Made by a program: the position numbers and the translations under genes
Origin: a virus
Lineage: Duplodnaviria > Caudoviricetes
Reading direction: 5' to 3' (one strand)
Length of the DNA stretch: 64,000 bases
IMG/VR virus record: IMGVR_UViG_3300010162_000393
Coordinates: 1-64,000 of that record
Shown here: piece after piece, positions 1-64,000 of the stretch
How the letters are laid out: every line of letters begins with the position of its first letter
Position numbering within the stretch: the stretch's first letter is position 1
Notes under the pieces: model-generated
What the model was told of the DNA's origin: nothing
Databases searched by the model: none
Seen by the model: only the letters and a program-made list of their open reading frames with translations

Positions 1-102
1 CACCATATTTTTTAAGATTAGTTTCTCTTATTTTTTTTTGAATTTCTTCAGATTGTAGCGGGTGTTCAACACCATATTTTTTAAGATTAGTTTCTCTTAT
101 TT
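1..102. repeat. Direct repeat with a 69-bp period, encoding ETNLKKYG units
   Basis: caccatattttttaagattagtttctcttattt occurs at about 1 and again at 70. Confidence 0.9.
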
Positions 103-283
103 TAATTGTATATGCACATTTTCTACAAAAACAAGTTTTAAAGTAATCTAACCTTTTTATTGTTTTAAGAACAATATCAGCACATCCATCACATTTACAT
201 GGTAGTTTTGTGTGGATATTCTCATACCCATCCCAGTCCAATACCATTGGATAATCTTCTCTAACTATAATTCTTAACGGCAT
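1..283 (-). CDS. KYG-repeat protein with Cys-x2-Cys pairs (5' part only; probably a homing-endonuclease-like repeat protein)
   Basis: Not in the ORF track because it runs off the window. Manual translation from ATG at 283: MPLRIIVREDYPMVLDWDGYENIHTKLPCKCDGC...CFCRKCAYTIKIRETNLKKYGVEHPLQSEEIQKKIRETNLKKYG. It has a 69-bp/23-aa repeat period. Confidence 0.7.
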   Translation of the reverse strand, partial: MPLRIIVREDYPMVLDWDGYENIHTKLPCKCDGCADIVLKTIKRLDYFKTCFCRKCAYTIKIRETNLKKYGVEHPLQSEEIQKKIRETNLKKYG

Positions 284-288
284 AAATA

Positions 289-296
289 CAAATATA
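289..296 (-). promoter_or_regulatory. Bacteroidota-type -7 promoter element (TATATTTG)
   Basis: Matches TAnnTTTG, 5 nt upstream of the ATG at 283. No clear -33 box. Confidence 0.45.
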
Positions 297-328
297 CGAT
301 ATTATTCATAAATAAAACATGAAAATAA

Positions 329-338
329 TTTTCTGATC
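329..338 (-). promoter_or_regulatory. GATCAGAAAA recurrent upstream motif
   Basis: One of eight minus-strand copies noticed, each upstream of a minus-strand gene start. Confidence 0.5.
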
Positions 339-372
339 CTAAATCTTTGGGTTTGTTTTATTGAACTACACT

Positions 373-381
373 CTATTTATA
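373..381 (+). promoter_or_regulatory. CTATTTAT putative late-promoter motif
   Basis: The same octamer precedes plus-strand genes at 9539, 23498, 34372 and 51831. Confidence 0.55.
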
Positions 382-396
382 AAAAAATAAAATACT

Positions 397-519
397 ATGG
401 TAAAGATGCACAAATATTATAATGAATGGTATTATGGCGAATACGCCGTAAATAGTTCCATTTTTCGCTACGGAAATAGTGTAGATTTATATAGAATCCG
501 TCGCCATAGGTACGAATAA
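397..519 (+). CDS. Possible 40-aa small or leader ORF
   Basis: ATG at 397 to TAA at 519, directly after the CTATTTAT motif. It overlaps a structured GC-richer segment. Confidence 0.3.
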   Translation: MVKMHKYYNEWYYGEYAVNSSIFRYGNSVDLYRIRRHRYE

Positions 520-533
520 TTTAAAATATTGTC

Positions 534-2450
534 ATGAAAATAATACCAAAACTTGGTGGTAAGATTAATGAGTATGTACTGAATGAAGCGGAACTTGTAG
601 TTGGGGCAAAACCATCGGATAGTAGTGAGACAACAGAACCAATGGGACAAGAAATTTCACGTATCGTTCCAAAACTTGATAAGGATAAAGACACGATAAG
701 TGTTAGTACAGATGTATTTGAATCCAATATACAGGAGTATAAGATAAAGGATATGAACCGATATGATACTTGGAAAGATGTATTTACTAAAGGTGTTCAG
801 GATGAAAAATGGAGAAAAAGTGGATTCATAAAAGTTGATTCTTATTATCTATCTCAAAATGTACCATTTACTGATAGTGATTTAAAATTTATTGAAAAAA
901 CATATTTTACACCTGGTTTTATAACACAAGATGTGCTTGGTGCTTATGGTGTTATATTGAAAAACGCTATTGGTCGCCGTTCTATATTATCAGAAGAGAT
1001 GAAAGTAAAAATAACTGAATTTGATAAAAGGTTAAAGGCACTAGTTAGAGGAACAGATATTAATAAGAAAAAAGAAATAAGTACAACGTTTGATCCTGCT
1101 AAAATTGCACGTTATCTTGTATGGCAAGGTAAAGATTCTTGGGCAGGTAATTTAGGAAATACGATGCGACTTGAAGAAAATGAAAAAGTTATTGGTTTAA
1201 TGTTAAGAAAAGAAACAGATAATATTTTAAGAGGTGGAAGTGAAAACTCTGCTATAACAAACGAATTATACGAACTAATTAAAAAACAAAGTTTAACTAA
1301 AACAAAGGCAAAAAATAAGGGTCTAGATGAAATAGAAGTAAAAGATTATATTCCTGTTAATGAATTAATATTATATGCTGTTCTAATTAGAGATACTGAA
1401 CTTGTAAATATAGCAATTAGCGCGGAAAAACAAAAAATAGATTTACAAAAACAGGGTAGAATAAAGGGTAAATTTACCAAAGTATTAGGAACAATGTTAT
1501 CCGATTTAGTTAAGGAAGAAGGAATGGAAGAAATCAAAAGTATATTATCAAGTGCAGGTTTAATATCATCATCCGAAGAAAAAATAATTCCAAAATTAGA
1601 AAATAGAACTATGGGTAAAACAATAATAATATCCGAAAGGCAAGCACAAATATTATCCTTACTAAGATTAAGAGAAAACAGCAATGCTATAAATGCAACG
1701 AAAGGTTCTGGTTACACAACACCTAAAGTTGGTGGTTATACTGCTCAACCGGGAGGTGGAACAGACCATGCAGCAGATTTGGAAAAAAAACGTAATAAGG
1801 GAAGACCGGCAGTAGATGCTACTAAAGATCAATTCAAACCGACCGATAAAATAGAAAAATCATTGATAGTTGATAAGGATAAGGTTTGTGATACTAAAAA
1901 GTTGAATGATTATTTCGTTAAGGAAGGTGTTGATTATTACAAAATAGTAAGTAAAAAAGATTTACTAAAAGAGTTTTTTTTTGCTGACGCACCGCCACCA
2001 CCTGATACCTACAAAGATCCATATGCTGATGCGGAATATCGTTATATAAATCAATCACCACATGATAAAGCAGTAAAAGATAGTTCAAAACTTGCTGCTC
2101 CGTGGCCAACCTGTCAAACAGATACTGCGGGAATCGAAAATTTTGTAAAAACTAATATAATGGGTAGTGATAATTATGATAGGATAATACAAAAAAATAA
2201 AGAAACTAGAGAAAAAACTGATAGTATTACTAATTCAGTAATACAAAAATATATTGATAATAATGTTATTAAACCAACAAAAAGTACGAGACCTAATACT
2301 AAAAGTTTTACTTTAGTAGATGAACCTGAAACCAGAGAGGAATTTATGAAAATATCAGATGAAATTGAAAGTGAATTACCAAAACATATTAGTGTTGGAA
2401 GAACAAGAAGAGATGGTGCTTATATAATAACTTTTCATTTAAGTAATTAA
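534..2450 (+). CDS. Hypothetical protein, probably virion (head-internal); carries an internal IIISERQ motif
   Basis: 638-aa ORF. Internal MGKTIIISERQ matches the N-terminus of the next gene. IxPKL occurs three times. Confidence 0.75.
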   Translation: MKIIPKLGGKINEYVLNEAELVVGAKPSDSSETTEPMGQEISRIVPKLDKDKDTISVSTDVFESNIQEYKIKDMNRYDTWKDVFTKGVQDEKWRKSGFIKVDSYYLSQNVPFTDSDLKFIEKTYFTPGFITQDVLGAYGVILKNAIGRRSILSEEMKVKITEFDKRLKALVRGTDINKKKEISTTFDPAKIARYLVWQGKDSWAGNLGNTMRLEENEKVIGLMLRKETDNILRGGSENSAITNELYELIKKQSLTKTKAKNKGLDEIEVKDYIPVNELILYAVLIRDTELVNIAISAEKQKIDLQKQGRIKGKFTKVLGTMLSDLVKEEGMEEIKSILSSAGLISSSEEKIIPKLENRTMGKTIIISERQAQILSLLRLRENSNAINATKGSGYTTPKVGGYTAQPGGGTDHAADLEKKRNKGRPAVDATKDQFKPTDKIEKSLIVDKDKVCDTKKLNDYFVKEGVDYYKIVSKKDLLKEFFFADAPPPPDTYKDPYADAEYRYINQSPHDKAVKDSSKLAAPWPTCQTDTAGIENFVKTNIMGSDNYDRIIQKNKETREKTDSITNSVIQKYIDNNVIKPTKSTRPNTKSFTLVDEPETREEFMKISDEIESELPKHISVGRTRRDGAYIITFHLSN

Positions 2451-2452
2451 AT

Positions 2453-3631
2453 ATGAAAATAATAATATCCGAAAGACAATTAAAATTGATTGAGAAGAAT
2501 ATTCAATCTTCTATCAAAGAAGGGTTGCCAAAAGAACTGTTGAAGCAGATATACAGTGGTAAAACCTCTTTGGGTGATAATCCTGCTTTCCCACCGGAAG
2601 ATGAACTTAAATTTGAGGAGAAATTATTATTACCAACATACGAAAAAATAGTATCTGAAATAAATACTATGTATCCAGAAGTGGATTTGGATGATACAGA
2701 CAAATTTAAAACTATATTATCCAAACTATTAAAAACCTGTCAGGATATTGAAAAACCATTAAAAAGTCAATTGGAATTATTGGTAATGAAAATTACTCAA
2801 AAAATATTCAATGTAACTGAAGAAGATGTTGATTTAACTATTGAAATGGTAGATAAAGTAACTGCCGATGATATTAAAATATCGTTGTTACCTGAAGCAG
2901 ATGATACCGTTGAATTTGAAGGTATTGATGATTTGAAGGGTATAAATGACGACATTTACAAAAGACGTGTTGTTAATTGTTTAATGCAAGGTATTTCAAA
3001 TAGGTATATTCATGCTTATGAACTTTATTTAAAAGATATTTTTGTGTTAAATGATGTGTTATTAGGTGTATATAAACGTATAATACTATTAAACGAATAT
3101 CTTAATTTCGTTACTAATGCTAATAAAGTAGATGAAGATAACATAACATTTGGAAGCACATCTGATGTTATTGTTAGATCTAATGACAAATCTGTGGTTA
3201 CTGTAAAGGGTATGAACTTTATAGCGTTACTTCACGAAACAGTAAAGGCAATGTTAGATTTAATTTCTGTTAATGGGTTGCCAAAGAATGTTGAAAAAAT
3301 GAAATATGTGTTAAAGAAAGCAGATTTCAGATACGCCTCTTATTGGGATATGCGTTTTGGTATATCAATGTGGAATAAAATCGAAGATAAATTAGGGGAT
3401 AGTGAATACACGGACATAATACCATATCTATTTTATGTAATAGTATCTAAACCGACTGACGAATTTAATACTTTTATGCAAAACATATTTGCTAATACTA
3501 GACAAGGTAAAATAGAATTAAAATCTATGGTGGATGGTATTAGGTATAAACTTGATCAAGATAAGTTTGAAGAAGATTTAGAAATAAAAAGAAATGTGTT
3601 GCAAGACGATTCAGGAGAGTTTTTGGTATAA
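2453..3631 (+). CDS. Hypothetical phage protein with an MKIIISERQ N-terminus
   Basis: 392-aa ORF with KRRVVNCLMQG, LLHE and WDMRFG blocks that I recall from large-phage hypothetical proteins. Confidence 0.8.
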   Translation: MKIIISERQLKLIEKNIQSSIKEGLPKELLKQIYSGKTSLGDNPAFPPEDELKFEEKLLLPTYEKIVSEINTMYPEVDLDDTDKFKTILSKLLKTCQDIEKPLKSQLELLVMKITQKIFNVTEEDVDLTIEMVDKVTADDIKISLLPEADDTVEFEGIDDLKGINDDIYKRRVVNCLMQGISNRYIHAYELYLKDIFVLNDVLLGVYKRIILLNEYLNFVTNANKVDEDNITFGSTSDVIVRSNDKSVVTVKGMNFIALLHETVKAMLDLISVNGLPKNVEKMKYVLKKADFRYASYWDMRFGISMWNKIEDKLGDSEYTDIIPYLFYVIVSKPTDEFNTFMQNIFANTRQGKIELKSMVDGIRYKLDQDKFEEDLEIKRNVLQDDSGEFLV

Positions 3632-4117
3632 AAACAAATGTTTTGGATGAACAATATCTTCTAATTCTTCATATGTTGCCCACATAAATCCATCATTTTC
3701 TGGTATAATATGTTTAATATTATCCACCTCAACTTCAATAGTATTTGAATAACATTTTTCTGGGTTTAAATCCCATGTACATTCCAATGAAAAGGCGTGA
3801 ACTGTTTTATCTCTTCTTTGTGATATTTTACCAGAGTATTCTATGATATTAATTAGTGGATTAAGGTCTGTTTTATCACCTGTTTCCTCATGATATTCTC
3901 TAATTGCTGTATATAATGCTGCGTCACGTTCAGGTTTTCCTGTTACAGAATACGAAAACTTGTACCAGTCGCTTTCTTCTACATTTCCTTTCGGAAATCC
4001 CCAGAAACCTCCTTTGTCAATTGTCCTGTAGAATACACCACCAGGATGTACTAAAAAAAATTCTCTTTCTGATGATGTTCTGTCTCGATATAATATTAAT
4101 CCACTACTGTGATTCAA
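3611..4117 (-). CDS. NUDIX hydrolase (predicted NTP pyrophosphohydrolase type)
   Basis: SSGLILYR, LVHPGG and WGFPKG...REYHEETG Nudix box. TTG start. Confidence 0.85.
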   Translation of the reverse strand: MNHSSGLILYRDRTSSEREFFLVHPGGVFYRTIDKGGFWGFPKGNVEESDWYKFSYSVTGKPERDAALYTAIREYHEETGDKTDLNPLINIIEYSGKISQRRDKTVHAFSLECTWDLNPEKCYSNTIEVEVDNIKHIIPENDGFMWATYEELEDIVHPKHLFLYQKLS

Positions 4118-4163
4118 AACACTTCAATTATTACATTTATGTTTATAAATATAACGATATTCG

Positions 4164-5255
4164 TTATTTGAAAGATTTAGATAACTTTAATTCATCTATC
4201 TTCTTCCGATCAGACTTATCTAAACTGCTTGGAAATTTATAGTTAAAAACTATATACATATCACCGGATCTACTTTGATTTGCGATAGGTATTCCCTTAC
4301 CAGTGTATCTGATTGAGTGGTTTGGTGGACAATTCTGAGGAACATCTACTTTCATTTTATCTCCCATTGGGGATAGGATTTCGACTGTTGTTCCTGTAAT
4401 AATATCTAAAATAGGAATTTCTAAATGTCTTACCAGATTATATTGATCAACTTGGTATTCTCCGCTATTGATACTTCCTATTATAATTTTCAGGTCGCCA
4501 TTAACTCCGTTATATGCTTTGGGAAGTTCGTGTCCCATATTTTTGTTAAGTAACACAACGTCTTTTGTTACACCTCTTGGTATTTGTACAGTAACAACTT
4601 CTTCTTTTTCTTCCAATCCGCTACCGCCACAATTTCTACAATTACTTGACCCACTTTTTATTTTCCCAACGCCACCACAACTTGGACATGGTCCTGATTG
4701 TTGAAAGAACATATTTCCCATCCGTTGGGAACTCATTACCATGCCTGAACCACCACATGTGTTGCAGTTTTGAAGATTTCCGCCATCACAGTGTTTACAA
4801 ACTACTTTACGTTTATATTTGTATTTCTTTTCTGTTCCTCTGAAAACATCTTTAATATCTAATGTTATTCGGATAATAGCATCCTCTCCTTTGTATTGTT
4901 GTTGTCCTTGATGAAAACTATTAAATCCGGTGTTACCAAATCCACTGTTTCTGAAAAATGATTGTAGAACATCATCAAGATCAGCATGCATATTAAAATT
5001 ACTGTAATTGAAACCAGATGTACTACCTGTCATATCATATTGCATTCTTTTTTGAGGATCTGACAGAACATCTTTTGCTTCGGCAATTTTTTTGAATTTA
5101 TCTTCCGCAGTCTTTTTTTCATTCGGGTCCTGAAACTTATCCGGATGATATTGTACGGCGTATACTTTATATTGACGCTTAACCACTGCTTCAAAATCTT
5201 TTCCTTGTAATCTTTTTTCTTCTGGGGTTATACCCAGCACATCATATAAACTCAT
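4164..5255 (-). CDS. dnaJ: DnaJ/Hsp40 chaperone
   Basis: J-domain (YDVLG, HPD, VLSDPQKRMQYD), G/F region, four CxxC zinc motifs and a C-terminal domain. Start moved from 5342 to the ATG at 5255 (MSLYDVLG) because a terminator lies between them. Confidence 0.93.
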   Translation of the reverse strand: MSLYDVLGITPEEKRLQGKDFEAVVKRQYKVYAVQYHPDKFQDPNEKKTAEDKFKKIAEAKDVLSDPQKRMQYDMTGSTSGFNYSNFNMHADLDDVLQSFFRNSGFGNTGFNSFHQGQQQYKGEDAIIRITLDIKDVFRGTEKKYKYKRKVVCKHCDGGNLQNCNTCGGSGMVMSSQRMGNMFFQQSGPCPSCGGVGKIKSGSSNCRNCGGSGLEEKEEVVTVQIPRGVTKDVVLLNKNMGHELPKAYNGVNGDLKIIIGSINSGEYQVDQYNLVRHLEIPILDIITGTTVEILSPMGDKMKVDVPQNCPPNHSIRYTGKGIPIANQSRSGDMYIVFNYKFPSSLDKSDRKKIDELKLSKSFK

Positions 5256-5302
5256 ATTTAACTTTTTTAAATAATAAATATAATCAGTTATAAATATACA
5301 AT

Positions 5303-5333
5303 AAAAAAGGGTACCCCACAAGTGAGATACCCC
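5303..5333 (-). terminator. Rho-independent terminator after the parB-like gene
   Basis: Minus strand reads GGGTATCTCAC-TT-GTGGGGTACCC-TTTTTT: a stem with G-U pairs followed by a U tract. Confidence 0.75.
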
Positions 5334-5352
5334 ATTTTTCAACCTAATCGCT

Positions 5353-6357
5353 TTATACTTCTTCGTTTACCGCTACTTTTTCGTCGTCAAGTAATGACGA
5401 ACCAAAAATGTGGTTTATAGCGTTTTGCATAGATTGACCGGAACGCAAATCTTCTAACAAGTCGTTAAGTTGTTCGCGTGTGAAATTCCATCTGCTCAAT
5501 GTATCTGTTACCAAACTAATCGCGTTGATTAGGCGTTCTTCCGCTGTTTGTTTAATATCCAAATACTTTGTCACGTTCAACTTACCGCTTTTGCCGGTAT
5601 CACCTTCTTCTTCTTCCGCCATCATAATCGCCCTTTCCAAACGGTTGCTTACTTCCTTTTTACGTGTGTAATCGTCAAGCATACCTTCTTCTTTTACTTT
5701 TTTGTCAAGTTGTCGAACATTGTTGGCGGTGACGTTATTTTTTTCGTCTTTAACTGCTTCTATAACGCTTTCGTCATATTCTAACAATTCAAGACAACTT
5801 TTCACATGGTTAACGCTTTTACCCAATCTTTGGGCAATTTCATCTTCCGTCAATCCAATTCGCAAGAACTTTTTGTAAGCGGTACCAAGTTCAATCGGAG
5901 AAAAACGTAAACTTTCGTTGGCATTTAACATATCCGAAATTCTGTCTGCTTCGTTGTTACCGGTTCTTTCCAACATTACAGGAACTCTGCAAATTGCTTT
6001 ATCAGTTCCTTCGAGTGAAGTAACCGCCCTAAAGCGACACTCCCCATCAATAATAATGTATTTGTAAACAGGTTCTCCATTTTCGGGGTTTTTTCCAATA
6101 TGCTCCCTTCGACATTCCAACGGGGTTAAAACTCCGTTTACAGCAATGTTTGCTGCCAACATTTCAATATGTTCCTTAACTCTTGTGGTTTGAAAATCAC
6201 GAACATTATGATTTTCATCAATCGTAATAAATCTTGGGTCCACCTGGTAAACATCATTCCTTTTGGTTTTGTTTGCCACTGTAGCAACATTCAAAATGTC
6301 ATTACTACTCTTCAACACGACTACGTCGTTCACTAAATCTAAATTTGTATCTTCCAT
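5353..6357 (-). CDS. ParB/RepB/Spo0J-family protein
   Basis: NVR motif, GVLTPL, IIDGECRFRA (GxxRxxA CTP-binding motif), NE, and a downstream HTH (LTEDEIAQRLGKSVNHV). Confidence 0.88.
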   Translation of the reverse strand: MEDTNLDLVNDVVVLKSSNDILNVATVANKTKRNDVYQVDPRFITIDENHNVRDFQTTRVKEHIEMLAANIAVNGVLTPLECRREHIGKNPENGEPVYKYIIIDGECRFRAVTSLEGTDKAICRVPVMLERTGNNEADRISDMLNANESLRFSPIELGTAYKKFLRIGLTEDEIAQRLGKSVNHVKSCLELLEYDESVIEAVKDEKNNVTANNVRQLDKKVKEEGMLDDYTRKKEVSNRLERAIMMAEEEEGDTGKSGKLNVTKYLDIKQTAEERLINAISLVTDTLSRWNFTREQLNDLLEDLRSGQSMQNAINHIFGSSLLDDEKVAVNEEV

Positions 6358-6399
6358 TTTATTTATTAAATTAGGTTAAAAAAATTTTTTAATACGTTC

Positions 6400-7284
6400 T
6401 CAATAAAATTTCAATAATTTTTTCTGATCACTCTTATGCCCCGTCCTACGAAAAGCATTTCTCATTTTCCGCATAGACCTGTGGTAATAATTTGAAACTC
6501 GGTGATTTGGGATACCCAATTTTTCTGCTATATCACTGAATTTGGTCAAAGGTTCGTAGTCTATACCATAGTATAGTTTTACGATTTCTTGTTCTGTATA
6601 AGTAAGATATTCCAAATACCTTCCAACAAGATATTTGTTATAATCCTCATTAATAACATTTACAATTTCATTACAAGATGAGTATGCGCTGTTAAATTCG
6701 TTGATACCGGAAACATATTGTTCATCATCTGCTGGAATGTCGATTGAAATAGAAAAAATGTTTGATAAATCATTTTCATCTACCAATATGTTAAACATTT
6801 CTTCAAGTTTCTGTTTAACTATATTGTTATTTGCTTCGATACCTTCTACTGCGAGAATTTTTTCTATTTCTTTAATCCGCTTTTTCAGTTGCGGATCAAT
6901 TCGTTTATGTATCAAACATTTCTTATTGATATATTGTGAAATATATGAATATATCCAATTGACCGCATAACTTATGAATTTGAAACCATAGGTGACATCA
7001 AACCTTTCAAGGGCAATTAATAAACCGATATTACCCTCAGATATCATATCCATTAGTTCAATATCTGTAAAGGCAAATTTCTTAGCTACTGCCACAACAA
7101 AACGTTGATTACATTGAACGATTTTATCCCTACTTTTCATATCACCATTTCTGTAAGCGTGAAAAAGTTCTACTTCTTCATCCGGTGATAGAATAGGATA
7201 AGAACTAATATCATTATAATATTTGTTTAGAAGGTCGCTTCTATGAAAATTTTTTGGGGTTACTCTTGTGTTGATTCTACGCAT
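6400..7284 (-). CDS. Sigma70 (RpoD/SigA-like) RNA polymerase sigma factor, copy 2
   Basis: Region 1.2 (LNKYYNDI..LSPDEEVEL), NQRFVVAVAKK, DMISEGNIGL, FKFISYAV and a region-4 HTH. Likely start is the ATG at 7284, overlapping the upstream stop. Confidence 0.9.
   Translation of the reverse strand: MRRINTRVTPKNFHRSDLLNKYYNDISSYPILSPDEEVELFHAYRNGDMKSRDKIVQCNQRFVVAVAKKFAFTDIELMDMISEGNIGLLIALERFDVTYGFKFISYAVNWIYSYISQYINKKCLIHKRIDPQLKKRIKEIEKILAVEGIEANNNIVKQKLEEMFNILVDENDLSNIFSISIDIPADDEQYVSGINEFNSAYSSCNEIVNVINEDYNKYLVGRYLEYLTYTEQEIVKLYYGIDYEPLTKFSDIAEKLGIPNHRVSNYYHRSMRKMRNAFRRTGHKSDQKKLLKFY
6418..6430 (-). promoter_or_regulatory. TGATCAGAAAAAA recurrent upstream motif
   Basis: Lies inside the 3' end of sigma copy 2, about 60 nt upstream of the parB start. 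Confidence 0.55.
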
Positions 7285-8338
7285 TTTTTTTGTACGAATA
7301 ATACGTGTGAACAATTTCAATAGAATTACACAACGTGTCTTGGATACTTTCTGGACTAAATACCGTTATTTTTGAAATTTGCATTGGAGTCATTTTCTTA
7401 TTCAAATGGTATCCCAAAAGAATTATTTCTACCTTATTCAGTAGTGTCACATATTTCTTTATGTCGGTTATTTCGCTTATTTTTGATCTTATCCGTAATA
7501 TTTCAAGCGCATTTTTTTGTATTTGTCTAATTCTTTCGGTGGTATATGAATATTTTTCTGCAATATCATCTAATGTATATTGTGAAAAAGAGTTAATACC
7601 ATGTGTTAATTCGATAATTCTCCTTTCAAATGGTAATAATATTGTTATATATTCATTTATCATCGATTTATTATCTTCATCTTCCATTAAAACATTCGCT
7701 CTATTTTCCGTATAAAACAAGTTATTGAAGTCATTTTCTGTTGGGGAAAAGTCTGAATGGTCGTCATAACCACCTATCGGTATATCAATAGAATTAATGG
7801 ATAAATCATACAAATCACTTTTTTCTATTATCTTAATATTGTATTGAGAATCCAATTCTTCCATCATTTCAATATCACTGATTTCTCTACCTTCAACGTT
7901 TCTGAATTTTTCCTTAATTTTATCAACATAAAATGTTGTCTTTTGTAAATTAGTTTTGGTTACTAATTCATTACCCATTAAAAATGCTTTGATTTCTCTT
8001 TGGATATACCATACAGCAAATGTTATGAACTTGTAACCGCTGTTGATATCAAATTTATCAATAGCTATTATTAATCCGATATTTCCCTCGCTGATTAAAT
8101 CAAGCAAATTTGTGTTGTTTGCAAATTTTTTCGCAACAGAAACAACAAATCTCTGATTTGATACTATTATTTTATTCTTAGCACTAAGATCGTTATTCTC
8201 TTTATATGCTTTGAATAACTCAACTTCCTGTTCTCTTGATAAAACTTGTTTACCTCGTATATCATTATAATAAGCGTTTAGTATATGAGAATTTTCGGTG
8301 AAAAAACCGACTTTTTTGGTATTGATTCGTCCTTTCAT
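7277..8338 (-). CDS. Sigma70 (RpoD/SigA-like) RNA polymerase sigma factor, copy 1
   Basis: SNQRFVVSVAKK, DLISEGNIGLIIAIDKFD, YKFITFAVW, region 4 TLDDIA...TTERIRQI, and a C-terminal extension. Confidence 0.92.
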   Translation of the reverse strand: MKGRINTKKVGFFTENSHILNAYYNDIRGKQVLSREQEVELFKAYKENNDLSAKNKIIVSNQRFVVSVAKKFANNTNLLDLISEGNIGLIIAIDKFDINSGYKFITFAVWYIQREIKAFLMGNELVTKTNLQKTTFYVDKIKEKFRNVEGREISDIEMMEELDSQYNIKIIEKSDLYDLSINSIDIPIGGYDDHSDFSPTENDFNNLFYTENRANVLMEDEDNKSMINEYITILLPFERRIIELTHGINSFSQYTLDDIAEKYSYTTERIRQIQKNALEILRIRSKISEITDIKKYVTLLNKVEIILLGYHLNKKMTPMQISKITVFSPESIQDTLCNSIEIVHTYYSYKKNA

Positions 8339-8404
8339 GTTGTTATATTTTTGATTAGGTTTGAAATTTCAAGATAAGAAAAGAGACAATAAAGAAAGTA
8401 AAAA

Positions 8405-8416
8405 TTTTTCTGATCA
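8405..8416 (-). promoter_or_regulatory. TGATCAGAAAAA recurrent upstream motif
   Basis: Intergenic, about 67 nt upstream of sigma copy 1. Shares AAGAGTGATCAGAAAAA with the 6418 copy. Confidence 0.6.
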
Positions 8417-8445
8417 CTCTTTTTTTGGTATGGTTCTATTCATGG

Positions 8446-8892
8446 TTAATGTCTTTTGAAATCTAAATACTTTGGTTTTGTAGGTTTATAATCAGTATCC
8501 CACAAACTACTTGTTATCATCAAGTCTGCGCTGTGTCTGTTACACGCCACAGGAACATTATGAATACGACATTGCCTTAACAACGCCTGTATGTCGGATT
8601 CGTGTGGGTTTGGATTCAAGTCGTCAATTAGGAAAATACAGAAATTGATATTCCCATTTACAACTTGAGCACCAAGTTCCAAGTCACCACCGATTGGACC
8701 TGATTTATAGAGGATAACATTTGTATTCGTACAACCTTCCTCTTCAAACATTTTTTTAACTAACCTGCCGGTTGTTCCGGTACAATATAGGTTGTGTTTA
8801 CAAAGAAATTTTACATTGTGTCTTGCCCATTCTATCATATCTACTTTTCTTCTGTCGTGTGATACAATGGCGATGTTTAATATTTTTTCCAT
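8446..8892 (-). CDS. mgsA: Methylglyoxal synthase
   Basis: IAIVSHDRRK, TGTTG, SGPIGGD, FLIDDLNPNPHESDIQALLR, NVPVACN: all hallmark MgsA motifs. Confidence 0.93.
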   Translation of the reverse strand: MEKILNIAIVSHDRRKVDMIEWARHNVKFLCKHNLYCTGTTGRLVKKMFEEEGCTNTNVILYKSGPIGGDLELGAQVVNGNINFCIFLIDDLNPNPHESDIQALLRQCRIHNVPVACNRHSADLMITSSLWDTDYKPTKPKYLDFKRH

Positions 8893-9488
8893 TATTGATT
8901 TGGTTCTATAATTTCTACTTCGTTTTGTTTGAGCATATTTTCATATTCGGTAATATCGAGTTTAGAATGTTTTCTGATCCATTCCTCTTTTAACCTTCTC
9001 GTTACTTCCGTATTAGGAACAATTCTTTTTCCATATTGAAATCTAAACGTTGCTTTATCCGCCCAACCATAAAAATCTGTTATGAATTGACCGACCGCAC
9101 CAGAACGTGATATTCCTGCATGACAATGAATGATATAGTTTTTCTTTTGATTTACTTCAATGAAATCTATTAACCTTTTCGCTTGTTCTGGATTAAAAGG
9201 ATGATAGGTTTTTCCATTAAACTCCTCCACCTTGTCAATGTCGTAGAATTTCATATTCAAAACGTTTGCGTGATTTTGTTTGAAATAATGTTCATCACCG
9301 ACACCATGTTTAAATGGCATGAAACTACTATCATCACATATTATTGAGATGATAGCAAGGTCTTTATAATCCTCGATATTGTAATCAGTGAATTTGTTTG
9401 TTTTCATTACCCTAACAAATTCACTTACCCCCATTACATGAATCAGGTATTTTTCCTTGACTGAAATGTCTTGCGTATTTATCTTCAT
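8892..9488 (-). CDS. Protein-tyrosine/dual-specificity phosphatase superfamily (CX5R)
   Basis: IHCHAGISRS P-loop, FYDI acid loop and a PN motif. Start placed at the ATG at 9488 because a promoter lies just upstream. Confidence 0.85.
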   Translation of the reverse strand: MKINTQDISVKEKYLIHVMGVSEFVRVMKTNKFTDYNIEDYKDLAIISIICDDSSFMPFKHGVGDEHYFKQNHANVLNMKFYDIDKVEEFNGKTYHPFNPEQAKRLIDFIEVNQKKNYIIHCHAGISRSGAVGQFITDFYGWADKATFRFQYGKRIVPNTEVTRRLKEEWIRKHSKLDITEYENMLKQNEVEIIEPNQ

Positions 9489-9506
9489 TTCCTTAAATTT
9501 TTGGGA

Positions 9507-9538
9507 CAAAAGTACTATAACAAAATATAATTTCCAAA
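9507..9538 (-). promoter_or_regulatory. Canonical Bacteroidota sigmaA promoter (TTTG-N20-TACTTTTG)
   Basis: -33 TTTG at 9538-9535, 20-nt spacer, -7 TACTTTTG at 9514-9507. It lies upstream of the phosphatase-mgsA pair. Confidence 0.7.
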
Positions 9539-9552
9539 CTATTTATGGATAT

Positions 9553-10359
9553 ATGTTAAGAATTTTAAATGAAGCAGCAAATCGTAAGGATATTTTAAGA
9601 GCATTAAATGGTAATCATCTCTGTGCTGTAACAACTTACGAATCCGAAGTCCCGAATTACGGTAGTGTAACAAACACACGCTACGGAGTTGTGTTATGTT
9701 TTGGTACAGGTCGGTATCAAAATGAACCTGCTATTCGTTTTTTTCAAATCAGACCAAAAAATGCTTCTTGGGGACAAACCCAGAATCCAAAATTAGGATC
9801 AGATTATAAAATTCTATACTTAAAAGATATTGTTGAATTTAATGTTTTATCTAATACTGTAACAAATCCACCACCGCTATTCAATCCTCAGGATGATAGG
9901 TGGTTTAAAAGCGATGCGAAAAAGATTATTGCAAATTTTAAAGACCCGTATAAACCAATAGTGGTTGGTGGTACAGCATTAGACGACAAAACAGAAATTG
10001 AAAAAGATTTCAAAGATATTGAGGGAACACCAATACAATCGGTTAAAACAAGATATGACGATTTAAGAAAAACAACCAATGAGTTGAAAGGAACATATAC
10101 CATTGTCAATAATATGCTTAATAAGATTCTGAATGACGAAAAAGCAGGTAAAAAGGTTAATGCTTTCCGAAAGAAAACTATTATGGCAATGTTGGAAAGA
10201 ACAAAAGAATTGTTTACAAAATCACAGACACTAACGAATAAATATTGGGGTATTTATAGAACTGAAACCGGAAAACAAAATGTGTCAATATCAAACAGAG
10301 GTAAAACTTCTACTGAAAAGAAAATTAAACCCAAATTAGAGTTGAATAATACAGTATAA
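9553..10359 (+). CDS. Hypothetical protein with a WYL-like N-terminal domain
   Basis: ATG at 9553 (MLRILNEAA) follows CTATTTAT. The pattern R..V.CFG...N.PAIRFFQ...YKILYLKDI...PPLFNPQDD resembles phage WYL-like domains. Confidence 0.6.
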   Translation: MLRILNEAANRKDILRALNGNHLCAVTTYESEVPNYGSVTNTRYGVVLCFGTGRYQNEPAIRFFQIRPKNASWGQTQNPKLGSDYKILYLKDIVEFNVLSNTVTNPPPLFNPQDDRWFKSDAKKIIANFKDPYKPIVVGGTALDDKTEIEKDFKDIEGTPIQSVKTRYDDLRKTTNELKGTYTIVNNMLNKILNDEKAGKKVNAFRKKTIMAMLERTKELFTKSQTLTNKYWGIYRTETGKQNVSISNRGKTSTEKKIKPKLELNNTV

Positions 10360-10388
10360 TTTCTATATTATTAAAAAAAATTCAAGTT

Positions 10389-10940
10389 ATGCCTAATTAT
10401 GACAACGCATCCAGTGAACAGATAATGCAACAACTCTTTAGAACAAATGATCCAAAGGGGTTGTTTAGAGATGTGTATAATAAAAGTGTTGATATTAGTG
10501 GTGGTAAAAAAAATATTTCTGAAGGTGTAGAAGAAGAATATGAAACTGGTTATCTTCCACCTGTTCATTTATCTAAAACAACACCTCAAAATACTGGAAA
10601 TAGGATTCCAAAGATGATGCCAGAGAATAAACAAAACAACATGTTAAAAAGTTTGCTTGGTGAGCAATATTTTAATAATCTGGTTAAGACACCAGAGGGT
10701 GGTGGAAGTATATTAGAAAGCGTTGCTGATAAAATGTATTCAGGAAGATCCTACTCGGAAGATTATGAAGTTGTTAATGATCCACCTAAACAAGATAATA
10801 AAATATCATTAATAATAGAAGGTAAATCTTATAGTGGAAAAATTGTTCAGAATAAGAGTGGACAAATATTATATCTAGTTGGTAACAATAGGGCGTTTGT
10901 TCTCACACCTTCAACAATTAAAACGGTATCTAAAAAATGA
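10389..10940 (+). CDS. Hypothetical protein
   Basis: 183-aa ORF co-oriented with the upstream gene. Confidence 0.7.
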   Translation: MPNYDNASSEQIMQQLFRTNDPKGLFRDVYNKSVDISGGKKNISEGVEEEYETGYLPPVHLSKTTPQNTGNRIPKMMPENKQNNMLKSLLGEQYFNNLVKTPEGGGSILESVADKMYSGRSYSEDYEVVNDPPKQDNKISLIIEGKSYSGKIVQNKSGQILYLVGNNRAFVLTPSTIKTVSKK

Positions 10941-10942
10941 TT

Positions 10943-11200
10943 TTAGTAGGTGGTTTCGTTCCATCTTTTTCGTAAGGAGTTTTGATGGTTTTTATCACTA
11001 TTTTTTCTCATTATTCTATCAGTTTTAAAAATACTGAGAATTTCATACAAACAACCTTCTATAGCACTACGTAAAGTATCGAACTTATAAAATTTACCTG
11101 TTTTTTTGTCAAGTGCTAACCACCCAAAATCTAACACCTCTACGTAATAATACTTTAACACATAGTATTTACGTATTTTCCTAAGTAATTTTGTTCTCAT
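10943..11200 (-). CDS. Hypothetical basic protein
   Basis: 85-aa ORF coupled (TGATG) to the methyltransferase stop. Confidence 0.7.
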   Translation of the reverse strand: MRTKLLRKIRKYYVLKYYYVEVLDFGWLALDKKTGKFYKFDTLRSAIEGCLYEILSIFKTDRIMRKNSDKNHQNSLRKRWNETTY

Positions 11201-12036
11201 CAGTAGTTCATATATAATGATTCGACCTTTGTTTTCGCTTTATTTGTACCACTAATGGTATTAACATTGAAATCAACTCTTTTCCACCCATTTCCTAAAA
11301 GAACATCATCATACAATTCACAACGATATCCGGAAACAAGGTATTTTGATTTTCCGTTTACAAGCAAATTGATGTATTTTTCTTGTGTTTCATCATCCAT
11401 ATCTACCGGATAACGACATTTTGTTCGAGTACAATGCGCATAAGGACTATCACAATAAAAGAAGTAGTCTGAATTATTATAATTTTCTATTATATCAAGA
11501 GCATCTCTGTTTAATATAATAAATCTCTGTATTTTTTCGTGTATTTCATACATTCCGTCAATAGAACTTAACATATCTGATACAGATTTAGAAGTTGTTC
11601 TTCTGATCGACATATTTTTACCAAAGGAAGCGTTATTACCACTGTAACTCATGCGATTCACGATGAAAAAGTGGTACGCACGTTCTTCAATAGAATACCC
11701 ATCTTTTTGTCCAGCTTCTTTTAACCATTCCAACGATTCATCAAAAATATCTTCTGAGTAAAATAGCAATTCTAGTTTTGATTTCAATTCTTCAAACGTT
11801 TCCTTATTTTGTAACACTTTGAAAAACGAATATATATTCTTATTTAAGTCATTGACTATGCAAGAACATTTCTTATTTGGTAGGTTTAATCCAACAACCA
11901 ATGACCCCATGAATGGTTCTACATAACTTACATAACTTTCAACCGGTGGAAAATGTTCGTATAAACTTGCTAACATATTTGATTTTCCGCCAAACGATCT
12001 GATACTTGAATTGATTTTCTTATCCTCCTTTGCCAT
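11200..12036 (-). CDS. D12-class (Dam-like) DNA adenine methyltransferase
   Basis: FGGKS, YVEPFMGS, NDLN, NRMSYSG. The catalytic motif reads DSPY instead of DPPY. Confidence 0.85.
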   Translation of the reverse strand: MAKEDKKINSSIRSFGGKSNMLASLYEHFPPVESYVSYVEPFMGSLVVGLNLPNKKCSCIVNDLNKNIYSFFKVLQNKETFEELKSKLELLFYSEDIFDESLEWLKEAGQKDGYSIEERAYHFFIVNRMSYSGNNASFGKNMSIRRTTSKSVSDMLSSIDGMYEIHEKIQRFIILNRDALDIIENYNNSDYFFYCDSPYAHCTRTKCRYPVDMDDETQEKYINLLVNGKSKYLVSGYRCELYDDVLLGNGWKRVDFNVNTISGTNKAKTKVESLYMNY

Positions 12037-12631
12037 AAAATACGGGTATTAAATATAGGTTATTATTTATAATTTCTAAAATTTCTTTATTAATAAAATC
12101 TGCTTTGTAAAATATACTGTTATTAGAATTACCATAAAAATATTTTAGAATTTTATTCTTCGGTATTCCAATGTATTCAATGTCTTCGATATTAAATCCA
12201 TACACTTGGTTATTAAAATAAACATACATAAAACCATAATGTACATAACATATTACATGTGTATTAGAATTTAATATAAATATAAATTCTTTTATATTGG
12301 TTATATTCATATTGAATATGTTAATAAAATTATATGGTGTATTATCTTTTATTGTGTTAATTATATTTCGATAAAATTCTCCTACACATTCAATATGTTT
12401 TGTATTTTTTTCCATAGGACTAAAACACCACCATGTTTTTTCATTAACTTTGTCTTTCAAAATTGACAATGGTGTGTTGGGGTATAATGTTTTTACATAA
12501 TTCCAACCGATTATAAGTGTTGGTATATCTTCGATAACATTTGACATATCATTAGCGTAATGAATAAAATCAACTTTATTCATCAAGCGTAAATCAGATT
12601 TTTGACCGACAATATTACCGAGTTTTTTCAC
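12020..12631 (-). CDS. Hypothetical phage protein
   Basis: ORF with a PTLIIGW block. Likely GTG start at 12631, overlapping the upstream TGA (GTGA coupling). Confidence 0.65.
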   Translation of the reverse strand: MKKLGNIVGQKSDLRLMNKVDFIHYANDMSNVIEDIPTLIIGWNYVKTLYPNTPLSILKDKVNEKTWWCFSPMEKNTKHIECVGEFYRNIINTIKDNTPYNFINIFNMNITNIKEFIFILNSNTHVICYVHYGFMYVYFNNQVYGFNIEDIEYIGIPKNKILKYFYGNSNNSIFYKADFINKEILEIINNNLYLIPVFYGKGG

Positions 12632-12867
12632 AGCGGTGAAAACGTTTTTTCGGTAAGGAGTACGGCAGACTGCTCTTCCGCTTCGTCTGTTTTTATTCGC
12701 CAACCAATAGTCACAAATTTAACATAAAATTCACATTCAACTTCGGTTAAGTTTTTGTGTCTTTTACATTCTCTACTGTATTTTAGGTATAAAACAAGAA
12801 TTGATATACCTATCATGACTGATATTGTTACGAATACTATTCCTAATATGAATAATAGTGTTTGCAT
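12628..12867 (-). CDS. Small protein with an N-terminal transmembrane helix
   Basis: Hydrophobic stretch LLFILGIVFVTISVMIGISILVLYL. Confidence 0.6.
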   Translation of the reverse strand: MQTLLFILGIVFVTISVMIGISILVLYLKYSRECKRHKNLTEVECEFYVKFVTIGWRIKTDEAEEQSAVLLTEKTFSPL

Positions 12868-12873
12868 AATATT

Positions 12874-13218
12874 TTAAATTAAAGTGGTTACATCTAAATC
12901 ATCAAGTCTCTCATAATCATATATTTTGATATGGCGATTGAAGGATTTTCCATGCGAGGATTTGTCTTCTCTATTAAGTGTACCAACAAATGATTCATAA
13001 TCATGTATTTCAACACCTTTGTATAAATATTGTGCTCCGCGGTTAAATACTATTATAACATCTACTGTTGGTACATCAAATTGTATTCCTTCCACCAATG
13101 TTTTTTTCTTTATTTCTTTTTTACCAAGATCTACTTTTGAATAATATATGTTACTCGATTGGTACCATATTTCTTCAATTTCTCCTATCTTTTTTATTTT
13201 CATATTAATTACCGCCAT
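12874..13218 (-). CDS. KTSC-domain protein
   Basis: SSNI...IVFNRGAQYLYKGV...SHGKSFNRHIK pattern. Confidence 0.75.
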   Translation of the reverse strand: MAVINMKIKKIGEIEEIWYQSSNIYYSKVDLGKKEIKKKTLVEGIQFDVPTVDVIIVFNRGAQYLYKGVEIHDYESFVGTLNREDKSSHGKSFNRHIKIYDYERLDDLDVTTLI

Positions 13219-13919
13219 ATATTTAAACGTTTTTTTGATATTTCACAATATTCCGGATCAATTTCAATACCAATAAAATCATACCCAAGATTAGCACAAG
13301 CAATTCCTGTACTTCCGGACCCTGAAAATGGATCAATTATAATTGAATCTTTAGGTAATACTCCTATTATTTTTTCACAGACCGCTATTGGAATTTGACA
13401 TGGGTGTTCAACTTTTTCTTTTGAAACGTTCTTGACCTGTTGTATTTCTATCCAATCCGTATCTTCGTTTTCTACTTTAAACCAGTCATACATTGGTGGA
13501 AATTTACCCTTCTCAATCATACCCTTGATACGTTTATCGTTTGGGTTTTTATACTCACCAGGAACTTGTTTTAAGTTTGGTTTTATACCATAATAACATA
13601 TTGAACGATGTTGTTTAGGTAAATGATTATTAAAAATCCAAACAATCTCTTTCGTTGGTGCCTGTCCTATTTCAATAGAATATCTATGTAATGATTCTGG
13701 ATAATGTAAAAGAACATGTGGAATCATATTACCATTATATTGACGATAAAATACGTTCTTAAGAAAATTCATATAATCATTTTCTTTCATATTATCACCA
13801 TATGATCTGTAAGAATATTTTACATTGTATGGAGGATCGCTGACATAAACCACACGACTATGATCGACATCTAATGTTGGTAATATATCTAAACAATGAC
13901 CTTCTATTATTTTAAGCAT
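13209..13919 (-). CDS. Beta-class N4-cytosine/N6-adenine DNA methyltransferase
   Basis: SDPPY near the N-terminus, HPCQIP, DPFSGSGST and GIEID. Confidence 0.9.
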   Translation of the reverse strand: MLKIIEGHCLDILPTLDVDHSRVVYVSDPPYNVKYSYRSYGDNMKENDYMNFLKNVFYRQYNGNMIPHVLLHYPESLHRYSIEIGQAPTKEIVWIFNNHLPKQHRSICYYGIKPNLKQVPGEYKNPNDKRIKGMIEKGKFPPMYDWFKVENEDTDWIEIQQVKNVSKEKVEHPCQIPIAVCEKIIGVLPKDSIIIDPFSGSGSTGIACANLGYDFIGIEIDPEYCEISKKRLNIWR

Positions 13920-14001
13920 AAAAAAAATGTGTTACTATTCTTACAATAATACATTTTATTTTTTTTAATTAGAAATAAATGATTTTCCGCAAAAATACCC
14001 C

Positions 14002-15240
14002 TTAATTGTGACATAATTTTGGAAATTTATTAGTTAATAATAACTTAATCGGGTTACATCCAAACCCTATACTGGCTGTCTGAAATACAGAATCACCAGA
14101 TGCCTTTCGCAATATGTTGAACGCAGCATTTACATCAGCATTTAACAGAATACCTTTCGAGGTTCTGAATAAACCCCGATTTACCCTTTTGCCAACATAA
14201 ACATCATGATGCCCAACCTCCTCCAAATCCAAAGAACTGCATTTTGACGTGTGAGATTCGTTGAAATCAACCAATCTTAGTCCTTGTCTTTCAGATTTGT
14301 ATCGCAACTGATTTATAAAAGGTTCAAATGGAATATTAACAAAATTTTGGTTTGTCTTTTTTCCAAGATTCACTTCCTGTTTCCAACCACTGTTGTAACC
14401 AACAATAATTGTGTTAATGTCGTGTTCAACACATTTGGAAACTATATTTTTGCTTGCCTTGTGTAAGTAATCCTTAACCTTGTTGTTGCGTTTCAAGGTT
14501 AGTTTTCTGATTTTTTTACTTGTTTTTCTACGGTGACATTTTTCTAAATTTGATTTTAATTTTGATAATTTCTTGTTATAAAACTGATTGATTGATTTCA
14601 ACGGTCTGCCGTTGATAATAAATGGTTTGGTTTCTGTGGAAATACAGGTTGCCAAATTATTGACACCAATGTCAATGGAAAGGTATTTTCCATTGTTTTC
14701 TTTTGGTTGTATAACAGATGTTTCGTAAACAACCTCTGCGACATAATATTCCGATTTTGGGATAAATCTAACTTGTTTGATTTGTTCTCTAGGGATATTG
14801 GTTTTCAATGGGGTAATACCCTCTTTTTTGGGAAATGTGATATAACCGTTTTTATACCCAAACTGACAATATGTATATATCAAAACGTTTCTTCCTTCAG
14901 TTTTGTGTTTATATTTTGGAAATTTTGGTTTTCCGTTAAAACCTGTTTTATTAGTTTTCCACTTTTTGATAGATTCAAAGTAAGATTTAAAATCTTTGTC
15001 AAGCAACATCAAGGTTTGTTGAGATGAGTGGTTGCTTATTGCTTTATAATCAACCTGATTTTCTGTTTTGAATTTTTTTTCTAATTCAGTGTATCTTATC
15101 CATTTACCGGTTTTTAGGAATTCTTGTTTTACAACATATAAAGCGGCGTTGTATAAGTTTTTCGACTTAAAACATGCTTCGTCTATCCGTTTATAAGACG
15201 GATGATTTTGTTTGATAATATGTTGTTCAACCAACTTCAT
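14002..15240 (-). CDS. tnpB: RNA-guided endonuclease TnpB family protein
   Basis: SKNLYNAALY N-terminus, RuvC-I SIDIGVNNL, IIVGYNSGWKQ, NESHTSK and RuvC-III NADVNAAFNI. Confidence 0.93.
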   Translation of the reverse strand: MKLVEQHIIKQNHPSYKRIDEACFKSKNLYNAALYVVKQEFLKTGKWIRYTELEKKFKTENQVDYKAISNHSSQQTLMLLDKDFKSYFESIKKWKTNKTGFNGKPKFPKYKHKTEGRNVLIYTYCQFGYKNGYITFPKKEGITPLKTNIPREQIKQVRFIPKSEYYVAEVVYETSVIQPKENNGKYLSIDIGVNNLATCISTETKPFIINGRPLKSINQFYNKKLSKLKSNLEKCHRRKTSKKIRKLTLKRNNKVKDYLHKASKNIVSKCVEHDINTIIVGYNSGWKQEVNLGKKTNQNFVNIPFEPFINQLRYKSERQGLRLVDFNESHTSKCSSLDLEEVGHHDVYVGKRVNRGLFRTSKGILLNADVNAAFNILRKASGDSVFQTASIGFGCNPIKLLLTNKFPKLCHN

Positions 15241-15262
15241 TTTAACAAGATGATTTTAAGAA

Positions 15263-15275
15263 TTTTTTCTGATCA
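15263..15275 (-). promoter_or_regulatory. TGATCAGAAAAAA recurrent upstream motif inside the TnpB element
   Basis: Lies between the inverted repeat and the tnpB ATG. Confidence 0.55.
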
Positions 15276-15317
15276 TCATTTATCAGGGGTATTCTTGCGG
15301 AAAATCATTTAGAAATA

Positions 15318-16235
15318 TCACGAATTACTAATCCTCGTACATGCTTCATTACCACCTTTCATAAAAAGATGTGCAAAACTACCTCTACCGTGACACATGT
15401 TTATAAACCTATCTAGTGTTACAAACAGTTTTTTTGGATCAGAATAGTTTCTATCAAACTCTGCTGTTAGATTAAAAAATCCATCCAACGGTGAGTCAGT
15501 TTCAAATGCACCGCTACCATCTTCGCTATCACCGAAATTGCTTTCAATATATCTTGTGAATGGTATCCAATACGTTCTATTAAAATATCTTGATCTTTCA
15601 TCGGTACATTCTTCTTTGGTAACAGGTATTTTTTCATCTCCTGTTAGATCTCGCCACATACGATTAAGGGTTAATTCACCTTTTGAGTTTGTAATTCTTG
15701 GATCTAAACTAGGACCACTTGTCAGGTATGAATTTGCTGCTAATTGTGATAGGTTATCTTTTGCATTTGCAACCCAATCCATAATTCTCGGAACCCAATA
15801 ATCGTCATAAGCGCCGGATTGTGGTTTCATATAACTGTACTGTTGAATACACCTTAAATATTCATCAGGATCTATTAATTTCCAACGTTGTTTTCTACCG
15901 CTTTTGAAACCCTCATATACCTGTCGCACTACGTTGTTCGGATTGTGAAGAGATAAGGTGTCGGTCTTCAAATTTGACATAAATTCTGAAAACGTGTTAT
16001 ACGCCTCAGTCAAAAGAATATCGGTAACGTTATGTAAAATTTCAAAAATCGGATGATTTCTATCAATTTTACCTTTACGCATTTCAATCAAAAGATCATG
16101 ATTGAATACGGTTTTATCACCTCTTTTTATTTCCAACAATGTTTGTGGTTTATAGTTTGTTGGTTTAGCCGGATCGTATCCCATTAAAAACTTGAAACGT
16201 CTTGTCGCTTCATTAATAACTTCTTGTTTATTCAT
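15318..16235 (-). CDS. Hypothetical protein, tandem paralogue 1 of 3
   Basis: EVINEATRRFKFLMGY N-terminus, LIDPDEYLRCIQQYSYMKPQSGAYDDYW core and a CHxRG..MKGGNEA C-terminus shared with its neighbours. Confidence 0.88.
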   Translation of the reverse strand: MNKQEVINEATRRFKFLMGYDPAKPTNYKPQTLLEIKRGDKTVFNHDLLIEMRKGKIDRNHPIFEILHNVTDILLTEAYNTFSEFMSNLKTDTLSLHNPNNVVRQVYEGFKSGRKQRWKLIDPDEYLRCIQQYSYMKPQSGAYDDYWVPRIMDWVANAKDNLSQLAANSYLTSGPSLDPRITNSKGELTLNRMWRDLTGDEKIPVTKEECTDERSRYFNRTYWIPFTRYIESNFGDSEDGSGAFETDSPLDGFFNLTAEFDRNYSDPKKLFVTLDRFINMCHGRGSFAHLFMKGGNEACTRISNS

Positions 16236-16277
16236 TTTTAATTTTTTTATTAAAATAATTTTGATAAAATTTTCTGA

Positions 16278-17192
16278 TCAAGAGTTGCTAATCCTTGAAC
16301 ACGCTTCGTTTCCACCTTTCATAAATATATGTCCTAAACCACCTCTGTTGTGACACATGTTTTTCAATCTATCCAACGTTACAAACAGTTTTTTTGGATC
16401 TGAGTAATTTTTATCAAAATCGGCAACAATATTAAATAGACCATCTAATGGTGAATCTGTTTCGTAACTTTCAGAACCTTCACCATATCTTGTTTGAATA
16501 TATTTTGTGAATGGTCTCCAATAATTATCAAAAAACTCTCTTTCGGCGATAGAATCGTTACCACACTGACCCGGTCTGTATGGTATTTCTTCATCACCTG
16601 TTAGATTATACCACATTAATGCAAGAAGATTTTCTCCTTTTGCATTTTCATTATCCTGTTCAAGAGTTGGACCACTACATAAGTATGAATTTGCAGCAAA
16701 TTGTGCAACATTATCTTTTGCATTTGCTACCCATTCCATGATTATACGTGCCCAATAATCGTCATATGCACCAGACTGTGGTTTCATATAAGAGTATTGT
16801 TGGATACACCTTAAGTATTCATCAGGATCTATCAATTTCCAACGTTGCGCTCTACCACTTTTGAAACCTTCATACGTTTGTCGAATCACATTATTTGGGT
16901 TTCGTAGGGAATCTCTGTCTGTCTTCAACTTTGACATAAATTCTGAGAACGTATCGTATGCTTCGGTTAGAAGAATATCATTCACATTGTGTAAAACCTC
17001 AAAAATAACATGTTTTTTATCAATTTTACCTTCACGCATTTCTACCAAAACGTCATGGTTGAACACGGTTTTATCACCCATCTTGATTTCCATCAGAGAT
17101 TGTGTTTTGTAATTTCTTGGTTTAGCAGGATCATATCCCATTAAAAACCTGAAACGTCTTGTTACTTCATTAATTACTTCTTCTCTACTCAT
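16278..17192 (-). CDS. Hypothetical protein, tandem paralogue 2 of 3
   Basis: Same conserved blocks. Its TGA stop overlaps a TGATCAGAAAA motif. Confidence 0.88.
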   Translation of the reverse strand: MSREEVINEVTRRFRFLMGYDPAKPRNYKTQSLMEIKMGDKTVFNHDVLVEMREGKIDKKHVIFEVLHNVNDILLTEAYDTFSEFMSKLKTDRDSLRNPNNVIRQTYEGFKSGRAQRWKLIDPDEYLRCIQQYSYMKPQSGAYDDYWARIIMEWVANAKDNVAQFAANSYLCSGPTLEQDNENAKGENLLALMWYNLTGDEEIPYRPGQCGNDSIAEREFFDNYWRPFTKYIQTRYGEGSESYETDSPLDGLFNIVADFDKNYSDPKKLFVTLDRLKNMCHNRGGLGHIFMKGGNEACSRISNS

Positions 17193-17237
17193 TTTAAATA
17201 ATTTTTATATCAAAATAATTTTAATAAATTTTTCTGA

Positions 17238-18140
17238 TCAAGAGTTGCTAATCATTTTACTAGCTTCATTTCCTCCTTTCATAAAAATATGTGCAAAACC
17301 ACCTCTTGAATGACACATGTTTTTCAATCTGTCCAATGTTACAAACAATTTTTTAGGGTCAGTGTAATTTTTATCAAATGCAGCAACAATATTGAATAAA
17401 CCATCTAACGCTGAATCTGTTTCATAGGCTTCAGCATAATTGGAACCAATATATCTAAAAAATGCACCCCAGTGTTCTTTGAAAAACACCTTTTCTGCTT
17501 CTGAACTATCGGTACATTCTCCTGGTCTGTATGGTATTTTTTCATCACCGGTTAAATTATACCACAATAAAGCATGAAGATTTTGATTATTTGAATTTCC
17601 CTCATATCGTTTAAGTGTTGGACCGTTGCATAGATATGAATTTGCTGCCAACTGTGCAACATTATCCTTTGCGTTTGCAACCCACTCCATAATTCTTGGA
17701 ACCCAATAATCGTCGTATGCCCCGGATTGTGGTTTCATATAAGAGTATTGTTGGATACATCTTAAATATTCATCCGGGTCGATTAATATCCAACGTTGTT
17801 TTCTACCGCTTTTGAAACCTTCGTAAACCTGTCGAACAATGTTATTTGAATTTGAAATAGATTGTTTATCTGTTTTCAAATCCTCCATAAATTCTGAAAA
17901 GGTATTGTACGCCTCAGTCAAAAGAATATCCGTAACATTATCTAAAATCTCATAAATAATATGATTTTTACTAATATTGCCGTTACGCATTTCAACTAAA
18001 AGAGAGTGATCAAATACAGTTTTATCACCTCTCTTAATTTCGTCTAATGTTTGTGGTGCGTAGTTCGTTGGGTTAGCGGGATTATATCCCATCAAAAACC
18101 TGAAACGCCTTGTTGCCTCATTGATAACTTCTCTTTCCAC
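17238..18140 (-). CDS. Hypothetical protein, tandem paralogue 3 of 3
   Basis: Same conserved blocks. GTG start preceded by TTATTTATA on the minus strand. Its TGA stop overlaps a TGATCAGAAAA motif. Confidence 0.88.
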   Translation of the reverse strand: MEREVINEATRRFRFLMGYNPANPTNYAPQTLDEIKRGDKTVFDHSLLVEMRNGNISKNHIIYEILDNVTDILLTEAYNTFSEFMEDLKTDKQSISNSNNIVRQVYEGFKSGRKQRWILIDPDEYLRCIQQYSYMKPQSGAYDDYWVPRIMEWVANAKDNVAQLAANSYLCNGPTLKRYEGNSNNQNLHALLWYNLTGDEKIPYRPGECTDSSEAEKVFFKEHWGAFFRYIGSNYAEAYETDSALDGLFNIVAAFDKNYTDPKKLFVTLDRLKNMCHSRGGFAHIFMKGGNEASKMISNS

Positions 18141-18164
18141 GTCATATTTTTCTTATAAATAACA

Positions 18165-21100
18165 CTAAAAGGGAAAAAGATCTTCATCTCTATATACTTT
18201 TCTAGTTAGTTTTTCTTCACTAACATCTTCATCCACTTTTTCTATAAGGTCTTCATAAGAGTTTTCGCAGATATCAGCAAGACTACCGATTTTTACATCA
18301 TATTTTTTAGAATAGAAGAAACCATTTTTTGAGTTGAAGTTTTCAACGAGTTTTTCGACTATAGTTTCTTGTTCTACATCAGAAGATAATATTTGATTAT
18401 ATAATTCTACCTCTGATTTAATATGTTCTTGTTTTAAAATTTCTTGTCTTTCTAAATATTCGGTTTTAATTGTTTCCCAAGTACCCATTACTTCTATAAG
18501 TTCCGGTGTATTCAAGAATGGTGGAACATTTTCTGGTAATTTTTCTAAAACATCTGGTACAGATAACCAAAACCTAATCTCCTTATCTTCCATAGTGTAT
18601 AACTCTTCCAAAGAATCTTGGTCGGTTGGTTTTTTGGGCATCCCTGATACTAATTGTGCTTTAATTTTATCATAACATCTAATATCTTTTGGGTCTGTTA
18701 TTAGAATTTCATTACGAATATCAGGGTTGAAGCAAACTAATAATCCACTAATACGTTTATTGAATTGTTCAATGTATTTTGGAATATTATATAAAATAGG
18801 ATTTTCATCAAATATATCCTCATTACCATAATATTCTATATCACTGTCTAATATTTTTTCATCAATTCTAATACAATTTAACTCATGTTTATAATGTAAT
18901 ATTTCTTTATCTTGAAGTGGTTGTCCTCTTTTACCATAAACAATATTACCAGTTTTTTTATCAATTCTATCTACTTTTATGGGATTGCCTTCACCATCTA
19001 AATTGTAAACAGGGGTTTTTACAACATCCCCTGTTCCCTTTTTATCACCAATATTGATATAATAAATGGTATCACCAGGGTTTACGTTAATATTCTCTCT
19101 AATAGCGAGTTCATACCATGCTTGTTTCGCCTTATCATTTCCCAATTTGTTTTTTCCGCTAACAGTTTCTTTATACTGTTTCAAAGAAACTTTTATTTTA
19201 CCAATAGAGGCAATTTGTTTTAATGGTATTCTACGATTAAATATTTTTGTGATATAATCATAGTAATTTTTTAAAAATTGATAACCATTTTCTTCTAATA
19301 ATAGTGGTAAGTTTGTGTCAATGAAGGATTCGATAAACTTCGGCATTTTCTTTGATTTGATTGAATTACCAACAAGTTTTATTTTACCGTTATCCAATAA
19401 GTCTGCATAGTTTTTTCGACTGAAATATATTGAACTTGGTACGATTTCATCTAAACCTAAACCCATTTTTTCACGCATAAATAAATCATTAAATTCTGAA
19501 CAATATGCGTCAATTCCCTTTGTTTCTTTACCTTCTTTTGTGTTTCTGTTTAACCCCTTTTCAATGTATGTATATTCTTTATTTATATTTCGATAAGTGA
19601 AGTTCACGCCGTCTGTATCAGCAATAATTGGTTCAAATCCCCTATCCATCATCCATTTTATCATTAATCGTAAACATTGTCTTGCAGTACAGGTAATTCT
19701 CTCACCACAGGAAACATCGCCCCATGGGAAAATATTCTCAGCGGAGTAAGATCCGAAAAATCCATTTGCGCATATCTTTAAAGGAAGTTGTAACTTATCA
19801 TATCTATTTTCTAATATTACCAAATTTCTAATTTCATTTTCACTAACATTTTCTTCCTTTAATTTTTTGATTTCTTTTCCGGTGTTTTTTTTCAATCCTT
19901 TATATCTTTCGCGTTCTGATAAAACATGATCTAATAATGCTTTGAATACACCACTAACATCTAATTTTGGAAAAATATCCCATGTTAGTGTTATTGCAGG
20001 ATAAAGTGAATTAAAATCGTATTTTACCACATCCTTTACAAATCCGGTCTTCCATAATCTTGACAAACCGCCTGTAAATGGTCTGAGTTTTCCTGTTAAT
20101 GGTATTGCAATATTATTTTCATACGAATATGCTAATAACATACTTTTCCAAACTGCGCTAGTCCCCATAGTACTAGTTCGTTGATAGGTTACAGGTAATA
20201 ATTTACATAAAAAATAGTTTGGTGAATTATAGATATATTCAACTCTATCACCCTCATATAAGTCATCTAATAAATATCTATCTGATAGATATTCTCCGGT
20301 AACAATATGTTCATCTTTGTTTAATATTTCGGTTTCTGATTTCAATCTCCATTCGCCATTTTCTTCATTCAAAACATAGTTTTCTTCTTTGTCATTGTAA
20401 ATTTCTGCAACTCTATTACCGGGAATATATACGCGATTAGGTTTTTTGACTTTTGCGTATTCGGCAGCATATTTCAAACTACCTGATTTGAAGTTACTGT
20501 CTATTGCTTGCGCTCGTCTTACTGCATGAAGTGAATCTATAATAGTATGATTAGGAAATACAGTAGGAAAGTAATATTCCATTTCACCACCAAGTTTTAA
20601 AACCTGTTGTTTTTGTTTTTTATATATTTTCTCACCGGTGTATATCAACGACATCATACCAAACCAATCGTCATAGGTATCAACATTTTTATAACGTTTT
20701 TTGATGTTGATTAGTTTTGAATCTAAATCTTTAATATGTTGAGTATTTTCTGTCCATGAATACCAATCAAAATCCTTTGATAATATTCTACTTCGCTTTA
20801 ACAAAAATTCCCAATCGAAGTTTTCACTATTATGTCCTGATATACAATCCGGATTTATTTGTCCAAGATAATATAAAAAATATTCTATTGCTTTTAGTTC
20901 GGATATATTTTCATTAACATGAATAATTTTTTCAAATCCTCGATTGGTTCTCATACCGATTTGGGTTATTTGACAATATTCCGGATTTAAACCTGTTGTT
21001 TCAATATCCCAAGTAAATCTTAACAGATCATCATAGTCGTCATAACCTTTGAAAAATCGTTTTCCTGTGTGTATTAGAAACATTTCCACAGGGGAAACTG

Positions 21101-21557
21101 ATAGAAAATGTCTTCTACCTTCAATTTCAGAATAAAAAACAGATGCTTTTAGATTCCAATTCAACGCTGTTTCAAAAAACTTTTGAAATGCGGTGTATGA
21201 CATCGCTTTATTGGCATAGAATAAAACGCGGTATCCTTCCGACATTCTTTCATGTTCAAAACCATCTGCATCTTTTGTTTGTAATCCTTTACAAGAGATA
21301 TGTTTTTTCCTCATTTCATCTTGTAATGTACTTCTATCCCCGTCAAATAATTTTTTGGATATGGTTGCGGTTGCCCAAACAAATGGATATAACTCAACTT
21401 CGCTACACATTACCCTATTGTTATCATCACGAGAATATACTCTTACAACATTATCGTTATAACCACACTCTACATTTGATATTCGTTTTTGAGGATCTCT
21501 TCCATTTAAAAATTTGTCTATTTTGTCTTGTTCTATCATTTTAATTTGTGTCTTCAA
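18165..21557 (-). CDS. Family B DNA polymerase with 3'-5' exonuclease
   Basis: ExoI WDIETTG, ExoII HNSENFDW, motif A YDFNSLYP, motif B KICANGFFG, motif C ADTDG and KNYA. Confidence 0.95.
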   Translation of the reverse strand: MKTQIKMIEQDKIDKFLNGRDPQKRISNVECGYNDNVVRVYSRDDNNRVMCSEVELYPFVWATATISKKLFDGDRSTLQDEMRKKHISCKGLQTKDADGFEHERMSEGYRVLFYANKAMSYTAFQKFFETALNWNLKASVFYSEIEGRRHFLSVSPVEMFLIHTGKRFFKGYDDYDDLLRFTWDIETTGLNPEYCQITQIGMRTNRGFEKIIHVNENISELKAIEYFLYYLGQINPDCISGHNSENFDWEFLLKRSRILSKDFDWYSWTENTQHIKDLDSKLINIKKRYKNVDTYDDWFGMMSLIYTGEKIYKKQKQQVLKLGGEMEYYFPTVFPNHTIIDSLHAVRRAQAIDSNFKSGSLKYAAEYAKVKKPNRVYIPGNRVAEIYNDKEENYVLNEENGEWRLKSETEILNKDEHIVTGEYLSDRYLLDDLYEGDRVEYIYNSPNYFLCKLLPVTYQRTSTMGTSAVWKSMLLAYSYENNIAIPLTGKLRPFTGGLSRLWKTGFVKDVVKYDFNSLYPAITLTWDIFPKLDVSGVFKALLDHVLSERERYKGLKKNTGKEIKKLKEENVSENEIRNLVILENRYDKLQLPLKICANGFFGSYSAENIFPWGDVSCGERITCTARQCLRLMIKWMMDRGFEPIIADTDGVNFTYRNINKEYTYIEKGLNRNTKEGKETKGIDAYCSEFNDLFMREKMGLGLDEIVPSSIYFSRKNYADLLDNGKIKLVGNSIKSKKMPKFIESFIDTNLPLLLEENGYQFLKNYYDYITKIFNRRIPLKQIASIGKIKVSLKQYKETVSGKNKLGNDKAKQAWYELAIRENINVNPGDTIYYINIGDKKGTGDVVKTPVYNLDGEGNPIKVDRIDKKTGNIVYGKRGQPLQDKEILHYKHELNCIRIDEKILDSDIEYYGNEDIFDENPILYNIPKYIEQFNKRISGLLVCFNPDIRNEILITDPKDIRCYDKIKAQLVSGMPKKPTDQDSLEELYTMEDKEIRFWLSVPDVLEKLPENVPPFLNTPELIEVMGTWETIKTEYLERQEILKQEHIKSEVELYNQILSSDVEQETIVEKLVENFNSKNGFFYSKKYDVKIGSLADICENSYEDLIEKVDEDVSEEKLTRKVYRDEDLFPF

Positions 21558-22887
21558 TATTTACTTCTTCACTATCATTCGCCTTAGATTCCATACCAAG
21601 AAACGAAAAACATTTCAATTTGTATACTTCTATACCAACAGTTTCTTTGCGAATAACAATTCCCTCAAACGGAACTTTGTTTTCACAATCTGGGTCATCC
21701 ATTTCCATATTCCATGTTTTTTCATTCCTTAATCTATAAAGTAAATTACTACCCCAATGTTCAGAAACTTCAATCAAATCCGGATATAAATCTTTCAATT
21801 TACCATAATACAATTCTTTAACGGAAGTTAATCCGTTTTGTTTGCACCATTCCTTTACCCATTGTGTGGGAAATTCATATGTTTTTCCGGATGGTGTTGT
21901 TAATGTGATTCGGTATATGATAATTTTAAACTCACCTTCCGAACACCCATAATCATAATTTTTTTGAATGAATTTATAACTACCAGGTAAATAACCACAC
22001 AATTCACAATAAACTGTCATTCCTTCAAGTAAATGTGGAAGTAATATCTCATTTGCCTTACCCCAAACATCCACATTATAGAATCCTGCACCAACATCTT
22101 TGTTGATAAATCTATTTTTAACAACAGTTCTGGAAGAATATACATTACCGTATTCACTTTCTTGTACTTTTACACCAAACCATTTTGCAATTTTTTCTTT
22201 CAATGACAATTTACGATTAACCAATACCTTTCCGATACAAGCAGAAGTGCCGTGTATCTTTGAACTGATTTGTACAATATCATCCGGATTCAATTTATGA
22301 ATATTCCGCTGTAATTGTTCGGTATCAATATGAAATTTCCACTGATTTTCGACTAACCTGTCAAATTGTCTTAATTTTTTATCGTGTTTACTTCTCTTGG
22401 TTGTTGGGCCAGACTTTTCCTGCGATCTAACAACATATTTGTTAGAAAACAACACCCCATTAATGGTATCAAAATCACAGTCTAAATAATCTTCAATATT
22501 ATCAATAACTAATTTTGATTGCCAATAATATAACCAGTGAATTGGAAATATGAATCCTTCCGAAGGGACTTCACGCAACTTCACCGCACGAACTCTACCT
22601 TTTTTATTGAAAAAACCTCTTTCCTTGTTGTCGGCGTTTAATTCGGTATCTTCAAACTGGTTGTTCAAACTAAGAAAATCGCTATTAATTTGAGATTCAA
22701 CTGGACAATAAATCGCAATATCACCAAAACGGAAGGTTTCCTTTCTGGTGATAACGTTGAATCCCATTATAGATATTATTTCTAACCTATCTGCATTTTC
22801 GTGGTTACGAATATTATCTATTTTTATAACCCGACAAGCGTAGTTCGGATTAAACTTTTCAGACTGTGAAAAAATACTCTTTGCCAT
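21541..22887 (-). CDS. RNA ligase, DRB0094-like (N-terminal OB-fold plus nucleotidyltransferase domain)
   Basis: HENADRLE and RVRAVKLREVPSEG OB-fold; SKIHGTS motif I, YCEL, and EGIVIR motif IV. Confidence 0.85.
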   Translation of the reverse strand: MAKSIFSQSEKFNPNYACRVIKIDNIRNHENADRLEIISIMGFNVITRKETFRFGDIAIYCPVESQINSDFLSLNNQFEDTELNADNKERGFFNKKGRVRAVKLREVPSEGFIFPIHWLYYWQSKLVIDNIEDYLDCDFDTINGVLFSNKYVVRSQEKSGPTTKRSKHDKKLRQFDRLVENQWKFHIDTEQLQRNIHKLNPDDIVQISSKIHGTSACIGKVLVNRKLSLKEKIAKWFGVKVQESEYGNVYSSRTVVKNRFINKDVGAGFYNVDVWGKANEILLPHLLEGMTVYCELCGYLPGSYKFIQKNYDYGCSEGEFKIIIYRITLTTPSGKTYEFPTQWVKEWCKQNGLTSVKELYYGKLKDLYPDLIEVSEHWGSNLLYRLRNEKTWNMEMDDPDCENKVPFEGIVIRKETVGIEVYKLKCFSFLGMESKANDSEEVNIEDTN

Positions 22888-23146
22888 TCTTTACTTTTTT
22901 AACTAATGTTATTCTACCCTTTGTTGCCATTGCGAACACCTCTTCTTTTGTGTACCCTTTTTTCAAAAGTTCTTTTGCTTCGTCATTTGAAGTGTTGAAC
23001 TTTGCAATACAAACATACCCTTTTTGTATGTATTTAAACTTCTGCCGGGATGCTACCACAACAATTCTTCCCTCTGGGGATTTTATCACAAAATCAATCA
23101 TGTTATTAATATTTAAACGTTTTAAACCTTGCTTTTCCTGCTTCAA
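22859..23146 (-). CDS. Hypothetical protein
   Basis: 95-aa ORF in the minus-strand operon. The true start may be the downstream MIDFV. Confidence 0.55.
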   Translation of the reverse strand: MKQEKQGLKRLNINNMIDFVIKSPEGRIVVVASRQKFKYIQKGYVCIAKFNTSNDEAKELLKKGYTKEEVFAMATKGRITLVKKVKNGKEYFFTV

Positions 23147-23384
23147 TCACTCTTTGAATCATTGTGTCAAAGTCTAATTGAAATACATCGCTTCTCCATT
23201 CACCTTTCCACACACCTATTAGTGTTCTGTTATCCACCGGGATTAAATTGTCTTCGACAAAACTTTCAAAGTCTGTTTTACCACCTAAATTGTACGCCTT
23301 TTGAACTATCTTACCGTCAACAATTTTTGTTACGATAACAGGATTCAATGGCGTGATTGGAAATTTTTCGTTATCCGTCCGCAT
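23106..23384 (-). CDS. Hypothetical protein
   Basis: 92-aa ORF with a GVWKGEWRSDVF block. First gene downstream of the 23436 motif. Confidence 0.7.
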   Translation of the reverse strand: MRTDNEKFPITPLNPVIVTKIVDGKIVQKAYNLGGKTDFESFVEDNLIPVDNRTLIGVWKGEWRSDVFQLDFDTMIQRVIEAGKARFKTFKY

Positions 23385-23435
23385 AATATTTTTATTTTAA
23401 AATTTAACATTTGGATAACAATAAAATTTTAACAA

Positions 23436-23448
23436 TTTTTTCTGATCA
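23436..23448 (-). promoter_or_regulatory. TGATCAGAAAAAA recurrent upstream motif
   Basis: Lies in the divergent intergenic region, about 52 nt upstream of the operon leading to RNA ligase and DNA polymerase. Confidence 0.6.
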
Positions 23449-23521
23449 CGTAACTCTTGTATTAGCAACCGATTTTTCTAAATTTACTATAAAAACACTA
23501 TTTATAAAAAAATTATTTAAT

Positions 23522-26149
23522 ATGATAACAAATGAATGGATCAAGGTTGATAAAAATCTGATTACAGAAAGAAATAAGGATAACGAAGAAGATATAAAAA
23601 ATAAAGCGCGTTTACCTATAACTCATTTCAGCAGTGCATTTGAAGCAGATGATATTGATTTAGAAAATAATAAGTTGGTAAATGTTAGATTGCGACCAGG
23701 TCTAAATAGTGCTTTTGATAGACCAGCGCAAGGAGGTCAATATAAAGGGGAAAAATCACCACATTACAGGGGTGAACCGGTTTTTACTGTAACTATATCT
23801 GGCGAAAAATCTAATCCAGAAATTAGGGGTCATCAATATTATGTGGATAGTGATGGAAATTTGATTATAACATCAAGAAAGGGTGGAGAACCTGGTCCTA
23901 TTAGAAATCATGGTGTACATGTTGATACTGCTAAACAATATAGAGACCAAAATCTATCTAGAAAACAAGTAGAAAAACTAAATTCTATTTCAGATGATTC
24001 TCCAAATCAAAATACGGTATCAAAAGCAAGTGAAGCGACAACTCGTGTTGCGCTTGAAAAATATATAGAAGAACGTCTTAATGAACGTGGGATAAAAACA
24101 GATTCTTCTAAAATAGAGGGTACTAAAAAAGCAAATAATATTATAACATCTGTTTTTAAAAAAATATTTTATGAAACTCCTGATACTATGGAGAGAAATA
24201 CTGGAAGTTTCGTTGGTAAGGTTAGACAAGTATTTAAAGATAATCATTTTAATTATAATGATATTGTTAATTCAGATTTATTAGATAAATTATATATTAC
24301 ATACAATGATGATGATTCTGAAGATGGTAGTGGAGAAGAGTTATATAGTTATATTAGATATGGTATATATGGTAAAAAAGATAGAGTATTAACAAACGAT
24401 GGTAAATATTGGACACCTGAAGAAGTTAAGAAACTTGTGAGTACGCGACCTGAATTAGAAGAAGATGGGTATTTTAAATTGTTTAGTGGAGTATCAAGCA
24501 ATACTCTATCTGTTGCAGAAGCAATAGATATAGAAGTTAAGTTAATGGCAGAAGATTTAGGTGTAGAAAATGAGGAAGATATTAAGGGTAAATTTGATAT
24601 GTTGTTTGGTACAAATAAATCCGACATTTCTGATTTAAAACACGGATCTACTAATCATCCATTTAATCCGGATAGAAGCGCAAAAAGAAATTTTATACCA
24701 ACCCCTGAATTTAGTACTATTATTGATAATCTTATTGGTGGTTTTGAAAAAAAGGGTTATTTCCTTAATGATTTAGAAGATAATAAAAAGAAACAATTTT
24801 ATAGTACTGTTAAGTTTTTAAAAACTCTTAACTATATGGAATTTACTGATGGTTATTATTATAAAGAAAGGGGTGGTGATTTAAAAGTGGTAAATCTTCA
24901 TCCTATTGATATGTCTGAAAAAGAGTGGAACAAGTTATCTAAAAAAGAACAAGAAAAGGTTATAAAAGATGTGTCTTGGAGAAATGCTTTGGAATATATT
25001 TATAACACACTTTTTTCAAAAATAACAGGAGAAAAAGAAGAGGAAGAGCGTAAAAACACTCCAGAAGAAGATAATGAAATAAAAAACCATATTAAAAATA
25101 TTGTTTCTAAATATAAAACAATTATAATGGATCATTATAAAGTGGACGAAAAAACTTTAAATAGAGCGGTAAATAACATATCTAAACTTAAAAGTGTAAC
25201 AAATACTGATTTTAAGCAAGAAAAACTTCCTTTTGATTATAACTACACATCTGAAAAAAATAAAGAAGACGTTATAAATTCGATTCCAATTGTTACACCA
25301 AGTGAAAAAAAAGTTAAAAAACTAGAAACAAGAAATATTAAACATAACCAAATGTTAGGTGAAGATTATCAGGAAAGATTACCAGATCCGGAAAGAACAT
25401 CCGAAGATTTAGAAAGGACATTACAAAACAAATTAGATAAAATGTTCAGTTACAATGTTTCGGATTTCACTAGTATGACTTTATTAAAAATGGAAATAAA
25501 AAATCAATTACTACCTGAAACCCACCCCGTAAAAATAGGTAAAATAAAAAAAGAAATTGAATTAATTAATTTTAAAGAATTTCCTAATGCGATATTAGAA
25601 GAAGAAGATTTGGGTAGATGGGCAAGAAATTATGAATTTGCTTCTCTATCTGGTGAAAGTTTAAAATCTGCTATAAGAAAAGTGGTATTTGGTGGAAAAT
25701 CAAAAATTGGAAATGATAAACAAACCCCTAATCCTACAGAAAAACCGGAAATTGGAAATGATAAACAAACCCCTAATCCTACAGAAAAACCGGAAATTGG
25801 AAATGATAAACAAACCCCTAATCCTACAGAAAAACCGAAAAGATTAGAGGATTTACTTAAAGAATTGGTTCCAAGCGGTACGAAAATAAGAGATTTTGAT
25901 ATGGATATGTTAGAAACCGCTTATGGTGGAAGGGTATTAAGAGATTATCCTGACATTGATCATGTTACAGGTGAACCTAAACTTAAAAAGAATGGTGAAC
26001 CAAGAATGATAAATGATCTTACAAATGCAATTAGAAGTATAAATAGTTTAGTTAATTCTTATATAACACAAACAAAATCAACAAAAAATCAAGATGAAGA
26101 GGATGAAGAATATTACAAATCTCTTGGTTTAGGAACAATTGAAGTATAA
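23522..26149 (+). CDS. Large hypothetical protein, possibly virion-associated
   Basis: ATG at 23522 (MITNEW) follows CTATTTATA at 23498. The ORF-track TTG start at 23411 overlaps the promoter region. Confidence 0.8.
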   Translation: MITNEWIKVDKNLITERNKDNEEDIKNKARLPITHFSSAFEADDIDLENNKLVNVRLRPGLNSAFDRPAQGGQYKGEKSPHYRGEPVFTVTISGEKSNPEIRGHQYYVDSDGNLIITSRKGGEPGPIRNHGVHVDTAKQYRDQNLSRKQVEKLNSISDDSPNQNTVSKASEATTRVALEKYIEERLNERGIKTDSSKIEGTKKANNIITSVFKKIFYETPDTMERNTGSFVGKVRQVFKDNHFNYNDIVNSDLLDKLYITYNDDDSEDGSGEELYSYIRYGIYGKKDRVLTNDGKYWTPEEVKKLVSTRPELEEDGYFKLFSGVSSNTLSVAEAIDIEVKLMAEDLGVENEEDIKGKFDMLFGTNKSDISDLKHGSTNHPFNPDRSAKRNFIPTPEFSTIIDNLIGGFEKKGYFLNDLEDNKKKQFYSTVKFLKTLNYMEFTDGYYYKERGGDLKVVNLHPIDMSEKEWNKLSKKEQEKVIKDVSWRNALEYIYNTLFSKITGEKEEEERKNTPEEDNEIKNHIKNIVSKYKTIIMDHYKVDEKTLNRAVNNISKLKSVTNTDFKQEKLPFDYNYTSEKNKEDVINSIPIVTPSEKKVKKLETRNIKHNQMLGEDYQERLPDPERTSEDLERTLQNKLDKMFSYNVSDFTSMTLLKMEIKNQLLPETHPVKIGKIKKEIELINFKEFPNAILEEEDLGRWARNYEFASLSGESLKSAIRKVVFGGKSKIGNDKQTPNPTEKPEIGNDKQTPNPTEKPEIGNDKQTPNPTEKPKRLEDLLKELVPSGTKIRDFDMDMLETAYGGRVLRDYPDIDHVTGEPKLKKNGEPRMINDLTNAIRSINSLVNSYITQTKSTKNQDEEDEEYYKSLGLGTIEV
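25704..25837 (+). repeat. Three exact 45-bp tandem repeats encoding (E/K)IGNDKQTPNPTEKP
   Basis: Units start at 25704, 25749 and 25794. Confidence 0.95.
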
Positions 26150-26150
26150 T

Positions 26151-28115
26151 ATGATTAGTCAAGAACAACAAGTAGAAGAATATATAAAATGTTTTCAGGA
26201 TAAAAGTAGAATATATTTTATTGAGAACTATCTACAAACATACGATGCGACACAAGAGCGCGACGTACAATTTAAATTATTTCCAAAACAAAAAGAATTT
26301 TTAATTAACGTATCTGAAAACACAAACTCGATTGTTTTGAAACCAAGACAATCTGGTTATTCTACTGTCACATGTGCGTGGATTGCCGCTACTTTGGTAT
26401 TAGCACCAGATGAAAAGAGAGAAACTGCCGTAATTGTTACCAACAAATTGGGTATGTCAAAAGACGACTTGAGTAAAGTACGTGTTTTTCTTGAACAAAC
26501 CCCGCGTTGGTTTTTCGGACCAGAATATTATCACCCTGACGAAGATTATGAAAACGCTAATGGTGAAAAAGTAAATAAAAAACCAATTTTTAAACGTGCC
26601 ACACTTGAAGAATTGGAATTATTTAATGATTGTAAGGTGTATGCGAGAAGTTCTGGACCAAATGCTGCTCGTGGTATATCCGCTGCTTCTATTGTTATGC
26701 TTGATGAGGCGGCATTTATTGAACGCGGTGCAGATGTTGCTGCTTCTGTAATAAGAACAACCGGTACAGTAAAGGATAAGCGCATTATAATGATATCCAC
26801 CCCTAATCTTAAAGATGAATTATATTATAAGACATATCATAATGCTGAATTAGGTAAAAATAATTACAAAATTACCTATTTGAAGTGGTATCATGACCCG
26901 CGTTTTAATAAATTTCTTAAATGGTGGAAAGAAGTTCCTTCTGTTAATAAAAAAGGTGAGGAAATAGTAAAGAAAATATGGGATGAAGATGAGGTATTGA
27001 ATAAAAACGGCGATGTTAAATATGATCCCGATAGGTGGTTAGAATTAGAAGGTGATGGTTGGAGAGCAATATCACCATGGTACATATCCGAATGTAATTC
27101 TTCAAATAATGATTCTATTAAAATAGCACAGGAATTAGAATGTTCGTTTTTAGGATCGGGAAATACTGCAATTAAACCAGAAGTTATTGAAATGCAACGT
27201 AATAAAAATGTTTCTTCTGATTACAAAACTGACCCGTTATATTCAGAAATGAGAATATGGAAATATCCTATCGAAGGGCATAGATATATTCTTACCGCAG
27301 ATTTATCTCGTGGTGATGCTGGGGATAATTCCGCCATTGAGATAATGGATTTGGATGCTGTTGATGAAGACACCGGAGAATGTTACATTGAACAGGTTGC
27401 TGAATTTGAGGGTAGAATGACAGGTGATATAGTAGCAGACATTTGTTTTAAATATGGTTTAATATATAATAATGCTCTGATTGTTAGTGATAATACCAAT
27501 GGTTACGGAGAAGTTGTTAGTTTAGCACTGGTTGCAAGAAAATATCCTAACATATATTATGGTATAAATGTTCAAAAAGAATATTTAAAAGATAATAGTA
27601 AAAAAGAATTTGAAACACCGCAGGATGAAAAGGTTCCTGGTATGCACATAAGATCCCAAAGAACATTTATGATAGCAAAATTCATTGAAATGTTAAGTAA
27701 TAATTCTCTACGAATTAGAAGTGTTAGAACTATCGCTGAAATGGAGACTTGGATAATCAAAAACGGTAAAGTTGATCACGCTAACGGATGTCATGACGAC
27801 ACCCTAATAGCATTAGCAATGGGAGTATATGTTTTTGAGAATTATATTTTGAAGGGTGAGAGTCAAAAAAATAAAGTGAAAACTGCGTTGGGTTTAATGG
27901 CAAGGGATTGGGCAAACTCATTAAGAGATAATAATAGTGCAGATGTAAATCCAAGAAACCCATTAGTAAAAAAACCACCTGTTGGATTTTTCACCAGTAC
28001 TGTTGTAAGGAAAATTAAAGAACAACCAAAAAGATTTTACGCTGCTCCTAGAGGTAGTAGTGCGGAATTTTATACTTATAACCCTTTTGATCCTACAAAT
28101 AAAAATCGCTTCTAA
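26151..28115 (+). CDS. Terminase large subunit
   Basis: KPRQSGYST Walker A, MLDEAAF Walker B, ISTPN, QELECSF, nuclease ADLSRGDAGD and HDDTLIALA. Confidence 0.93.
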   Translation: MISQEQQVEEYIKCFQDKSRIYFIENYLQTYDATQERDVQFKLFPKQKEFLINVSENTNSIVLKPRQSGYSTVTCAWIAATLVLAPDEKRETAVIVTNKLGMSKDDLSKVRVFLEQTPRWFFGPEYYHPDEDYENANGEKVNKKPIFKRATLEELELFNDCKVYARSSGPNAARGISAASIVMLDEAAFIERGADVAASVIRTTGTVKDKRIIMISTPNLKDELYYKTYHNAELGKNNYKITYLKWYHDPRFNKFLKWWKEVPSVNKKGEEIVKKIWDEDEVLNKNGDVKYDPDRWLELEGDGWRAISPWYISECNSSNNDSIKIAQELECSFLGSGNTAIKPEVIEMQRNKNVSSDYKTDPLYSEMRIWKYPIEGHRYILTADLSRGDAGDNSAIEIMDLDAVDEDTGECYIEQVAEFEGRMTGDIVADICFKYGLIYNNALIVSDNTNGYGEVVSLALVARKYPNIYYGINVQKEYLKDNSKKEFETPQDEKVPGMHIRSQRTFMIAKFIEMLSNNSLRIRSVRTIAEMETWIIKNGKVDHANGCHDDTLIALAMGVYVFENYILKGESQKNKVKTALGLMARDWANSLRDNNSADVNPRNPLVKKPPVGFFTSTVVRKIKEQPKRFYAAPRGSSAEFYTYNPFDPTNKNRF

Positions 28116-28948
28116 AAGTTGTAGGTTAGATTATATTTTTCGTTGAATAGTTTGATATCCTCGTCGGTTTCAAATTTATATTTTGCGCAACCACCAAATT
28201 TAACACATTTTTCTGTGAAATCAAATCTATCTAATTTGAACGAATAACCTCGTGCGCATACATTTATCAATTCAGCACTGCTGATTTCTCCATTACGTTC
28301 ATCCCGATATTTTTCAAGATTACATCTTTGGGACCAATATTGAATACCGTGTTTATCACGAGGATCTATTCCCAACCCATATAAAAATTTTATCTCTTTG
28401 AATAAATCAGAAAATAATGCAATACTGATTCGTTTGTCTGGTGCGGAATTATCAAATTCAACGTTACCCAATATATGATAACCAACCCCACCGTCTTTGT
28501 GTAATGAGGTTACTTTGTTCATACCGGTCATTGCATCGCTGAACAAAATAAAATGAAGATTTGGGTTTCTTTTTTTAGCACTTAACAAACTTCGCATTAC
28601 GTTAGTTGACCCAGAGAAGGGCGGGTTATCAAATACCAATACCTTTTGAGTAAGAATCATTCGTACAAATTCCTTGTCATTGTACCATTCCCAAAAATCA
28701 TAACAACCCAACTCTTCGTTATACCATTCAGGTTTTTTTGGATTGGTTATTACCTGTTTTCCGTATCCATTTCCATAAATATCTAACAATATTTTATAGA
28801 TGGGTTTATCTTCACTGTTAAAAGGCAACCATATAATATCAGATTCCATAAAATGGTTTCTGTATTCACGTTCTATTCTTCTAACAGTATCTTCTTTAGT
28901 GAAGTATTCAAACCCGGAACGATCATTACTGGACGGTTTTAGAGGCAT
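28112..28948 (-). CDS. Putative N6-adenine methyltransferase (NPPF type)
   Basis: EYFTK...IIWLPFN N-terminal block and a DNPPFS catalytic motif. Confidence 0.65.
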   Translation of the reverse strand: MPLKPSSNDRSGFEYFTKEDTVRRIEREYRNHFMESDIIWLPFNSEDKPIYKILLDIYGNGYGKQVITNPKKPEWYNEELGCYDFWEWYNDKEFVRMILTQKVLVFDNPPFSGSTNVMRSLLSAKKRNPNLHFILFSDAMTGMNKVTSLHKDGGVGYHILGNVEFDNSAPDKRISIALFSDLFKEIKFLYGLGIDPRDKHGIQYWSQRCNLEKYRDERNGEISSAELINVCARGYSFKLDRFDFTEKCVKFGGCAKYKFETDEDIKLFNEKYNLTYNF

Positions 28949-28952
28949 TGTT

Positions 28953-29249
28953 CTACTCTGATTTTAAAAAGGATTTTGGACTACAACCAAGATAAATGGT
29001 TGTCTTGTATTTACCTCTTTGGTCTTTCCTTACCCTGTTTTCTTTCAGAACAGTTTCAATAATGTTATCCATAACATCATTATCAATTTCATAATCCATG
29101 AAATTTATGACTCTCTTACCTTCTTCGTTTATTTTTGCATTGGCAACCAATTCTTCAAAATCTGCTGAAGGACTTGATGCTTTGTATAGACGAGAATAAA
29201 TTTCGTATAGGATTTTATCTTCTTTTTTCGTTAAATTTAATACTGACAT
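28953..29249 (-). CDS. Hypothetical protein
   Basis: 98-aa ORF with PSADF and YLGCSP blocks. Confidence 0.7.
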   Translation of the reverse strand: MSVLNLTKKEDKILYEIYSRLYKASSPSADFEELVANAKINEEGKRVINFMDYEIDNDVMDNIIETVLKENRVRKDQRGKYKTTIYLGCSPKSFLKSE

Positions 29250-29281
29250 AACATTTTATTTTTATTAAAAATACGATTTTT

Positions 29282-30100
29282 TTAGTGATTTTTCAAAATT
29301 TCTTTATCATTTTCAATATCATCCAAACTATCAATTGAAAATGAATATAATTTATATGGATTTTCCACTTCAACATGTTCTATTTTAAAATCTGGTAATG
29401 ATATGATCGAATATCCGTGTCCGTCTATTTTCTCCCCAAATGTTTGACCTATAACAGAACCACTATAATGAAATTTCACTTTATTTTTCAATAATATTGT
29501 TTGTGGCATGTGAATATCTCCTGCTAACACAATATTACAGTCTTTGAATATATCCGATTGGATACCCTTGTCCATTGTAAACCCGATTGGTGTTTTACTT
29601 CCTATGAGCGCACCGTGAAATAATCCTATTACAATCTTATTTGGATTATCTTTTTTATATGATTCTATATCAGGTTCTCTGTATCCATCAAAAATACTGT
29701 ACAGAGCAAAAGAATATTTTTCATTATACTCTATAATACCAGAATTATACCCTAATTCCATATCCAGATACCTTGTTTGTTTGAATGGCACCATTTTGAA
29801 TATTGGTGTCAAGGTATCCATTTTGGTTAAATTAGAACGTGTTAGATCATGGTTTCCTGCAATTACTATTGTAGGTGCAATTCTATCTAATTCTTTTAAA
29901 AACCAAGATGCCTTGATAAGTAATTCGTTGCTGATGTTGATAAAATTGTCAAAAGTGTCTCCAGCAAGATATATTAACGTTTTATCATCACATATTGGTT
30001 TGATATCGTTTATGAAGTTTGTTAATACCTCTTCATACTCATCGTGTAAGCGGTTACATTTTATATGTATGTCCGCTATCATTATAATCTTATTTATCAT
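29282..30100 (-). CDS. SbcD/Mre11-like (T4 gp47-like) metallophosphoesterase nuclease
   Basis: ADIH, AGDTFD, AGNHD, FHG, GDIH and YSGS motifs; adjacent to the SMC ATPase. Confidence 0.92.
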   Translation of the reverse strand: MINKIIMIADIHIKCNRLHDEYEEVLTNFINDIKPICDDKTLIYLAGDTFDNFINISNELLIKASWFLKELDRIAPTIVIAGNHDLTRSNLTKMDTLTPIFKMVPFKQTRYLDMELGYNSGIIEYNEKYSFALYSIFDGYREPDIESYKKDNPNKIVIGLFHGALIGSKTPIGFTMDKGIQSDIFKDCNIVLAGDIHMPQTILLKNKVKFHYSGSVIGQTFGEKIDGHGYSIISLPDFKIEHVEVENPYKLYSFSIDSLDDIENDKEILKNH

Positions 30101-30101
30101 A

Positions 30102-32795
30102 TCATTTTACTATTTTACTGATATTGTTTACTTTTTCTATTGTTATTATTTTTTCAAAGAAACTGTTAAAATCATCTGAGTGTGATATAACAAAAACTAT
30201 TGAATAGTTATCATTAAATCTTTTGAAAAGTTCATATAAGAGATGATAATTAGTTATTGACACACAGGCAGTTATCTCATCAAGAACACAAAAATCTATT
30301 AGTGGAATGCTTCCATATTTAACTAATGTAGAACGTAGTGCTAATGAACTCATAGTTCTTTCAAATCCACTTGCGCTTCGTAAATCACCGACTTCCAATT
30401 CACCGTTTTCATCTTCTTTAAGGATATTGAAATTAACATTATTTTTATCATCAATTTCAATCTCTACTTTAAAGTCTGTAATATCATTTAAAAGATTATT
30501 CAAATTACTATTAATTAATGGTATTATATTTCGTAATACTATTTTTTTAATACCATCTTTTGATAGCAGTGATATTAACAGTTGGTGGTGTTTTATATAT
30601 TCGTTTTCTATGTAAAGTTTACCTATTAACTCATTGTTTGTTTTAATAAGTTTTTCTAATTCGGTAATATTATTTTGTTCTTTAGAAACATCTTTAATCA
30701 AACTTTCTTTCACACCCTGTTCGGTTTGTATTCTAGTATTAATATTACCAACTTGTATATCAAGATCCATATTTTTTTGAATAGTTTCTTTGTTAGCAAT
30801 ATAATCTTTGATTAATTTATCAACCTCATTGTAACTATTTAATGACCTTTGAATTTCAACCCTTGTTTGAGATAATTTTAACTCCCATTTGTTGCGTTCT
30901 TCAATTTGTTTTGTTTCTAGTTCCAATTTATCAATTAATGTTTGATTTTCTTTTGTCAGTTTATCAATGGTTTCTTTTTGTTGTTTTTGAATTTTCTCAA
31001 CAGCGTTTTTTGATTCAGTTTCAAGTTTTTCTACCGCCGTATTTAATTCCAATTCAAGTTTTGCAACCGTATCTGTACACAATTTTTCGGTTTCTTCTTT
31101 TGTTTTATTTTTAATAATACCATCATCCTTTAATTTTTGCATTTTTGCTTTATTAGCGGTAATAGTATCATTAATATTTTTTAAAACACTATCATCATAA
31201 GGTCTATTGCAGGTTGGGCAAATTCTACTACCATCCAATTTAACGTTTTCTTCCCTTAAAGTGTTATAGGTTGTTTTAATGGTCGCTATATCACTAACTA
31301 AAGGAAGAATTTTATCATTTGCTTCTTTTTTTACCTTTGCAATTTCCGCATTAGATTTATCTTTTTTGGTAGAAATGTCTTTATTGTATTTTTCCTTTGT
31401 ATCGGATATATCCTTATTGAATTTATCGTTGGTTTGAGTGATATTTTGTCGGTTATTTTCGATAACCTTTTTATCTACTGTGATAACAACATCCTTCAAT
31501 TCTGTAATATTATCTGAATATTCTTTTTCTTGTAATCTAAGATTTTTACCTTGTTCTACAATTTCAGTTTTTCGTTTTTCCTGTGTTTCAAAATCAAGTT
31601 TAACAATCTTTTCATCGACTACTCCCTTGCTTGCTATCAACAATTCTTTAGATTTTGTATATCCTTCAATAAGACTTGTTTGAGACGCTATCTTTTTATT
31701 TAATTCTTCTGATAACGTTTTACTTGTGTCTATTTTTTCTTTTGATTCTATGTTAGAATTTTGGAGTTCGTCTGTTGAATATTTATTACATAAGAAATTT
31801 TTAGATTTTTCTTTAAATATTGATTTTGCAACAAGTTCTTTATCGTCAATAACAGATAAACCAATCCAACGAGAAAACAATTTTGATAATCCCGCTTCTC
31901 CGGTATCAATTAAACTATCTAATGTTTTTGAATTTGCGGTTGAAATAAGATTAAAATCTTCTTCTTTCATAATAGATTCTTTGATAATTTTATTGGTATT
32001 TCTAACATCACCAGATTTGTTATCAAATGTTTCAGGATCGTAGTCTTCCAGTGGGTTTTCAGGATCCCAAAATTTATCAATGACTTTGAAATATTGAACA
32101 GTTCCGCTTGCTTTTGAGGTTTTTGTTCTTTTCTTTGGTCTAGTTAACTTTCTTTCTATAACATAATCTTCTTTGTTAATGGTAATACAACCTCGAACAA
32201 TTACTTCTGTTTCGTTTTTAAGAAACCTGTTGAATATTTTATCTTGTGAATTTGTTCTATTTGTTTTTCCATATAAAAGATAACGAATTGCATCGCCTGT
32301 TAACACGGATTTTCCAGCTTGATTTGGTGGTGAACCGCTTATAAGAACCAAACCATTTAGTTCACTCAAATCAAAACGTGTTATTTCGCTTCCGAATGAC
32401 AGGAAATTTTTAACTTCTATCCATTTTATTGAAATTTTATTAAACTTATCGTATTGATTATAGTCAATATTTTGGTTAACTTCATCATCAATTTCGTTAA
32501 TTTGTTCAAAGTTTATATTTTCAATATTGTTTATTTTAATATAATCTTGAAATAATTTTTTCTGAAAGTTTGGGTCGTGAATATTATCAATAACTTCTGT
32601 TTTTACAGAAATTTCCCTACCTTCTTCGTCAACAACCTTAATATTTGGTTCAACCTTAATATTTTGTTTAGGAACGTTATATTTGCGACTAAAGGAATTT
32701 ATAATTTGTCTTTCCAAATCCTTTGTGTATAAGTGTGAGAATGTATTCCACACTATTTTAATCTTCGATGTTCTTGAAATCTCCATATTATTCAA
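30102..32795 (-). CDS. SbcC/Rad50-like (T4 gp46-like) SMC ATPase
   Basis: KNFLSFG, Walker A NQAGKS, long coiled coil with a CPTC zinc hook, SASGFE signature, VLDE and VISH. Confidence 0.93.
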   Translation of the reverse strand: MNNMEISRTSKIKIVWNTFSHLYTKDLERQIINSFSRKYNVPKQNIKVEPNIKVVDEEGREISVKTEVIDNIHDPNFQKKLFQDYIKINNIENINFEQINEIDDEVNQNIDYNQYDKFNKISIKWIEVKNFLSFGSEITRFDLSELNGLVLISGSPPNQAGKSVLTGDAIRYLLYGKTNRTNSQDKIFNRFLKNETEVIVRGCITINKEDYVIERKLTRPKKRTKTSKASGTVQYFKVIDKFWDPENPLEDYDPETFDNKSGDVRNTNKIIKESIMKEEDFNLISTANSKTLDSLIDTGEAGLSKLFSRWIGLSVIDDKELVAKSIFKEKSKNFLCNKYSTDELQNSNIESKEKIDTSKTLSEELNKKIASQTSLIEGYTKSKELLIASKGVVDEKIVKLDFETQEKRKTEIVEQGKNLRLQEKEYSDNITELKDVVITVDKKVIENNRQNITQTNDKFNKDISDTKEKYNKDISTKKDKSNAEIAKVKKEANDKILPLVSDIATIKTTYNTLREENVKLDGSRICPTCNRPYDDSVLKNINDTITANKAKMQKLKDDGIIKNKTKEETEKLCTDTVAKLELELNTAVEKLETESKNAVEKIQKQQKETIDKLTKENQTLIDKLELETKQIEERNKWELKLSQTRVEIQRSLNSYNEVDKLIKDYIANKETIQKNMDLDIQVGNINTRIQTEQGVKESLIKDVSKEQNNITELEKLIKTNNELIGKLYIENEYIKHHQLLISLLSKDGIKKIVLRNIIPLINSNLNNLLNDITDFKVEIEIDDKNNVNFNILKEDENGELEVGDLRSASGFERTMSSLALRSTLVKYGSIPLIDFCVLDEITACVSITNYHLLYELFKRFNDNYSIVFVISHSDDFNSFFEKIITIEKVNNISKIVK

Positions 32796-34254
32796 AATTA
32801 TTTTCTTTCTTGTTATTTCTATTATTTAATAAATCAAATGCCGGTGTTGGTGGTGGCATATTGTTTAATATATCATATCCAGATTGTTTTTGTTTTGCTT
32901 TGAGTTGGTCAATACTATCACAAACACCATCTACCATCAATTTTGGTATACCATTATTTAAATGTATACTAAATACTCTACCGGATTTTCCTTCACGATT
33001 TTTTGGTATAAAAAGTTCTGCTCTATTTTCTTCCGCATCTTTTTGTGTTCTATTTAAAGTCATTAACATGTGAGCAACTTGGTACTTACCTGCCGACCCC
33101 CCAATCTTGTCAAGTGTTAATAACATACCTTCAGCACTTTGTTTTGTACCTTGTGTGAAAACAATTGTAGTACAACCAAAATCTTTACATAGATTTTCTA
33201 ATTCTCTCATTTTTTGTGTTTCCAACTTCCATTCATTTTGTATATTTCTGTTTGTTGGGTTTGCCAAACACTCAAAATAATCTATTAAAACCATATCCGG
33301 CGTAAAACCACTATTTACTAATTTATGTATATATTGTTTGATCATTGAAGGTGTTACTTCACCATTTCTTAATCTGCATAACTTTAAATTATCTTTTATA
33401 AGTTCTTTGTGTTCGTAATCAACGGCAATTTTTTTCGCAATTTCGGAATATTCCATTGTGTTAATAAATCTCGCCTCAATTTCTGTTATCGTACCAAAAT
33501 GTTTTCGTCTAATAGCAGGAACATTATCTTCAAAGAATATTTGTAATGCTTTAAACCCGGAAATTGCTGCGCTATGCGCTAAGGATGTGGATATTGTAGT
33601 TTTTCCCACCCCGCTGCTGGCCGCCACCAGTACAAGATTCGTCTTAATTATACCCCCCTGTAAATACTCATCAATTTCCGGACATAGTGTTGGGATTCTA
33701 ATAATATTTTCTGGTGAAAATGTTTCTTCAAATTCGTCATATACTCCTGTAAAAACATCATCATGTGTTCCGATAGACATTATTTTTGAAATATCGCCTT
33801 GAAGATCTTTTGATGCAACGTCAATACCATTTCTAATATCTTCTAATTGCATATTAAAGAATTTTATTAACTCTTGTCTTTTAAAAAATTCTATTGATTC
33901 TTTCTTTACCCACTCTAGACCTTCTGAATTGAGATTTTTAATTTCATTTAGTGATGCTTGTGCTAATTGTAGGTCAATATCATCTGATATTCTTGCTAAC
34001 ATCAGAGAATTTAACAAATCATATGAAGGAATATATTCATATTCTATGGTATAATCTTTTATTATACCGGAAATAATTTTATATGTTGGGTCTGTAAAAG
34101 CATTTTGATTAATATATTGAATATCATTCTTAAATTTATCTCTATCTTCTATTAGGATTTTGATAAGTCTTTTTTGAAATTCGTTATCATACAAACCTCT
34201 TTCTGTCTTCGCAACTGTTTTTTTATTTTGAAAGGATCGTGGATATTGTTCCAT
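32788..34254 (-). CDS. DnaB-like replicative helicase
   Basis: AASSGVGKTT Walker A, FFED, LIDYFE, FTQ and KNREG. Confidence 0.92.
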   Translation of the reverse strand: MEQYPRSFQNKKTVAKTERGLYDNEFQKRLIKILIEDRDKFKNDIQYINQNAFTDPTYKIISGIIKDYTIEYEYIPSYDLLNSLMLARISDDIDLQLAQASLNEIKNLNSEGLEWVKKESIEFFKRQELIKFFNMQLEDIRNGIDVASKDLQGDISKIMSIGTHDDVFTGVYDEFEETFSPENIIRIPTLCPEIDEYLQGGIIKTNLVLVAASSGVGKTTISTSLAHSAAISGFKALQIFFEDNVPAIRRKHFGTITEIEARFINTMEYSEIAKKIAVDYEHKELIKDNLKLCRLRNGEVTPSMIKQYIHKLVNSGFTPDMVLIDYFECLANPTNRNIQNEWKLETQKMRELENLCKDFGCTTIVFTQGTKQSAEGMLLTLDKIGGSAGKYQVAHMLMTLNRTQKDAEENRAELFIPKNREGKSGRVFSIHLNNGIPKLMVDGVCDSIDQLKAKQKQSGYDILNNMPPPTPAFDLLNNRNNKKENNFE

Positions 34255-34371
34255 TATTTTTTTGAAATATTTATTTGAAATATACCTCTACTTTTAGTTA
34301 TAATGAAAAATTACTCTCATTTTCTCATTAAATCTTTTGATAAGTTTGATTGTTCAAATGGAAATTATACA

Positions 34372-34379
34372 CTATTTAT
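34372..34379 (+). promoter_or_regulatory. CTATTTAT putative late-promoter motif
   Basis: Upstream of the giant fibre gene. Confidence 0.55.
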
Positions 34380-34436
34380 TATAAAAATAAAATAATAGGT
34401 TAGTTAATGACTCTAAAAAATAAATAATATATAATT

Positions 34437-37400
34437 ATGGCATCAAAATTTTCTGTCAATCGTCATGCGACGCAAAAATACAGTGTGTATTCTCGCGTTG
34501 TTAATGATATTTCGCCCGTTGTTGTTGCAAGTACCGCTAAAAGTCCTAACGACATAATCTTCACGATAACATTTTACGTGACTGACTTCAATGATAAAAA
34601 AATTCCAGACGCTTCTGTTTCGATTGTATCACATGATTTCAAGATAATTAACCATTTCGATGGTAGTTATAAAGTTATAGATGTTCCGAATGGTAAATAT
34701 GAATACGTTGTTGAAAAAACGGGTTTTGTTGCGGTTGAAGGAGTAGTAACCGTAAGTGGAAGTGATTTAGAAGTACATGTAAAACTATGTGAGGTTCCAA
34801 GTAAAATCGTTAATGGTAATCTGAATTTCGTAATGAATGAGGAAATGTACCAGAAGTTTGGTTATGTTGGTAGCACACCGGGTACTTGGTCTGTTGTCAA
34901 AGGAGAACTTCCTAATGGTATTACATTTGATCATGATGGTATTCTTAGTGGTACGCCGAGAGCATTTGGTAAATTTGAAGTTACCGTAATGGTAGAAAAC
35001 TCTTGCGGTTCTGTAACAAAAGATTTACTAATTCAAGTATGTGCTGTTCCTGAAATTACAACTGTTGATTTTGTTCTACCTCACAAACAAACTGTGTCTG
35101 AACAATTAAGTTTTTATGGTAGTGAACCGGCAACATGGTCAGTAGAAGATGGTTTGTTACCAAAAGGTTTGTTACTTAATGGGCAAACTGGTGTTATTTC
35201 TGGTACTACAAAAGATTATGGAGATTTTGACGTTACGTTTAAGGTTGCCAATGCTTGTGGGGAAGATGTTAAAGAATTAAAAATAACAATATGTGCTAAA
35301 CCTAAAATTACGAGTAATGATGATACAAAATTCACTATGGGTGAAGAAGGTAGTGTACAATTAACTTCATACGGAAATCCTGGTGTATGGACTCTTTATA
35401 GCGGAAATTTACCTAATGGTTTAACATTATCAGAAGATGGTATTCTAAGTGGTACGCCGACAACTTTCGGAAAATTTGATTTTACTGTAAAAGTTGAAAA
35501 TGCTTGTGGTGAAGATAGACAATTTATGAAAGTTTGGATCTGCGGTAAACCTGAGGTGGTATCCGGTGATATGAGTTTTGTAATGGGGCAACCTGTGTCG
35601 CATCAATTACAATTTTCCGGTAGCAGACCTGGAACATGGTCAATTGTTGAAGGCGTATTACCAAAAGGATTAACATTGAACGCAGAAACAGGTGTAATTA
35701 GTGGAACACCGAAGGAATTTGGTGAAAGTAGTTTCACAGTAATGGTTGTTAACCCTTGTGGTGAAGCGACAAAGGTAGTAAACGCATCTTTGTGTGCTAA
35801 ACCAACCATTATGTCTTGTTGCAGCGGTTGTGACACAAACTTCGTTAAAGGACAAGAAGCGTCAATGCAATATGAAGCGTCTGGTTCTGCCGGTACATGG
35901 TCAGTTTTAGGTGGAATATTACCAACTGGTTTAACATTAGATCCTAACACAGGTATTATTAGTGGTACACCAACAGTAGGTGGTTACTATGAATTTACGT
36001 TGAAATTTACTAACCCTTGCGGCGAGGTAGAGAAATGTATGAGTTTATTCGTGTGTGCTGAACCTTCAATTAAAGGTAGTGGCGAAATTAGTTTTGCAAT
36101 GGGGCAACCCGGATCACATGAATTACATTTTGAAGGTAGTAGACCTGGTATATGGTCAGTATCAGAAGGTGTTTTACCGGCAGGAGTATCATTAAACGCT
36201 GAATTGGGAGTAATTAGTGGAACACCAACTGAATTTGGTGATTTTGATTTCACTTTAAAGGTTACTAACCATTGTGGTGAGTCAACAAAAGAAATGAATA
36301 TATCAATTTGTGGACAACCACAAATTACAAGTGCAGGAAATATCAATATATTGACGGGTGAATCTGTAAATATTCAATTAGAATCAAACGGAACACCTGG
36401 TGTATGGTCTGCCGAATACGGATTACCGGAAGGGTTATCTTTATCTGCCGACGGACTTATATCCGGTGAACCAACAGAATCTGGTAATTTTAATGTTTTA
36501 ATTACATTAACAAATGATTGCGGTGAAGCAAGTAGAAATTTCAACATTTTTGTATGCGCTGAACCGGAAATTTTAACAGGTGATTTTGATGTATTGCAAA
36601 ATACCCCAATGTCGAAACAATTACAGTTTGCTGGTAGCAGACCAGGAACTTGGAGTATTGAAGAAGGTTCTTTACCATGGGAATTGAAAATGGATTCTAA
36701 AGGGGTTGTTAGTGGTACACCTAAAAAAGTTGGATCGTTTAGCGTTCTTCTTAAAGTTAAAAATTATTGCGGTGAAGTAACTAAACCAATAGTTGTAACA
36801 TCGAAAAAAACATATAAAGCAACTTTCATTGTTAAAATGGAAGATGGTACAATGGTTCCGGATGCTAGTGTTGTTGTTGGTGGTTTTATTGTAACCAATA
36901 ATAATAACGGAACTTATGAAAGTTATCTAACTGACGGCGCACATGGTTTTACTGTTACAAAAGAAGGATACGAAGTAGAAGAAGGTGTTGTAGAAATAGA
37001 CGGAGAAGATGTAGTAGTAACTATAATATTATGTGTATTTCCAGAAATATTAAATGGGGATATGAGTTTTGTAATGGGAGTTGCTAAAGTTGTTCAATTG
37101 GAATCAACAGGTTCTGCCGGTGAATGGTCAATTCAAGGTGATTTACCGGAGGGTTTAACCTTTAATGCTACAACAGGTGTAATTAGTGGAACACCAGAAG
37201 AATTTGGTGAATTTGAGATTACATTAATAATGACAAATCCTTGCGGAAGCGTAAGTAAAGATATAGAAATTGTTATATGTGGCGCACCTGAAATTACAAG
37301 TTCAGACGAAATAGAGTTTGTAAAAGGTGAAAAATCTTCATATGAATTAGAATTTTTTGGAACAGACCCGGCAACTTGGGAAGTTTCAGAAGGAAGTTTA

Positions 37401-40400
37401 CCTGCTGGTCTAACGTTAGACGCTGCAACAGGTGAAATTAAAGGAACGCCGACAGTATTTGGTGATTTTGTATTTACTGTTAAGGTTACTAATGAATGTG
37501 GTTTTGACGAACAAGAAATTAGCATGTTTATATGTGCTGAACCGGAAGTTACAAGCAGTGGTACATTAAGTTTCGTAATGACAGAAGAACATTCGGAACA
37601 ATTAACATCTTCTGGAACACCAGGTGTTTGGTCAATCGTTACCGGTAATTTACCTGATGGTTTGTCTTTGAATGTAGCAACAGGTGTGATTAGTGGTACA
37701 GCAACCGAATTTGGTGATTTTACAGTAGTTGTGAGAGTTGTAAATGAATGTGGTGAAGCAACAAAAGAAACTGTTATTTCTGTTTGCGGATTACCTGTCG
37801 TTACAAGCGGTGATATGGAATTCGTAATGAATGAACCGGTATCACATCAATTAACTGCTGAAGGAACAGAAGGAACTTGGAGATTATTGTCAGGTAAATT
37901 ACCATTAGGATTAACATTAGATTCCGAAACAGGAATAATTAGTGGTACACCTACTGAATTTGGCGACTTCTCTATTGTATTGAGATTTACAAACGTTTGC
38001 GGTGTAGCAAGAAAAATACTGAACATATTCGTATGTGCAAAACCACAAATTACCAGTGCTAATAATATTAACTTTGCACTAAGCGATGAAGCATCATTCC
38101 AATTAGAATATACTGGTACACCAGGAACTTGGTCAGTAGTAGATGGTGATTTACCAGAAGGTGTTACATTGAAACCAACAACAGGTGTAATTAGTGGTAC
38201 TCCAGTAGAAGCAGGTAACTATTATGTTACACTAAAAATTGAAAATGCTTGCGGTGATGCAACTAAAAGCGTTAATATTTTTGTATGCGCTGAACCTGTT
38301 ATAATCGTTAGTAATATAGAATTTTTACAAAACGTATATGTATCGAAACAATTAGATTTTACCGGAAGTAGACCAGGAAAATGGGAAGTAGTTAGTGGTA
38401 GTTTCCCTGCTGGTATTACTTTGGCAACAAACGGTGTTGTTAGCGGAATTCCTACCGAAATGGGTAACTTTGAAGTTGTAGTAAAAGTTAAGAATCCTTG
38501 CGGTGAAGATACAAAAGAAATAAGTTTATTCTCTTGTGCAAAACCTGTTATTATTAATGATAATAATATAGCATTTGTAAAAGGTGAAGAATCTGCTGTT
38601 CAAATAGAAGCTATAGGAACAGAAGGAACATGGTCAATCGTAAGCGGTGCATTACCTAACGGTTTATCTCTCGACCCAAGTGGAGAAATTAGCGGTACTC
38701 CAACCGAAGGTGGAACATTTAAAGTAACTGTACAACTTGAAAATCCTTGCGGAGTAACCACCAAAATGATGGTTATCAACGTATGTGCAAAACCAATTAT
38801 CGTAAGCGGTGATTTGGACTTTGTACAAAATACTCCTGTATCTCACCAATTACGTTTTATTGGTAGCAGACCCGGAAAATGGTCAATAAGTGCAGGAAAT
38901 TTACCGGCAGGATTAAGTTTAGATCCTAATACAGGTATTATTAGTGGTTCAACACACGAATTTGGTGAATACAATCTAACAATTTCGGTTGAAAATGAAT
39001 GTGGTGTTGCAAATAAAGATATTATAATGAGCACCTGTTCTAAACCGGGAATTGTAAGCGGAGATATGAATTTTGTTATAAATGAAGAAGGATCTTCGTT
39101 GTTAGAAAATTCAGGGACAGCGGGTACTTGGTCAATTATAAGTGGTTCTCTACCTAATGGTTTAGAATTAGATGAAATTACCGGAGAAATTAGTGGTACA
39201 CCAACTGTATCTGGTATCTATACATTTACCGTAAAAGTAGTTAACTCTTGTGGTGAAGCAACCAAAGTAGTTAATTTATATGTTTGTGCAAAACCCGTAA
39301 TTTCGACTGGAGATTTATCCTTCGTGATGGGTGAAGCGGTATCACAAAAATTACAATATACTGGAACAAGACCTGGTGAATGGTCAATCGAAGGAGAGTT
39401 ACCTAATGGTTTAACTTTCAACGCAGAAACCGAAACTATCAGCGGAATTCCGAGTGAATTTGGTGAATTTGAAGTTATTTTAATAGTAAAGAATCCTTGT
39501 GGAGAAGCAAGTAAAACGATAGAAATTGTTATTTGTGCAAAACCGGTTATTACAAGCGACCATGCTGACTTTGTAATGGGAGAAGAATCTTCTGTTGAGT
39601 TGGAAGGAAATGGAACTGAAGGTGTATGGACAGTTGATAGCGGAGTATTACCTGAGGGATTGTCATTAAGTTCTGACGGTATTTTAAGTGGTACACCGGC
39701 GGTATCTGGAAACCATAGTTTTACTGTTAAATTCAAAAATGCTTGTGGTGAATCTATTAAAACTATCCTTATATACATTTGTGCTAAACCAACAATAGTT
39801 AGCGGAGATTTGAATATTGTGATGGGAACACCAATGTCACAACAACTAATATTTTCAGGAACAAGACCTGGAACTTGGAGTATCGAAAGTGGTAATTTAC
39901 CTACCGGTATAACATTAAGTGAAGATGGTGTTTTAAGCGGAACTACAACTGAATTTGGTGATTTTGATGTCGTTATAAGGGTGGAGAATCCTTGCGGCAT
40001 AGCATTGAAACCTATAACAATAGACACATGTGCTAAACCTACTATTACAAATAATAGTGATCTAACATTTGTAATGAATGAATATAGTAGCGATGAATTA
40101 ACCGCTTCTGGAACAGCAGGTGTTTGGTCAGTTATTGGTGGTAGTGTTTTACCGGATGGTTTAGAATTAGACGAAGAAACCGGTATAATTAGCGGAACAC
40201 CAACCGTTTCAGGTACATTCAATATAGTGGTAAAAATAGAAAACCATTGCGGTGAAGATATAAGATCAATTGCTATTCAAATATGTGCAAAACCTACTAT
40301 TACAAGCGGCGAATTAGATTTTGAAGTTGGAGTACATGGTTCTGAAACATTGACATTCACTGGTAGCAGACCCGGAACGTGGTCAATTGTAGAAGGTGCT

Positions 40401-43400
40401 TTACCTGCCGGATTGACATTGAATGGTGCAACTGGTGTGATTAGTGGAACACCTACCGAATTTGGTGAATTTTTTGTTGAAGTAAAAGTAGAAAACCATT
40501 GTGGTGAAGAAACAAAAGAAATTGAAATATTTGTTTGTTCAAAACCAGCTGTTACAAGTGGTAGTAATATGAACTTTGTAATGGGTGAAGCTGGTTCAGC
40601 ACAATTAACTTCTTCTGGAACAGAAGGTGAATGGGAAATATTCGCAGGAGAATTACCAGCAGGTTTAGAATTAGACGAAGAAACCGGTTTGATTTACGGT
40701 AATCCAACCGTATTTGGTAACTTCGCTTTCACTGTTATGGTTGTTAATCCTTGCGGATCGGCAACTCAAGAAATTAACATGTTCATTTGCGGAAAACCTG
40801 CCGTTATAAGCGGTGATATGGAATTTGTAATGGGTGAAGAATCAGAAGAACAACTAATGTTCTCTGGTAGCAGACCCGGAACATGGTCAGTCGTAGAAGG
40901 TGATTTACCAGAAGGATTAACATTAGACGCTGAAACTGGTGTAATTAGTGGAACGCCTACTGAATTTGGAGATATTGTATTCACGGTTAAGGTTGAAAAT
41001 CCTTGCGGTGAAGCAACAAAAGAAATAACCGCCGTTGTTTGTGGAAAACCTGTCGTTACGAGTGGAACTAATATGACTTTTGTAATGAACGAACATAGTT
41101 CAGAACAATTAACTTCTTCCGGAACCGAAGGTATTTGGTCAATCGACGATGGTGAACTCCCAATGGGATTAATATTAGATCCTGAAACAGGTGTAATTAG
41201 TGGAACACCATTGGTATTCGGAAACTTTGTTTTCACAGTAAAAGTTGAAAATCCTTGTGGAGAAGCAACCGAAGAAATTAACATGTTCATTTGCGGAAAA
41301 CCAGCTGTTTTGAATAGTACACATCCTAATTTTGTAATGGGTGAAGAAAATGAATTGCAGTTATTATTCTCTGGTAGCAGACCAGGAACATGGTCAATTG
41401 AAGAAGGTGAATTACCAGAAGGGGTAACGTTGGATCCTGAAACAGGTATAATTAGTGGTATTCCTACTGAATTTGGTGACTTTGAATTTACTGTAAAAGT
41501 TGAGAATCCTTGCGGTGAAGCAACAAAAGACTTTGAAATGTTTGTTTGTGCTAAACCTGAAATTATAAGTCCAGACAAATATGATTCTGTATTCGATGAA
41601 GAAATATTATTTCAATTAGAAAATACAGGTACTGAAGGTATATGGGAAATTACAGAGGGTGAATTACCTCTCGGATTAGAATTAGATGAAGAAGGTTTGA
41701 TTGTTGGTACACCAAGAGTATTTGGACACTTCAAGTTCAAGGTAATGGTTGTTAATCCTTGTGGAGAAGACGAAATGGAAATTGATATGTTCATTTGTAA
41801 GCTACCTGAAATTGTAAGTGAAGAATTTGATTTTGTATTAGGCGAAGAAAGTTCTGAAGAATTAACATTTATCGGTAGCAGACCAGGATCTTGGTCAGTT
41901 GTTGAAGGTGATTTACCGGCTGGGTTGGTATTAGACTCGGTAGAAGGAACAATCAGCGGAACAGCAACTGAAAAGGGTGATTTTAATATTACGCTAAAAG
42001 TTATTAACCCTTGTGGTGAAGATACAAAAGAAATAAAAATATTTGTTTGTGAAGAACCGGAGGTTACAAGCGGAGGATACTTTGAATTTGTAATGGGTAA
42101 TGAAGTTGAATTGCAATTAGAACATACTGGAACAGATGGTGAATGGTCGCTTGTTGAAGGTGATTATTTACCAGAGGGTTTAGAATTAAATTCTGAAACC
42201 GGATTAATTAGTGGAATAGCAACAGAATTTGGTAATTTCTACTTCACAGTAAAATTAACTAATTATTGTGGCGAAGCATATAAGGTAATTCAGATATTTA
42301 TGTGCGGATTACCTGAAATCCTAACAGAGTCTATGGGGTTTGTAATGGGTGAAGAAGATGATCATCAAATAGTAGCAACAGGTAGTATGCCTGGAACATG
42401 GTCAATTATAGAAGGTGTATTGCCAAATAGTTTTGTATTAAATACGAGCACAGGTATTATAAGTGGGACACTAACCGAACATGGAGAATTTCCTATAACA
42501 GTTAAACTTGTTAATTCTTGTGGTGAAACAACAAAAGAAATTATTATAACGGTTTGTCAAACTCCAACTATTACAAGCGAAAATGATCTTGAATTTGTAA
42601 TGGGTGAAAGAGTAACATTCCAGTTAACAAATGACGGAACAGCAGGTGAATGGGAAATTATAGACGGTGAATTACCAGAAGGTTTGAGATTAAACCCTTT
42701 AACGGGTGTAATTAGCGGAAGAGCAAGAGAATTTGGTAACTTTACTTTTACAGTGAAAATTGATAACCATTGTGGTTCAGACACACAAGTAATAGAAATG
42801 TTTATGTGTGGATTACCGGTTATTTTACACGGTAATATGAATTTCCAAATAAACGAACCGGGTTCTGATACATTTATTGGTGACGGAACACCAGGTACAT
42901 GGTCTATAGTTGGTGGTGGTTTATTACCAACAGGGTTAACATTGAATCCAACAACAGGTGAAGTTAGTGGAACTCCAACAGTAGCAGGGCATTTTGAACT
43001 TGTCGTAAAACTTGAAAATGATTGTGGAAGTATAATGCGCGATGTTGTGATATTTGTTTGCGCACCACCTGAAATTATTGGTGAAATTGATGATTTCTAT
43101 GTAATGGGTAGCGAAATATCACAAGAATTTCAATTTAGTGGTAGCAGACCTGGAGAATGGAGTGTTGTAGGTGGTGACTTACCAGAAGGTGTAACATTTG
43201 ATCCTGAAACAGGTATTTTGAGTGGTATTCCAACTGAACATGGTGAATTTATATTCACTGTTAAAGTAGAAAATCCTTGCGGTGAAGCAACAAAAGAAAT
43301 AAATATATTTATATGTCTTGAACCGGAAATTATAACAGGAGGGCTTGAATTTGATTTTAACGAATATGGAGAATTTGAGTTAGAGGTTATTGGTTCAGAA

Positions 43401-46400
43401 GGGGCATGGTCAATAGTAGACGGTGATTTACCAATTGGTTTATCGTTGAATGAAGAAACCGGTGTGATTAGTGGAACACCAACCGAAAACGGAGTATTCC
43501 CAATAACTGTAAAATTTGAAAACGATTGCGGTAGTGATGAAACGGAAATATTAATTGTTATTTGTAAAGAGCCGGAAATCACAACTGAAGAAATGACACC
43601 ATCATTAAATAACCCATATTCCCAAAACATAGAATATACCGGTACGGAACCTCATACATGGGCAATAGTAGGCGGTGACTTACCATTGGGATTAGTATTG
43701 AATGAATTTACAGGTGAAATTAGCGGAACGCCATTAGAATTTGGAGATTTTATAATCACTGTTAAAGCAGAAAATGACTGCGGTGAAGATGAAAAAAGTA
43801 TTTTAATATCTGTGTGCGCCGCACCAACTGTTATAACCACCGGTCTTGAATTTGTGGTGGGTCAAGAAGGTTCAGAAGTGTTAGAATCTTTTGGAACACC
43901 AGGAACATGGTCAATAGAAGATGGTGATTTACCAGAGGGGTTGCTATTAGACCCAGATACTGGTGAAATTAGCGGAACACCTACTGATTTAGATGTGTTT
44001 GGTGAAATAAAAATAACAGTTAAGGTTGAAAATGATTGTGGTGATGACGAAAAAGAAATAACCTTATTCATTTGTAGAGAACCTGAAATCACAACAGAAG
44101 ATATGTATGCTTTCGTAGACGAAGAATTTTCAGAATTTATTGTTTATGAAGGTAGTGAACCACATTCGTGGGAAATAGTAGACGGAGATTTGCCTGATGG
44201 TTTAGATTTAGACCCTGAAACAGGTGAAATTAGTGGAACACCAACCGAGTTTGGAGATTTTATATTCACCGTAAAAGTAGAAAATTACTGCGGTGAAGAT
44301 GAAAAAGAAATTCATATGTTCGTATGTGCTCCACCAGAAATTGAAATAGAAGATGACGAATATGATGCCGTAATGGGAGAAGAGTTCTCAATGCAACTAA
44401 CCGCTTACGGAACAGGAGGTGAGTGGTCAATCGAAGATGGTGATTTACCGGAAGGATTGACCTTGAACTCTGAAACAGGTGAAATTAGTGGAACCCCAAC
44501 AGAGTTTGGGGTTTTTACTATCACTTTTAAAATAGAAAATAATTGTGGTGAACAAAATGTTGAAGTCACTATATATGTTTGTGGAGAACCGGAAATTTCA
44601 ACCGGACAATATATCCACCTTGTACAATTAGAAGAATTTGAATTACAATTAGAATTTACTGGTACTCAACCAGGAACATGGTCTGCCGTTAATTTACCAG
44701 ACGGATTAGTATTATCAGAAGATGGTTTATTAAGCGGAATACCAACAGGACATGAAGATGTTACATCACAAATAACTGTTACCAACGACTGCGGTACAGA
44801 CACAAAATCTTTTTTTTTTGATGTAGATGATGTTCATCGACTTATATTTGAAGTAAAAGATATAAGAACTGGTGATCATATACCTGACGCAACTGTTTTA
44901 TGTCCAGGTCTCGATGCGGTAGAAAATGTTGGATCGGGATTTTACATAACAATATTAAATGACGGTACATATACTTGGAGTGTATCAAAAGAGGGGTATT
45001 ACCCAAAGAGTGGAACGGTCATAGTAGAAGGAGATGAAGCGGAAGATATTCACGTATTGGTAGAGCTTCAACCATTAACACATGAAATTAAATTTATCGT
45101 TACAGATGAAGATAGCGGCGACCCGATTATTGGTGCAACCATTGATGTTGTAAATAAAGAAAGTGGTGATACTGTATCTTTAACAGATAACGGTGACGGA
45201 ACATATACTGCATTTATAATCAACGGTGAATATGATTATGATGTGTCAAAAGAAAAATATATCCCAGCAGACGGAGAATTTGAAATCGACCATGATGATG
45301 AAGTGGTTGAAGTACAACTTAAACTTGCTTGCGTAGTTCCAACTATTACAAGTGGAGATAGTATGTATTTCGTAATGGATGAAGAAGGTTTTGAACTCTT
45401 AGAATATACCGGAACAGAAGGAGAGTGGTCAATAGTTGAAGGTGATTTACCTGACGGATTAGATTTAGATCCTGAAACAGGTGAAGTTAGCGGAACGCCA
45501 ACCGAATATGGAAACTTTATATTCACAGCGAAAATAATAAATGAGTGTGGTGAAGATGAAATAGAAATTGATTTATTCGTTTGTGCACCAGAAACAGAAA
45601 TAATAAGCGATGATGAATATGAGATTGTAAGCGGATCGCCTGTTTCGATACAATTAACCACATCGGCAACATTGGGTACGTGGGAAATTGTAGATGGTGG
45701 TTTACCAGCAGGTTTAACGTTAAGTGAAACTGGTTTGATTAGCGGTACAGCAACTGAAATTGGTGAGTTTTGGTTCACAGTAAAAATGGAGGCACCATGT
45801 TGTGAAGACGAAATGGAAATTTATATGTTTGTCTGCGGAACACCAACTATTACAAGTAGTAATAATATGTACTTTGTAATGGGTGAAGAAGACGACTTTC
45901 AATTAACTGCTACCGGATCAGAAGGTCTTTGGTCTATATCAACAGGTTCATTACCATCTGGATTAACATTAGATGCTGGAACTGGTGAGATTAGCGGAAC
46001 ACCTACTGTATATGGTAACTTTACATTCACGGTTAAAATTGTAAATCCTTGTGGTGAAGCAACTCAAAACGTTAATATGAGCATTTGCGGTAAGCCTGAA
46101 ATTACAAGTGCTAATCTTGGATTTGTAATGGATGAAGTTGGAGCGCGACAATTACAATATGACGGTAGTAGACCAGGAACATGGGCAATTGTAGACGGTG
46201 ATTTACCTGCCGGATTAGCATTGAATGCTTCAACAGGTATAATTATTGGTGTACCAACCGAATTTGGGGTATTTGAAGTAACAGTAAAAGTTACCAATGT
46301 TTGTGATGAAGATACAAAAGAAATTATTATAACGGTTTGCGCATCGCCTGAAATTACAAATGAAAATACAATGGAATTCACAATAGGCGAATCAGGTTCT

Positions 46401-49400
46401 GAACAATTAACATCTTCTGGAACAGCGGGAACTTGGTCAATCGAAACAGGTACATTACCTGCCGGATTGACATTAAACGGAACAACCGGTGTAATTAGTG
46501 GAACACCTACCGAATTTGGTGATAGTTTCAAGTTCACGGTGAAAGTTACTAATCCTTGTGGTAGTGATACAATGGAGATTGATATGTTTGTTTGTGGAAA
46601 ACCAGAAGTTACAACTACCGAAATGGAATTTGTAATGGGGGAAGAGAAAACTGAACACTTAACATTCACAGGGACTACACCAGGAACATGGACAATCGAA
46701 GACGGTGATTTACCGGAAGGGTTGGAATTAGATGAAGAAACTGGTGAAATTAGCGGTACACCGACCGAATTTGGCGAATTTTCAATAAGTGTAAAGGTTG
46801 AAAACCATTGCGGTGACGATATAAAAGAAATTGATATAATAGTATGTGGAGAACCGGAAATTACAAGTAGTAATACTATGGAATTTACAATGGGTGAACC
46901 GGGTTCTGAACAATTAACACATACAGGAACAGAAGGTACATGGTCAATTGTTAGCGGAGAAAGCGATGGAAGTTTTGATGACGACTTTGATGATGACTTC
47001 GATATTGGAGAAGAAGCAAGTGAATTACCAGATGGATTATCATTAAATCCGGAAACCGGTGTTATCAGCGGAACCCCAACTGAATTTGGAAACTTTACAA
47101 TTACGGTTAAAGTTGAAAATGATTGCGGTGAAGATGAAATGGAGGTTGAAATAATAATATGTGGTAAACCGGGAATTATAAGTGACGAATTTGACATTGT
47201 AATGGGTGAACCAGAATCTATCTTATTATTACACGAAGGTAGTGCTCCCGGAACTTGGAATATAGAAGATGGTGATCTACCAGATGGTTTAACATTGAAC
47301 GAGGCAACTGGTGAGATTAGCGGAACAGCAAGTGAATTTGGGGTATTTTCATTCACGGTTAAAGTAGTTAATGCTTGTGGTAGTGATACAAAAGAAATAG
47401 AAATAACTGTTTGTGCGGAACCAGAAATTACAAGTGACGATACGACAGATTTTGTAATGGGAAAACCGGGTTCTAAACAATTAACATATTCAGGTACAGA
47501 AGGTATTTGGTCAATATCAAATGGTATATTACCAAATGGGTTGGCGTTGAATACCATAACAGGTTTAATTAGCGGCACACCTACCGAATTTGGTGATTTT
47601 TCAGTTACAGTAAGAATAGTAAATGATTGTAACGAAGATAGTCAAGTAATTAATATGTTTGTTTGTGGAGAACCAGAAATTACAAGCGACGATGAAATGT
47701 TTTTTGTAATGGATGAAGAAGGTTCTAAACAATTAACATATGTTGGTTCACCTGGTGTTTGGTCAATATCAAATGGTGATTTACCAGAAGGTTTAGATCT
47801 AAACGGAGAAACAGGTTTAATTAGCGGAACAGCGACTGAATTTGGTGAATTTATGTTCACTGTAAAAATAACAAACGACTGTGGGGAAGACGAAATGGAG
47901 ATCGAACTATTCGTTTGTGCAACAGATTCTGAAATAACAAGTGATAATGAGTATGAAATTGAAACCGGAAAAACTGTTTCAATACAATTAACTGCTTCTA
48001 AAACATTAGGTGAGTGGGTAATCGTAGATGGTGGATTACCTATTGGGCTGACATTAAATAAAGAAACCGGTTTGATTAGCGGAACAGCAACAGAATTTGG
48101 TGATTTCAAATTCACTGTAAAAATGGAAACAATTTGCGGTGAAGATGAAATGGAAATTGATATATTTGTTTGCGGTGCACCCGTTATTACAAGTGGTAAT
48201 AGTATGAGTTTCGTAATTGATGAACCCGGTTCTGAAACATTAACATACACAGGAACAGAAGGTACATGGTCAATATCAGTTGGTTCATTACCAAACGGTT
48301 TATCACTAAACACTACAACCGGAGTTGTTAGTGGAACGCCCACTGTATACGGTAACTTTATGTTTACGGTAAAAATAACAAATCCTTGTGGTGAGGCATC
48401 TAGAAATATTAATATGTTCATTTGCGGAACACCTGAAATAACAAGTGGTGATAACATGTTTTTCGTAATGGGCGAGTCCAGTTCAGAAACATTAACATTT
48501 GACGGTAGTAGACCTGGAACATGGGCAATAGAAGAAGGGATATTACCAGGTGGTTTATTGTTAAACGGAACAACTGGTGTGATTACTGGAACTCCGACAG
48601 AGTATGGAGATTATGTTTTCACGGTGAAAATTACAAACCCTTGTGGTTGGGCAACAAAACAAATTAATATGTTGGTGTGCACCGAACCAGAAATAACAAC
48701 AAGTATTAATGAATATGATGGTGTAAAAGGTAATCCTATTTCAATAGAATTAGAATCAATCGGAACAGACGGTGTTTGGTCAGTATCAGCGGGTAAATTA
48801 CCTACAGGATTATTGTTAGATGATGAAACCGGAATAATTAGCGGAACACCAACAGAATTTGGTGACTTCACATTTACAGTAAAAATTACTAACCCTTGTG
48901 GAGTAGATACATTAGAGATAGAATTATTTATTTGTGGTCCAGCGGAAATTATAACAGGTCAGTATTTCCATTTTATACAAGAAGAAGAGGTTGAAGAAAC
49001 ATTAGAGTTTGAAGGAACTCATCCCGGTGTTTGGACAGCAGAAGATTTACCAGAAGGATTAGTGTTGTCAGAAGAAGGTAAATTAAGTGGCTCCCCAACA
49101 GAATTTGGTGAATTTAGAACACAAATAACTGTTAACAATGATTGTGGTGGAGATACAAAAGAATTTTTATTTGAAATAGATGATATTCATCGAATTATAT
49201 TTGAAGTAAAAGATATAAGGACTGGTGATCATATACCTGATGCAACTGTTGTTTGCCCTGATTTAGAAATAGAAAACGTTGGTTATGGTTTTTATGTGAC
49301 AAAATTGGTTGACGGAACGTATGATTGGACAGTTTCAAAAGAAGGTTATTATACTGAAACAGGTACGGTTATTGTAGAAGGAGATGAAGCAGAAGATATT

Positions 49401-51827
49401 CATGTATTAGTCTTACTCCAACCTTTGACACACGAAATTAAATTCATAGTAACAGATGAAGACAGTGGTGAACCGATTATTGGCGCAACCATTGATGTTG
49501 TAAATTCAATAAGTGAACAAGTTGTGTCTTTAACTGATAACGGCGATGGAACATACACGGCGTTTATAGTAAATGGAGATTATGATTATGATGTTTCAAA
49601 AGAAAAATATATACCAAAAGATGGTAGATTCAACATTAATCGTGATGATAAAGTAATTGAAGTACAACTTAAACTTGCATGTGAAATACCTGTTATTACA
49701 AGTAGTAATGAGATATTTTCCCTAATAGGTGAAGAAATTTTCTTACAATTGGAACAAGATGGTACACCGGGTGTATGGACATTGGTTGAGGTAACAGGTT
49801 ATGGTGGTGATTTTAATAACGATTTTAGTAACGATTTCAGTATCGGTAAAAACACTGGTAAATTACCTATTGGGGTAACATTTGATTCTGAAAACGCTAT
49901 TATTGGCGGTATACCAAATGAGTTTGGTATCTTTACCGTTACTGTAAAGTTGGAAAACGACTGTGGTGAAGATGAAATGGAAATTGAAATCTTTGTCTGT
50001 GCTGAATCCGAGATAACAAGTACTAATGAAATTATTAACGAAGAAGAGACTCTTCATACAGTAACACTTCTTACAACTATAGAGCGACGCACAAGTCAAA
50101 TTTTCAACGGAAAGTTGTATATGCCACAAGAACAAGGTACCACCCTTGAAATTTTTGATTTGATAACTGAATCTAGTCGCACGGTAACACTTACAAATAT
50201 GGGGCGATACACAAGTCAAATTTTCAACGGAAAGTTGTATATGCCACGAGCACATCAGTTTCCTACCGGTATCGGCACCCTTGAAATTTTTGATTTGGTA
50301 ACTGAAGTTAATCGCACGGTAACGCTTCCTACAAATAATATGATGCGATACACAAGTCATATTTTCAATGGAAAGTTATATATGCCACAAAGTTGGGGTA
50401 CAACCCTTGAGATTTTTGATTTGATAGAAGAAACTACTCGGACGATAACACTTCCTACAAGTATGGAACGATACACAAGTCAAATTTTCAACGGAAAGTT
50501 ATATATGCCACAAAGTTTGGGTACAACCCTTGAGATCTTTGATTTGGTGACAGAAACTACTCGGACGGTAGCACTTCCTACAAATATGTGGCGAAACACA
50601 AGTCAAATTTTCAATGGAAAGTTATATATGCCACAAAATAACGGTACCACCCTTGAGATTTTTGATTTAACGACAGAAACCACACGCACGGTAACACTCC
50701 CTATAGAAGTGTCTCAGGCAAGTCAAATTTACAATGGAAAGTTATGTATGCCACGTTCTGGTGGTGGAACCACCCTTGTGATTTTTGATTTGATAGAAGA
50801 AACCACTAACATGGTAACACTTTCAACTACAAATACGTTCCTATTAACAAGTCAAATTTACAATGGAAAGTTATATATGCCACAAACCAATGGTACCACC
50901 CTTGTGATTTTTACCACCACAATTATAAAATCAAGTTTATTTGAAATAGAAACAAATAAATATGTTTCAATACAATTAACCGCTTCTGCAACTCCTGGAA
51001 CATGGGTAATTACAGAAGGTGTATTACCACTTGGTTTAGTGTTAAATAATAAAACTGGGTTGATAAGTGGTATTGCAACCGAATTTGGAGAGTTTACATT
51101 TACGGTTGAATTGGAAACACCTTGTAGTATTGATACAACGGAAATTAACATGTTTGTTTGCGGCGCACCTGTTATTACAAGCGGTAATAGTATGTATTTC
51201 GTAATGGGAGAAGGTGACTATAGTGAACAATTAGAATATGTTGGCACAGAAGGTGAATGGTCGGTTTCAACAGGAACATTACCTAGTGGTTTATATTTAA
51301 ATCCAATAACCGGTGTTGTAGATGGTACCCCGAATGTATATGGTAACTTTACTTTCACAATTAAAATTGAAAACCCTTGTGGAGAAGCAACTAAAAACAT
51401 TAGTATGTTCATTTGCGGAAAACCAACCGTTATAACTAATCAGTTAAATTTTGTTAGAGGTGAATTTGGTTCAGAAGAATTAATATTTGCTGGTAGTAGA
51501 CCTGGATATTGGTCAATATTTGGTGGTAGTTTTGACGATGAGGATTTTGATGAATCCTTTGAGACAGAAGACGCTGAATTACCATATGGTTTATCATTAG
51601 ATCCAAATACCGGTATTATTAGCGGAACACCGATTGAAATAGGAAACTATGCAATTCTTGTTAAAGTTGTTAATCCTTGTGGTGAAGCAACAAAAGAAAT
51701 TAATATATTAATATGCGATGAATTTGATATAACAAATGATAATCAATATGATATTATAAAAGGTGATCCTATTTTAATACAATTAACAACTACTTTTGGT
51801 AAAAAAGATGAACCAATAGCACATTAA
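34437..51827 (+). CDS. Giant (5796 aa) putative-Ig (He_PIG-like) repeat protein with carboxypeptidase-regulatory-like domains and an inserted beta-propeller; probable virion fibre
   Basis: Roughly 60 units of about 81 aa, consensus C-x-x-P-x-I...W-S-I-x-x-G-x-LP-x-GL-x-L...G-x-ISGTPT...F-x-V-x-V-x-NxCG. Also I-x-DA-x-V...NG-x-Y...V-x-KEGY domains. No signal peptide seen. Confidence 0.9.
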   Translation: MASKFSVNRHATQKYSVYSRVVNDISPVVVASTAKSPNDIIFTITFYVTDFNDKKIPDASVSIVSHDFKIINHFDGSYKVIDVPNGKYEYVVEKTGFVAVEGVVTVSGSDLEVHVKLCEVPSKIVNGNLNFVMNEEMYQKFGYVGSTPGTWSVVKGELPNGITFDHDGILSGTPRAFGKFEVTVMVENSCGSVTKDLLIQVCAVPEITTVDFVLPHKQTVSEQLSFYGSEPATWSVEDGLLPKGLLLNGQTGVISGTTKDYGDFDVTFKVANACGEDVKELKITICAKPKITSNDDTKFTMGEEGSVQLTSYGNPGVWTLYSGNLPNGLTLSEDGILSGTPTTFGKFDFTVKVENACGEDRQFMKVWICGKPEVVSGDMSFVMGQPVSHQLQFSGSRPGTWSIVEGVLPKGLTLNAETGVISGTPKEFGESSFTVMVVNPCGEATKVVNASLCAKPTIMSCCSGCDTNFVKGQEASMQYEASGSAGTWSVLGGILPTGLTLDPNTGIISGTPTVGGYYEFTLKFTNPCGEVEKCMSLFVCAEPSIKGSGEISFAMGQPGSHELHFEGSRPGIWSVSEGVLPAGVSLNAELGVISGTPTEFGDFDFTLKVTNHCGESTKEMNISICGQPQITSAGNINILTGESVNIQLESNGTPGVWSAEYGLPEGLSLSADGLISGEPTESGNFNVLITLTNDCGEASRNFNIFVCAEPEILTGDFDVLQNTPMSKQLQFAGSRPGTWSIEEGSLPWELKMDSKGVVSGTPKKVGSFSVLLKVKNYCGEVTKPIVVTSKKTYKATFIVKMEDGTMVPDASVVVGGFIVTNNNNGTYESYLTDGAHGFTVTKEGYEVEEGVVEIDGEDVVVTIILCVFPEILNGDMSFVMGVAKVVQLESTGSAGEWSIQGDLPEGLTFNATTGVISGTPEEFGEFEITLIMTNPCGSVSKDIEIVICGAPEITSSDEIEFVKGEKSSYELEFFGTDPATWEVSEGSLPAGLTLDAATGEIKGTPTVFGDFVFTVKVTNECGFDEQEISMFICAEPEVTSSGTLSFVMTEEHSEQLTSSGTPGVWSIVTGNLPDGLSLNVATGVISGTATEFGDFTVVVRVVNECGEATKETVISVCGLPVVTSGDMEFVMNEPVSHQLTAEGTEGTWRLLSGKLPLGLTLDSETGIISGTPTEFGDFSIVLRFTNVCGVARKILNIFVCAKPQITSANNINFALSDEASFQLEYTGTPGTWSVVDGDLPEGVTLKPTTGVISGTPVEAGNYYVTLKIENACGDATKSVNIFVCAEPVIIVSNIEFLQNVYVSKQLDFTGSRPGKWEVVSGSFPAGITLATNGVVSGIPTEMGNFEVVVKVKNPCGEDTKEISLFSCAKPVIINDNNIAFVKGEESAVQIEAIGTEGTWSIVSGALPNGLSLDPSGEISGTPTEGGTFKVTVQLENPCGVTTKMMVINVCAKPIIVSGDLDFVQNTPVSHQLRFIGSRPGKWSISAGNLPAGLSLDPNTGIISGSTHEFGEYNLTISVENECGVANKDIIMSTCSKPGIVSGDMNFVINEEGSSLLENSGTAGTWSIISGSLPNGLELDEITGEISGTPTVSGIYTFTVKVVNSCGEATKVVNLYVCAKPVISTGDLSFVMGEAVSQKLQYTGTRPGEWSIEGELPNGLTFNAETETISGIPSEFGEFEVILIVKNPCGEASKTIEIVICAKPVITSDHADFVMGEESSVELEGNGTEGVWTVDSGVLPEGLSLSSDGILSGTPAVSGNHSFTVKFKNACGESIKTILIYICAKPTIVSGDLNIVMGTPMSQQLIFSGTRPGTWSIESGNLPTGITLSEDGVLSGTTTEFGDFDVVIRVENPCGIALKPITIDTCAKPTITNNSDLTFVMNEYSSDELTASGTAGVWSVIGGSVLPDGLELDEETGIISGTPTVSGTFNIVVKIENHCGEDIRSIAIQICAKPTITSGELDFEVGVHGSETLTFTGSRPGTWSIVEGALPAGLTLNGATGVISGTPTEFGEFFVEVKVENHCGEETKEIEIFVCSKPAVTSGSNMNFVMGEAGSAQLTSSGTEGEWEIFAGELPAGLELDEETGLIYGNPTVFGNFAFTVMVVNPCGSATQEINMFICGKPAVISGDMEFVMGEESEEQLMFSGSRPGTWSVVEGDLPEGLTLDAETGVISGTPTEFGDIVFTVKVENPCGEATKEITAVVCGKPVVTSGTNMTFVMNEHSSEQLTSSGTEGIWSIDDGELPMGLILDPETGVISGTPLVFGNFVFTVKVENPCGEATEEINMFICGKPAVLNSTHPNFVMGEENELQLLFSGSRPGTWSIEEGELPEGVTLDPETGIISGIPTEFGDFEFTVKVENPCGEATKDFEMFVCAKPEIISPDKYDSVFDEEILFQLENTGTEGIWEITEGELPLGLELDEEGLIVGTPRVFGHFKFKVMVVNPCGEDEMEIDMFICKLPEIVSEEFDFVLGEESSEELTFIGSRPGSWSVVEGDLPAGLVLDSVEGTISGTATEKGDFNITLKVINPCGEDTKEIKIFVCEEPEVTSGGYFEFVMGNEVELQLEHTGTDGEWSLVEGDYLPEGLELNSETGLISGIATEFGNFYFTVKLTNYCGEAYKVIQIFMCGLPEILTESMGFVMGEEDDHQIVATGSMPGTWSIIEGVLPNSFVLNTSTGIISGTLTEHGEFPITVKLVNSCGETTKEIIITVCQTPTITSENDLEFVMGERVTFQLTNDGTAGEWEIIDGELPEGLRLNPLTGVISGRAREFGNFTFTVKIDNHCGSDTQVIEMFMCGLPVILHGNMNFQINEPGSDTFIGDGTPGTWSIVGGGLLPTGLTLNPTTGEVSGTPTVAGHFELVVKLENDCGSIMRDVVIFVCAPPEIIGEIDDFYVMGSEISQEFQFSGSRPGEWSVVGGDLPEGVTFDPETGILSGIPTEHGEFIFTVKVENPCGEATKEINIFICLEPEIITGGLEFDFNEYGEFELEVIGSEGAWSIVDGDLPIGLSLNEETGVISGTPTENGVFPITVKFENDCGSDETEILIVICKEPEITTEEMTPSLNNPYSQNIEYTGTEPHTWAIVGGDLPLGLVLNEFTGEISGTPLEFGDFIITVKAENDCGEDEKSILISVCAAPTVITTGLEFVVGQEGSEVLESFGTPGTWSIEDGDLPEGLLLDPDTGEISGTPTDLDVFGEIKITVKVENDCGDDEKEITLFICREPEITTEDMYAFVDEEFSEFIVYEGSEPHSWEIVDGDLPDGLDLDPETGEISGTPTEFGDFIFTVKVENYCGEDEKEIHMFVCAPPEIEIEDDEYDAVMGEEFSMQLTAYGTGGEWSIEDGDLPEGLTLNSETGEISGTPTEFGVFTITFKIENNCGEQNVEVTIYVCGEPEISTGQYIHLVQLEEFELQLEFTGTQPGTWSAVNLPDGLVLSEDGLLSGIPTGHEDVTSQITVTNDCGTDTKSFFFDVDDVHRLIFEVKDIRTGDHIPDATVLCPGLDAVENVGSGFYITILNDGTYTWSVSKEGYYPKSGTVIVEGDEAEDIHVLVELQPLTHEIKFIVTDEDSGDPIIGATIDVVNKESGDTVSLTDNGDGTYTAFIINGEYDYDVSKEKYIPADGEFEIDHDDEVVEVQLKLACVVPTITSGDSMYFVMDEEGFELLEYTGTEGEWSIVEGDLPDGLDLDPETGEVSGTPTEYGNFIFTAKIINECGEDEIEIDLFVCAPETEIISDDEYEIVSGSPVSIQLTTSATLGTWEIVDGGLPAGLTLSETGLISGTATEIGEFWFTVKMEAPCCEDEMEIYMFVCGTPTITSSNNMYFVMGEEDDFQLTATGSEGLWSISTGSLPSGLTLDAGTGEISGTPTVYGNFTFTVKIVNPCGEATQNVNMSICGKPEITSANLGFVMDEVGARQLQYDGSRPGTWAIVDGDLPAGLALNASTGIIIGVPTEFGVFEVTVKVTNVCDEDTKEIIITVCASPEITNENTMEFTIGESGSEQLTSSGTAGTWSIETGTLPAGLTLNGTTGVISGTPTEFGDSFKFTVKVTNPCGSDTMEIDMFVCGKPEVTTTEMEFVMGEEKTEHLTFTGTTPGTWTIEDGDLPEGLELDEETGEISGTPTEFGEFSISVKVENHCGDDIKEIDIIVCGEPEITSSNTMEFTMGEPGSEQLTHTGTEGTWSIVSGESDGSFDDDFDDDFDIGEEASELPDGLSLNPETGVISGTPTEFGNFTITVKVENDCGEDEMEVEIIICGKPGIISDEFDIVMGEPESILLLHEGSAPGTWNIEDGDLPDGLTLNEATGEISGTASEFGVFSFTVKVVNACGSDTKEIEITVCAEPEITSDDTTDFVMGKPGSKQLTYSGTEGIWSISNGILPNGLALNTITGLISGTPTEFGDFSVTVRIVNDCNEDSQVINMFVCGEPEITSDDEMFFVMDEEGSKQLTYVGSPGVWSISNGDLPEGLDLNGETGLISGTATEFGEFMFTVKITNDCGEDEMEIELFVCATDSEITSDNEYEIETGKTVSIQLTASKTLGEWVIVDGGLPIGLTLNKETGLISGTATEFGDFKFTVKMETICGEDEMEIDIFVCGAPVITSGNSMSFVIDEPGSETLTYTGTEGTWSISVGSLPNGLSLNTTTGVVSGTPTVYGNFMFTVKITNPCGEASRNINMFICGTPEITSGDNMFFVMGESSSETLTFDGSRPGTWAIEEGILPGGLLLNGTTGVITGTPTEYGDYVFTVKITNPCGWATKQINMLVCTEPEITTSINEYDGVKGNPISIELESIGTDGVWSVSAGKLPTGLLLDDETGIISGTPTEFGDFTFTVKITNPCGVDTLEIELFICGPAEIITGQYFHFIQEEEVEETLEFEGTHPGVWTAEDLPEGLVLSEEGKLSGSPTEFGEFRTQITVNNDCGGDTKEFLFEIDDIHRIIFEVKDIRTGDHIPDATVVCPDLEIENVGYGFYVTKLVDGTYDWTVSKEGYYTETGTVIVEGDEAEDIHVLVLLQPLTHEIKFIVTDEDSGEPIIGATIDVVNSISEQVVSLTDNGDGTYTAFIVNGDYDYDVSKEKYIPKDGRFNINRDDKVIEVQLKLACEIPVITSSNEIFSLIGEEIFLQLEQDGTPGVWTLVEVTGYGGDFNNDFSNDFSIGKNTGKLPIGVTFDSENAIIGGIPNEFGIFTVTVKLENDCGEDEMEIEIFVCAESEITSTNEIINEEETLHTVTLLTTIERRTSQIFNGKLYMPQEQGTTLEIFDLITESSRTVTLTNMGRYTSQIFNGKLYMPRAHQFPTGIGTLEIFDLVTEVNRTVTLPTNNMMRYTSHIFNGKLYMPQSWGTTLEIFDLIEETTRTITLPTSMERYTSQIFNGKLYMPQSLGTTLEIFDLVTETTRTVALPTNMWRNTSQIFNGKLYMPQNNGTTLEIFDLTTETTRTVTLPIEVSQASQIYNGKLCMPRSGGGTTLVIFDLIEETTNMVTLSTTNTFLLTSQIYNGKLYMPQTNGTTLVIFTTTIIKSSLFEIETNKYVSIQLTASATPGTWVITEGVLPLGLVLNNKTGLISGIATEFGEFTFTVELETPCSIDTTEINMFVCGAPVITSGNSMYFVMGEGDYSEQLEYVGTEGEWSVSTGTLPSGLYLNPITGVVDGTPNVYGNFTFTIKIENPCGEATKNISMFICGKPTVITNQLNFVRGEFGSEELIFAGSRPGYWSIFGGSFDDEDFDESFETEDAELPYGLSLDPNTGIISGTPIEIGNYAILVKVVNPCGEATKEINILICDEFDITNDNQYDIIKGDPILIQLTTTFGKKDEPIAH
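50050..50920 (+). repeat. Seven repeats of about 39 aa (about 117 bp), a predicted 7-bladed beta-propeller
   Basis: Unit TSQIFNGKLYMPQxxGTTLEIFDLxxETTRTVTLP repeated seven times, highly similar at the DNA level. Confidence 0.85.
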
Positions 51828-51830
51828 TAT

Positions 51831-51838
51831 CTATTTAT
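51831..51838 (+). promoter_or_regulatory. CTATTTAT motif in the 47-nt gap that splits an Ig domain
   Basis: Starts 4 nt after the giant gene's stop and precedes the ATG at 51875. Confidence 0.55.
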
Positions 51839-51874
51839 GAATAAAAGAAAAATAATATTTAAATATAAAAAATT

Positions 51875-54664
51875 ATGGATTCAAAATTAATAAACGAATG
51901 GACAATTATATACGGTAGATTACCAAATGGTTTGTTGTTGGATAAGGAAACCGGTGAAATAAGCGGTATCCCAACCGAAACAGGTAACTTCACATTTACT
52001 GTAAAGGTTGTAAATCTTTGTGGAGAAGAAACAATGGAGATAGAATTGTTTGTTTGCGCAATGCCTGAAATTACGACCGCACCATATTTTCATTTTATAC
52101 AATTAGAAGAAATTGAAGAAAAAATATTAGAGTTTGAAGGAACTCAACCAGGAGTATGGTCTGCTGTTAATTTGCCAGACGGGTTAATATTATCGGAAGA
52201 CGGAAAACTAACAGGAACACCAACCGGATATGGTGAAATAAAATCAGAAATAACTGTTACCAATGCCTGTGGAGCAGATACTGTAGAATTTCTTTTTGAT
52301 TTAGATGATGTTCATCAAATTATATTTGAAGTAAAAGATAAACGAACCGGTGAACATATACCTGACGCAACAGTTATTTGCCCTGATTTGGAAATAGAAA
52401 ATCATGATAATGGTTTTTATACAACAATACTGAATGACGGGGAGCATCCTTGGCATGTTTCAAAAGAAGGGTATTTTCCAGAAGAAGGGACCGTTGTAGT
52501 AGAAGGAGATGAGGGGGAAGATATTTATGTGTTGGTGGAACTTCAACCAACAACATATGAATTAAAGTTTATTGTTACATATGAAGATACAGGAAATCCG
52601 GTAACAGATGCTACTATTGGGGTTATAAATTCTGAAACTGAACAAATTATTTCTTTAACAAATAAAGGTGGTGGTGTGTACTCTACATTTGTTGAAAATG
52701 GTAAATATGATTGGGGCGTTTCAAAAGAAAGTTATATTCCAGTAGATGGTGACGTTACTATTAATTATGCGGACGAGGTAATTGAGGTTGCGCTTATCCA
52801 AACTACAAAAGAATTAATATTTAAGGTAATAAATAATGGTGGTAGTTTTAGTGAACTACATTTTGATAATTCTTTTGATGTTGGCGGAAGGTTAATTAAT
52901 GATGCGACGGTTGTTTCTGGTAATTCACTGATTGATTTAGATATAACAAACAACAATGACGGTACTTATAAAACAGAAGTGTTTTCTGGTACATATAACT
53001 ATGCAATATCAAAAGAGGGATTCATAACCGAAAAAGGTAGTGTAGTGGTGCAAAGTGAAAATGTTGAAGTTTCTGTCCCACTTTCTGAAATAGTTGGTAT
53101 TATAACAGTAAATGCGACTGTTGCCCTGAGTAATGCTACTTGTAGTGCAACAATATCAGCATCTCCTGTATTATCTGGTTATACATATGATTGGTCTTTA
53201 TGGAATATGGATACAGAAACTTTAATTTCACAATCTCTTAATCAAACAGGTACTACATGGAATATGGGAGCAATGAGTAGTGGAAATCAAAATGTACCTC
53301 TTGAAGTACGCTGTACTGTAAAAGAACCTGTTTCGTCCGGCACCGCTTCGTTTGTTTGTACCCCACTTCCTTTGTGGAGAGTAACACAATTAAACCCTAC
53401 TTTGACGGTAAATAGAGCAAATATAATAACAGGTGAAACATTTATTGCCACATGTACAAACACCGTCGGAATGTCGCCGTTTGAATATGTATTTGAGGTG
53501 ATTAACCGCAGTAACGGTGAAGTAATACACGGTCCAATAAATCAAGATGTGTTAAATATATTTGAATATACACCAGCGACATTAGGAAATTATGGTGTTC
53601 GTTGTAGAGTGAATGTAAAAAATATACCTGTTGAATTTTATGATCAAACAGATGGGTTAGCAACAAGACTCGCTACCGTTAGTGGTCAAACTGATAACAT
53701 TGCTAGGGTTGATGTATACGATCCTATTGTTGCGACAATATCAACACCAAAATTAGGTCTGATGGAAGATGAACCGTTTGTTGTAACATGTACTTGGTCT
53801 GGTGGTTTAAGTCCATTTAGTTTTATTTGGAGTATGTGGCGAAAAGATGGTAGTACTTATACACAAATTGGAGCAAATACCACTACTACATCTTTTCAAT
53901 ATGGTAATGGTACATCAGCTTTATTTCCTACTCAATTTGCAACGCTCTTTACAAGTGGTGAAGCGAGTGGAATTAAAGAGGTTGAATTTAGATGTAGAGT
54001 AGAGAGTACTTCAACTTTATTTAACCCTCGTTTATCATGTGATGTGGTTCCAATTGTTGTTCAAATAGAACGACCACCATTTCAGTTTGTTTCAATAACA
54101 TTGGAAGGTACTGAACCTGGAGATGGTGACGATGGGAAAAGTCCTAGTCATTTTTTTGGAACAACCATAAAGGCAACTATTAATTTTACTGGTGGTACAC
54201 TACCAATAACACGTTACCAAAGAAGATTATCAACCCTTACAAATACAAATGGAAATTTAATTGCACTTGGTGATATTACACCGCTATCACCAACATTTGA
54301 GTTTATATGGCCGGTGTCAAACGGATCAACAAGTGGTAATGTTGATCATGTTACCTTGTATTGTACAGTAAGAGATAATAAGAATAGAGAAATAAATGGT
54401 AGTATAATAATATATAATTATATGTTTGGTAAACTATCTGGTATTATCACTTACAATCAGAAAAAACCAACAGGTGATGAAACGCTACCATACGTTATAA
54501 CACCATATGGTGGTGTTGGAACAGTTTATTATAGTTGGAAAATATACGATAATGAAACCAATGAATTAGTTGCAACGATTCCATCAATTGGTACCCAAAC
54601 CGGTACAACTATTAATTATGCAATTCCCTCAAGTCTTGCTCATTATGATGCTTTGATAAAATAA
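51875..54664 (+). CDS. Ig-repeat fibre continuation protein (929 aa)
   Basis: Begins with the second half of an Ig repeat. Then carboxypeptidase-regulatory-like domains and PKD/Ig-like units (GG-x-x-P...Y-x-W...V-R-C-x-V). Confidence 0.88.
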   Translation: MDSKLINEWTIIYGRLPNGLLLDKETGEISGIPTETGNFTFTVKVVNLCGEETMEIELFVCAMPEITTAPYFHFIQLEEIEEKILEFEGTQPGVWSAVNLPDGLILSEDGKLTGTPTGYGEIKSEITVTNACGADTVEFLFDLDDVHQIIFEVKDKRTGEHIPDATVICPDLEIENHDNGFYTTILNDGEHPWHVSKEGYFPEEGTVVVEGDEGEDIYVLVELQPTTYELKFIVTYEDTGNPVTDATIGVINSETEQIISLTNKGGGVYSTFVENGKYDWGVSKESYIPVDGDVTINYADEVIEVALIQTTKELIFKVINNGGSFSELHFDNSFDVGGRLINDATVVSGNSLIDLDITNNNDGTYKTEVFSGTYNYAISKEGFITEKGSVVVQSENVEVSVPLSEIVGIITVNATVALSNATCSATISASPVLSGYTYDWSLWNMDTETLISQSLNQTGTTWNMGAMSSGNQNVPLEVRCTVKEPVSSGTASFVCTPLPLWRVTQLNPTLTVNRANIITGETFIATCTNTVGMSPFEYVFEVINRSNGEVIHGPINQDVLNIFEYTPATLGNYGVRCRVNVKNIPVEFYDQTDGLATRLATVSGQTDNIARVDVYDPIVATISTPKLGLMEDEPFVVTCTWSGGLSPFSFIWSMWRKDGSTYTQIGANTTTTSFQYGNGTSALFPTQFATLFTSGEASGIKEVEFRCRVESTSTLFNPRLSCDVVPIVVQIERPPFQFVSITLEGTEPGDGDDGKSPSHFFGTTIKATINFTGGTLPITRYQRRLSTLTNTNGNLIALGDITPLSPTFEFIWPVSNGSTSGNVDHVTLYCTVRDNKNREINGSIIIYNYMFGKLSGIITYNQKKPTGDETLPYVITPYGGVGTVYYSWKIYDNETNELVATIPSIGTQTGTTINYAIPSSLAHYDALIK

Positions 54665-54695
54665 TATAAAAATAATATAAAAAAATAATAATAAA

Positions 54696-57600
54696 ATGGC
54701 ACATTATCCATACAATGATTTACGTTTAGAATGTACAATAACCAATAGCGGAAATTCAAATGAATTTGTTGCAAAAGAGTGGGTTACACCAGCCGTACCG
54801 GTTGCAGCATGGGAGGGGACAAAAGAACCTATGTTAACTGGTTTAGCATTTCCCAAACCAACAAATTTGAGATATGCTAATATAACCAACCATGTCTATT
54901 CGCCAACAAGAAATACCGCATATTATTATAATAACCAAGTTATTCAATATTCAAGTGTATTAAGTCCAATTCGGTTAGTATATATATTGAAAATTACCGA
55001 TTTTATTATGACAAGTTGTACGGTTGGGTGTTTGCACCCAGACGGGGTAATATTTTTATGTAATAATAACACTAGTTCTTCAAGAGCAATATTAGTAAAG
55101 GAAATAAGTGAAGAACCATTTGCTGATTATGAAACAATACATAATTATCCGGGTGCTTTACCGGATACTAATGGTAATAGGAGACTTCATTTTGTTCATT
55201 ATTATGATAATAAATTCTATGCGCAAAATGGTGTAGTATATGATATGAATTATAACGAAATTGCTACCCATTTAGTTGATAACACAGCAAAAGTAGCACC
55301 CGTTAATCCAAAACTTCAACCAAATAGATGGTGGATTGGTACAGCTACTGCAAATGGTGGAACAAAATCGTGTTATATTTCAAATAATGATAGTGCGAAT
55401 AGTTATACAAATTCTTTATCTGTTTCCCATTTTTATCGTGATGTTGAAATTAATTCAACAACAACTGATCCAGCATCAATATCGTTTAATTGGAAAGGTG
55501 TTGGTGATACGACTTGGGGTTATTTACAGTTTCGTGTTATAGAAACTAGTGAAACGCCGGTACCAGGTACACTACCTTCAGGATCCTCTCTTGTTGGTAA
55601 TTTATTTAATAGTTCAGTGTGGATAAATAGAGTTGTTACTCTAGGTGAAATGTCTGGTGTAAAACGTATTGTGTTTACATGGCGTAATACCGCAAATACT
55701 ACTTACCAACCACCTGCTGCCGTAGATAACATTATTATTAAGACGAATGTTGGTCCAGATATTATTGAGGATTTTGAGAGCGGTGATGGTACAACACTTG
55801 ATAATTGGGTGTTTCCGGATCCTCTAGTTATATTACCACCAAATATATCATATTACGGTTTTAATACAGAAAGAGATATATTATATGGTTATAATGCTAA
55901 TCTATTGAATACAAATAATGGGGATGGAAAATTTCTTTGTAATATTCGTATTAATAATACCGGAAATTTAATTCTAGCTGTTTATGATGTTGTAAGTAAT
56001 AATGTTAAAGTGTTAAATAGCATAGTAACAAATAATATATCATATTTTGGTTATTATTTTGCGAATAATTGTGTTGTTGTATTAATGCATGATATTTTGG
56101 ACTCCCAAACACCAAGAATGGCAAAGGTTAAAATATATGATTTAATTTCCGATAATATAACGGAATTAGATATTAAACGATCAACCACTTTCACAACTTT
56201 TTATGTTAGACCAACATTTGATAAAAGATATGTAAACATTGCAACAAATCTTACTGTTGCTACTACACCACGCATATATGAAACATATTTTACATTTGTT
56301 GATACTATTGATAAGCGAATAATAACCAGAAACGGATCATATTCTTATAATAATAATTCTGGTAGTAACGATACTGCTCTTTCTTTTCATATGACTTATG
56401 CGTATGCTTTTATTGAATATGAAGGTGAATTTGTTGGTATCCATACAAAATTGAGTGATGGTAATGCGCTACATTCATTATGTGATGTTCCGGTAGTTCT
56501 TGGTGATAGAATATATTCATACGGACATACTTCAGCAAACCATCCTGTTTATTTTGTGGATAAAACGAATCAATTAACATTATTATCAACAAATGATAAT
56601 ACATATCAAGAACTTAATCCAACAACCACACCTGTATGGTTTTTACCTACTTCTAATCTTGTTTATTTACAATATAATAATAATATATATAAAATAGGTA
56701 TTTCTAATTTTTATGTTGGAACTAATAATTATAGCGTTTCGTTGGTTGTTTCGGTTTATGATGTTGCTTCTTATTCATGGAGTGTTGTTAATAAATTGAA
56801 TTTATCTAGTGGTAATAATAATAGTGATTTTAGAATTATTCGCGCATGTTTTGATGAAGATTATGTGTATTTATTAGTAAACTATGCAAATAGTACCGCA
56901 TTAAGAATAATTATATTTAATAAAATAACATACGAGTTAATATCAAATACTGATGCTCAACGTAATCAACCATTTTATATTAGTTTTAATAATACTCAAA
57001 CTGCTCTTTGGAATTTTAGTAGTAGATATGGAAATGGTAGTAGTAATTTGCGACCAACAATATCAACATCTAATATGTTTTATAACAATTTTTATCTTTT
57101 CTTTGACATTAGTTATACACCAGTCCCATTTATGATATATGATATGAAAACACGTATAATTCATCAAATGATGTGGGATGGTTGTAATAGTACAACCTCT
57201 GGACTATCTATACCAAGTAATACGGCTAGTAATTATACAATTACATTCGTTGAGTTGGATAATAATAAAATATTAGCTTCAGCGTTTTTTAATAATAATT
57301 TTAGTTTAATATTAGAACATGATTTATCTACAAGATCAACTATTTTGTTAAACCATTCAAACTGGAATGATAGTACTATGGGGCGTGAAAGAAAACTTGT
57401 ACTTGGTAATATTTATAGGGTTGCTGATCGTATATATATTAATACCACAGCAACCACAGGTGGTGTGGCATTTGATCTTGATTATAACCCTGTTTCTTTT
57501 AGTGGTATTACACCAACTCAAGATTATTCAGATTATTATCGTCTTAATTATAATAACATTACACCTCATTATTTTGTAAATTCAGATAACACAATAATAA

Positions 57601-60008
57601 AAGATAATGATGTTATAACTGTAACAAATATTGATTCCGGATATGTTTTAAGAACACATCTTTATGTGGATGGTATGTCATGTGTGTTATGTGGAAGAAC
57701 TAACGATAAACCAAGATTATATCTTTTAAATGAAGATTTTTCAGTTACATTTTTACGTGAATATAATGAAAGTAGTATTTCTCATACCAGTAATAATAAT
57801 ATTATTAATAGAAATGTTTGGAATATTGGAAAAAATGTTTTATATTCCGGTAGGATACCGAATACATTGCCTTTGAAAAGGATACCTTCAAACGTTTCCT
57901 CAATGAGTTATATCAACCCAATGAGAAATCATGATTCATTTTATCTTGTTTCATTCGCTAATGGTGGTATTATGAAACAAACTGGTCCAACAACATTTAC
58001 ATTAACTACTGCGCCTGTTGAATATACATATAGCGCATTTGGTATAAGCACAAATACAATACTTTTACGTGGAAGATATGCTGGTACTAGTAACGATTTG
58101 TGGTATAAATGGGATGAATTTAACACTCCTGCATGGGTTCAATGTGGTGGTACTAATCCATCTTCTCCAACACTTGTTACACAAAATACTTGTACTGATA
58201 GGATTTATATTATGAATAGTAGTCAAATATTTAAATATGATCGTAATACAAATACTATTAATTTATTTCAAACTTTGGGTGGTTTTATTGCTACTGATTT
58301 GTATATACAACATAAAGATCACAAAGAAGGTAGAATGTATTTTGTTAGAAATAATATACTATATAGAGAATCAGATGATTTATTATCAATAGTAGAAGTG
58401 TTAAGAAGCGAAACTAATATTGTTAATGTTATTATTTGTCCCGGAGATTTGTTGTATTATGCTAATACAAGGGATGTGTTTTCATTTAATGGAGTAACAC
58501 AAAATAGAATTGGTACAACAGGGTCAACGACTAATATTGTTGATATAGCAATTGATGGTGATGGAGTGATTTGGGGTATAACAGGTAGCACAACATTTAA
58601 TATTAAAAATGGTGTTATAAGTGAAAGTATTACAATGTGTAGATATATAACTGTATCAAGTCAAACTAATCAAAGAGAATTATCAGCGACTTATGGTGCA
58701 CTAACAAGACTTATAATTGAACCAGAACATAATAGAAGGTTTATGTTTAATACTAATTATCAATTTTATTGGTCTGATTTATACAATATTAATATAACAC
58801 GTACTCAACGAACTATTGATACCGGAAGGATAAGATTATTTTTATATAATAATTATATATTTAGTATTAGTGATACTGAAGTAGTGGTTTGGTTCGTAGA
58901 TGTCTACGGGAATCTCGTGTCTTCAGAATTTGATTGGCAAATGGGTAACGATAAAAGACATCTCGTTTGTTATAAACCGTTTGCGGTTGGTGCTGATACA
59001 CATATATGGGATAACCCTAACCCAAGTGGTGTAATTGAAAATATGCACACCAGTGATATAACTGATGTGATAACCGACCAGTATTCTGGTTGGATGCAAA
59101 TAGCTGGTAATTGGGAATCTTTTAATGCAATTGTACCTAGAAAGTCTAATGAATATTCATATAATAGTAGACCAAGATTTTGGGATCAAAATATTAAAAT
59201 TAATAATATGGAAGTTGCTAGCAGAGTTTCGATATGGACAGGAACTGAAAGTATATATTTACCACTTAATATTATTGCTGTAACAAATAAACTTGTTGGT
59301 TCAGGAAATGATTTAAGGATTTCATTGACTGTAAAGGGAAGTGGGTATATGTACCTTAGTTGGGGTGTAGATTCACCAATACAAGTAGAATTGACCGGTT
59401 CTGAACAAACATTCGATTATCAATACACAGCAAAAAATTTTCATACAATAACTATCTATGCAAATGATGTTACATACTTTAAATGTACTAAAGCTAAATT
59501 AATGCAGGTGGATATATCGAAAAATAAAACATTAACACGTATAGATGTTCAGGATAATTTATTATGGGAATATGAATTAAATCATATTATTGAACATCTA
59601 CCACCAGTAACAGGAGGAACAATTAAAATTTGTGATAATCCTGCTTCAGATACTTGTGATAGATTTAGTGTTATTGAAAAAGGATGGGATTTTGATGCAT
59701 ATCAGGATAATATTGATATCACAGAAGTCAATAATTCTATTGTAAATATTTATGATACACATGGTGATATAGATGATAATGAAAATAATGTTAAAACCAT
59801 TGAACAAGCAAGAGCAAGTGTTATGCGCATTCTTGCAACCACATATCCTGTGGATTTTAATGATGTGAAACCAACGTTAGAAGACATTGCGTTTGTTCCT
59901 GCCGGAGGTGGTGTAAACGGTTATTATGATTTTTATATGAAACTCAATAAGTGTGAGGGAGCAGAACAGATCGTAGGACCATTAAGATTAGATATTTGGG
60001 CAGTTTAA
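54696..60008 (+). CDS. Large N/T/Y-rich beta-structure protein (1770 aa), probable distal receptor-binding component
   Basis: Contains a WWIGTA...PPAAVDNI beta-sandwich, propeller-like strands and a short C-terminal LRR-like segment (VDISKNKTLTRIDVQDNLL). Confidence 0.8.
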   Translation: MAHYPYNDLRLECTITNSGNSNEFVAKEWVTPAVPVAAWEGTKEPMLTGLAFPKPTNLRYANITNHVYSPTRNTAYYYNNQVIQYSSVLSPIRLVYILKITDFIMTSCTVGCLHPDGVIFLCNNNTSSSRAILVKEISEEPFADYETIHNYPGALPDTNGNRRLHFVHYYDNKFYAQNGVVYDMNYNEIATHLVDNTAKVAPVNPKLQPNRWWIGTATANGGTKSCYISNNDSANSYTNSLSVSHFYRDVEINSTTTDPASISFNWKGVGDTTWGYLQFRVIETSETPVPGTLPSGSSLVGNLFNSSVWINRVVTLGEMSGVKRIVFTWRNTANTTYQPPAAVDNIIIKTNVGPDIIEDFESGDGTTLDNWVFPDPLVILPPNISYYGFNTERDILYGYNANLLNTNNGDGKFLCNIRINNTGNLILAVYDVVSNNVKVLNSIVTNNISYFGYYFANNCVVVLMHDILDSQTPRMAKVKIYDLISDNITELDIKRSTTFTTFYVRPTFDKRYVNIATNLTVATTPRIYETYFTFVDTIDKRIITRNGSYSYNNNSGSNDTALSFHMTYAYAFIEYEGEFVGIHTKLSDGNALHSLCDVPVVLGDRIYSYGHTSANHPVYFVDKTNQLTLLSTNDNTYQELNPTTTPVWFLPTSNLVYLQYNNNIYKIGISNFYVGTNNYSVSLVVSVYDVASYSWSVVNKLNLSSGNNNSDFRIIRACFDEDYVYLLVNYANSTALRIIIFNKITYELISNTDAQRNQPFYISFNNTQTALWNFSSRYGNGSSNLRPTISTSNMFYNNFYLFFDISYTPVPFMIYDMKTRIIHQMMWDGCNSTTSGLSIPSNTASNYTITFVELDNNKILASAFFNNNFSLILEHDLSTRSTILLNHSNWNDSTMGRERKLVLGNIYRVADRIYINTTATTGGVAFDLDYNPVSFSGITPTQDYSDYYRLNYNNITPHYFVNSDNTIIKDNDVITVTNIDSGYVLRTHLYVDGMSCVLCGRTNDKPRLYLLNEDFSVTFLREYNESSISHTSNNNIINRNVWNIGKNVLYSGRIPNTLPLKRIPSNVSSMSYINPMRNHDSFYLVSFANGGIMKQTGPTTFTLTTAPVEYTYSAFGISTNTILLRGRYAGTSNDLWYKWDEFNTPAWVQCGGTNPSSPTLVTQNTCTDRIYIMNSSQIFKYDRNTNTINLFQTLGGFIATDLYIQHKDHKEGRMYFVRNNILYRESDDLLSIVEVLRSETNIVNVIICPGDLLYYANTRDVFSFNGVTQNRIGTTGSTTNIVDIAIDGDGVIWGITGSTTFNIKNGVISESITMCRYITVSSQTNQRELSATYGALTRLIIEPEHNRRFMFNTNYQFYWSDLYNINITRTQRTIDTGRIRLFLYNNYIFSISDTEVVVWFVDVYGNLVSSEFDWQMGNDKRHLVCYKPFAVGADTHIWDNPNPSGVIENMHTSDITDVITDQYSGWMQIAGNWESFNAIVPRKSNEYSYNSRPRFWDQNIKINNMEVASRVSIWTGTESIYLPLNIIAVTNKLVGSGNDLRISLTVKGSGYMYLSWGVDSPIQVELTGSEQTFDYQYTAKNFHTITIYANDVTYFKCTKAKLMQVDISKNKTLTRIDVQDNLLWEYELNHIIEHLPPVTGGTIKICDNPASDTCDRFSVIEKGWDFDAYQDNIDITEVNNSIVNIYDTHGDIDDNENNVKTIEQARASVMRILATTYPVDFNDVKPTLEDIAFVPAGGGVNGYYDFYMKLNKCEGAEQIVGPLRLDIWAV

Positions 60009-60041
60009 ATTTAAAAATAATACAATAAAAATATAATAAAA

Positions 60042-63000
60042 ATGATAAAACAGGATTTAATAGAATTTATTGAAACCAGAGTATTTCAAAATACAGATAA
60101 TACAATAAGAGCACAAGCTGTACAGGAAGCGTTATACGAAATTGTTAAAAATGTGTGTGGAAAAGCAAAATCACGCGAACCATACCTGATTACCAAAATC
60201 AATGAGTATATTTATCCAAATTTGACTTCTGATATTACAGATATTGTGTTGCAGGATATTCTTGTATTAATGGTTGATGAATTATGGTTTCATGAAGACT
60301 CAAAAAATGACCTTATAACATACATTCAAGAAAATGTTGTAGCAGAGATAACCGGTGATATTTTGAGCGTTGTGTTGGTTAAAATGGTTAACGATCTGTG
60401 GTATGATCCGGCAGAGTTTTGTTCTTGTGAAATACCGTTGGCAGCAGGAACCGTTGGGGATAATATTAGTTGGAAAATATGTTCTACATATAAAGCATTG
60501 TGTTTGGAAGGTGCCGGTGATATGTTAAATCTTGAACACGGACAATACGGGTGGGAGAGTTATAATAACGATATTAAAATAGTTGTTATTGATAATGGAA
60601 TTACTTCCATTGGAAATTCTGCCTTTTCGTTTAATACAAATCTAATTGATGTTGTTATTGGAAATTCTGTTAGAATAATAGGTGAGAAGGTTTTTCAAGG
60701 TTGTAATAAATTACCTTTAATAATTTTTCCGAATTCGGTTACTTCTCTTGGTCAATATATTTTTGATGGATGTAGTGAATTATCAATGATTGAAATGAGT
60801 GGTTCGATTAGATTTATTGGGGATTCTGCATTCCGTAATTGTATAAATTTAAGTGAAATAACCTTACCAAACTCAGTGACAACTATTGAATCATTTGCAT
60901 TCAAAGGTTGTATAAATTTAAGTGAAATAACCTTACCAAACTCAGTGACAACTATTGAAGACGGTGTTTTTGATGGTTGTAGCGGTTTGCTTGATGTTTA
61001 TATGGGATTTTCGACTACAAAAATTGGTGATTTTGCTTTTAATAATTGTATAAATTTAAGTAAAATTATAATACCGGATTTTGTAACCTATATTGGAACA
61101 TCATCTTTTCAAAATTGTGCTAATTTAATTGAAGTAATTATACCATTTTTAACGGAAGTAATAGGGGAATATGCCTTTATGGGTTGTGGTAAATTAACCA
61201 GATTAACTATTGGGGATTCGGTAACAACAATTGCTAATAATGCTTTCAGCGGTTGTGTAAATGTAGAAAGAATCGCAAATTATGCTATGGTACCACAAAT
61301 AATTAATATTAATGTGTTTGATGGTATAAATAAAAACACTTGTTTATTATTGGTTCCTGGGGAAGCATTTGATTTGTATAAAGAAACTGATGTTTGGAAA
61401 GATTTTATAAATATTGAAAAATTTGACGTTGAAGAAGAATTTTGTACATGTAATAACCCAATAGTAGAAAATATTCTTGGTTCACAATCCAATAAATGGT
61501 GGATTGGTACATCTACTGCAAATGGTGGAACAAAGTCATGTTATATTTCAGATAATAATAGTACAAATACTTATAATTCCACAACATCTATTTCACATTT
61601 TTATCGCGATGTTGAAATTAATTCAACAACAACAAATCAAGCAGTACTATCGTTTGATTGGAAGTGTGCCGGATGGTCATCTAGTAACGGTTACTTAAGT
61701 GTTCGTGTTATAGAGACTACTGAAACACCTATTCCCGGTGTGTTTCCTTCAGGGACATCAATTGTTGGTAATTTATGGAATAATCGGTCAACATGGTTAA
61801 ATAGGGTTGTTAATTTAGGTAATATGTCTGGTGTAAAACGTATTGTGTTTACATGGTATAATACTTCTGGTGTTGATAACCCACCTGCTGCCGTAGATAA
61901 CATTATTATTAAGACGAATGTTGGTCCAGATATTGTTGAGGATTTTGAGAGCGGTGATGGTACTACACTTGATAATTGGGTTATTAATGGGGAAACTGGA
62001 CCAAAATGGAAAATATGTCCAAATAATACTTTGTGTATCACTGGTAATGGTATTATACCCAATATACCAAATGGTACACTTTGGAAATCCACAAGTAATT
62101 CTGCTATTATTCAAAGAATTGTTATTGGAAAAAATATCACTTCTATTGCCGCTAATGCTTTTGAAAATCTTAAAAATGTAATGAGCGTAAGTATTGGAAA
62201 TTCTGTTACTGTTATCGGTAACTATGCTTTCAGTGGTTGTGATAATTTAAATGATGTGAATATTGGAAATTCTGTTATAAATATTAGTCAATATGCTTTT
62301 CAGAACTGTTTTAATTTACAGAGAATAATTATACCGAATTTGGTTATTACTATAGATAACTATGCTTTTAGTGGTTGTAGTAGTTTGATGAATGTAATTA
62401 TTGGTAACTCTGTTGCAAGTATTGGTAACTATGCTTTTAGTGGTTGTAGTAATTTACCAAGAGTAGTAATCCCTAATTCAGTAATAACTATTGGTAATTA
62501 TGCGTTTTCTAATTGTAGAAAATTAACAGAAATAACAATACCAGATTCTGTAACATCAATTGGTAGCAACACATTTTCTTATTGTACTAGTTTAACTAAT
62601 GCTATTATTGGAAATTCTGTAACATCAATTGGTAATTTGGTTTTTGAGGCATGTCGTGATTTAACAGAAATTACAATTGGAAGTTCTGTTAGTTCGATTG
62701 CATCAAACGCATTTTCAGGTGGTTCTAATTTAATATCTAATAGATGGCATGTTGGTACAGCAATAAATAATGGCGGTAATAAATCGTGTTACATTAGTAA
62801 TAATAATAAAGATAATACTACTTCAGGTATTTCATCTAGCGGAATGGTATATTTTTATCGAGACATTAATATTAATTCAACAGAACAAAATCGTGCAACA
62901 ATTTCATTTGATTGGATGTGCGTTGGACCAAATTGGGGTATAGATTTTGACGCATTGAGAGTGTATCTCGTAGATACCAATATAACCCCTGTGGCGAACA

Positions 63001-64000
63001 CCTTATTAACTAATGAATTTATTCTTCTAAATGGAAATCAACAAGGTACTAATAATACTTCATGGCAGAACTATAATTATGTGACACCAATAATGCAAAA
63101 GGAGATGCGCCTTATATTTGGTTGGAGAAAAAATAGTGGTTTAACTAGTAATTATACAGCAGCAATAGATAATGTTCGTATCAAAACAAATATCGGAGCA
63201 GATATTTTTGAAGATTTTGAAAATGGAAACGGTGATAGATTAGATGGTTGGGAAATTGTAAACGGTGGGTTTATGATGAATTTGAAAAAAATTACTATAG
63301 TAGATGGTGATAACCCTTTAACACTTAATAATATATTTCCGAATACAGTTGAAGAAGTATATATAGGTAGAAATATATATAATTCTTCAGCATCACCTTT
63401 TGGTGTCGGCGTTAAAAAAGTTACTATAAATAATAATGTTGCTGTACTTGGTGATTCTCTTTTTTCTAATTGTGTTAATTTATCTGAAATCACTCTTCCT
63501 AATTCACTTATATTAATTAATAGTTATACATTTAGCGGTTGTACTTCTTTATCTAGTATTATTATACCTAATTTAGTTGAGTATATTAATCCTAGTGCAT
63601 TCCAAAATTGTACTTCTTTATCTAGTGTTACCATTGGAAATTCGGTAAAAACTATTAGTACTTCTGCTTTTAGCGGTTGTACTTCTTTATCTAGTGTTAC
63701 CATTGGAAATTCGGTAGAAACTATTGGTACTTCTGCTTTTAGCGGTTGTACTTATTTATTTAGTGTTATCATTCCAAATTCGGTAGAAACTATTGGTACT
63801 TCTGCTTTTAGCGGTTGTACTTCTTTATCTAGTGTTACCATTGGAAATTCAGTAAAAACTATTAGTGCTTCTGCTTTTAACAATTGTAATAGTTTAGTAG
63901 AAATAACAATCCCTAGTTCCGTTTTATTAATTGAAAATAATTGTTTTAACGGGTGTACTAATTTGAAAAAACTAACTATAGATGGTACTAATAGCAGTGA
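60042..64000 (+). CDS. BspA-type leucine-rich-repeat (LRR_5) protein, truncated by the window end
   Basis: ATG at 60042 (MIKQDLIEFIE). Absent from the ORF track, consistent with a frame open to the window end. Many 23-aa I-x-IPNSVT-x-IG-x-x-AF-x-GC-x-x-L units, two caps, and two inserted WxxGTA...AAxDN modules. Confidence 0.9.
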   Translation, partial: MIKQDLIEFIETRVFQNTDNTIRAQAVQEALYEIVKNVCGKAKSREPYLITKINEYIYPNLTSDITDIVLQDILVLMVDELWFHEDSKNDLITYIQENVVAEITGDILSVVLVKMVNDLWYDPAEFCSCEIPLAAGTVGDNISWKICSTYKALCLEGAGDMLNLEHGQYGWESYNNDIKIVVIDNGITSIGNSAFSFNTNLIDVVIGNSVRIIGEKVFQGCNKLPLIIFPNSVTSLGQYIFDGCSELSMIEMSGSIRFIGDSAFRNCINLSEITLPNSVTTIESFAFKGCINLSEITLPNSVTTIEDGVFDGCSGLLDVYMGFSTTKIGDFAFNNCINLSKIIIPDFVTYIGTSSFQNCANLIEVIIPFLTEVIGEYAFMGCGKLTRLTIGDSVTTIANNAFSGCVNVERIANYAMVPQIININVFDGINKNTCLLLVPGEAFDLYKETDVWKDFINIEKFDVEEEFCTCNNPIVENILGSQSNKWWIGTSTANGGTKSCYISDNNSTNTYNSTTSISHFYRDVEINSTTTNQAVLSFDWKCAGWSSSNGYLSVRVIETTETPIPGVFPSGTSIVGNLWNNRSTWLNRVVNLGNMSGVKRIVFTWYNTSGVDNPPAAVDNIIIKTNVGPDIVEDFESGDGTTLDNWVINGETGPKWKICPNNTLCITGNGIIPNIPNGTLWKSTSNSAIIQRIVIGKNITSIAANAFENLKNVMSVSIGNSVTVIGNYAFSGCDNLNDVNIGNSVINISQYAFQNCFNLQRIIIPNLVITIDNYAFSGCSSLMNVIIGNSVASIGNYAFSGCSNLPRVVIPNSVITIGNYAFSNCRKLTEITIPDSVTSIGSNTFSYCTSLTNAIIGNSVTSIGNLVFEACRDLTEITIGSSVSSIASNAFSGGSNLISNRWHVGTAINNGGNKSCYISNNNKDNTTSGISSSGMVYFYRDININSTEQNRATISFDWMCVGPNWGIDFDALRVYLVDTNITPVANTLLTNEFILLNGNQQGTNNTSWQNYNYVTPIMQKEMRLIFGWRKNSGLTSNYTAAIDNVRIKTNIGADIFEDFENGNGDRLDGWEIVNGGFMMNLKKITIVDGDNPLTLNNIFPNTVEEVYIGRNIYNSSASPFGVGVKKVTINNNVAVLGDSLFSNCVNLSEITLPNSLILINSYTFSGCTSLSSIIIPNLVEYINPSAFQNCTSLSSVTIGNSVKTISTSAFSGCTSLSSVTIGNSVETIGTSAFSGCTYLFSVIIPNSVETIGTSAFSGCTSLSSVTIGNSVKTISASAFNNCNSLVEITIPSSVLLIENNCFNGCTNLKKLTIDGTNSS
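63590..63880 (+). repeat. Near-identical 69-bp tandem LRR-coding repeats
   Basis: The tgtacttctttatctagtgttaccattggaaattc...actatt.gtacttctgcttttagcggt unit is repeated. A second near-exact pair occurs at about 60840-60960. Confidence 0.85.

Follow-up and report, generated by a model that had tools for sequence, protein, structure and literature searches.

A two-block upstream element as a candidate phage promoter class for non-structural genes in an uncultivated jumbo phage of Bacteroidota type

What is the role of a short motif that recurs ahead of the minus-strand genes of an uncultivated jumbo phage? In the window (the whole stretch of 64,000 nucleotides analysed here), the 10-mer GATCAGAAAA occurs in eight exact copies, all on the minus strand (starts at 329, 6420, 8406, 8970, 15265, 16270, 17230 and 23438), against an expectation of 0.22, and none of 100 shuffles reached eight. 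The entire 137-kb record contains 14 exact copies, 8 of them inside the window. An earlier note had already described the eight copies, with coordinates that were off by 0-2 nt, and had placed them about 20-80 nt before a start codon, which agrees with the 24-77 nt found between the 10-mer and the next minus-strand ATG. The overlap with coding ends reported there was also recovered, in four copies that extend into the 3' end or stop codon of the upstream gene, and the second block seen after five copies is captured by the longer pattern GATCAGAAAAWWTTNTYRAAAT, which matches exactly those five in the window, with 0 expected.

The 10-mer makes up the upstream half of a longer, bipartite element of 30 bp, referred to here as class A. 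This element consists of tGATCAGAAAA, an AT-rich spacer with fixed T14 and T16, and ttwTaTT, in which T25, T27 and T28 do not vary; these five thymines are invariant in 13 of the 14 exact copies of the record. The upstream box corresponds to ATCAGAAAA (positions 2-10) and the downstream box to TTwTaTT (positions 22-28), and in all 13 sites both blocks (positions 1-10 and 22-28) are conserved and the spacer is fixed. With a position weight matrix trained on 13 of the 22 full sites, sites score 22-37 bits and the background at most 16 bits. Two exact 10-mers, at G000 120183 (antisense) and G001 128618, are intragenic and devoid of the second block, and were treated as chance occurrences.

All eight elements of the window are encoded on the minus strand. 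The first (310..339; 30.3 bits) precedes a homing-endonuclease fragment (2-283, DUF7487), with 26 nt from the end of the element to the ATG. The second (6401..6430; 37.4 bits; gap of 43 nt) overlaps the 3' end of a gene for a 294-aa sigma factor and precedes parB (5353-6357), whose transcription unit is closed by an intrinsic-terminator-like hairpin (5308..5333, minus strand) with an 11-pair stem and a T tract, so that parB forms a complete unit of class A element, gene and terminator-like hairpin. The third (8387..8416; 31.6 bits; gap of 48 nt) is located before a pair of sigma factor genes, the one for a 353-aa protein followed by that for the 294-aa protein, while the fourth (8951..8980) is embedded in the 3' part of a phosphatase-like gene and precedes an MGS-like gene (8446-8892). 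Two elements overlap the stop codon of an upstream paralogue and precede the paralogues 15318-16235 (16251..16280; 33.4 bits; gap of 15 nt) and 16278-17192 (17211..17240; 36.4 bits; gap of 18 nt). The last one (23419..23448; 36.0 bits) lies in a divergent intergenic region and heads the small ORFs 23106-23384 and 22859-23146, with the genes for an RNA ligase (21541-22887) and PolB (18165-21539) downstream in the same minus-strand operon. The downstream genes are thus those named before: ParB, the two sigma factors, TnpB, two of the three paralogues, and the operon of small ORF, RNA ligase and PolB. A PHROGs search with the small downstream ORFs and with a weak third sigma-like ORF gave no matches. 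The genes of this phage lack Shine-Dalgarno sequences, a trait shared with Bacteroidota.

The tnpB gene (14002-15240) deserves separate mention. Its element (15246..15275) is located between the left inverted repeat of TnpB and the ATG, only 5 nt from the latter, which predicts a leaderless transcript. In the second TnpB copy the class A element is absent, and a host-type TAnnTTTG box occupies the same place. These observations support the proposal that the first copy has adapted to the programme of this phage. Together with four homing-endonuclease genes, this TnpB copy makes up the set of selfish elements that carry the phage's own promoter-like element.

Is the element tied to gene starts, or does it merely occur near some of them? 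In 272 kb, comprising the 137-kb record and a contig inferred to continue the same phage genome, each of the 22 full sites has the start of a co-oriented ORF, as defined by crude in-house gene calls, 5-58 nt downstream (background, 3.8%; binomial P about 5e-32). The random placement relative to starts that would have spoken against a regulatory signal is consequently not seen. The continuation contig holds seven full sites on the plus strand and one on the minus strand, every one co-oriented with its gene, and the description of the motif as strand-specific has to be dropped: the copies in the window are all on the minus strand because the genes there are so oriented. About 22 non-structural genes are preceded by the element, covering DNA metabolism, regulators, the sigma genes themselves and the selfish elements.

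Since several copies overlap the end of an upstream co-oriented gene, the element could also be regarded as an RNA-level signal, either a processing site or a leader element within polycistronic transcripts. We consider this extremely improbable. The 22 sites show no signal of RNA folding (mean z -0.03), two blocks at a fixed spacing are typical of sigma-type promoters, and three copies (310, 23419 and 79562) are found in divergent intergenic regions from which an upstream co-oriented gene is absent, an arrangement that fits initiation and not RNA processing.

The core of the motif suggested another function. It contains the palindrome TGATCA, GATC is present in all class A sites of this phage and depleted in its DNA (0.58 of expectation), and both ParB and a D12-class (Dam-like) methyltransferase are encoded, all of which would suit an operator, a ParB/parS-type binding site or a Dam methylation switch. 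The sister phage (G005; complete, 367 kb), which shares 184 of 289 genes at a median amino-acid identity of 63%, argues against this. It conserves ParB (62% identical) and the methyltransferase (76% identical), yet position 1 is a C in 63% of its 93 sites, which read CATC at positions 1-4 and have lost the palindrome, and GATC is retained in only 36%. Moreover, the element has no symmetry, always points in the direction of its gene and is scattered over the genome rather than clustered. An operator, parS-type or Dam function in place of a promoter is therefore highly improbable, although methylation of the upstream box could modulate class A promoters in the window phage only. Regarding the alternative left by the earlier note between a promoter class and an operator, the promoter is favoured by the bipartite form, the co-orientation, the proximity to starts, the conservation before orthologous genes, the separate motif of structural genes and the presence of sigma genes, while a palindromic operator, GATC methylation or ParB binding as the primary function is not upheld.

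The 93 sites of the sister phage keep the register of the element unchanged and are spelled (G/A)(C/G)ATCGGAWTAAyAT...TTATATT, so that ATCGGAWTAA replaces ATCAGAAAA as the upstream box. About 90 genes are preceded by this respelled element, among them the orthologues of parB, the MGS-like gene, the small ORF at the head of the ligase/PolB operon, an AAA ATPase gene and two others. The switch from A5 to G5 has even been made in the site embedded in the phosphatase-like gene, at the cost of an Arg to Gly replacement. The regulon has thus been respelled between sister phages, within coding sequence as well, which represents a clear case of cis/trans co-evolution. Motif, architecture, position, orientation, conservation, spelling change across the regulon and gene content are all computed here; transcription initiation at class A sites, the factor that reads them and the time at which they fire are what we infer from them.

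Which polymerase would read such a promoter? Promoters of the primary sigma factor of Bacteroidota consist of TTTG at -33 and TAHHTTTG at -7 (PMC6847099). If transcription started 4-5 nt past the downstream box, as it does in these bacteria, the two boxes of class A would be placed at about -33 and -7; the conserved positions between the blocks are also AT-rich, and the downstream block is rich in T and A and often ends in G. An early promoter for the unmodified host holoenzyme would further be in line with the sister phage, 60 of whose 93 sites are crowded before small genes into a 35-kb terminal cluster that resembles early host-takeover regions, and with the location of the sigma genes behind the element. 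Nevertheless, this explanation is very unlikely. In place of TTTG, the upstream box reads ATCAGAAAA in one phage and ATCGGAWTAA in the other, and the downstream block is one T shorter in the window phage. Of the near-invariant T-12, A-11, T-8, T-7, T-6 and G-5 of Bacteroidota promoters (PMC6847099), A-11 and G-5 are not preserved: the counterpart of A-11 is split between A (7 sites) and T (6 sites), and that of G-5 is a G in 6 of 13 sites here and in 25 of the 93 sister-phage sites. In addition, the box differs between the sister phages, while the specificity of the housekeeping sigma factor is conserved across the phylum, and when 185,579 species genomes were scanned for the pattern, the matches listed were single and scattered only. 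Matches to the host-type pattern TTTG-N17-21-TAnnTTTG are few and barely above shuffles, and E. coli-type promoter matches show no enrichment. A host-type match before the phosphatase-like gene is not conserved in the sister phage.

Both phages carry two RpoD-like genes of the sigma-70 family each, those of the sister phage coding for proteins of 304 and 369 aa, and searches for the β and β' subunits gave no Rpb1 or Rpb2 Pfam domain matches, although divergent polymerases could escape Pfam. In the window, the gene for the 353-aa protein (7277..8338, minus strand) codes for a canonical region 4.2, which retains TTERIRQ in the alignment, and for a C-terminal extension of about 65 aa that has no Pfam matches. 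The gene for the 294-aa protein (6400..7284, minus strand) codes for regions 1.2, 2 and 4, with regions 4.2 and 2.4 rewired: the alignment shows IPNHRVSNYYHR in the place of SERVRQLKK of cellular-type relatives, and region 2.4 is also altered. According to these data, we propose that class A is a phage-specific early/middle promoter class for non-structural genes, to which a phage-encoded specificity factor would direct the host core RNA polymerase, the best candidate being the 294-aa sigma, in which the helix for reading the -35 element is completely rewired. Taken in parts, the element is very likely a promoter, its specificity is probably encoded by the phage, and the 294-aa sigma is quite possibly its reader; as a whole, the combination of class A promoter, host core polymerase and phage sigma factor, presumably the 294-aa one, is moderately probable. 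The co-variation between helix and box is suggestive but not clean: contig L212 shows the ATCAGAAAA spelling together with a third variant of the sigma helix.

Two observations complicate this proposal. The upstream box, of 10-13 bp, is longer than the usual -35 hexamer and would also fit the site of an activator. In such a promoter of the T4 middle type, a phage activator bound to the upstream box would replace -35 recognition, and the downstream box would be read by the host sigma factor or by the canonical 353-aa phage sigma. The box is centred near -29, as a MotA box is, and the downstream block is loosely similar to the -7 element of Bacteroidota (PMC6847099). The phage also matches the "group 2" of T4-related jumbo phages, which encode sigma factors and have no polymerase (PMC7824862), and a respelling of the whole regulon is compatible with any phage-encoded reader. 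On the other hand, the upstream box is unlike the MotA box, the downstream block does not keep A-11 and G-5, which hardly vary in host promoters, and a sigma factor with a rewired region 4.2, otherwise devoid of an assigned role, is at hand. No AsiA or MotA C-terminal domain (PF09010, PF09158) was detected in three records, but control genomes likewise gave none. The activator is accordingly viewed as rather unlikely.

The second complication concerns timing. The sigma operon itself is behind a class A site, so a class that depended purely on the phage sigma would need a bootstrap, and the terminal cluster of the sister phage looks early, when no phage sigma would have been made yet, which counts against the sigma reading. 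A way out, unlikely in our estimation, would be that class A is the earliest class and that its reader, either a phage sigma or an activator, is delivered by the virion and reprogrammes the host polymerase as soon as infection begins. Two observations hint at this: a newly made sigma cannot start a class whose element heads the sigma operon, and 60 sites of the sister phage precede small genes in the 35-kb terminal cluster. If true, this would give a polymerase-less phage a new takeover route, by injection of a sigma-type specificity factor.

Structural genes appear to be served differently. Ahead of the terminase operon and of the genes for the giant fibres stands a different, single box of 8 bp, the AT-rich CTATTTAT, at a distance of 14-57 nt. 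The T4 late promoter, TATAAATA, which depends on gp55 and gp33, is likewise a single 8-bp AT-rich box before structural genes, but on the sense strand CTATTTAT reads as the reverse complement of that of T4. A clear gp55 homologue was not found, the only trace being a weak region-2 match in a 271-aa ORF. Separate boxes for structural genes and for class A would imply a temporal programme.

Relatives of this phage are scarce. Megablast with 10 kb of sequence gave no match among GenBank phages, and IMG/VR yielded no relative when searched with the 353-aa sigma as the sole query; an alignment-based search recovered as close relatives only the sister phage and its fragment. A metagenome scan yielded L209, a close contig, together with two short ones; L209 (60% match) may be the contig of one of the sigma homologues P0002, P0003, P0004 and P0006, which are 61-73% identical. 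A crude k-mer enrichment of the surroundings of distant sigma homologues (25-36% identity; about 70 loci) revealed no comparable motif, and no prior description of the motif or of transcription in Bacteroidota jumbo phages was found in the literature. Control of phage genes by phage sigma factors is of a well-known kind, to which the class A element very probably adds a new case. Promoters of the E. coli type are not expressed in Bacteroidota (PMC6847099), and two natural orthogonal sigma/promoter pairs for this phylum would become available if the 294-aa sigma is the reader. Class A and CTATTTAT would together provide a testable transcription map of this uncultivated jumbo phage of Bacteroidota type, in which structural and non-structural genes fall under at least two separate promoter classes.

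Among known systems, the middle promoters of the Bacillus phage SPO1 are reportedly bipartite and read by gp28. SPO1 uses a sigma cascade (PMC13401047), and the gp47 late promoters of the Salmonella phage 7-11, GTAAtg-(16)-aCTA, depend on a phage sigma factor (PMC8948821). The phage described here resembles both in encoding sigma-70-family proteins and no polymerase of its own, as far as can be told from sequence, in marking what would be one temporal gene class with a two-block motif that is highly conserved and departs from the host consensus, and in the different spelling of this motif in related phages at similar genome positions. Unlike them, class A would have the Bacteroidota-like -33/-7 geometry, shows a longer upstream box (10-13 bp), and would drive non-structural genes together with the sigma genes themselves. 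The T4 middle promoters combine a MotA box at -30 with a sigma-70 -10 element and rely on sigma appropriation by AsiA and MotA (PMC2988021, PMC6755090). Class A shares with them a phage-specific box of about 9-10 bp that would replace the -35 element and is paired with a -10-like element, the apparent control of prereplicative and DNA-metabolism genes, and a T4-like, polymerase-less phage background. It differs from them in a box of unrelated sequence and in the RpoD-like sigma factors of the window phage, which T4 does not have.

The class A element is a 30-bp bipartite promoter-like sequence whose upstream half holds the exact 10-mer GATCAGAAAA. This 10-mer occurs eight times in the window (at 329, 6420, 8406, 8970, 15265, 16270, 17230 and 23438), always on the minus strand, against 0.22 copies expected, and none of 100 shuffles reaches eight. 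The eight minus-strand copies described in the earlier note are therefore real, as is the continuation of five of them into a second block, since the longer pattern matches exactly five times with 0 expected. Over the whole record (G000; 136,864 bp), whose first 64 kb form the window, there are 14 exact copies, all minus, and alignment reveals a second block common to 13 of them, with the consensus tGATCAGAAAA, then wwtTnT, then ttwTaTTr, in which T14, T16, T25, T27 and T28 are invariant. The other copy (120183), antisense within a plus-strand gene and devoid of the second block, looks like a chance occurrence. A weight matrix trained on these 13 sites, which make up 13 of the 22 full sites, scores real class A sites at 22-37 bits and everything else at 16 bits or less, and adds to the record one degenerate site (109929-109958).

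The last 93 nt of this record (136772-136864), which fall within a 33-nt tandem repeat, overlap the start (L103 1-93) of the IMG/VR contig 3300010167_000015 (G001; 135,149 bp), and the exact 353-aa sigma factor of the window has been recorded on a contig of 268,981 bp. For these reasons G001 was treated as the continuation of G000, and the two are probably neighbouring parts of a single phage genome of at least ~270 kb that was split at the repeat. G001 contains eight exact 10-mers, seven of them in the full bipartite form (six plus, one minus), and the matrix adds a near-exact plus site at 87350, giving eight full sites, each of which precedes an ATG. The motif had been called strand-specific, a description that has to be abandoned: as the G001 sites are mostly on the plus strand, each before an ATG, the minus bias in the window reflects gene orientation only. 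Over both contigs, the proposed test of positional enrichment gave a clear result, 22/22 full sites having a co-oriented ORF start 5-58 nt downstream versus 3.8% of strand-specific background positions (binomial P ~5e-32), both figures being based on our own crude ORF calls. Sites 310, 23419 and 79562 are located in divergent intergenic regions with no co-oriented gene upstream, which favours transcription initiation over RNA processing, and no RNA folding signal was found at class A sites (mean z -0.03).

The sister phage G005 (IMG/VR 3300010049_000009) is complete (367,155 bp) and encodes a 58% identical sigma factor; 184 of 289 genes are common to both phages, with a median amino-acid identity of 63%. 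It has zero exact copies of GATCAGAAAA and 93 sites of the form (G/A)(C/G)ATCGGAWTAAyAT-N7-TTATATT, in exactly the class A register, which keeps ATC at positions 2-4, G6, A7, T25, T27 and T28. Their orientation is that of the downstream gene, the start of which is usually 5-40 nt away, and the genes that they precede include orthologues of parB, the MGS-like gene, the head of the ligase/PolB operon, the AAA ATPase and two others. The A5-to-G5 switch extends even to the site that lies within the coding sequence of the phosphatase-like gene, where it replaces Arg by Gly in an otherwise conserved peptide. The last 35 kb (332000-367155, stretches L206-L208) concentrate 60 of the 93 sites, nearly all on one strand, each preceding a small gene (median 91 aa) and many followed, ~6 nt past the downstream box, by a conserved third block similar to TATAAT. 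This cluster looks like an early or host-takeover region, and its counterpart is missing from G000 and G001. Moreover, in two short metagenome contigs (with sigmas 60% and 55% identical) the box is spelled ATCAGAAAA and is accompanied by the TATT block. Taken as sequence evidence, the two-block motif, its co-orientation before starts in 22/22 cases and the register conserved in G005 make the earlier reading of class A as a phage promoter class well supported.

Because the core includes GATC within a TGATCA palindrome, Dam methylation, a palindromic operator or a parS site had also been considered as its primary meaning. However, 63% of the G005 sites have C at position 1, so that neither GATC nor the palindrome is conserved, while ParB and the Dam-like D12 methyltransferase are both retained in G005 (62% and 76% identity, respectively), which argues against the three proposals. 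Class A could still be modulated by methylation of its box in this phage, which encodes a D12-class (Dam-like) adenine methyltransferase (11200-12036, minus). GATC is depleted genome-wide despite this enzyme (observed/expected 0.58 here, ~0.3-0.4 in G005).

All the downstream genes originally listed are indeed preceded by class A sites on the minus strand of the window: parB (6357-5353; element at 6401-6430), a complete unit closed by a strong terminator hairpin (5333-5308); the sigma-70-family pair (353 and 294 aa); tnpB (14002-15240); two of three paralogues, with a site before each; and the small-ORF/RNA-ligase/family-B-polymerase operon, with a site at its head. The MGS-like gene and an HNH/DUF7487 homing-endonuclease fragment (2-283), both also minus, have sites of their own. 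Outside the window, class A precedes three further HNH/DUF7487 homing endonucleases (G000 107670-109922 and 109956-111389, minus; G001 69399-70910, plus), two Bro-N/KilA-N/ANT proteins, an AAA ATPase, an HD/kinase protein and a ThyX-like gene. No structural gene is found among the class A targets listed in G000 and G001. The suggestion that TnpB is adapted to the phage programme gains support from tnpB copy 1, where the element lies between the inverted repeat and the ATG, and from the four homing-endonuclease genes. The 5-nt gap in copy 1 predicts a leaderless transcript, and the 5-6 nt spacing of two of the four homing-endonuclease paralogues likewise predicts leaderless mRNAs. In tnpB copy 2, near 91.4 kb (G000 91404-91440; L290:7404-7440), the spot used by class A in copy 1 is occupied by a host-type, -7-like TAAATTTG box, 4 nt before the ATG.

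A second box, CTATTTAT, is found 14-57 nt before the terminase operon (23498-23505), the giant fibre genes (34372-34379 and 51831-51838) and many other genes; these copies and that at 373-380 are on the plus strand, and many more exist in G000, G001 and G005. It is co-oriented with downstream genes on both strands, lies within 70 nt of a start in 14/22 (G000), 24/30 (G001) and 49/69 (G005) copies, is conserved in the sister phage, corresponds to the reverse complement of the T4 late box, and likely represents a late promoter class. Class A and CTATTTAT never precede the same gene, and four divergent regions have the two boxes facing away from each other (window 310-380 and 23419-23505; G000 79562-79600; G001 37307-37343, stretch L104, record coordinates). 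At two divergent regions the junction is near-identical, the reverse complement of the class A box being immediately followed by CTATTTATAG. As read from these arrangements, two or more promoter-like classes in this phage set non-structural genes apart from structural ones.

Regarding the reader of class A, no β or β' domains were detectable in G000, G001 or G005, E. coli-type promoter matches show no enrichment, and Shine-Dalgarno sequences are absent before genes. Among the sigma relatives are unnamed four-region proteins of 287 aa, whose length and domain content suggest that they are Bacteroidota-type primary sigmas of cellular origin. Bacteroidota promoters consist of -33 TTTG and -7 TAHHTTTG, with transcription starting 4-5 nt past the -7 box (PMC6847099). 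If this start rule is applied, the class A blocks fall at ~-33 and -7; however, class A has no TTTG and does not preserve the near-invariant A-11 and G-5. The phage has few host-type matches; in the region analysed, the only good TTTG-N-TAnnTTTG match near a start (9507-9538, minus) has no conserved counterpart in G005. It is 18 nt ahead of the phosphatase-like gene, the first gene of the row that contains the sigmas.

The regulon-wide change of spelling between the sister phages points to a phage-encoded reader, most likely the 294-aa sigma. This protein shows IPNHRVSNYYHR in region 4.2, where cellular-type relatives have SERVRQLKK, and its region 2.4 is altered too. Its -35-reading helix varies among orthologues, being NHRAAGLFHR in the ATCGGA phage, but contig L212 keeps the ATCAGA spelling with a third helix variant, and the co-variation of helix and box is therefore only suggestive. 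The 353-aa sigma holds a canonical TTERIRQ in region 4.2, followed by a C-terminal extension of ~65 aa (7277-7486, minus) that is conserved in orthologues, has no Pfam match and is confidently predicted to form helices (pLDDT 82-90); it may constitute an extra DNA-binding or docking domain. The main rival to the 294-aa sigma is a MotA-like activator, with which the box length of 10-13 bp would agree, although no AsiA or MotA domain was found in a search that had no positive control. Since the sigma operon is itself preceded by a class A site, and the terminal cluster of the sister phage looks early, expression of the class has to be bootstrapped, possibly through weak recognition by the host, through read-through or through a factor that the virion brings in. 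Two more short sigma-like genes above the Pfam cut-off in G005 (289018-289713 and 329745-330326, plus) and a 271-aa ORF with a weak region-2 match in G001 (66858-67673, plus) are candidate readers of other promoter classes.

We found neither the class A motif nor the transcription signals of Bacteroidota jumbo phages described in the searchable literature. This phage matches the "group 2" jumbo phages, which lack a polymerase and encode sigma factors (PMC7824862), and class A would work like the phage-sigma promoter classes of SPO1 and phage 7-11 (PMC8948821), or possibly like the T4 middle promoters (PMC2988021).

Follow-up and report, generated by a model that had tools for sequence, protein, structure and literature searches.

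A tnpB unit between IS1595-type ends in a large phage: a probable mobile insertion cassette with a possible internal guide

We describe a 1,332-bp element, E1, from a large phage. It is best explained as a non-autonomous mobile insertion cassette (MIC) with ends of the IS1595 family, whose sole cargo would be a tnpB/omega-RNA unit; we put the probability of this overall explanation at about 0.8. The 25-mer family to which its left terminal inverted repeat (TIR) belongs also bounds two further cassettes, E2 and E3, as well as MITEs and an element encoding an IS1595 transposase. The window that we analysed is the first 64 kb of an IMG/VR virus record of 136,864 bp (32% G+C, estimated to be 38% complete). 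A related record is 367 kb long, carries direct terminal repeats and has a rating of complete, from which we take the phage carrying E1 to be very large.

Boundaries and setting of E1

E1 occupies positions 13978-15309 of the window, and its only long open reading frame (ORF) is tnpB. Within the 2.3-kb region from 13500 to 15800, the strongest inverted repeat pairs 13976-14002 with 15285-15311 (27 nt, 96%), the runner-up being 30 nt long at 77%; we estimate the chance expectation for pairs like that of E1 in this region at approximately 3e-6. The left TIR, AATGATTTTCCGCAAAAATACCCCT, lies on the tnpB 3' side at 13978-14002 (plus strand) and is complementary at 24 of 25 positions to the right TIR, which lies on the tnpB 5' side at 15285-15309 (minus strand; reverse complement AATGATTTTCCGCAAGAATACCCCT). 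The same 8-mer, TAGAAATA, flanks the element on the left (13970-13977) and on the right (15310-15317), although counting the final T of the right TIR would extend the duplication to 9 bp. These measurements confirm the unit, the TIRs and the 8-bp target-site duplication that an earlier sequence-only reading of the window had given.

That reading had also placed E1 directly beside the stop of the upstream gene, with the tnpB stop at the TIR, and both statements hold. The TGA stop (15318-15320) of a 305-aa gene (15318-16235, minus strand) touches the right 8-mer, and the stop codon of tnpB shares the innermost base of the left TIR. The left neighbour encodes an N6/N4 DNA methyltransferase; the insertion point is the spacer between these two genes.

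The TIR family and its transposase

A search of metagenome contigs with a loosened TIR pattern returned 79 loci, nearly all of them true members of a single family with the consensus (A/T)ATGAT(T/A)(T/A)TCCGCAA-NNNN-ACCCC(T). The 15 TIR pairs range from MITEs of 165-330 bp up to elements of 0.7-2.2 kb. Both flanks were readable, and flanking repeats could be scored, for 13 of these pairs: nine have direct repeats matching at 8/8 positions and three more at 7/8, and the repeated sequences are unrelated to each other (for example, AATAGCGA, TAAATGGT and AAAAGTTA). An 8-bp duplication, as in the IS1595 family, is seen at 8/8 positions in both E1 and E2.

One of the pairs, L194, spans 2,161 bp and encloses a 316-aa ORF that matches PF12762 (2.1e-16), the IS1595 DDE domain, and PF12760 (1.8e-9), the N-terminal IS1595 zinc ribbon. 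Its TIRs differ from the consensus at 1 and 3 positions, variable positions excluded, and its target duplication is unreadable because the contig ends. The same two domains (PF12762, PF12760) occur at L242, and a 316-aa ORF at L249 clusters with the L194 and L242 transposases. In L284, a viral contig of 145 kb, a TIR is found 128 nt from the gene for a 71%-identical transposase, and a second TIR was not found in the DNA around the transposase that we examined. The autonomous copies are known from short metagenome contigs. Other TIR pairs carry genes of the DUF3293/S-adenosylmethionine-lyase-like kind, one of them in the 367-kb phage; no TnpB-like ORF of at least 100 aa was found at the 79 TIR loci.

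Because these TIRs are common to copies that encode an IS1595 DDE transposase, the family is of the IS1595 type, and the evidence supports E1 as one of its non-autonomous cargo cassettes. The sequence-only reading had argued from the TIRs and the duplication that the ends were of the DDE type and that TnpB had been captured by a non-autonomous DDE element. Both proposals are supported by the TIR family: the ends of E1 recur on the L194 element, with its IS1595-type DDE domain and zinc ribbon, and on MITEs and cargo cassettes that have 8-bp duplications of their own. Candidates for the autonomous partner for which it had suggested a search are the L194-type copies in metagenome contigs, with none in the record.

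No transposase had been seen in the window, and the same is true of the whole 136,864-bp record, which contains neither PF12762 nor a Y1 transposase; this search covered about 38% of the estimated phage genome, and the missing part could encode one. Since tnpB is the sole ORF of E1 and PF12762 does not occur in the record, we classify E1 as a cassette, or MIC, and not as an autonomous insertion sequence. The complete 367-kb relative contains three TIR elements (L195, L229 and L250), and encodes neither an IS1595 transposase nor a TnpB. Among 401 sampled genomes of the order Bacteroidales, we found a single TIR match, inside an 820-aa ORF and attributable to chance; species-representative genomes gave 10 single, chance-like matches and no pairs. 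A scan of viral contigs with the 14-nt TIR core returned more than 100 unrelated matches and was uninformative.

Further cassettes with the same ends

Searching the record with E1 revealed a second TIR pair, E2, at 90188-91454. Each of its ends has the 25-mer of E1, whereas its duplicated 8-mer is a different one, TTCTAATT, matching at 8/8 positions on the two flanks. Its sole gene encodes a 397-aa TnpB that is 24% identical to the TnpB of E1. A further copy with a different duplication, which the sequence-only reading had proposed to look for, is thus present in the same record; the contrary case, in which there is no second copy or the repeats are fixed features of the host genome, does not hold.

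E3 (L187) comes from another metagenome and encodes a TnpB 79% identical to that of E1. Its TIRs have 2 and 5 mismatches, and its tnpB stop codon abuts the TIR as in E1. The flanks of E3 are unrelated to those of E1, which places it at a different locus. It lacks a clean duplication, with the flanking 8-mers agreeing at 4/8 positions. At another TIR locus, L253, lies the 5' end of a further E2-type cassette.

A separate observation concerns the insertion sites of E1 and E2, which both contain the 9-mer AATTAGAAA; by a rough estimate, the chance of this is approximately 0.3%. The 9-mer is offset by 3 bp from the duplications and is absent from the other duplications.

We also considered whether tnpB might lie between the repeats by coincidence, the repeats being either chance similarities or fixed features of the phage, for instance sites of inversion or regulation. 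The AT-richness of the region and the recurrent intergenic motifs of the phage speak for this explanation. However, the 25-mer family bounds dozens of unrelated elements with 8-bp duplications of their own, and it also bounds an IS1595 transposase; in the entire record there are only four copies of the TIR, and these form exactly two pairs, E1 and E2. The family-wide duplications, the transposase and the two-pair count refute this explanation, to which we assign next to no probability.

TnpB proteins of E1 and E2

The tnpB gene of E1 (14002-15240, minus strand) encodes a protein of 412 aa, P0001, of the rearranged-RuvC-II type. It matches the Pfam families OrfB_IS605 (PF01385, 8.9e-28) and Cas12f1-like_TNB (PF07282, 2.2e-11). 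A phmmer search of P0001 against the PDB returned no match, but a search with a profile of the clade did match solved structures, those of ISDra2 TnpB and Cas12f. In an alignment of 26 sequences, the RuvC residues D190, E328 and D369 (the last in NADVN) are invariant; of these, D190 and D369 are canonical. The position of the canonical RuvC-II glutamate is occupied by G281 (in GYN), with the invariant E328 downstream of it, and the protein is without a CxxC zinc finger. The C-terminal tail, FPKLCHN, is not conserved and is encoded by the 22-nt spacer at 14003-14024. By its motifs, P0001 looks like a member of the rearranged RuvC-II/NADxN clade. Since E328 is invariant and would compensate for the absent RuvC-II glutamate, the E1 TnpB is probably an active nuclease. 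The main text of Altae-Tran et al. (PMC10691335) predicts that clades with a rearranged RuvC-II are active, and the motifs of P0001 agree with this.

The TnpB of E2 has an N-terminal HTH, an IEDL RuvC-II motif, a DRDFN RuvC-III motif and a CxxC...CxxC zinc finger, and looks, from these motifs, like a typical DRDxN protein. Under the motif definitions in the main text of Altae-Tran et al. 2023 (PMC10691335), the predicted proteins of E1 and E2 fall into two different major clades.

Relatives of P0001 occur at 46 viral loci with 38-54% identity, and phage contigs of crAss size carry relatives of 61-64% identity. The TIR of E1 is absent from all of the relatives at viral loci and on crAss-size contigs, most of which are without any flanking inverted repeat. 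In other words, the TIR is not a trait of this TnpB clade. Weak AT-rich inverted repeats flank a few TnpB relatives (L153, L179).

The omega-RNA scaffold and the position of the guide

A predicted omega-RNA scaffold overlaps the 3' end of tnpB at 14025-14245 (minus strand; the 5' limit is approximate) and ends with two hairpins followed by AAUAAAU. Between this terminus, which would be the native right end of the omega-RNA unit, and the TIR lies the 22-nt spacer (14003-14024, minus strand), the predicted position of the guide. The closest TIR-less relative is present in three copies on one phage contig. The sequence that these copies share begins about 85 nt before the ATG and runs exactly to the stop codon (...GAATAAATAG), which places the native right end there. 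A terminal ...AATAAAT is common to E1, E3, the crAss-size copies (L272 and others) and these three copies (L138, L140 and L146), with divergence directly after it. From this shared terminus, we infer that the scaffold ends at position 14025 of the window.

Several features point to a structured scaffold in this region. E1 and L272 translate the block TTAACTAATAAAT in different frames, which argues that it is conserved as nucleic acid and not as protein. Across the clade, the last 60 nt contain two hairpins, one of the form GGGTT...AACCC and another that preserves its pairing although its sequence varies, together with 3-7 unpaired bases; the two terminal hairpins were recovered in 10 of 17 single-sequence folds. 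In a helix farther upstream, each of five pairs shows 6-9 double-sided changes among 17 relatives. The nucleotide identity of E1 and E3 is approximately 97% over the last 180 nt or so before AATAAAT, compared to 60-85% in the 5' half of the gene; it collapses over the spacers (22 nt in E1, 31 nt in E3) and recovers in the TIR (22/25).

Because 22 nt of sequence internal to the cassette separate the scaffold from the TIR, the most likely guide of E1 would be a fixed internal stretch, from 14024 to about 14005 on the minus strand, and not one derived from the flank. We favour this placement at slightly better than even odds. An E2-like remnant (L009) has a compatible layout, in which a conserved ...GCGTCAATT is followed by 17-20 variable nt and then by the TIR, as an internal guide in E2-type cassettes would predict. 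The predicted 20-nt guide of E1 has two exact matches, both to one picorna-like RNA virus that was sampled twice (encoding RdRP, helicase and 3C protease); we rejected this virus as a target, because matches at about this level are expected by chance for an AT-rich 20-mer and the target is biologically implausible. The predicted 20-nt guide of E3 has no exact match, and neither guide has near matches in the phage record.

The sequence-only reading had expected an omega RNA that runs through the TIR into the flank. Under such an arrangement, the guide would consist of the duplication and the adjoining phage DNA, and TnpB would cut empty or excised sites and so restore the cassette, as has been proposed for DDE-associated TnpBs and for Fanzors. 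The position of the tnpB 3' end, at most 25 bp from the end of the element, is in keeping with this, as are the main text of PMC10691335, which places the 3' ends of TnpBs no more than 250 bp from the ends of DDE transposons and suggests that guides may be acquired in related ways, and a review (PMC13565253) in which the 5' TSD is part of the TAM for Fanzors. However, the clade-wide scaffold terminus precedes the TIR by 22 nt in E1 and 31 nt in E3. With that spacer and the 25-bp TIR between them, the flank would begin only 47-56 nt past the scaffold, and at a varying distance. Furthermore, the two hairpins and AATAAAT mark the end of the element, at the stop, in relatives that lack a TIR, and in E2 the identical TIR follows an unrelated scaffold. 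A flank-derived guide is therefore unlikely.

A different account of the spacer is that a Y1 TnpA placed an intact TnpB-only element of the IS200/IS605 type into an IS1595 MITE, beside its TIR. The 22 nt would then be left over from the MITE interior, and the guide would match copies of the MITE that had not been invaded. Such nesting would leave a native right end inside the cassette, followed by a guide-length stretch, as we see; short MITEs with these TIRs are common, and two unrelated TnpBs stand in the same TIR frame. On the other hand, no native left end is found: 5 nt precede the ATG in E3, and the 44 nt in E1 hold a phage motif. The record is without a Y1 transposase, and none of approximately 70 TIR loci has sub-terminal sequence matching the spacer of E1 or E3. 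(A sub-TIR similarity to the E1 spacer at L253 was rejected, as it belongs to the 5' end of the E2-type cassette there.) We consider nesting unlikely, and retain capture of a tnpB/omega-RNA unit by IS1595-type ends as the preferred reading.

Leader and left end

The 44-nt leader of tnpB (15241-15284, minus strand) contains a phage promoter-like motif, GATCAGAAAA, at 15265-15274; with its extended consensus, the motif stands 24 nt upstream of the tnpB ATG. The window holds eight copies, against 0.22 expected, and the record 14; every copy is on the minus strand, and most have an ORF start 24-67 nt downstream. Upstream of E1 are three tandem paralogous genes that are 70-71% identical, and in the first two of these the TGA stop is embedded in the GATCAGAAAA motif. 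With a phage-type motif before it, tnpB is placed as if it were the next gene in this row of paralogues, and it is probably transcribed from the leader motif. In E3, there are only 5 nt between the TIR and the ATG; judged from these two leaders, the native left end of the TnpB unit is gone in both E1 and E3.

Mobility and origin

Identical TnpB was found on eight contigs, which come from four samples, and its two neighbouring genes are the same on every one; all eight contigs may derive from one phage population. E1 looks fixed in the sampled phage lineage. The empty allele that the sequence-only reading had hoped to find did not appear: no viral contig matches the reconstructed junction exactly, and the 367-kb relative shows no synteny here, its 72% homologue of the flanking gene having different neighbours. 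A second site for E1 itself was likewise not found. That the cassette type moves is indicated by the different locus of E3 and by the TIR family as a whole.

The constancy of the site (8/8 contigs) raises the question of whether the cassette is now immobile and TnpB, with its hard-wired guide, serves the phage against a competitor or host sequence or in regulation. In favour of this, the cassette contains a promoter-like motif of the phage, in line with the tandem genes upstream; the ORF is intact, its putative catalytic triad is invariant, and the scaffold is strongly conserved relative to E3. Yet TIRs matching at 24/25 and a duplication at 8/8 suggest an insertion that is young or still constrained, no target was found for the internal 20-mer beyond the apparently chance match to the picorna-like virus, and the constancy of the site may reflect a single sampled population. 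We regard domestication as rather unlikely.

Under the preferred reading, an IS1595 DDE transposase acting in trans, from the host or a co-resident element, would have inserted E1 as a single unit; such supply in trans is suggested because neither the record nor the 367-kb relative contains a transposase. The cargo would derive from a TnpB-only unit of the IS200/IS605 type that kept its right end (...AAUAAAU at 14025) and lost its left end. The guide would travel with the cassette and not be re-read from each new flank, while tnpB would be expressed from the phage-type leader motif and the putative nuclease would cut by means of its alternative glutamate. We offer the fullest version of this account tentatively, at somewhat less than even odds: that IS1595-type ends have repeatedly captured tnpB/omega-RNA units of different clades together with a guide-length stretch, giving a cassette with a hard-wired guide and a giant-phage promoter.

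Comparison with known systems

The main text of Altae-Tran et al. (2023, PNAS; PMC10691335) describes six DDE-associated TnpB branches (DDE-1 to DDE-6), each of which has inverted terminal repeats, as well as solo TnpBs flanked by near-identical ends, for which mobilisation in trans was inferred. IS630 is the only partner family named there, and a 2026 review (PMC13565253) lists ISL2, IS630 and IS1031; IS1595 is named as a TnpB partner neither in the main text of the former nor in the review. The general arrangement of a TnpB within DDE ends has thus been known since 2023, and the IS1595 partner and the internal guide position appear to be new. E1 resembles the DDE-1 to DDE-6 cases, as set out in that main text, in having tnpB inside DDE inverted repeats with its 3' end near one end of the element, in the lack of a transposase in cis, and in the near-identical ends of transposase-bearing copies. 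In contrast to them, it keeps a recognisable native right end of the IS200/IS605 type 22 nt inside the TIR, and hence a probable internal position for the guide, and in one phage its TIR family bears TnpBs from two major clades.

Two groups of insertion sequences offer comparisons for the ends and for the cargo. MICs and the passenger-carrying IS1595 groups (ISfinder) have insertion-sequence ends and a target duplication around passenger genes, without a transposase. The TIR family of E1 is similar in that it also carries DUF3293/SAM-lyase-like cargo and forms MITEs; E1 differs in that an RNA-guided nuclease is encoded by its passenger, which is itself left over from another transposon family. 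With the IS1341 group, the TnpB-only IS200/IS605 elements, E1 shares its cargo, a solo tnpB with an omega-RNA scaffold over its 3' end, and the closest TIR-less relatives of its TnpB are such elements in phages. Unlike that group, E1 is bounded externally by TIRs and an 8-bp duplication, and it has no left end that we can recognise. IS200/IS605 elements are defined by the lack of TIRs and of a duplication and by asymmetric hairpin ends; the outer ends of E1 show none of this, while a terminus resembling the right end survives internally.

In eukaryotes, TIR/DDE transposons reportedly carry Fanzor1, as Saito et al. are said to have found in 2023. Bao and Jurka (2013; PMC3627910) described Fanzor1 in the same setting. 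The parallel that the sequence-only reading had drawn with Fanzor capture stands insofar as capture by a DDE element is supported, but E1 is not the first prokaryotic case, as such cases appear in the main text published in 2023 (PMC10691335). The likeness lies in a TnpB-family nuclease within cut-and-paste TIR elements that make TSDs. E1 differs from Fanzor1 in being prokaryotic, in a phage, and in having no eukaryotic adaptations; moreover, the Fanzor guide is reported to come from the flank, whereas that of E1 is probably internal. The typical TnpB/OMEGA system likewise takes its guide from the flank of the right end, a feature that E1 appears to lack.

The persistence of TnpB is thought to depend on a guide that is re-read from each flank and so restores the transposon after scarless excision. 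DDE cut-and-paste transposition breaks this logic, and the rare association of TnpB with DDE elements is treated in reviews as a puzzle. E1 is a compact and well-bounded case of this association, with an apparently unreported partner family, IS1595, and with the predicted native end of the RNA visible inside borrowed ends. It makes testable whether the guide of a DDE-borne TnpB is derived from the flank or is fixed and internal, and what benefit it brings to the phage. For specialists, the interest lies in the partner family, in the two TnpB clades within one TIR frame in one phage, and in the probable internal guide. The locus also reveals that IS1595-type cassettes ferry varied cargo, including TnpB and SAM-lyase-like genes, among giant gut phages. 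If the fuller account is true, E1 would represent a transposon-borne, CRISPR-less, RNA-guided nuclease with a fixed target, uncoupled from the restorative homing that flank-derived guides direct.

Insertion sites of the two cassettes

When the empty sites of E1, the 1,332-bp tnpB cassette, and of E2, the second tnpB cassette in the same viral record, are reconstructed, both contain the 9-mer AATTAGAAA / TTTCTAATT (positions 13967-13975 of the window and 90179-90187 of the record, respectively). We roughly estimate the probability that the two sites have this 9-mer in common by chance at 0.3%. The 9-mer is offset by 3 bp from the target-site duplications of E1 and E2, and its orientation relative to tnpB at the E1 site is opposite to that at the E2 site. 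No such motif is seen in other members of the terminal inverted repeat (TIR) family.

Gene neighborhood and a promoter-like motif

Three tandem paralogous genes occupy positions 15318-18140 on the minus strand, with a family-B DNA polymerase gene just upstream. Their products (305, 304 and 300 aa) are 70-71% identical, end in a common C-terminus, ...RISNS, and have no match in Pfam. Just downstream of E1, also on the minus strand, are two DNA methyltransferase genes, one of the Dam-like D12 class (11200-12036) and one of the N6/N4 class (13209-13919).

For the two upstream paralogues, the TGA stop forms part of the following gene's GATCAGAAAA motif. The record contains 14 copies of this motif (at window positions 329-23447 and in the rest of the record up to 131308), all on the minus strand and with an extended consensus of roughly aatt.tt.aaaatt.tatt. 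ORF starts lie mostly 24-67 nt downstream of these copies, and the motif itself is likely a phage promoter or regulatory signal.

E2-related sequences and other cargo of the TIR family

In L009, a 135-kb viral contig, a single TIR is followed by approximately 90 nt matching the scaffold region at the 3' end of tnpB in E2 and then by unrelated DNA (6936-7060); L221 and L230 contain the same sequence. The segment represents either an E2-type cassette in truncated form or an orphan omega-RNA-like remnant. The short metagenome contig L253 carries the 5' end of a further E2-type cassette, comprising a TIR, approximately 100 nt and a TnpB N-terminus (MLKAYKYRLNP...; 1721-1954), adjoined by a 269-aa gene.

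The transposase-bearing 2.16-kb IS1595 element of L194 has approximately 1 kb of additional sequence, where a 217-aa plus-strand ORF (145-798) with no Pfam match may be a passenger gene. IS1595-type TIRs of E1's family also enclose DUF3293/S-adenosylmethionine-lyase-like genes at L250:8738-9598, in a complete 367-kb relative phage, and at L217:1506-2297 and L235:211-1011. These genes could be anti-restriction cargo that is mobile as cassettes.

Follow-up and report, generated by a model that had tools for sequence, protein, structure and literature searches.

A four-gene block in a large uncultivated phage that may encode a giant multi-subunit adhesin fiber with a strand-complemented joint

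Introduction

What is made by a block of four consecutive, co-oriented genes that spans about 32 kb of a large uncultivated phage, takes up 24% of its 137-kb contig, and includes products that end in the middle of a domain? The block was met in a window of 64,000 nt (positions 1 to 64,000 of IMG/VR record IMGVR_UViG_3300010162_000393), and the four genes and the features mapped in and just before them lie on its plus strand. A sequence-only reading of this DNA had suggested a very long Ig-chain fiber assembled from several polypeptides, and this idea is supported in substance by the phage context, the adjoining tail sheath gene, an upstream motif shared with structural genes, the lack of any signal peptide or sorting domain, and the conservation of one of the gene splits. 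Our proposal is that the four products make up a single giant adhesin fiber of several subunits with a strand-complemented joint, most likely carried on the virion, a reading that we hold with somewhat more confidence than doubt.

Results

Organization of the locus

The open reading frames bear out the arrangement of four co-oriented genes, g1 (34437..51827, 5796 aa), g2 (51875..54664, 929 aa), g3 (54696..60008, 1770 aa), and g4 (60042..64000 in the window, continuing to 66728; 2228 aa, 1319 of them within the window). They are separated by very AT-rich spacers of 47, 31, and 33 nt (g1|g2, g2|g3, and g3|g4, respectively), none of which contains a terminator-like hairpin. The genome encodes TerL, MCP, tail sheath, DNA polymerase, DnaB, and SbcC, and the phage is a large uncultivated myophage that has a T4-type terminase and probably infects a member of the Bacteroidota. 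The block adjoins the sheath gene (1319 aa), which is convergent and lies just after g4. Only one related lineage was found in all of the collections searched (∼40% identity), and it has the same gene order around the block and the same g2|g3 split position.

Shine-Dalgarno-like motifs precede just 5 of 98 genes in this genome, and the leaders are 85% AT. The motif CTATTTAT, located 65 nt before the g1 start (34372..34379), is a candidate phage promoter element. It occurs 22 times in the genome, with 18 copies being non-coding and 15 situated 6–119 nt upstream of a same-strand start, and it precedes g1, g2, the sheath gene, the gene upstream of MCP, and a 1244-aa structural gene. The copy at g1|g2 (51831–51838) matches the extended consensus. 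These positions suggest that CTATTTAT may serve as a promoter.

The g1 and g2 repeat array

Together g1 and g2 contain about 60 He_PIG Ig-like repeats, about nine CarboxypepD_reg-like (CPD) domains, and five further Ig-like repeats, as mapped with an HMM built on the protein's own repeats; the Pfam scores of g1 are 488 bits for He_PIG and 44 bits for CarboxypepD_reg. Following an N-terminal peptide and a CPD domain, g1 consists of 8 He_PIG, 1 CPD, 31 He_PIG, 2 CPD, 15 He_PIG, 2 CPD, and 4 He_PIG domains, and it breaks off at position 32 of a 59th He_PIG repeat. Each repeat has two conserved cysteines, the overall net charge of g1 is −656, and residues 1–3460 are colinear with P0039 of the relative at 58% identity. 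The g2 protein opens with He_PIG positions 37–85, continues with one complete He_PIG and three CPD domains, and closes with Ig-like repeats R1–R5, the last of which is incomplete. It is colinear with, and ∼40% identical to, the C-terminus of a single 5195-aa protein in the relative.

A propeller was thought to be inserted in a loop of this array, and seven blades are indeed found after the first strand of a He_PIG repeat (50034..50921, g1 residues ∼5200–5495; Pfam beta-propeller, 32 bits). The blade motif (∼41 aa, IFNGKLYMP...TLEIFDL) occurs seven times, the internal DNA repeats are 73–78% identical, and the relative has no equivalent. Judged by comparison with the relative, in which they are missing, the propeller, the three MAM/cleaved-adhesin-like modules of g3 and g4, and the He_PIG acidic loops are lineage-specific additions.

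A domain split between g2 and g3

The first three genes were each said to break in the middle of a domain whose missing strands are supplied by the next gene. The repeat HMMs uphold the breaks at g1|g2 and g2|g3 but no evidence of a broken domain was found at g3|g4, and the case for strands being supplied in trans is made at g2|g3. The last Ig-like repeat of g2, R5 (54428..54661), has 78 aa, compared with 94–118 aa in the four preceding repeats, and is without its last two strands, including the cysteine-bearing one. Such a strand (LRLECTITN) opens g3, within the putative donor segment MAHYPYNDLRLECTITN...EFVAKEWVTP (54696..54800), and a 105-position HMM of R1–R4 is covered in a complementary fashion, positions 4–65 by R5 of g2 and positions 72–97 by the start of g3. 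R5 is cut off at the equivalent point in the relative, g2|g3 falls at exactly the same domain position, and both g3 proteins begin with MAHYPY..L..ECT; with a single relative lineage in the collections searched, this conservation rests on two genomes.

Structure prediction of the junction pair points the same way. Complex models of g2 R5 with the g3 N-terminus gave an ipSAE of 0.71 in three runs, a level that 58 of 80 solved complexes and 2 of 110 mismatched pairs attain, and the best of three controls gave 0.00, although the alignments had just two rows and completion of an Ig fold may come easily to the predictor. The runs share at least 76% of their contacts, with partner pLDDT of at least 54. 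In the models g3 residues 9–17 pair with g2 884–891 and g3 residues 26–35 with g2 853–860, which are the canonical C–F and A–G strand pairings. Hence the first ∼33 residues of g3 are predicted to supply the two missing strands of R5, which would be completed in trans.

The break between g1 and g2

The break at g1|g2 is of a different kind. By the own-repeat HMM, g1 stops at position 32 of 85 and g2 resumes at 37 (by Pfam, g2 begins at He_PIG position 46 of 96). The g1 end (51696..51824) consists of the N-terminal third of a He_PIG repeat (HMM 1–32) and a 10-residue tail, FGKKDEPIAH. Alignment with two intact paralogous repeats and with the intact ortholog in the relative, the only related phage in the collections searched, reveals a cassette of ∼89 nt (51790..51879) that splits the repeat and contains the tail codons, a TAA stop, the CTATTTAT copy, an A-rich leader, and ATG-GA; the genome has no second copy. 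The exact g2 product is present on five contigs from different samples and assemblers, and the three contigs for which the DNA was read are 99.99–100% identical to the window across the break, with no difference in the cassette itself. The five assemblies exclude an assembly error, but they represent one population and do not demonstrate selection for the split. A designed split is not what the comparison indicates, as the gene of the relative is intact and the g1|g2 split is, on this alignment, a recent lineage-specific insertion rather than a shared feature.

The break might thus be a recent lesion that cut a fiber gene in two, with He_PIG halves that do not reassemble. In that case either g1 would be the virion appendage on its own, with g2–g4 forming a complex apart from it or free, or loss of the distal part would be under way. 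The intact gene of the relative, the confinement of the split to one near-clonal population, and the non-native tails left at the cut (FGKKDEPIAH and MD) are what such a lesion would look like. Even so, g2, g3, and g4 are still fully open across 4927 codons, the cut falls within a loop, no residue is missing and each half is complete, and the split allele is the only form encountered across samples of at least four datasets. Moreover, with a start and an upstream motif native to the phage supplied by the cassette, expression of g2 is to be expected. We therefore consider a lesion to be a serious but rather unlikely explanation.

The g3 and g4 proteins

Beyond the putative donor strands, g3 continues with a highly conserved region (residues ∼40–190) and an inserted MAM-like module, followed by a long body rich in beta structure, an LRR-like cap, and a final stretch of ∼100 variable residues. 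It has no family match in Pfam, NCBIfam, or PHROG, and its sole homolog in the collections searched is P0005. The g4 protein has helical N-terminal repeats followed by BspA-type LRR_5 arrays (Pfam, 1228 bits, 14 stretches) broken up by two MAM-like modules, and is 45% identical over aligned columns to a 2121-aa protein of the relative. The supposed triplicated helical module at its start (60042..60416; residues 3–40, 47–86, and 89–125, helical in character as read from sequence) is secure for repeats 2 and 3, which are related (z 8.7), and weak for repeat 1 (z ∼1.7). Because g4 begins with helices it cannot supply missing strands, and the last ∼100 residues of g3 are not conserved with the relative whereas the g4 N-terminus is; the proposed split domain at g3|g4 is not supported.

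The beta-sandwich module of ∼180 aa occurs once in g3 (copy 1, 55308..55835, where the relative has no module) and twice in g4 (copy 2, 61464..62021, with 81% DNA identity to copy 1; and copy 3, 62709..63281, more divergent by sequence comparison). These modules are 42–49% identical in amino acid sequence to modules in Bacteroidota T9SS/CHU_C surface proteins. An AF2 model of copy 1 (pLDDT 86.5) matches the folds of InhA2 (Z 12.1, rmsd 2.8, 137 aligned), the meprin MAM domain (Z 10.1, rmsd 3.1, 132 aligned), and gingipain K1 (Z 9.7, rmsd 2.7, 125 aligned). The module is present, but its circular permutation is unsupported as it aligns sequentially with MAM and cleaved-adhesin domains.

Discussion

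Virion component or free adhesin

The He_PIG arrays, BspA LRR, and MAM-like modules are of bacterial surface adhesin types, the closest homologs of the modules are bacterial, and no homology was found between g1–g4 and any characterized fiber, baseplate-attachment, or capsid-decoration protein. The products could on these grounds be non-virion adhesins made during infection and either freed by lysis or presented on the infected cell, with particles, mucus, or neighboring cells among their possible targets. Against this, none of the four N-termini has a signal peptide (read by eye from the sequences) and none of the proteins has a sorting domain, including the T9SS C-terminal domain, or other anchor. 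The block also lies beside the tail sheath gene and has an upstream motif common to structural genes, 24% of the contig would be a large investment for a non-structural function, and phage appendages, on tails and heads alike, often bear Ig-like and CBM-like domains. A role outside the virion seems improbable to us.

Acidic loops and cargo docking

The sequence-only reading also likened the locus to a scaffoldin, in which acidic FxxDFxxDF loops would dock cargo such as g4 through its three-repeat helical head. All four of the loops exist, but the motif is loose, and only two of them fit it strictly. Loop 1 (GSFDDDFDDDFD, 46971..47006) lies between the W-strand and LPxGL of a He_PIG repeat, the acidic/polar loop 2 (GGDFNNDFSNDFS, 49803..49841) and loop 3 (GGSFDDEDFDESFE, 51522..51563; of other spacing and failing the strict motif) are at the same surface-loop position, and the similar loop 4 (GGSFSELHFDNSFD, 52838..52879) is inside the third CPD domain of g2. 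Conservation of the N-terminal helical region of g4 would also suit a docking head. Loops 1–3 have no counterpart in the relative, whose insertions at that position are unrelated in sequence, yet it retains the helical head; loops and head are thus not conserved together. The sole loop with a counterpart, loop 4 (GGGDFFYKNYDISFN in the relative), lies inside a domain and may be structural. Furthermore, g1 is extremely acidic as a whole and no Pfam cohesin or dockerin family was found, and we regard docking of this kind as very improbable.

We give almost no credence to fusion proteins made by frameshifting, readthrough, or ribosomal bypassing. In their favor, g2 is read in the −1 frame with respect to g1, the frame of g3 is also that of g4, and AHY codons flank the g2|g3 spacer on both sides. 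Every spacer is, however, closed in all three frames by several stops, the −1 frame opens only past the g1 stop, the relative lacks matching take-off and landing codons (LADF... vs MAHY), and every downstream gene comes with an ATG and an A-rich leader of its own.

Comparison with known systems

A close parallel in organization is the T4 long tail fiber (gp34-gp35-gp36-gp37), likewise from a myophage with a T4-type terminase, in which the products of consecutive co-oriented genes are joined end to end in gene order and the proximal part is conserved and the distal part variable. No sequence relationship was found, however, and T4 fibers are trimeric beta-structured rods that need chaperones, whereas the stalk proposed here is a chain of Ig-like beads, as is usual in monomeric adhesins, and a domain divided between two genes would form one of the joints. 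In bacterial fibrillar adhesins, too, the stalk consists of tens of tandem He_PIG domains, and LRR, propeller, and MAM/CBM-like modules are placed toward the end. Bacterial surface proteins are also the closest matches in sequence to the repeats and modules of the phage, but the present system is phage-encoded in four genes, lacks a secretion signal and cell anchor, and has two conserved cysteines per repeat.

Completion of an Ig-like fold by strands of the next polypeptide, with the joint within the fold, is known from donor-strand complementation in chaperone-usher pili and from strand exchange in Bacteroidota type V pili. The phage joint differs in that two strands (F and G) rather than one would be donated, in a single heterotypic link of giant proteins rather than by polymerization, and in having no chaperone, usher, or protease and no homology to pilins. 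Ig-like or He_PIG domains are also found in phage proteins such as T4 Hoc and, among cultured phages, in proteins annotated as tail proteins (Rhodococcus phages, Tenacibaculum phage pT24), although these have a few domains compared with 60 repeats and 5796 aa here, and the present locus has no recognizable capsid-binding or tail-attachment domain. Where Ig-like domains are exposed on virions, their presumed role is weak binding to glycans or surfaces. The cellulosome scaffoldin, built on cohesin–dockerin pairs, resembles the locus no further than in the broad concept of a long carrier made of modules.

A model for the fiber

In the multi-subunit fiber that we propose, g1 and g2 would form the stalk, a beads-on-a-string chain of He_PIG, CPD-like, and Ig-like domains that we estimate at about 0.3 μm when fully extended, assuming roughly 4 nm per domain. 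The ∼89-nt cassette, recently inserted into a He_PIG repeat in this lineage, probably provides g2–g4 with a promoter and a start inside the operon, 17 kb from its beginning, and the two He_PIG halves at g1|g2 may or may not still reassemble. The g2–g3 joint would represent a two-strand form of donor-strand complementation, and at the distal end g3, with its beta-rich body, and g4, with its BspA-type LRR, would carry binding modules of the types found in Bacteroidota adhesins.

The gene block and its phage

The four consecutive genes of the proposed fibre, designated g1 to g4, lie on a single contig of 136,864 bp, the first 64 kb of which form the window. Their common orientation was confirmed by the ORF listing, as g1 (34437-51827, 5796 aa), g2 (51875-54664, 929 aa), g3 (54696-60008, 1770 aa) and g4 (60042-66728, 2228 aa, ending in the full contig) are all on the plus strand and form a block of 32.3 kb, or ~24% of the contig. 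The spacers between them (47, 31 and 33 nt) are more than 85% AT and contain stops in all three frames, hence readthrough or frameshifting cannot join the genes, and no terminator-like hairpin was found in any of the three.

The genome is that of a phage. It encodes a T4-type large terminase (TerL; ~25% identical to Flavobacterium, cyanobacterial and rhizobial myophage terminases), a family-B DNA polymerase, a DnaB-like helicase, SbcC, an RNA ligase, a major head protein (MCP; genome 105597-107582) and a 1319-aa tail sheath (genome 67017-70976, minus strand), the gene for which directly follows g4 and is convergent with it. Sheath profiles match only the last ~330 residues of this protein, and its residues ~600-680 resemble a Hc2/baseplate-wedge-like Ig-type segment common to a 1244-aa protein (117138-120872). 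An ORF at window 14002-15240 (minus strand) matches PHROG transposase families (phrog_506, 2.6e-61), and two adjacent genes (750 and 477 aa; genome 107670-111389, minus strand) directly after the MCP gene match HNH/homing-endonuclease PHROGs. Only 5 of 98 genes have a Shine-Dalgarno-like motif ahead of them, and the leaders are 85% AT. Bacteroidota start translation without Shine-Dalgarno pairing, and the scarcity of such motifs, together with the Bacteroidota homologs of the inserted modules discussed below, indicates that the host is probably a member of this phylum. A 268,981-bp JGI contig likewise encodes g1, g2 and g3 products that match exactly; the genome may exceed 137 kb, or the longer contig may represent a concatemer. 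A ~34-nt direct repeat is present at the contig start (window 1-100) and a ~30-nt tandem repeat lies inside an ORF at the contig end (genome 136700-136864); the assembly probably breaks at these repeats.

Domain composition and family membership

Giant He_PIG adhesins are common in bacteria, and all of the domain families at the locus are already known. In Pfam scans, the last 2097 residues of g1 (aa 3700-5796) match He_PIG (PF05345) with 488 bits against a cut-off of 24, in 16 stretches, and the very N-terminus of g2 matches positions 46-81 of the 96 in the profile (43 bits). An HMM built from 16 of the g1 repeats, by which alone the run between aa 130 and 3700 was mapped, resolves 58 complete He_PIG repeats in g1, a further one there that is split, and a single additional repeat in g2. 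The g1 repeats are grouped 8 + 31 + 15 + 4, and the CarboxypepD_reg-like domains (CPDs) that separate them 1 + 1 + 2 + 2. CarboxypepD_reg itself (PF13620, cut-off 32.3) scores 46.8 bits in g2 and 44.1 bits in g1 aa 3700-5796, with the N-terminal copy of g1 slightly under the cut-off at 30.8 bits. Pfam also gives a beta-propeller signal in g1. The g1 protein is strongly acidic (916 D/E vs 260 K/R), with roughly two Cys in each repeat. The g4 protein is dominated by LRR_5, the BspA-type LRR (PF13306; 1228 bits against a cut-off of 27.7, 14 stretches), and g3 has no Pfam family.

The N-termini of the four proteins (MASKFSVNRH, MDSKLINEW, MAHYPYNDL and MIKQDLIEF) read as lacking a hydrophobic signal segment, Pfam scans of g1 to g4 found no sorting domain (T9SS, CHU_C or other), and the secretion signal and cell-surface anchor of bacterial fibrillar adhesins are both missing. 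Homology to gp34-gp37 of T4-type long tail fibres, or to another fibre family, was likewise not found. Among PHROGs, g1 has only a repeat-level match to the 'tail protein' family phrog_8763, g2 and g3 have none, and g4 matches families of unknown function. In the ESM Atlas, leads for the g4 N-terminus stay below 0.8, and those for the g3 body, below 0.9, are to beta-propeller lipoprotein families only.

A single related lineage

The sequence-only reading had called for a synteny comparison with related phages, and the one relative that emerged provides it. Its g3 homolog, P0005, has 1653 aa and is 37% identical to g3 in a BLAST alignment covering 73%, or 45% when only aligned columns are counted. 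Three contigs carry it, one of them a JGI contig of 367 kb, and its gene lies there as the middle one of three, between those for a 5195-aa He_PIG protein (P0039) and a 2121-aa homolog of g4, which is the gene order of the present block. A 1316-aa opposite-strand gene comes next, at the place taken by the sheath gene in the present genome. Residues 1-3460 of g1 align colinearly with the He_PIG protein at 58% identity, with no difference in the initial 17, and the C-terminus of that protein is colinear with g2 at ~40% identity. Hence the relative has one giant gene as the counterpart of g1 and g2, and it retains the boundary between g2 and g3.

No other relative was found in IMG/VR (g2 and g3), INPHARED, JGI metagenome contigs or 1.84 billion protein representatives. 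A metagenome contig scan and an exhaustive profile search of these representatives with the g3 N-terminus returned the known relative alone, and a tblastn search of the DNA of 50,697 phage records with g3 gave no match. No fused g2-g3 form turned up among longer proteins of up to 4645 aa, a size range that ends below the 5195 aa of P0039 and so makes this negative uninformative.

A conserved gene boundary within an Ig-like domain

Breaks in the middle of a domain had been proposed at all three gene boundaries, and the one between g2 and g3 is borne out. The g2 protein ends in five Ig-like repeats (R1-R5), the first four of which (94-118 aa) each end in a strand of the pattern h-x-h-x-C-x-h and one further strand. 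The fifth has 78 aa and stops before both of these final strands, so it is without the Cys strand, and the missing pattern is found at the start of g3 (MAHYPYNDLRLECTITN...EFVAKEWVTP). In an HMM of R1-R4 from both phages (105 positions), R5 covers positions 4-65 and g3 residues 8-33 match positions 72-97, weakly (5.1 bits) and in register. The giant protein of the relative ends at the same alignment column as g2, and its g3 homolog starts MAHYPYKNLKFECTL. The sequence AHY occurs on both sides of the g2-g3 spacer and was considered as a target-site duplication; it is probably coincidental, because the relative has LADF vs MAHY.

The structure prediction proposed for the junction pairs was carried out for g2-g3 only, with g2 aa 734-929 and g3 aa 1-60 and two-row alignments as input. 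The complex models reached ipSAE values of 0.71, 0.71 and 0.72, against 0.00 in all three controls. Of 80 solved complexes, 58 attained the same mark, as did 2 of 110 mismatched pairs; completing an Ig fold may pose little difficulty to the predictor. The runs agree in at least 76% of contacts, with a partner pLDDT of at least 54. In the model, g3 residues 9-17 pair with g2 884-891 (VYYSWKIY) and g3 residues 26-35 with g2 853-860, which are the C-F and A-G pairings of an Ig sandwich, and the prediction thus supports completion of the R5 fold in trans by strands of g3. As in pilus subunits that rely on donor-strand complementation, an Ig-like fold lacks its C-terminal strands within one polypeptide, with the same truncation in the relative. 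The g2-g3 joint would act like such a joint in the model but is not a member of those families, no pilin family having been found on g2 or g3, nor any chaperone, usher or processing protease.

Just past the donor strands, 44 residues of g3 (aa 55-98, window 54858-54989; PTNLRYA.I.NHVYSPTRNTAYYYNNQVIQYSSV.SPIRLVY) are ~93% identical in the two phages, the proteins of which are otherwise ~40% identical, and this stretch may act as an important contact surface, with g4 or the virion as possible partners. An AF2 model of g3 aa 1-208 from a two-row alignment was unusable (pLDDT 39).

A lineage-specific break within a He_PIG repeat

The break between g1 and g2 also falls in mid-domain, as had been read from the sequence. 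In the He_PIG repeat HMM, g1 stops at position 32 of its 59th repeat and g2 starts at position 37, and the two halves are complementary, with none lost and none duplicated. Set in a DNA alignment against two unbroken paralogs of the repeat and its ortholog in the relative, the split repeat shows a clean insertion of ~89 nt (51790-51879), which changes the frame from g1 to g2 because 89 = 3x29+2; SKLINEW of g2 is the homolog of SKTLGEW in the paralog. The inserted cassette comprises ten tail codons, a TAA stop, an A-rich leader, an ATG and the octamer CTATTTAT, and the genome has no second copy of it.

The break is not an assembly artefact, since it is reproduced on independent contigs. At least five contigs, which differ in sample and assembler (JGI, ENA/MEGAHIT and Logan), encode the exact 929-aa g2 product between identical spacers and neighbours, and the DNA of three of these is 99.99-100% identical to the window; the contigs represent one population and are silent on the long-term retention of the split. 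As the He_PIG repeat that is broken here is whole in the relative, the split is, by this comparison, derived and lineage-specific. A pair of 4622 and 1154 aa in the g1 cluster, considered as a second natural break, proved to be g1 without 19 residues (aa 4623-4641) on one draft contig.

No sign of a split domain was found at the boundary between g3 and g4, and the proposal of a mid-domain break is not upheld there. The last ~100 residues of g3 are unrelated between the two phages, and g4 opens with helix-type repeats that are kept in the relative. These had been described as a triplicated helical module; two of the repeats show a clear relationship (z 8.7), and the first has only weak similarity (z ~1.7).

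Inserted modules and acidic loops

The scaffold does carry plugged-in modules. A propeller of seven ~41-aa blades (g1 aa ~5200-5495) follows the first strand of a He_PIG repeat and has no counterpart in the giant protein of the relative. A beta-sandwich module of ~180 aa is present at g3 aa ~205-380 and at g4 aa ~475-660 and ~890-1080. Alignment with the relative shows a gap at each of these three places, indicating that the copies were inserted in this lineage; the first two share 81% DNA identity. Bacteroidota proteins that bear T9SS or CHU_C sorting domains contain repeated modules 42-49% identical to this one. A 1056-aa protein on a 3.5-kb JGI contig (P0018) has the combination found in g4, LRR_5 with two MAM-like modules, and may mark a donor lineage or another phage. 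An AF2 model of the module from a 27-row alignment (pLDDT 86.5) matches the InhA2 MAM-like domain (VIA-align Z 12.1, rmsd 2.8, 137 aligned), meprin MAM (Z 10.1, rmsd 3.1, 132 aligned) and the gingipain Kgp K1 cleaved-adhesin domain (Z 9.7, rmsd 2.7, 125 aligned). The modelled fold class is clearly a MAM/cleaved-adhesin beta-sandwich; CBMs rank next at Z ~8, which leaves the family less clear than the fold. PF00629 is present in some bacterial homologs, neither it nor a related family was found on g3 or the g4 module regions, and CBM-like domains of phage tail and neck proteins match weakly. The structural alignments are sequential, which leaves the suggested circular permutation of the sandwich without support.

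The acidic FxxDFxxDF-like loops had been proposed as docking sites in a scaffoldin-like arrangement. All four loops exist and the strict motif fits only two of them. At the same He_PIG loop the relative has insertions of unrelated sequence, with acidic F/D loops in none of its 49 He_PIG repeats, and the only loop conserved there is one inside the third CarboxypepD_reg-like domain. Since the helical head of g4 is conserved in both phages and the acidic He_PIG loops are not, the two do not form a co-conserved pair. Pfam scans of g1 aa 1-130 and 3700-5796, g2, g3 and g4 found no cohesin or dockerin family, and docking of the scaffoldin type thus finds no backing.

A candidate promoter element

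The octamer CTATTTAT occurs 22 times in the genome, 18 of these in the ~5% that is non-coding, and 15 of the 22 copies lie 6-119 nt upstream of a same-strand start, including those of g1, the sheath gene, the gene before MCP and the 1244-aa structural gene. Sites at window 34372, 51831 and 23498 and at genome 71009(-), 77045(-), 77072, 77495, 79593, 85715, 98762, 102287, 104129 and 117110 are 6-65 nt upstream of many genes. The motif also precedes a 912-aa ORF (window 23411-26149, plus strand) that sits just before TerL, slightly overlapping it, and matches no PHROG. The extended consensus, CTATTTAT-N4-AA, is fitted by the cassette. We infer that CTATTTAT is a candidate phage promoter element, possibly active late, and that the cassette would provide g2 to g4 with an internal promoter and start. 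The octamer matches neither the T4 late TATAAATA nor the Bacteroidota -7 consensus; a scan for sigma-70-type promoters was not above chance, and CTATTTAT is at chance level at the locus of the relative.

Implications

The best-supported reading of the locus is a multi-subunit adhesin fibre of a phage that only metagenome assemblies have revealed. It is most likely carried on the virion, as indirectly argued by the sheath neighbourhood, the shared upstream motif, the lack of export signals and the analogy with He_PIG-bearing tail proteins. Its proximal part (g1 aa 1-3460) is conserved, and its distal part is rapidly remodelled by segmental duplication of units of two CPDs and He_PIG, by the propeller and the MAM-like modules and by LRR arrays. 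The g2-g3 joint would be built into a split Ig-like domain, and the fission of g1 and g2 stems from the cassette, a recent insertion by which the distal genes may be expressed. It is possible, if rather doubtful as a whole, that phage fibres can assemble by means of domains deliberately split between genes, here through a conserved two-strand weld of g2 and g3 and a new second joint created by a promoter-bearing mini-cassette in a He_PIG repeat.

Three features are unusual: the locus belongs to a phage and is very large, a gene boundary that cuts a domain is conserved, with completion in trans predicted, and a promoter-like cassette has been caught in the act of splitting a gene. The searchable literature holds no report of donor-strand complementation in phage fibres and no precedent was found there for BspA-LRR virion proteins. 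If the g2-g3 joint is real, a naturally split Ig-like domain would serve as a protein-protein link in a phage appendage, a principle also seen in pili and similar to the split-domain tags of protein engineers. Should both joints prove functional, a stalk of tandem beta-sandwiches can withstand division into chains that are expressed separately, and giant genes can be re-partitioned by small regulatory cassettes and keep their function. The locus illustrates how giant genes evolve by segmental duplication, by the plugging-in of binding modules and by splitting through a small regulatory cassette, the insertion of which is a dated and directional example of gene fission with both domain halves intact. 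With one adhesin taking about a quarter of a 137-kb contig, and with module types that are those of the probable host's surface proteins, this investment is relevant to phage adhesion in habitats rich in particles or mucus.

Follow-up and report, generated by a model that had tools for sequence, protein, structure and literature searches.

The fibre gene cluster and its phenylalanine-rich loops

The window, that is, the whole stretch of 64,000 nucleotides that was analyzed, represents the first 64 kb of one viral record of 136,864 bp with a G+C content of about 30–37% and a CheckV completeness of about 38%. The record encodes a T4-type large terminase, a DNA polymerase, a DnaB-like helicase, an RNA ligase, and an SbcC-like protein, which identifies its source as an uncultured large tailed phage. 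The large terminase is about 25% identical to terminases of Flavobacterium, cyanobacterial, and enterobacterial myophages. Four very long genes are located on the + strand, the first of them starting at position 34437; "tag" and "module" denote the two sequence elements described below.

p1, 34437-51827, + strand: giant fibre of 5796 aa with loops 1 to 3 in its distal third
p2, 51875-54664, + strand: 929 aa with CarboxypepD_reg-like and PKD-like domains, bears loop 4
p3, 54696-60008, + strand: 1770 aa, carries neither tag nor module
p4, 60042-66728 of the record (past the window end at 64000), + strand: 2228 aa, BspA-type LRR_5 adhesin-like

Protein p1 is composed of about 55 He_PIG Ig-like repeats, pairs of CarboxypepD_reg-like β-sandwiches, and one β-propeller insert. 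He_PIG (PF05345) was matched with 43.4 bits by p2 and with 30.4 bits by a p1 segment at a gathering cut-off of 24, and the 54 repeats that were aligned share invariant G, W, P, G, and C residues. The match of p4 to LRR_5 had an E-value of 2.6e-168; for p3, no Pfam family was matched.

Further features of this gene region were noted. The β-propeller-like insert comprises about eight repeats of approximately 42 residues each (..YTSQIFNGKLYMPQ..TTLEIFDL..; window 50004-51236, p1 residues ~5190-5600) and sits between loops 2 and 3; its best Pfam match was Beta-prop_AT5G49610-like (E 2.3e-11). A domain spanning about 170 aa (..KWWIGT..NGGTKSCYISN.. to ..AAVDNIIIKTNVGPDI.EDFE.G.G..LD.W) occurs once in p3 (~55330-55800, + strand) and at least twice in p4 between LRR blocks (~61450-61970 and ~62750-63280, + strand); it had no Pfam match. 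Outside the fibre genes, a 412-aa ORF on the - strand (14002-15240) matched the transposase family phrog_506 with E 2.6e-61, and a second ORF at 90210-91403 of the record, beyond the window, has a similar TnpB/IS605-OrfB-like N-terminus.

The borders of the fibre genes fall inside domains. Protein p1 breaks off two strands into a He_PIG repeat, and the start of p2, which lies in another frame 47 nt past p1, supplies the remaining back half of this unfinished repeat (window 51720-51960). Likewise, p2 ends within a PKD-like repeat and p3 begins with the missing last strands, MAHYPYNDLRLECTITN (window 54580-54790). The three AT-rich spacers between the fibre genes are alike; the borders therefore seem to be real gene borders, and fibre proteins cut in this way may be joined head-to-tail by strand complementation.

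The original prediction had placed four acidic, phenylalanine-rich peptides in p1 and p2, and all four were confirmed by translation. They are located as follows:

loop 1, 46968-47009, + strand: G-SFDD-DFDD-DF-D-I-G, W-to-LP loop of a p1 He_PIG repeat, Phe spacing 4/4
loop 2, 49803-49847, + strand: G-G-DFNN-DFSN-DF-S-I-G, W-to-LP loop of a p1 He_PIG repeat, Phe spacing 4/4
loop 3, 51522-51563, + strand: G-G-SFDDE-DFDE-SF-E, W-to-LP loop of a p1 He_PIG repeat, Phe spacing 5/4
loop 4, 52838-52879, + strand: G-G-SFSELH-FDNS-F-D, A-B loop of a p2 CarboxypepD_reg-like domain, Phe spacing 5/4

The translations read Gly (46968-46970) followed by SFDDDFDDDFD (46971-47003) for loop 1, GGDFNNDFSNDFS (49803-49841) for loop 2, GGSFDDEDFDESFE (51522-51563) for loop 3, and GGSFSELHFDNSFD (52838-52879) for loop 4. 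All four loops carry a Gly ahead of the first unit and I, V, or T two residues past the third Phe.

The 55 He_PIG repeats were located by anchors and the spacer between G-x-W and L-P-x-G was measured. It comprises 4–7 residues in 52 of the 55 repeats and 22, 27, and 28 residues in exactly the three repeats that bear the motif. Hence, the assumption that the first three loops occupy one and the same position of the Ig repeat, at which the other repeats have no insert, holds. The A-B loop harboring loop 4 is about 20 residues long as compared to about 6 residues in seven sister CarboxypepD_reg-like domains.

A strict pattern, [DS]F-x3-4-F-x2-[DS]F[DSE], was found four times in p1 and p2, as compared to 0.0065 times on average and once at most when the residues were shuffled 2000 times, and it was absent from every other real ORF of the whole record. 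An AlphaFold2 model of the loop-2 repeat, calculated with the 54-repeat alignment, reached a pLDDT of 88.9 overall and of 95–98 in the blocks flanking the insert; the insert itself was modeled as coil with a pLDDT of 50–69, which points to an exposed flexible peptide.

The tag and its partner module in other phages

IMG/VR was scanned for DNA encoding DFxNDFxNDF, and at least 119 loci were obtained. In about 100 of them, G-DFNN-DFNN-DF lies at the very C-terminus of the encoded protein, and in many Bacteroidota phages this canonical tag forms the last 13–16 residues of the tail-tip or baseplate protein. Among 122 distinct C-terminal tags, Gly was present at position -1 in 113, the chain ended 2–3 residues past the third aromatic residue in 94, and D, F/Y, and N were near-invariant with a period of 4. 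The tag is encoded by 97 distinct DNA spellings in which synonymous codons are used freely, indicating selection on the peptide and not on the DNA. Internal tags were found in a few of the other loci, namely L019, L032, and L053; all four tags of p1 and p2 are internal, in β-sandwich loops, and not C-terminal.

The tagged proteins belong to about ten unrelated families among the matches listed. One is a 291-aa protein (phrog_35885) matching the 265 N-terminal residues of a tail-fibre family of 2038 aa. The others include a P2 gpI-like baseplate protein (Tail_P2_I), a baseplate wedge (phrog_180), a major-tail-like protein (phrog_1407), a LysM/hub-like protein of about 95 aa, a gpJ-like tail protein of 727 aa (phrog_469), and several further families. 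Chain S of PDB entry 9wwc, a 288-aa 'distal tail protein', falls into the 291-aa family (E 2.8e-96) and ends with GKGDYNSDFNNDFNNQ; a publication for this entry was not found in the literature searched. The published work on tentaclin is unrelated.

Loop 2 is nearest to the canonical sequence G-DFNN-DFNN-DF-x-I and agrees with it at nearly every position. When the tag is described as Gly followed by three [DS]-[FY] units with a period of 4, loops 1 and 2 agree with it throughout. Loops 3 and 4 depart from it only in their first spacing of 5, and with this off-consensus spacing they may be weak or inactive. A scan with the all-acidic sequence FDDDFDDDF returned generic acidic tails only, with no module nearby; the spelling of loop 1 is thus not diagnostic by itself.

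Within about 20 nt 3' of the tagged gene lies a gene whose product opens with M..Y..LK.AI..VIK.NGN.EITG..LQN.L..I. This module comprises about 40 residues with a helix-loop-helix pattern and the consensus ..L...I...I..NGNxEITGxxLQxxL..I. Searched for with a regular expression, it stood at the start of the following gene in 77 of the 91 loci selected by the tag, among the matches listed, as compared to 36 of 1558 other ORFs (2.3%; Fisher p 5e-89). These statistics are inflated by related loci, with 65 of 106 tagged proteins among the matches listed belonging to one family; nevertheless, the pairing recurs in about ten tagged families.

Selection in the reverse direction, in which loci were chosen only by DNA encoding NGNxEITG, yielded 69 new loci, and in 55 of them a D-[FY]-N-x tag terminates the ORF upstream. 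The 59 distinct upstream ends comprised 47 with three units and 12 with none; ends with two or four units did not occur. The association of GDFNxDFxxDF-type peptides with module genes in Bacteroidota phages, on which the original prediction had drawn, is therefore real and strong, and the co-occurrence of motif and module across phage genomes is clear from either side. Cultured phages with the pair are Parabacteroides phage PDS1 (gp59/gp60), Elizabethkingia phage TCUEAP2, and Croceibacter phage P2559S; the tag of the latter starts with G-S-F, as do loops of the window.

In metagenomic protein space, a profile of the module matched 7313 of 1.84 billion cluster representatives at E ≤ 0.001. The module is carried by tail proteins of both siphoviruses and myoviruses. 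In the best 150 of these 7313 representatives, it was almost always located within residues 1–50. Nine module proteins were scanned against Pfam and showed varied C-terminal domains, for example a GDSL esterase, a metallophosphatase, and a CBM. The module itself is covered by no Pfam family and present in no PDB chain.

Bacteroides phage B124-14 produces a tail fibre of 2006 aa, ORF020, the N-terminal domain of which is a homologue of the 291-aa tagged protein. The two PDS1 proteins gp59, which carries the tag, and gp60, which carries the module, correspond to this single ORF020, and ORF020 contains neither element. In the form divided between two genes, the tag thus occupies one of the cut ends and the module the other. 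This suggests that the pair replaces a covalent link, with tag and module binding each other; the fused fibre is the best available argument for such binding. No protein in the fetched loci combined the module with the canonical tag.

Two variants of this arrangement were observed. In two IMG/VR loci (L020, positions 3269-8368, and L150), two consecutive module-first fibre genes follow one tagged gene, so that alternative fibres may compete for one kind of docking site. In three others (L060, L067, and L101), tagged wedge proteins of phrog_180 are followed by genes starting with MTLAEIT..I..NID.TGRRLTTG..MREVLNGIV, which looks like a divergent module missed by the HMM at E 1e-3.

A triple module in p4 and predicted docking to the giant fibre

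An HMM built from the IMG/VR modules was used to search the 137-kb record. The only match was the N-terminus of p4 (E 2.9e-12), to residues 1–120 of which the original prediction had proposed to dock the loops. It is present in three copies:

module copy 1, 60048-60155, + strand: p4 residues 3-38, HMM match
module copy 2, 60183-60281, + strand: p4 residues 48-80, HMM match, best fit to the canonical module
module copy 3, 60318-60395, + strand: p4 residues 93-118, HMM match

The copies are divergent, with E-values of 0.057, 3e-5, and 0.0016, respectively, and the invariant N, I, and L residues are kept in all three. None of the 152 other module-bearing ORFs in the fetched loci had tandem modules; the arrangement thus has no precedent there. 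Relatives of p2 or of the triple module were found neither in GenBank phages nor in IMG/VR nor, at 725–2309 aa, in a set of 5.8 billion proteins. The p4 gene belongs to the same operon as the loops and is not adjacent to them, since it starts 7–13 kb downstream with p3 in between. With about 38% of the genome represented in the record, other module partners may exist.

Structure prediction was also applied. A single-sequence AlphaFold2 model of p4 residues 1–135 showed a helix-loop-helix pattern at a pLDDT of 50.8, a value at which only the secondary structure is usable. Prediction of a complex of p4(1–135) with the loop-2 He_PIG domain, run without controls, gave ipSAE values of 0.03 and 0.00 and a mark of 0.32, a result that favors neither binding nor its absence.

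We propose, with a probability of roughly 0.6, that the four loops are internalized copies of the tag, that tag and module act as plug and socket, and that p1 and p2 form a scaffold from which p4 branches off sideways. In many Bacteroidota phages, a Gly followed by three Asp/Ser-Phe/Tyr units with a period of 4 ends the virion-proximal tail-tip or baseplate protein, and the partner module opens the fibre gene directly downstream; most likely, the pair constitutes a non-covalent plug and socket by which exchangeable fibres are hung on the tail. In the phage described here, the tags would be presented on flexible β-sandwich loops in the distal third of the giant Ig-repeat fibre made up of p1 and p2, and the socket would be the N-terminus of the LRR adhesin p4 with its three modules in tandem. 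As the module occurs in no protein of the record other than p4, the loops are probably plug-in sites for this adhesin, and the giant fibre would offer up to four side-branch sites for it.

The original idea that the loops anchor accessory fibres is thus supported by the co-occurrence data, with reservations that concern the off-consensus spacing of loops 3 and 4 and the non-diagnostic spelling of loop 1. These reservations also feed another explanation, by which the loops merely look like tags and are acidic-aromatic surface loops that bind Ca2+, a polysaccharide of the host, or some other ligand, or that make the fibre stiffer. Loops 1, 3, and 4 exceed the canonical tag in acidity, two loops have a different spacing, and FDDDFDDDF occurs in generic acidic tails. 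However, four independent insertions into two types of domains share the Gly prefix, three aromatic units, and the I/V/T suffix; loop 2 is near-canonical; and the cognate module occurs three times in this operon but at no other place in the record. We consider look-alikes unlikely.

Tag and module could also be coupled without touching each other, if both are read by a third factor, for instance a chaperone of fibre assembly, a modifying enzyme, or a further protein of the baseplate, or if the junction serves mainly for recombination of fibre cassettes. The evidence for the pair is indeed co-occurrence, and fibres with the same module bear many different distal parts, as would fit cassette exchange. 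However, synonymous codons vary freely, so that the conservation does not concern DNA identity, the fused form in B124-14 points to a direct link, and at first sight no additional conserved gene is conspicuous next to the pairs; coupling without contact appears quite improbable to us.

A further explanation is that the inserts lack a function and arose by 12-nt slippage during replication of a repetitive gene, in line with the fact that every insert is a threefold tandem of a 4-codon unit. Slippage is very hard to reconcile with the observed excess of the motif over the shuffled sequences (4 versus 0.0065) and with inserts that are confined to surface loops of two fold types and differ in their codons. 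Finally, although the aromatic-x-Asn/Asp pattern resembles three-residue cyclophane motifs, modification of Phe-x-x-Asp/Asn units by a triceptide-type radical-SAM cross-linking enzyme is already disfavored and barely credible, given that the ~38%-complete record gave no Radical_SAM (PF04055) match in a search that matched 14 of 14 control genomes, and that the fibre gene follows directly after the tagged gene in the tag loci and leaves no room for an enzyme gene.

Within the plug-and-socket reading, the numbers of units and modules suggest that one tag engages three modules. Tail fibres are usually homotrimeric, and p4 with its LRR architecture is presumably a monomer. We infer that a tag with three Asp-Phe units would contact three modules. 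In ordinary phages, each chain of a trimeric fibre would provide one of them; in a monomeric p4, all three would come from the single-chain triple module. A more detailed version, which we regard as tentative and rather doubtful, is that a single peptide of 12 residues and three Asp-Phe units serves as a plug with three-fold symmetry, each Phe inserting into one of three helical-hairpin modules, by which a monomeric baseplate protein could hold a trimeric fibre despite the 1:3 mismatch. In the present phage, this device might have been rebuilt as a cellulosome-like display, in which four plugs on an Ig-repeat scaffold receive a monomeric LRR adhesin with three tandem modules that mimic the socket of the trimer.

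Non-covalent attachment of exchangeable fibres lets phages change their host range. In the searchable literature, no description of an attachment rule was found for Bacteroidota phages, among them those of gut Bacteroides and Parabacteroides. If the proposed pairing is true, annotation would gain from it: a protein ending in the tag could be read as a fibre-bearing tail part, and a protein starting with the module as a fibre. A tag of 12 residues and a module of 40 residues would also be small enough to serve as a portable plug for the engineering of Bacteroidota phages. Furthermore, the window would represent the first case in which the tag provides internal branch points on a scaffold fibre.

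Comparison with known systems

Anchor-branch systems of receptor-binding proteins are found in Klebsiella and E. coli phages and comprise the K1-5/SP6 adaptor, G7C gp66-gp63.1, the KP32-type dual depolymerases, and CBA120 TSP1-4. For phage RaK2, a multi-branched adsorption complex is reported (PMC10253068). In function, these systems are nearest to the arrangement predicted here, and two likenesses emerge: host-binding proteins that can be exchanged are attached non-covalently to a virion-proximal protein by a short conserved N-terminal element, and several adhesins can branch from one fibre. The differences concern sequence and polarity. The window shares no sequence relation with the anchor-branch systems or with RaK2. 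Anchor-branch systems employ T4 gp10-like or XD branching domains together with a conserved N-terminal peptide on the incoming protein; such branching domains had no Pfam match in p2–p4 or in the p1 segments scanned. In our proposal, the polarity is reversed, as the peptide would be located on the scaffold, as C-terminal tail or loop, and the folded element on the incoming fibre.

With the cohesin-dockerin scaffoldins of cellulosomes, only the logic is shared, namely an extended scaffold of repeats to which modular subunits can dock at several sites. There is no homology, and neither cohesin nor dockerin was matched by Pfam in p2, p3, p4, or the p1 segments scanned; the putative docking site is a peptide of about 12 residues and not a folded domain.

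A further comparison is with the canonical pair itself, as present in PDS1, TCUEAP2, and P2559S; neither the motif nor the tag-module pair was found described in the searchable literature. The window has the same tag consensus and the same module. The canonical arrangement consists of one C-terminal tag and one module per chain (residues 1–50) encoded by adjacent genes, whereas the window combines four internal loop tags on an Ig-repeat scaffold with three modules per chain, encoded by genes 7–13 kb apart. As judged from these sequences, the window would thus add to the canonical pair tags embedded in loops and a candidate triple socket on a single chain.
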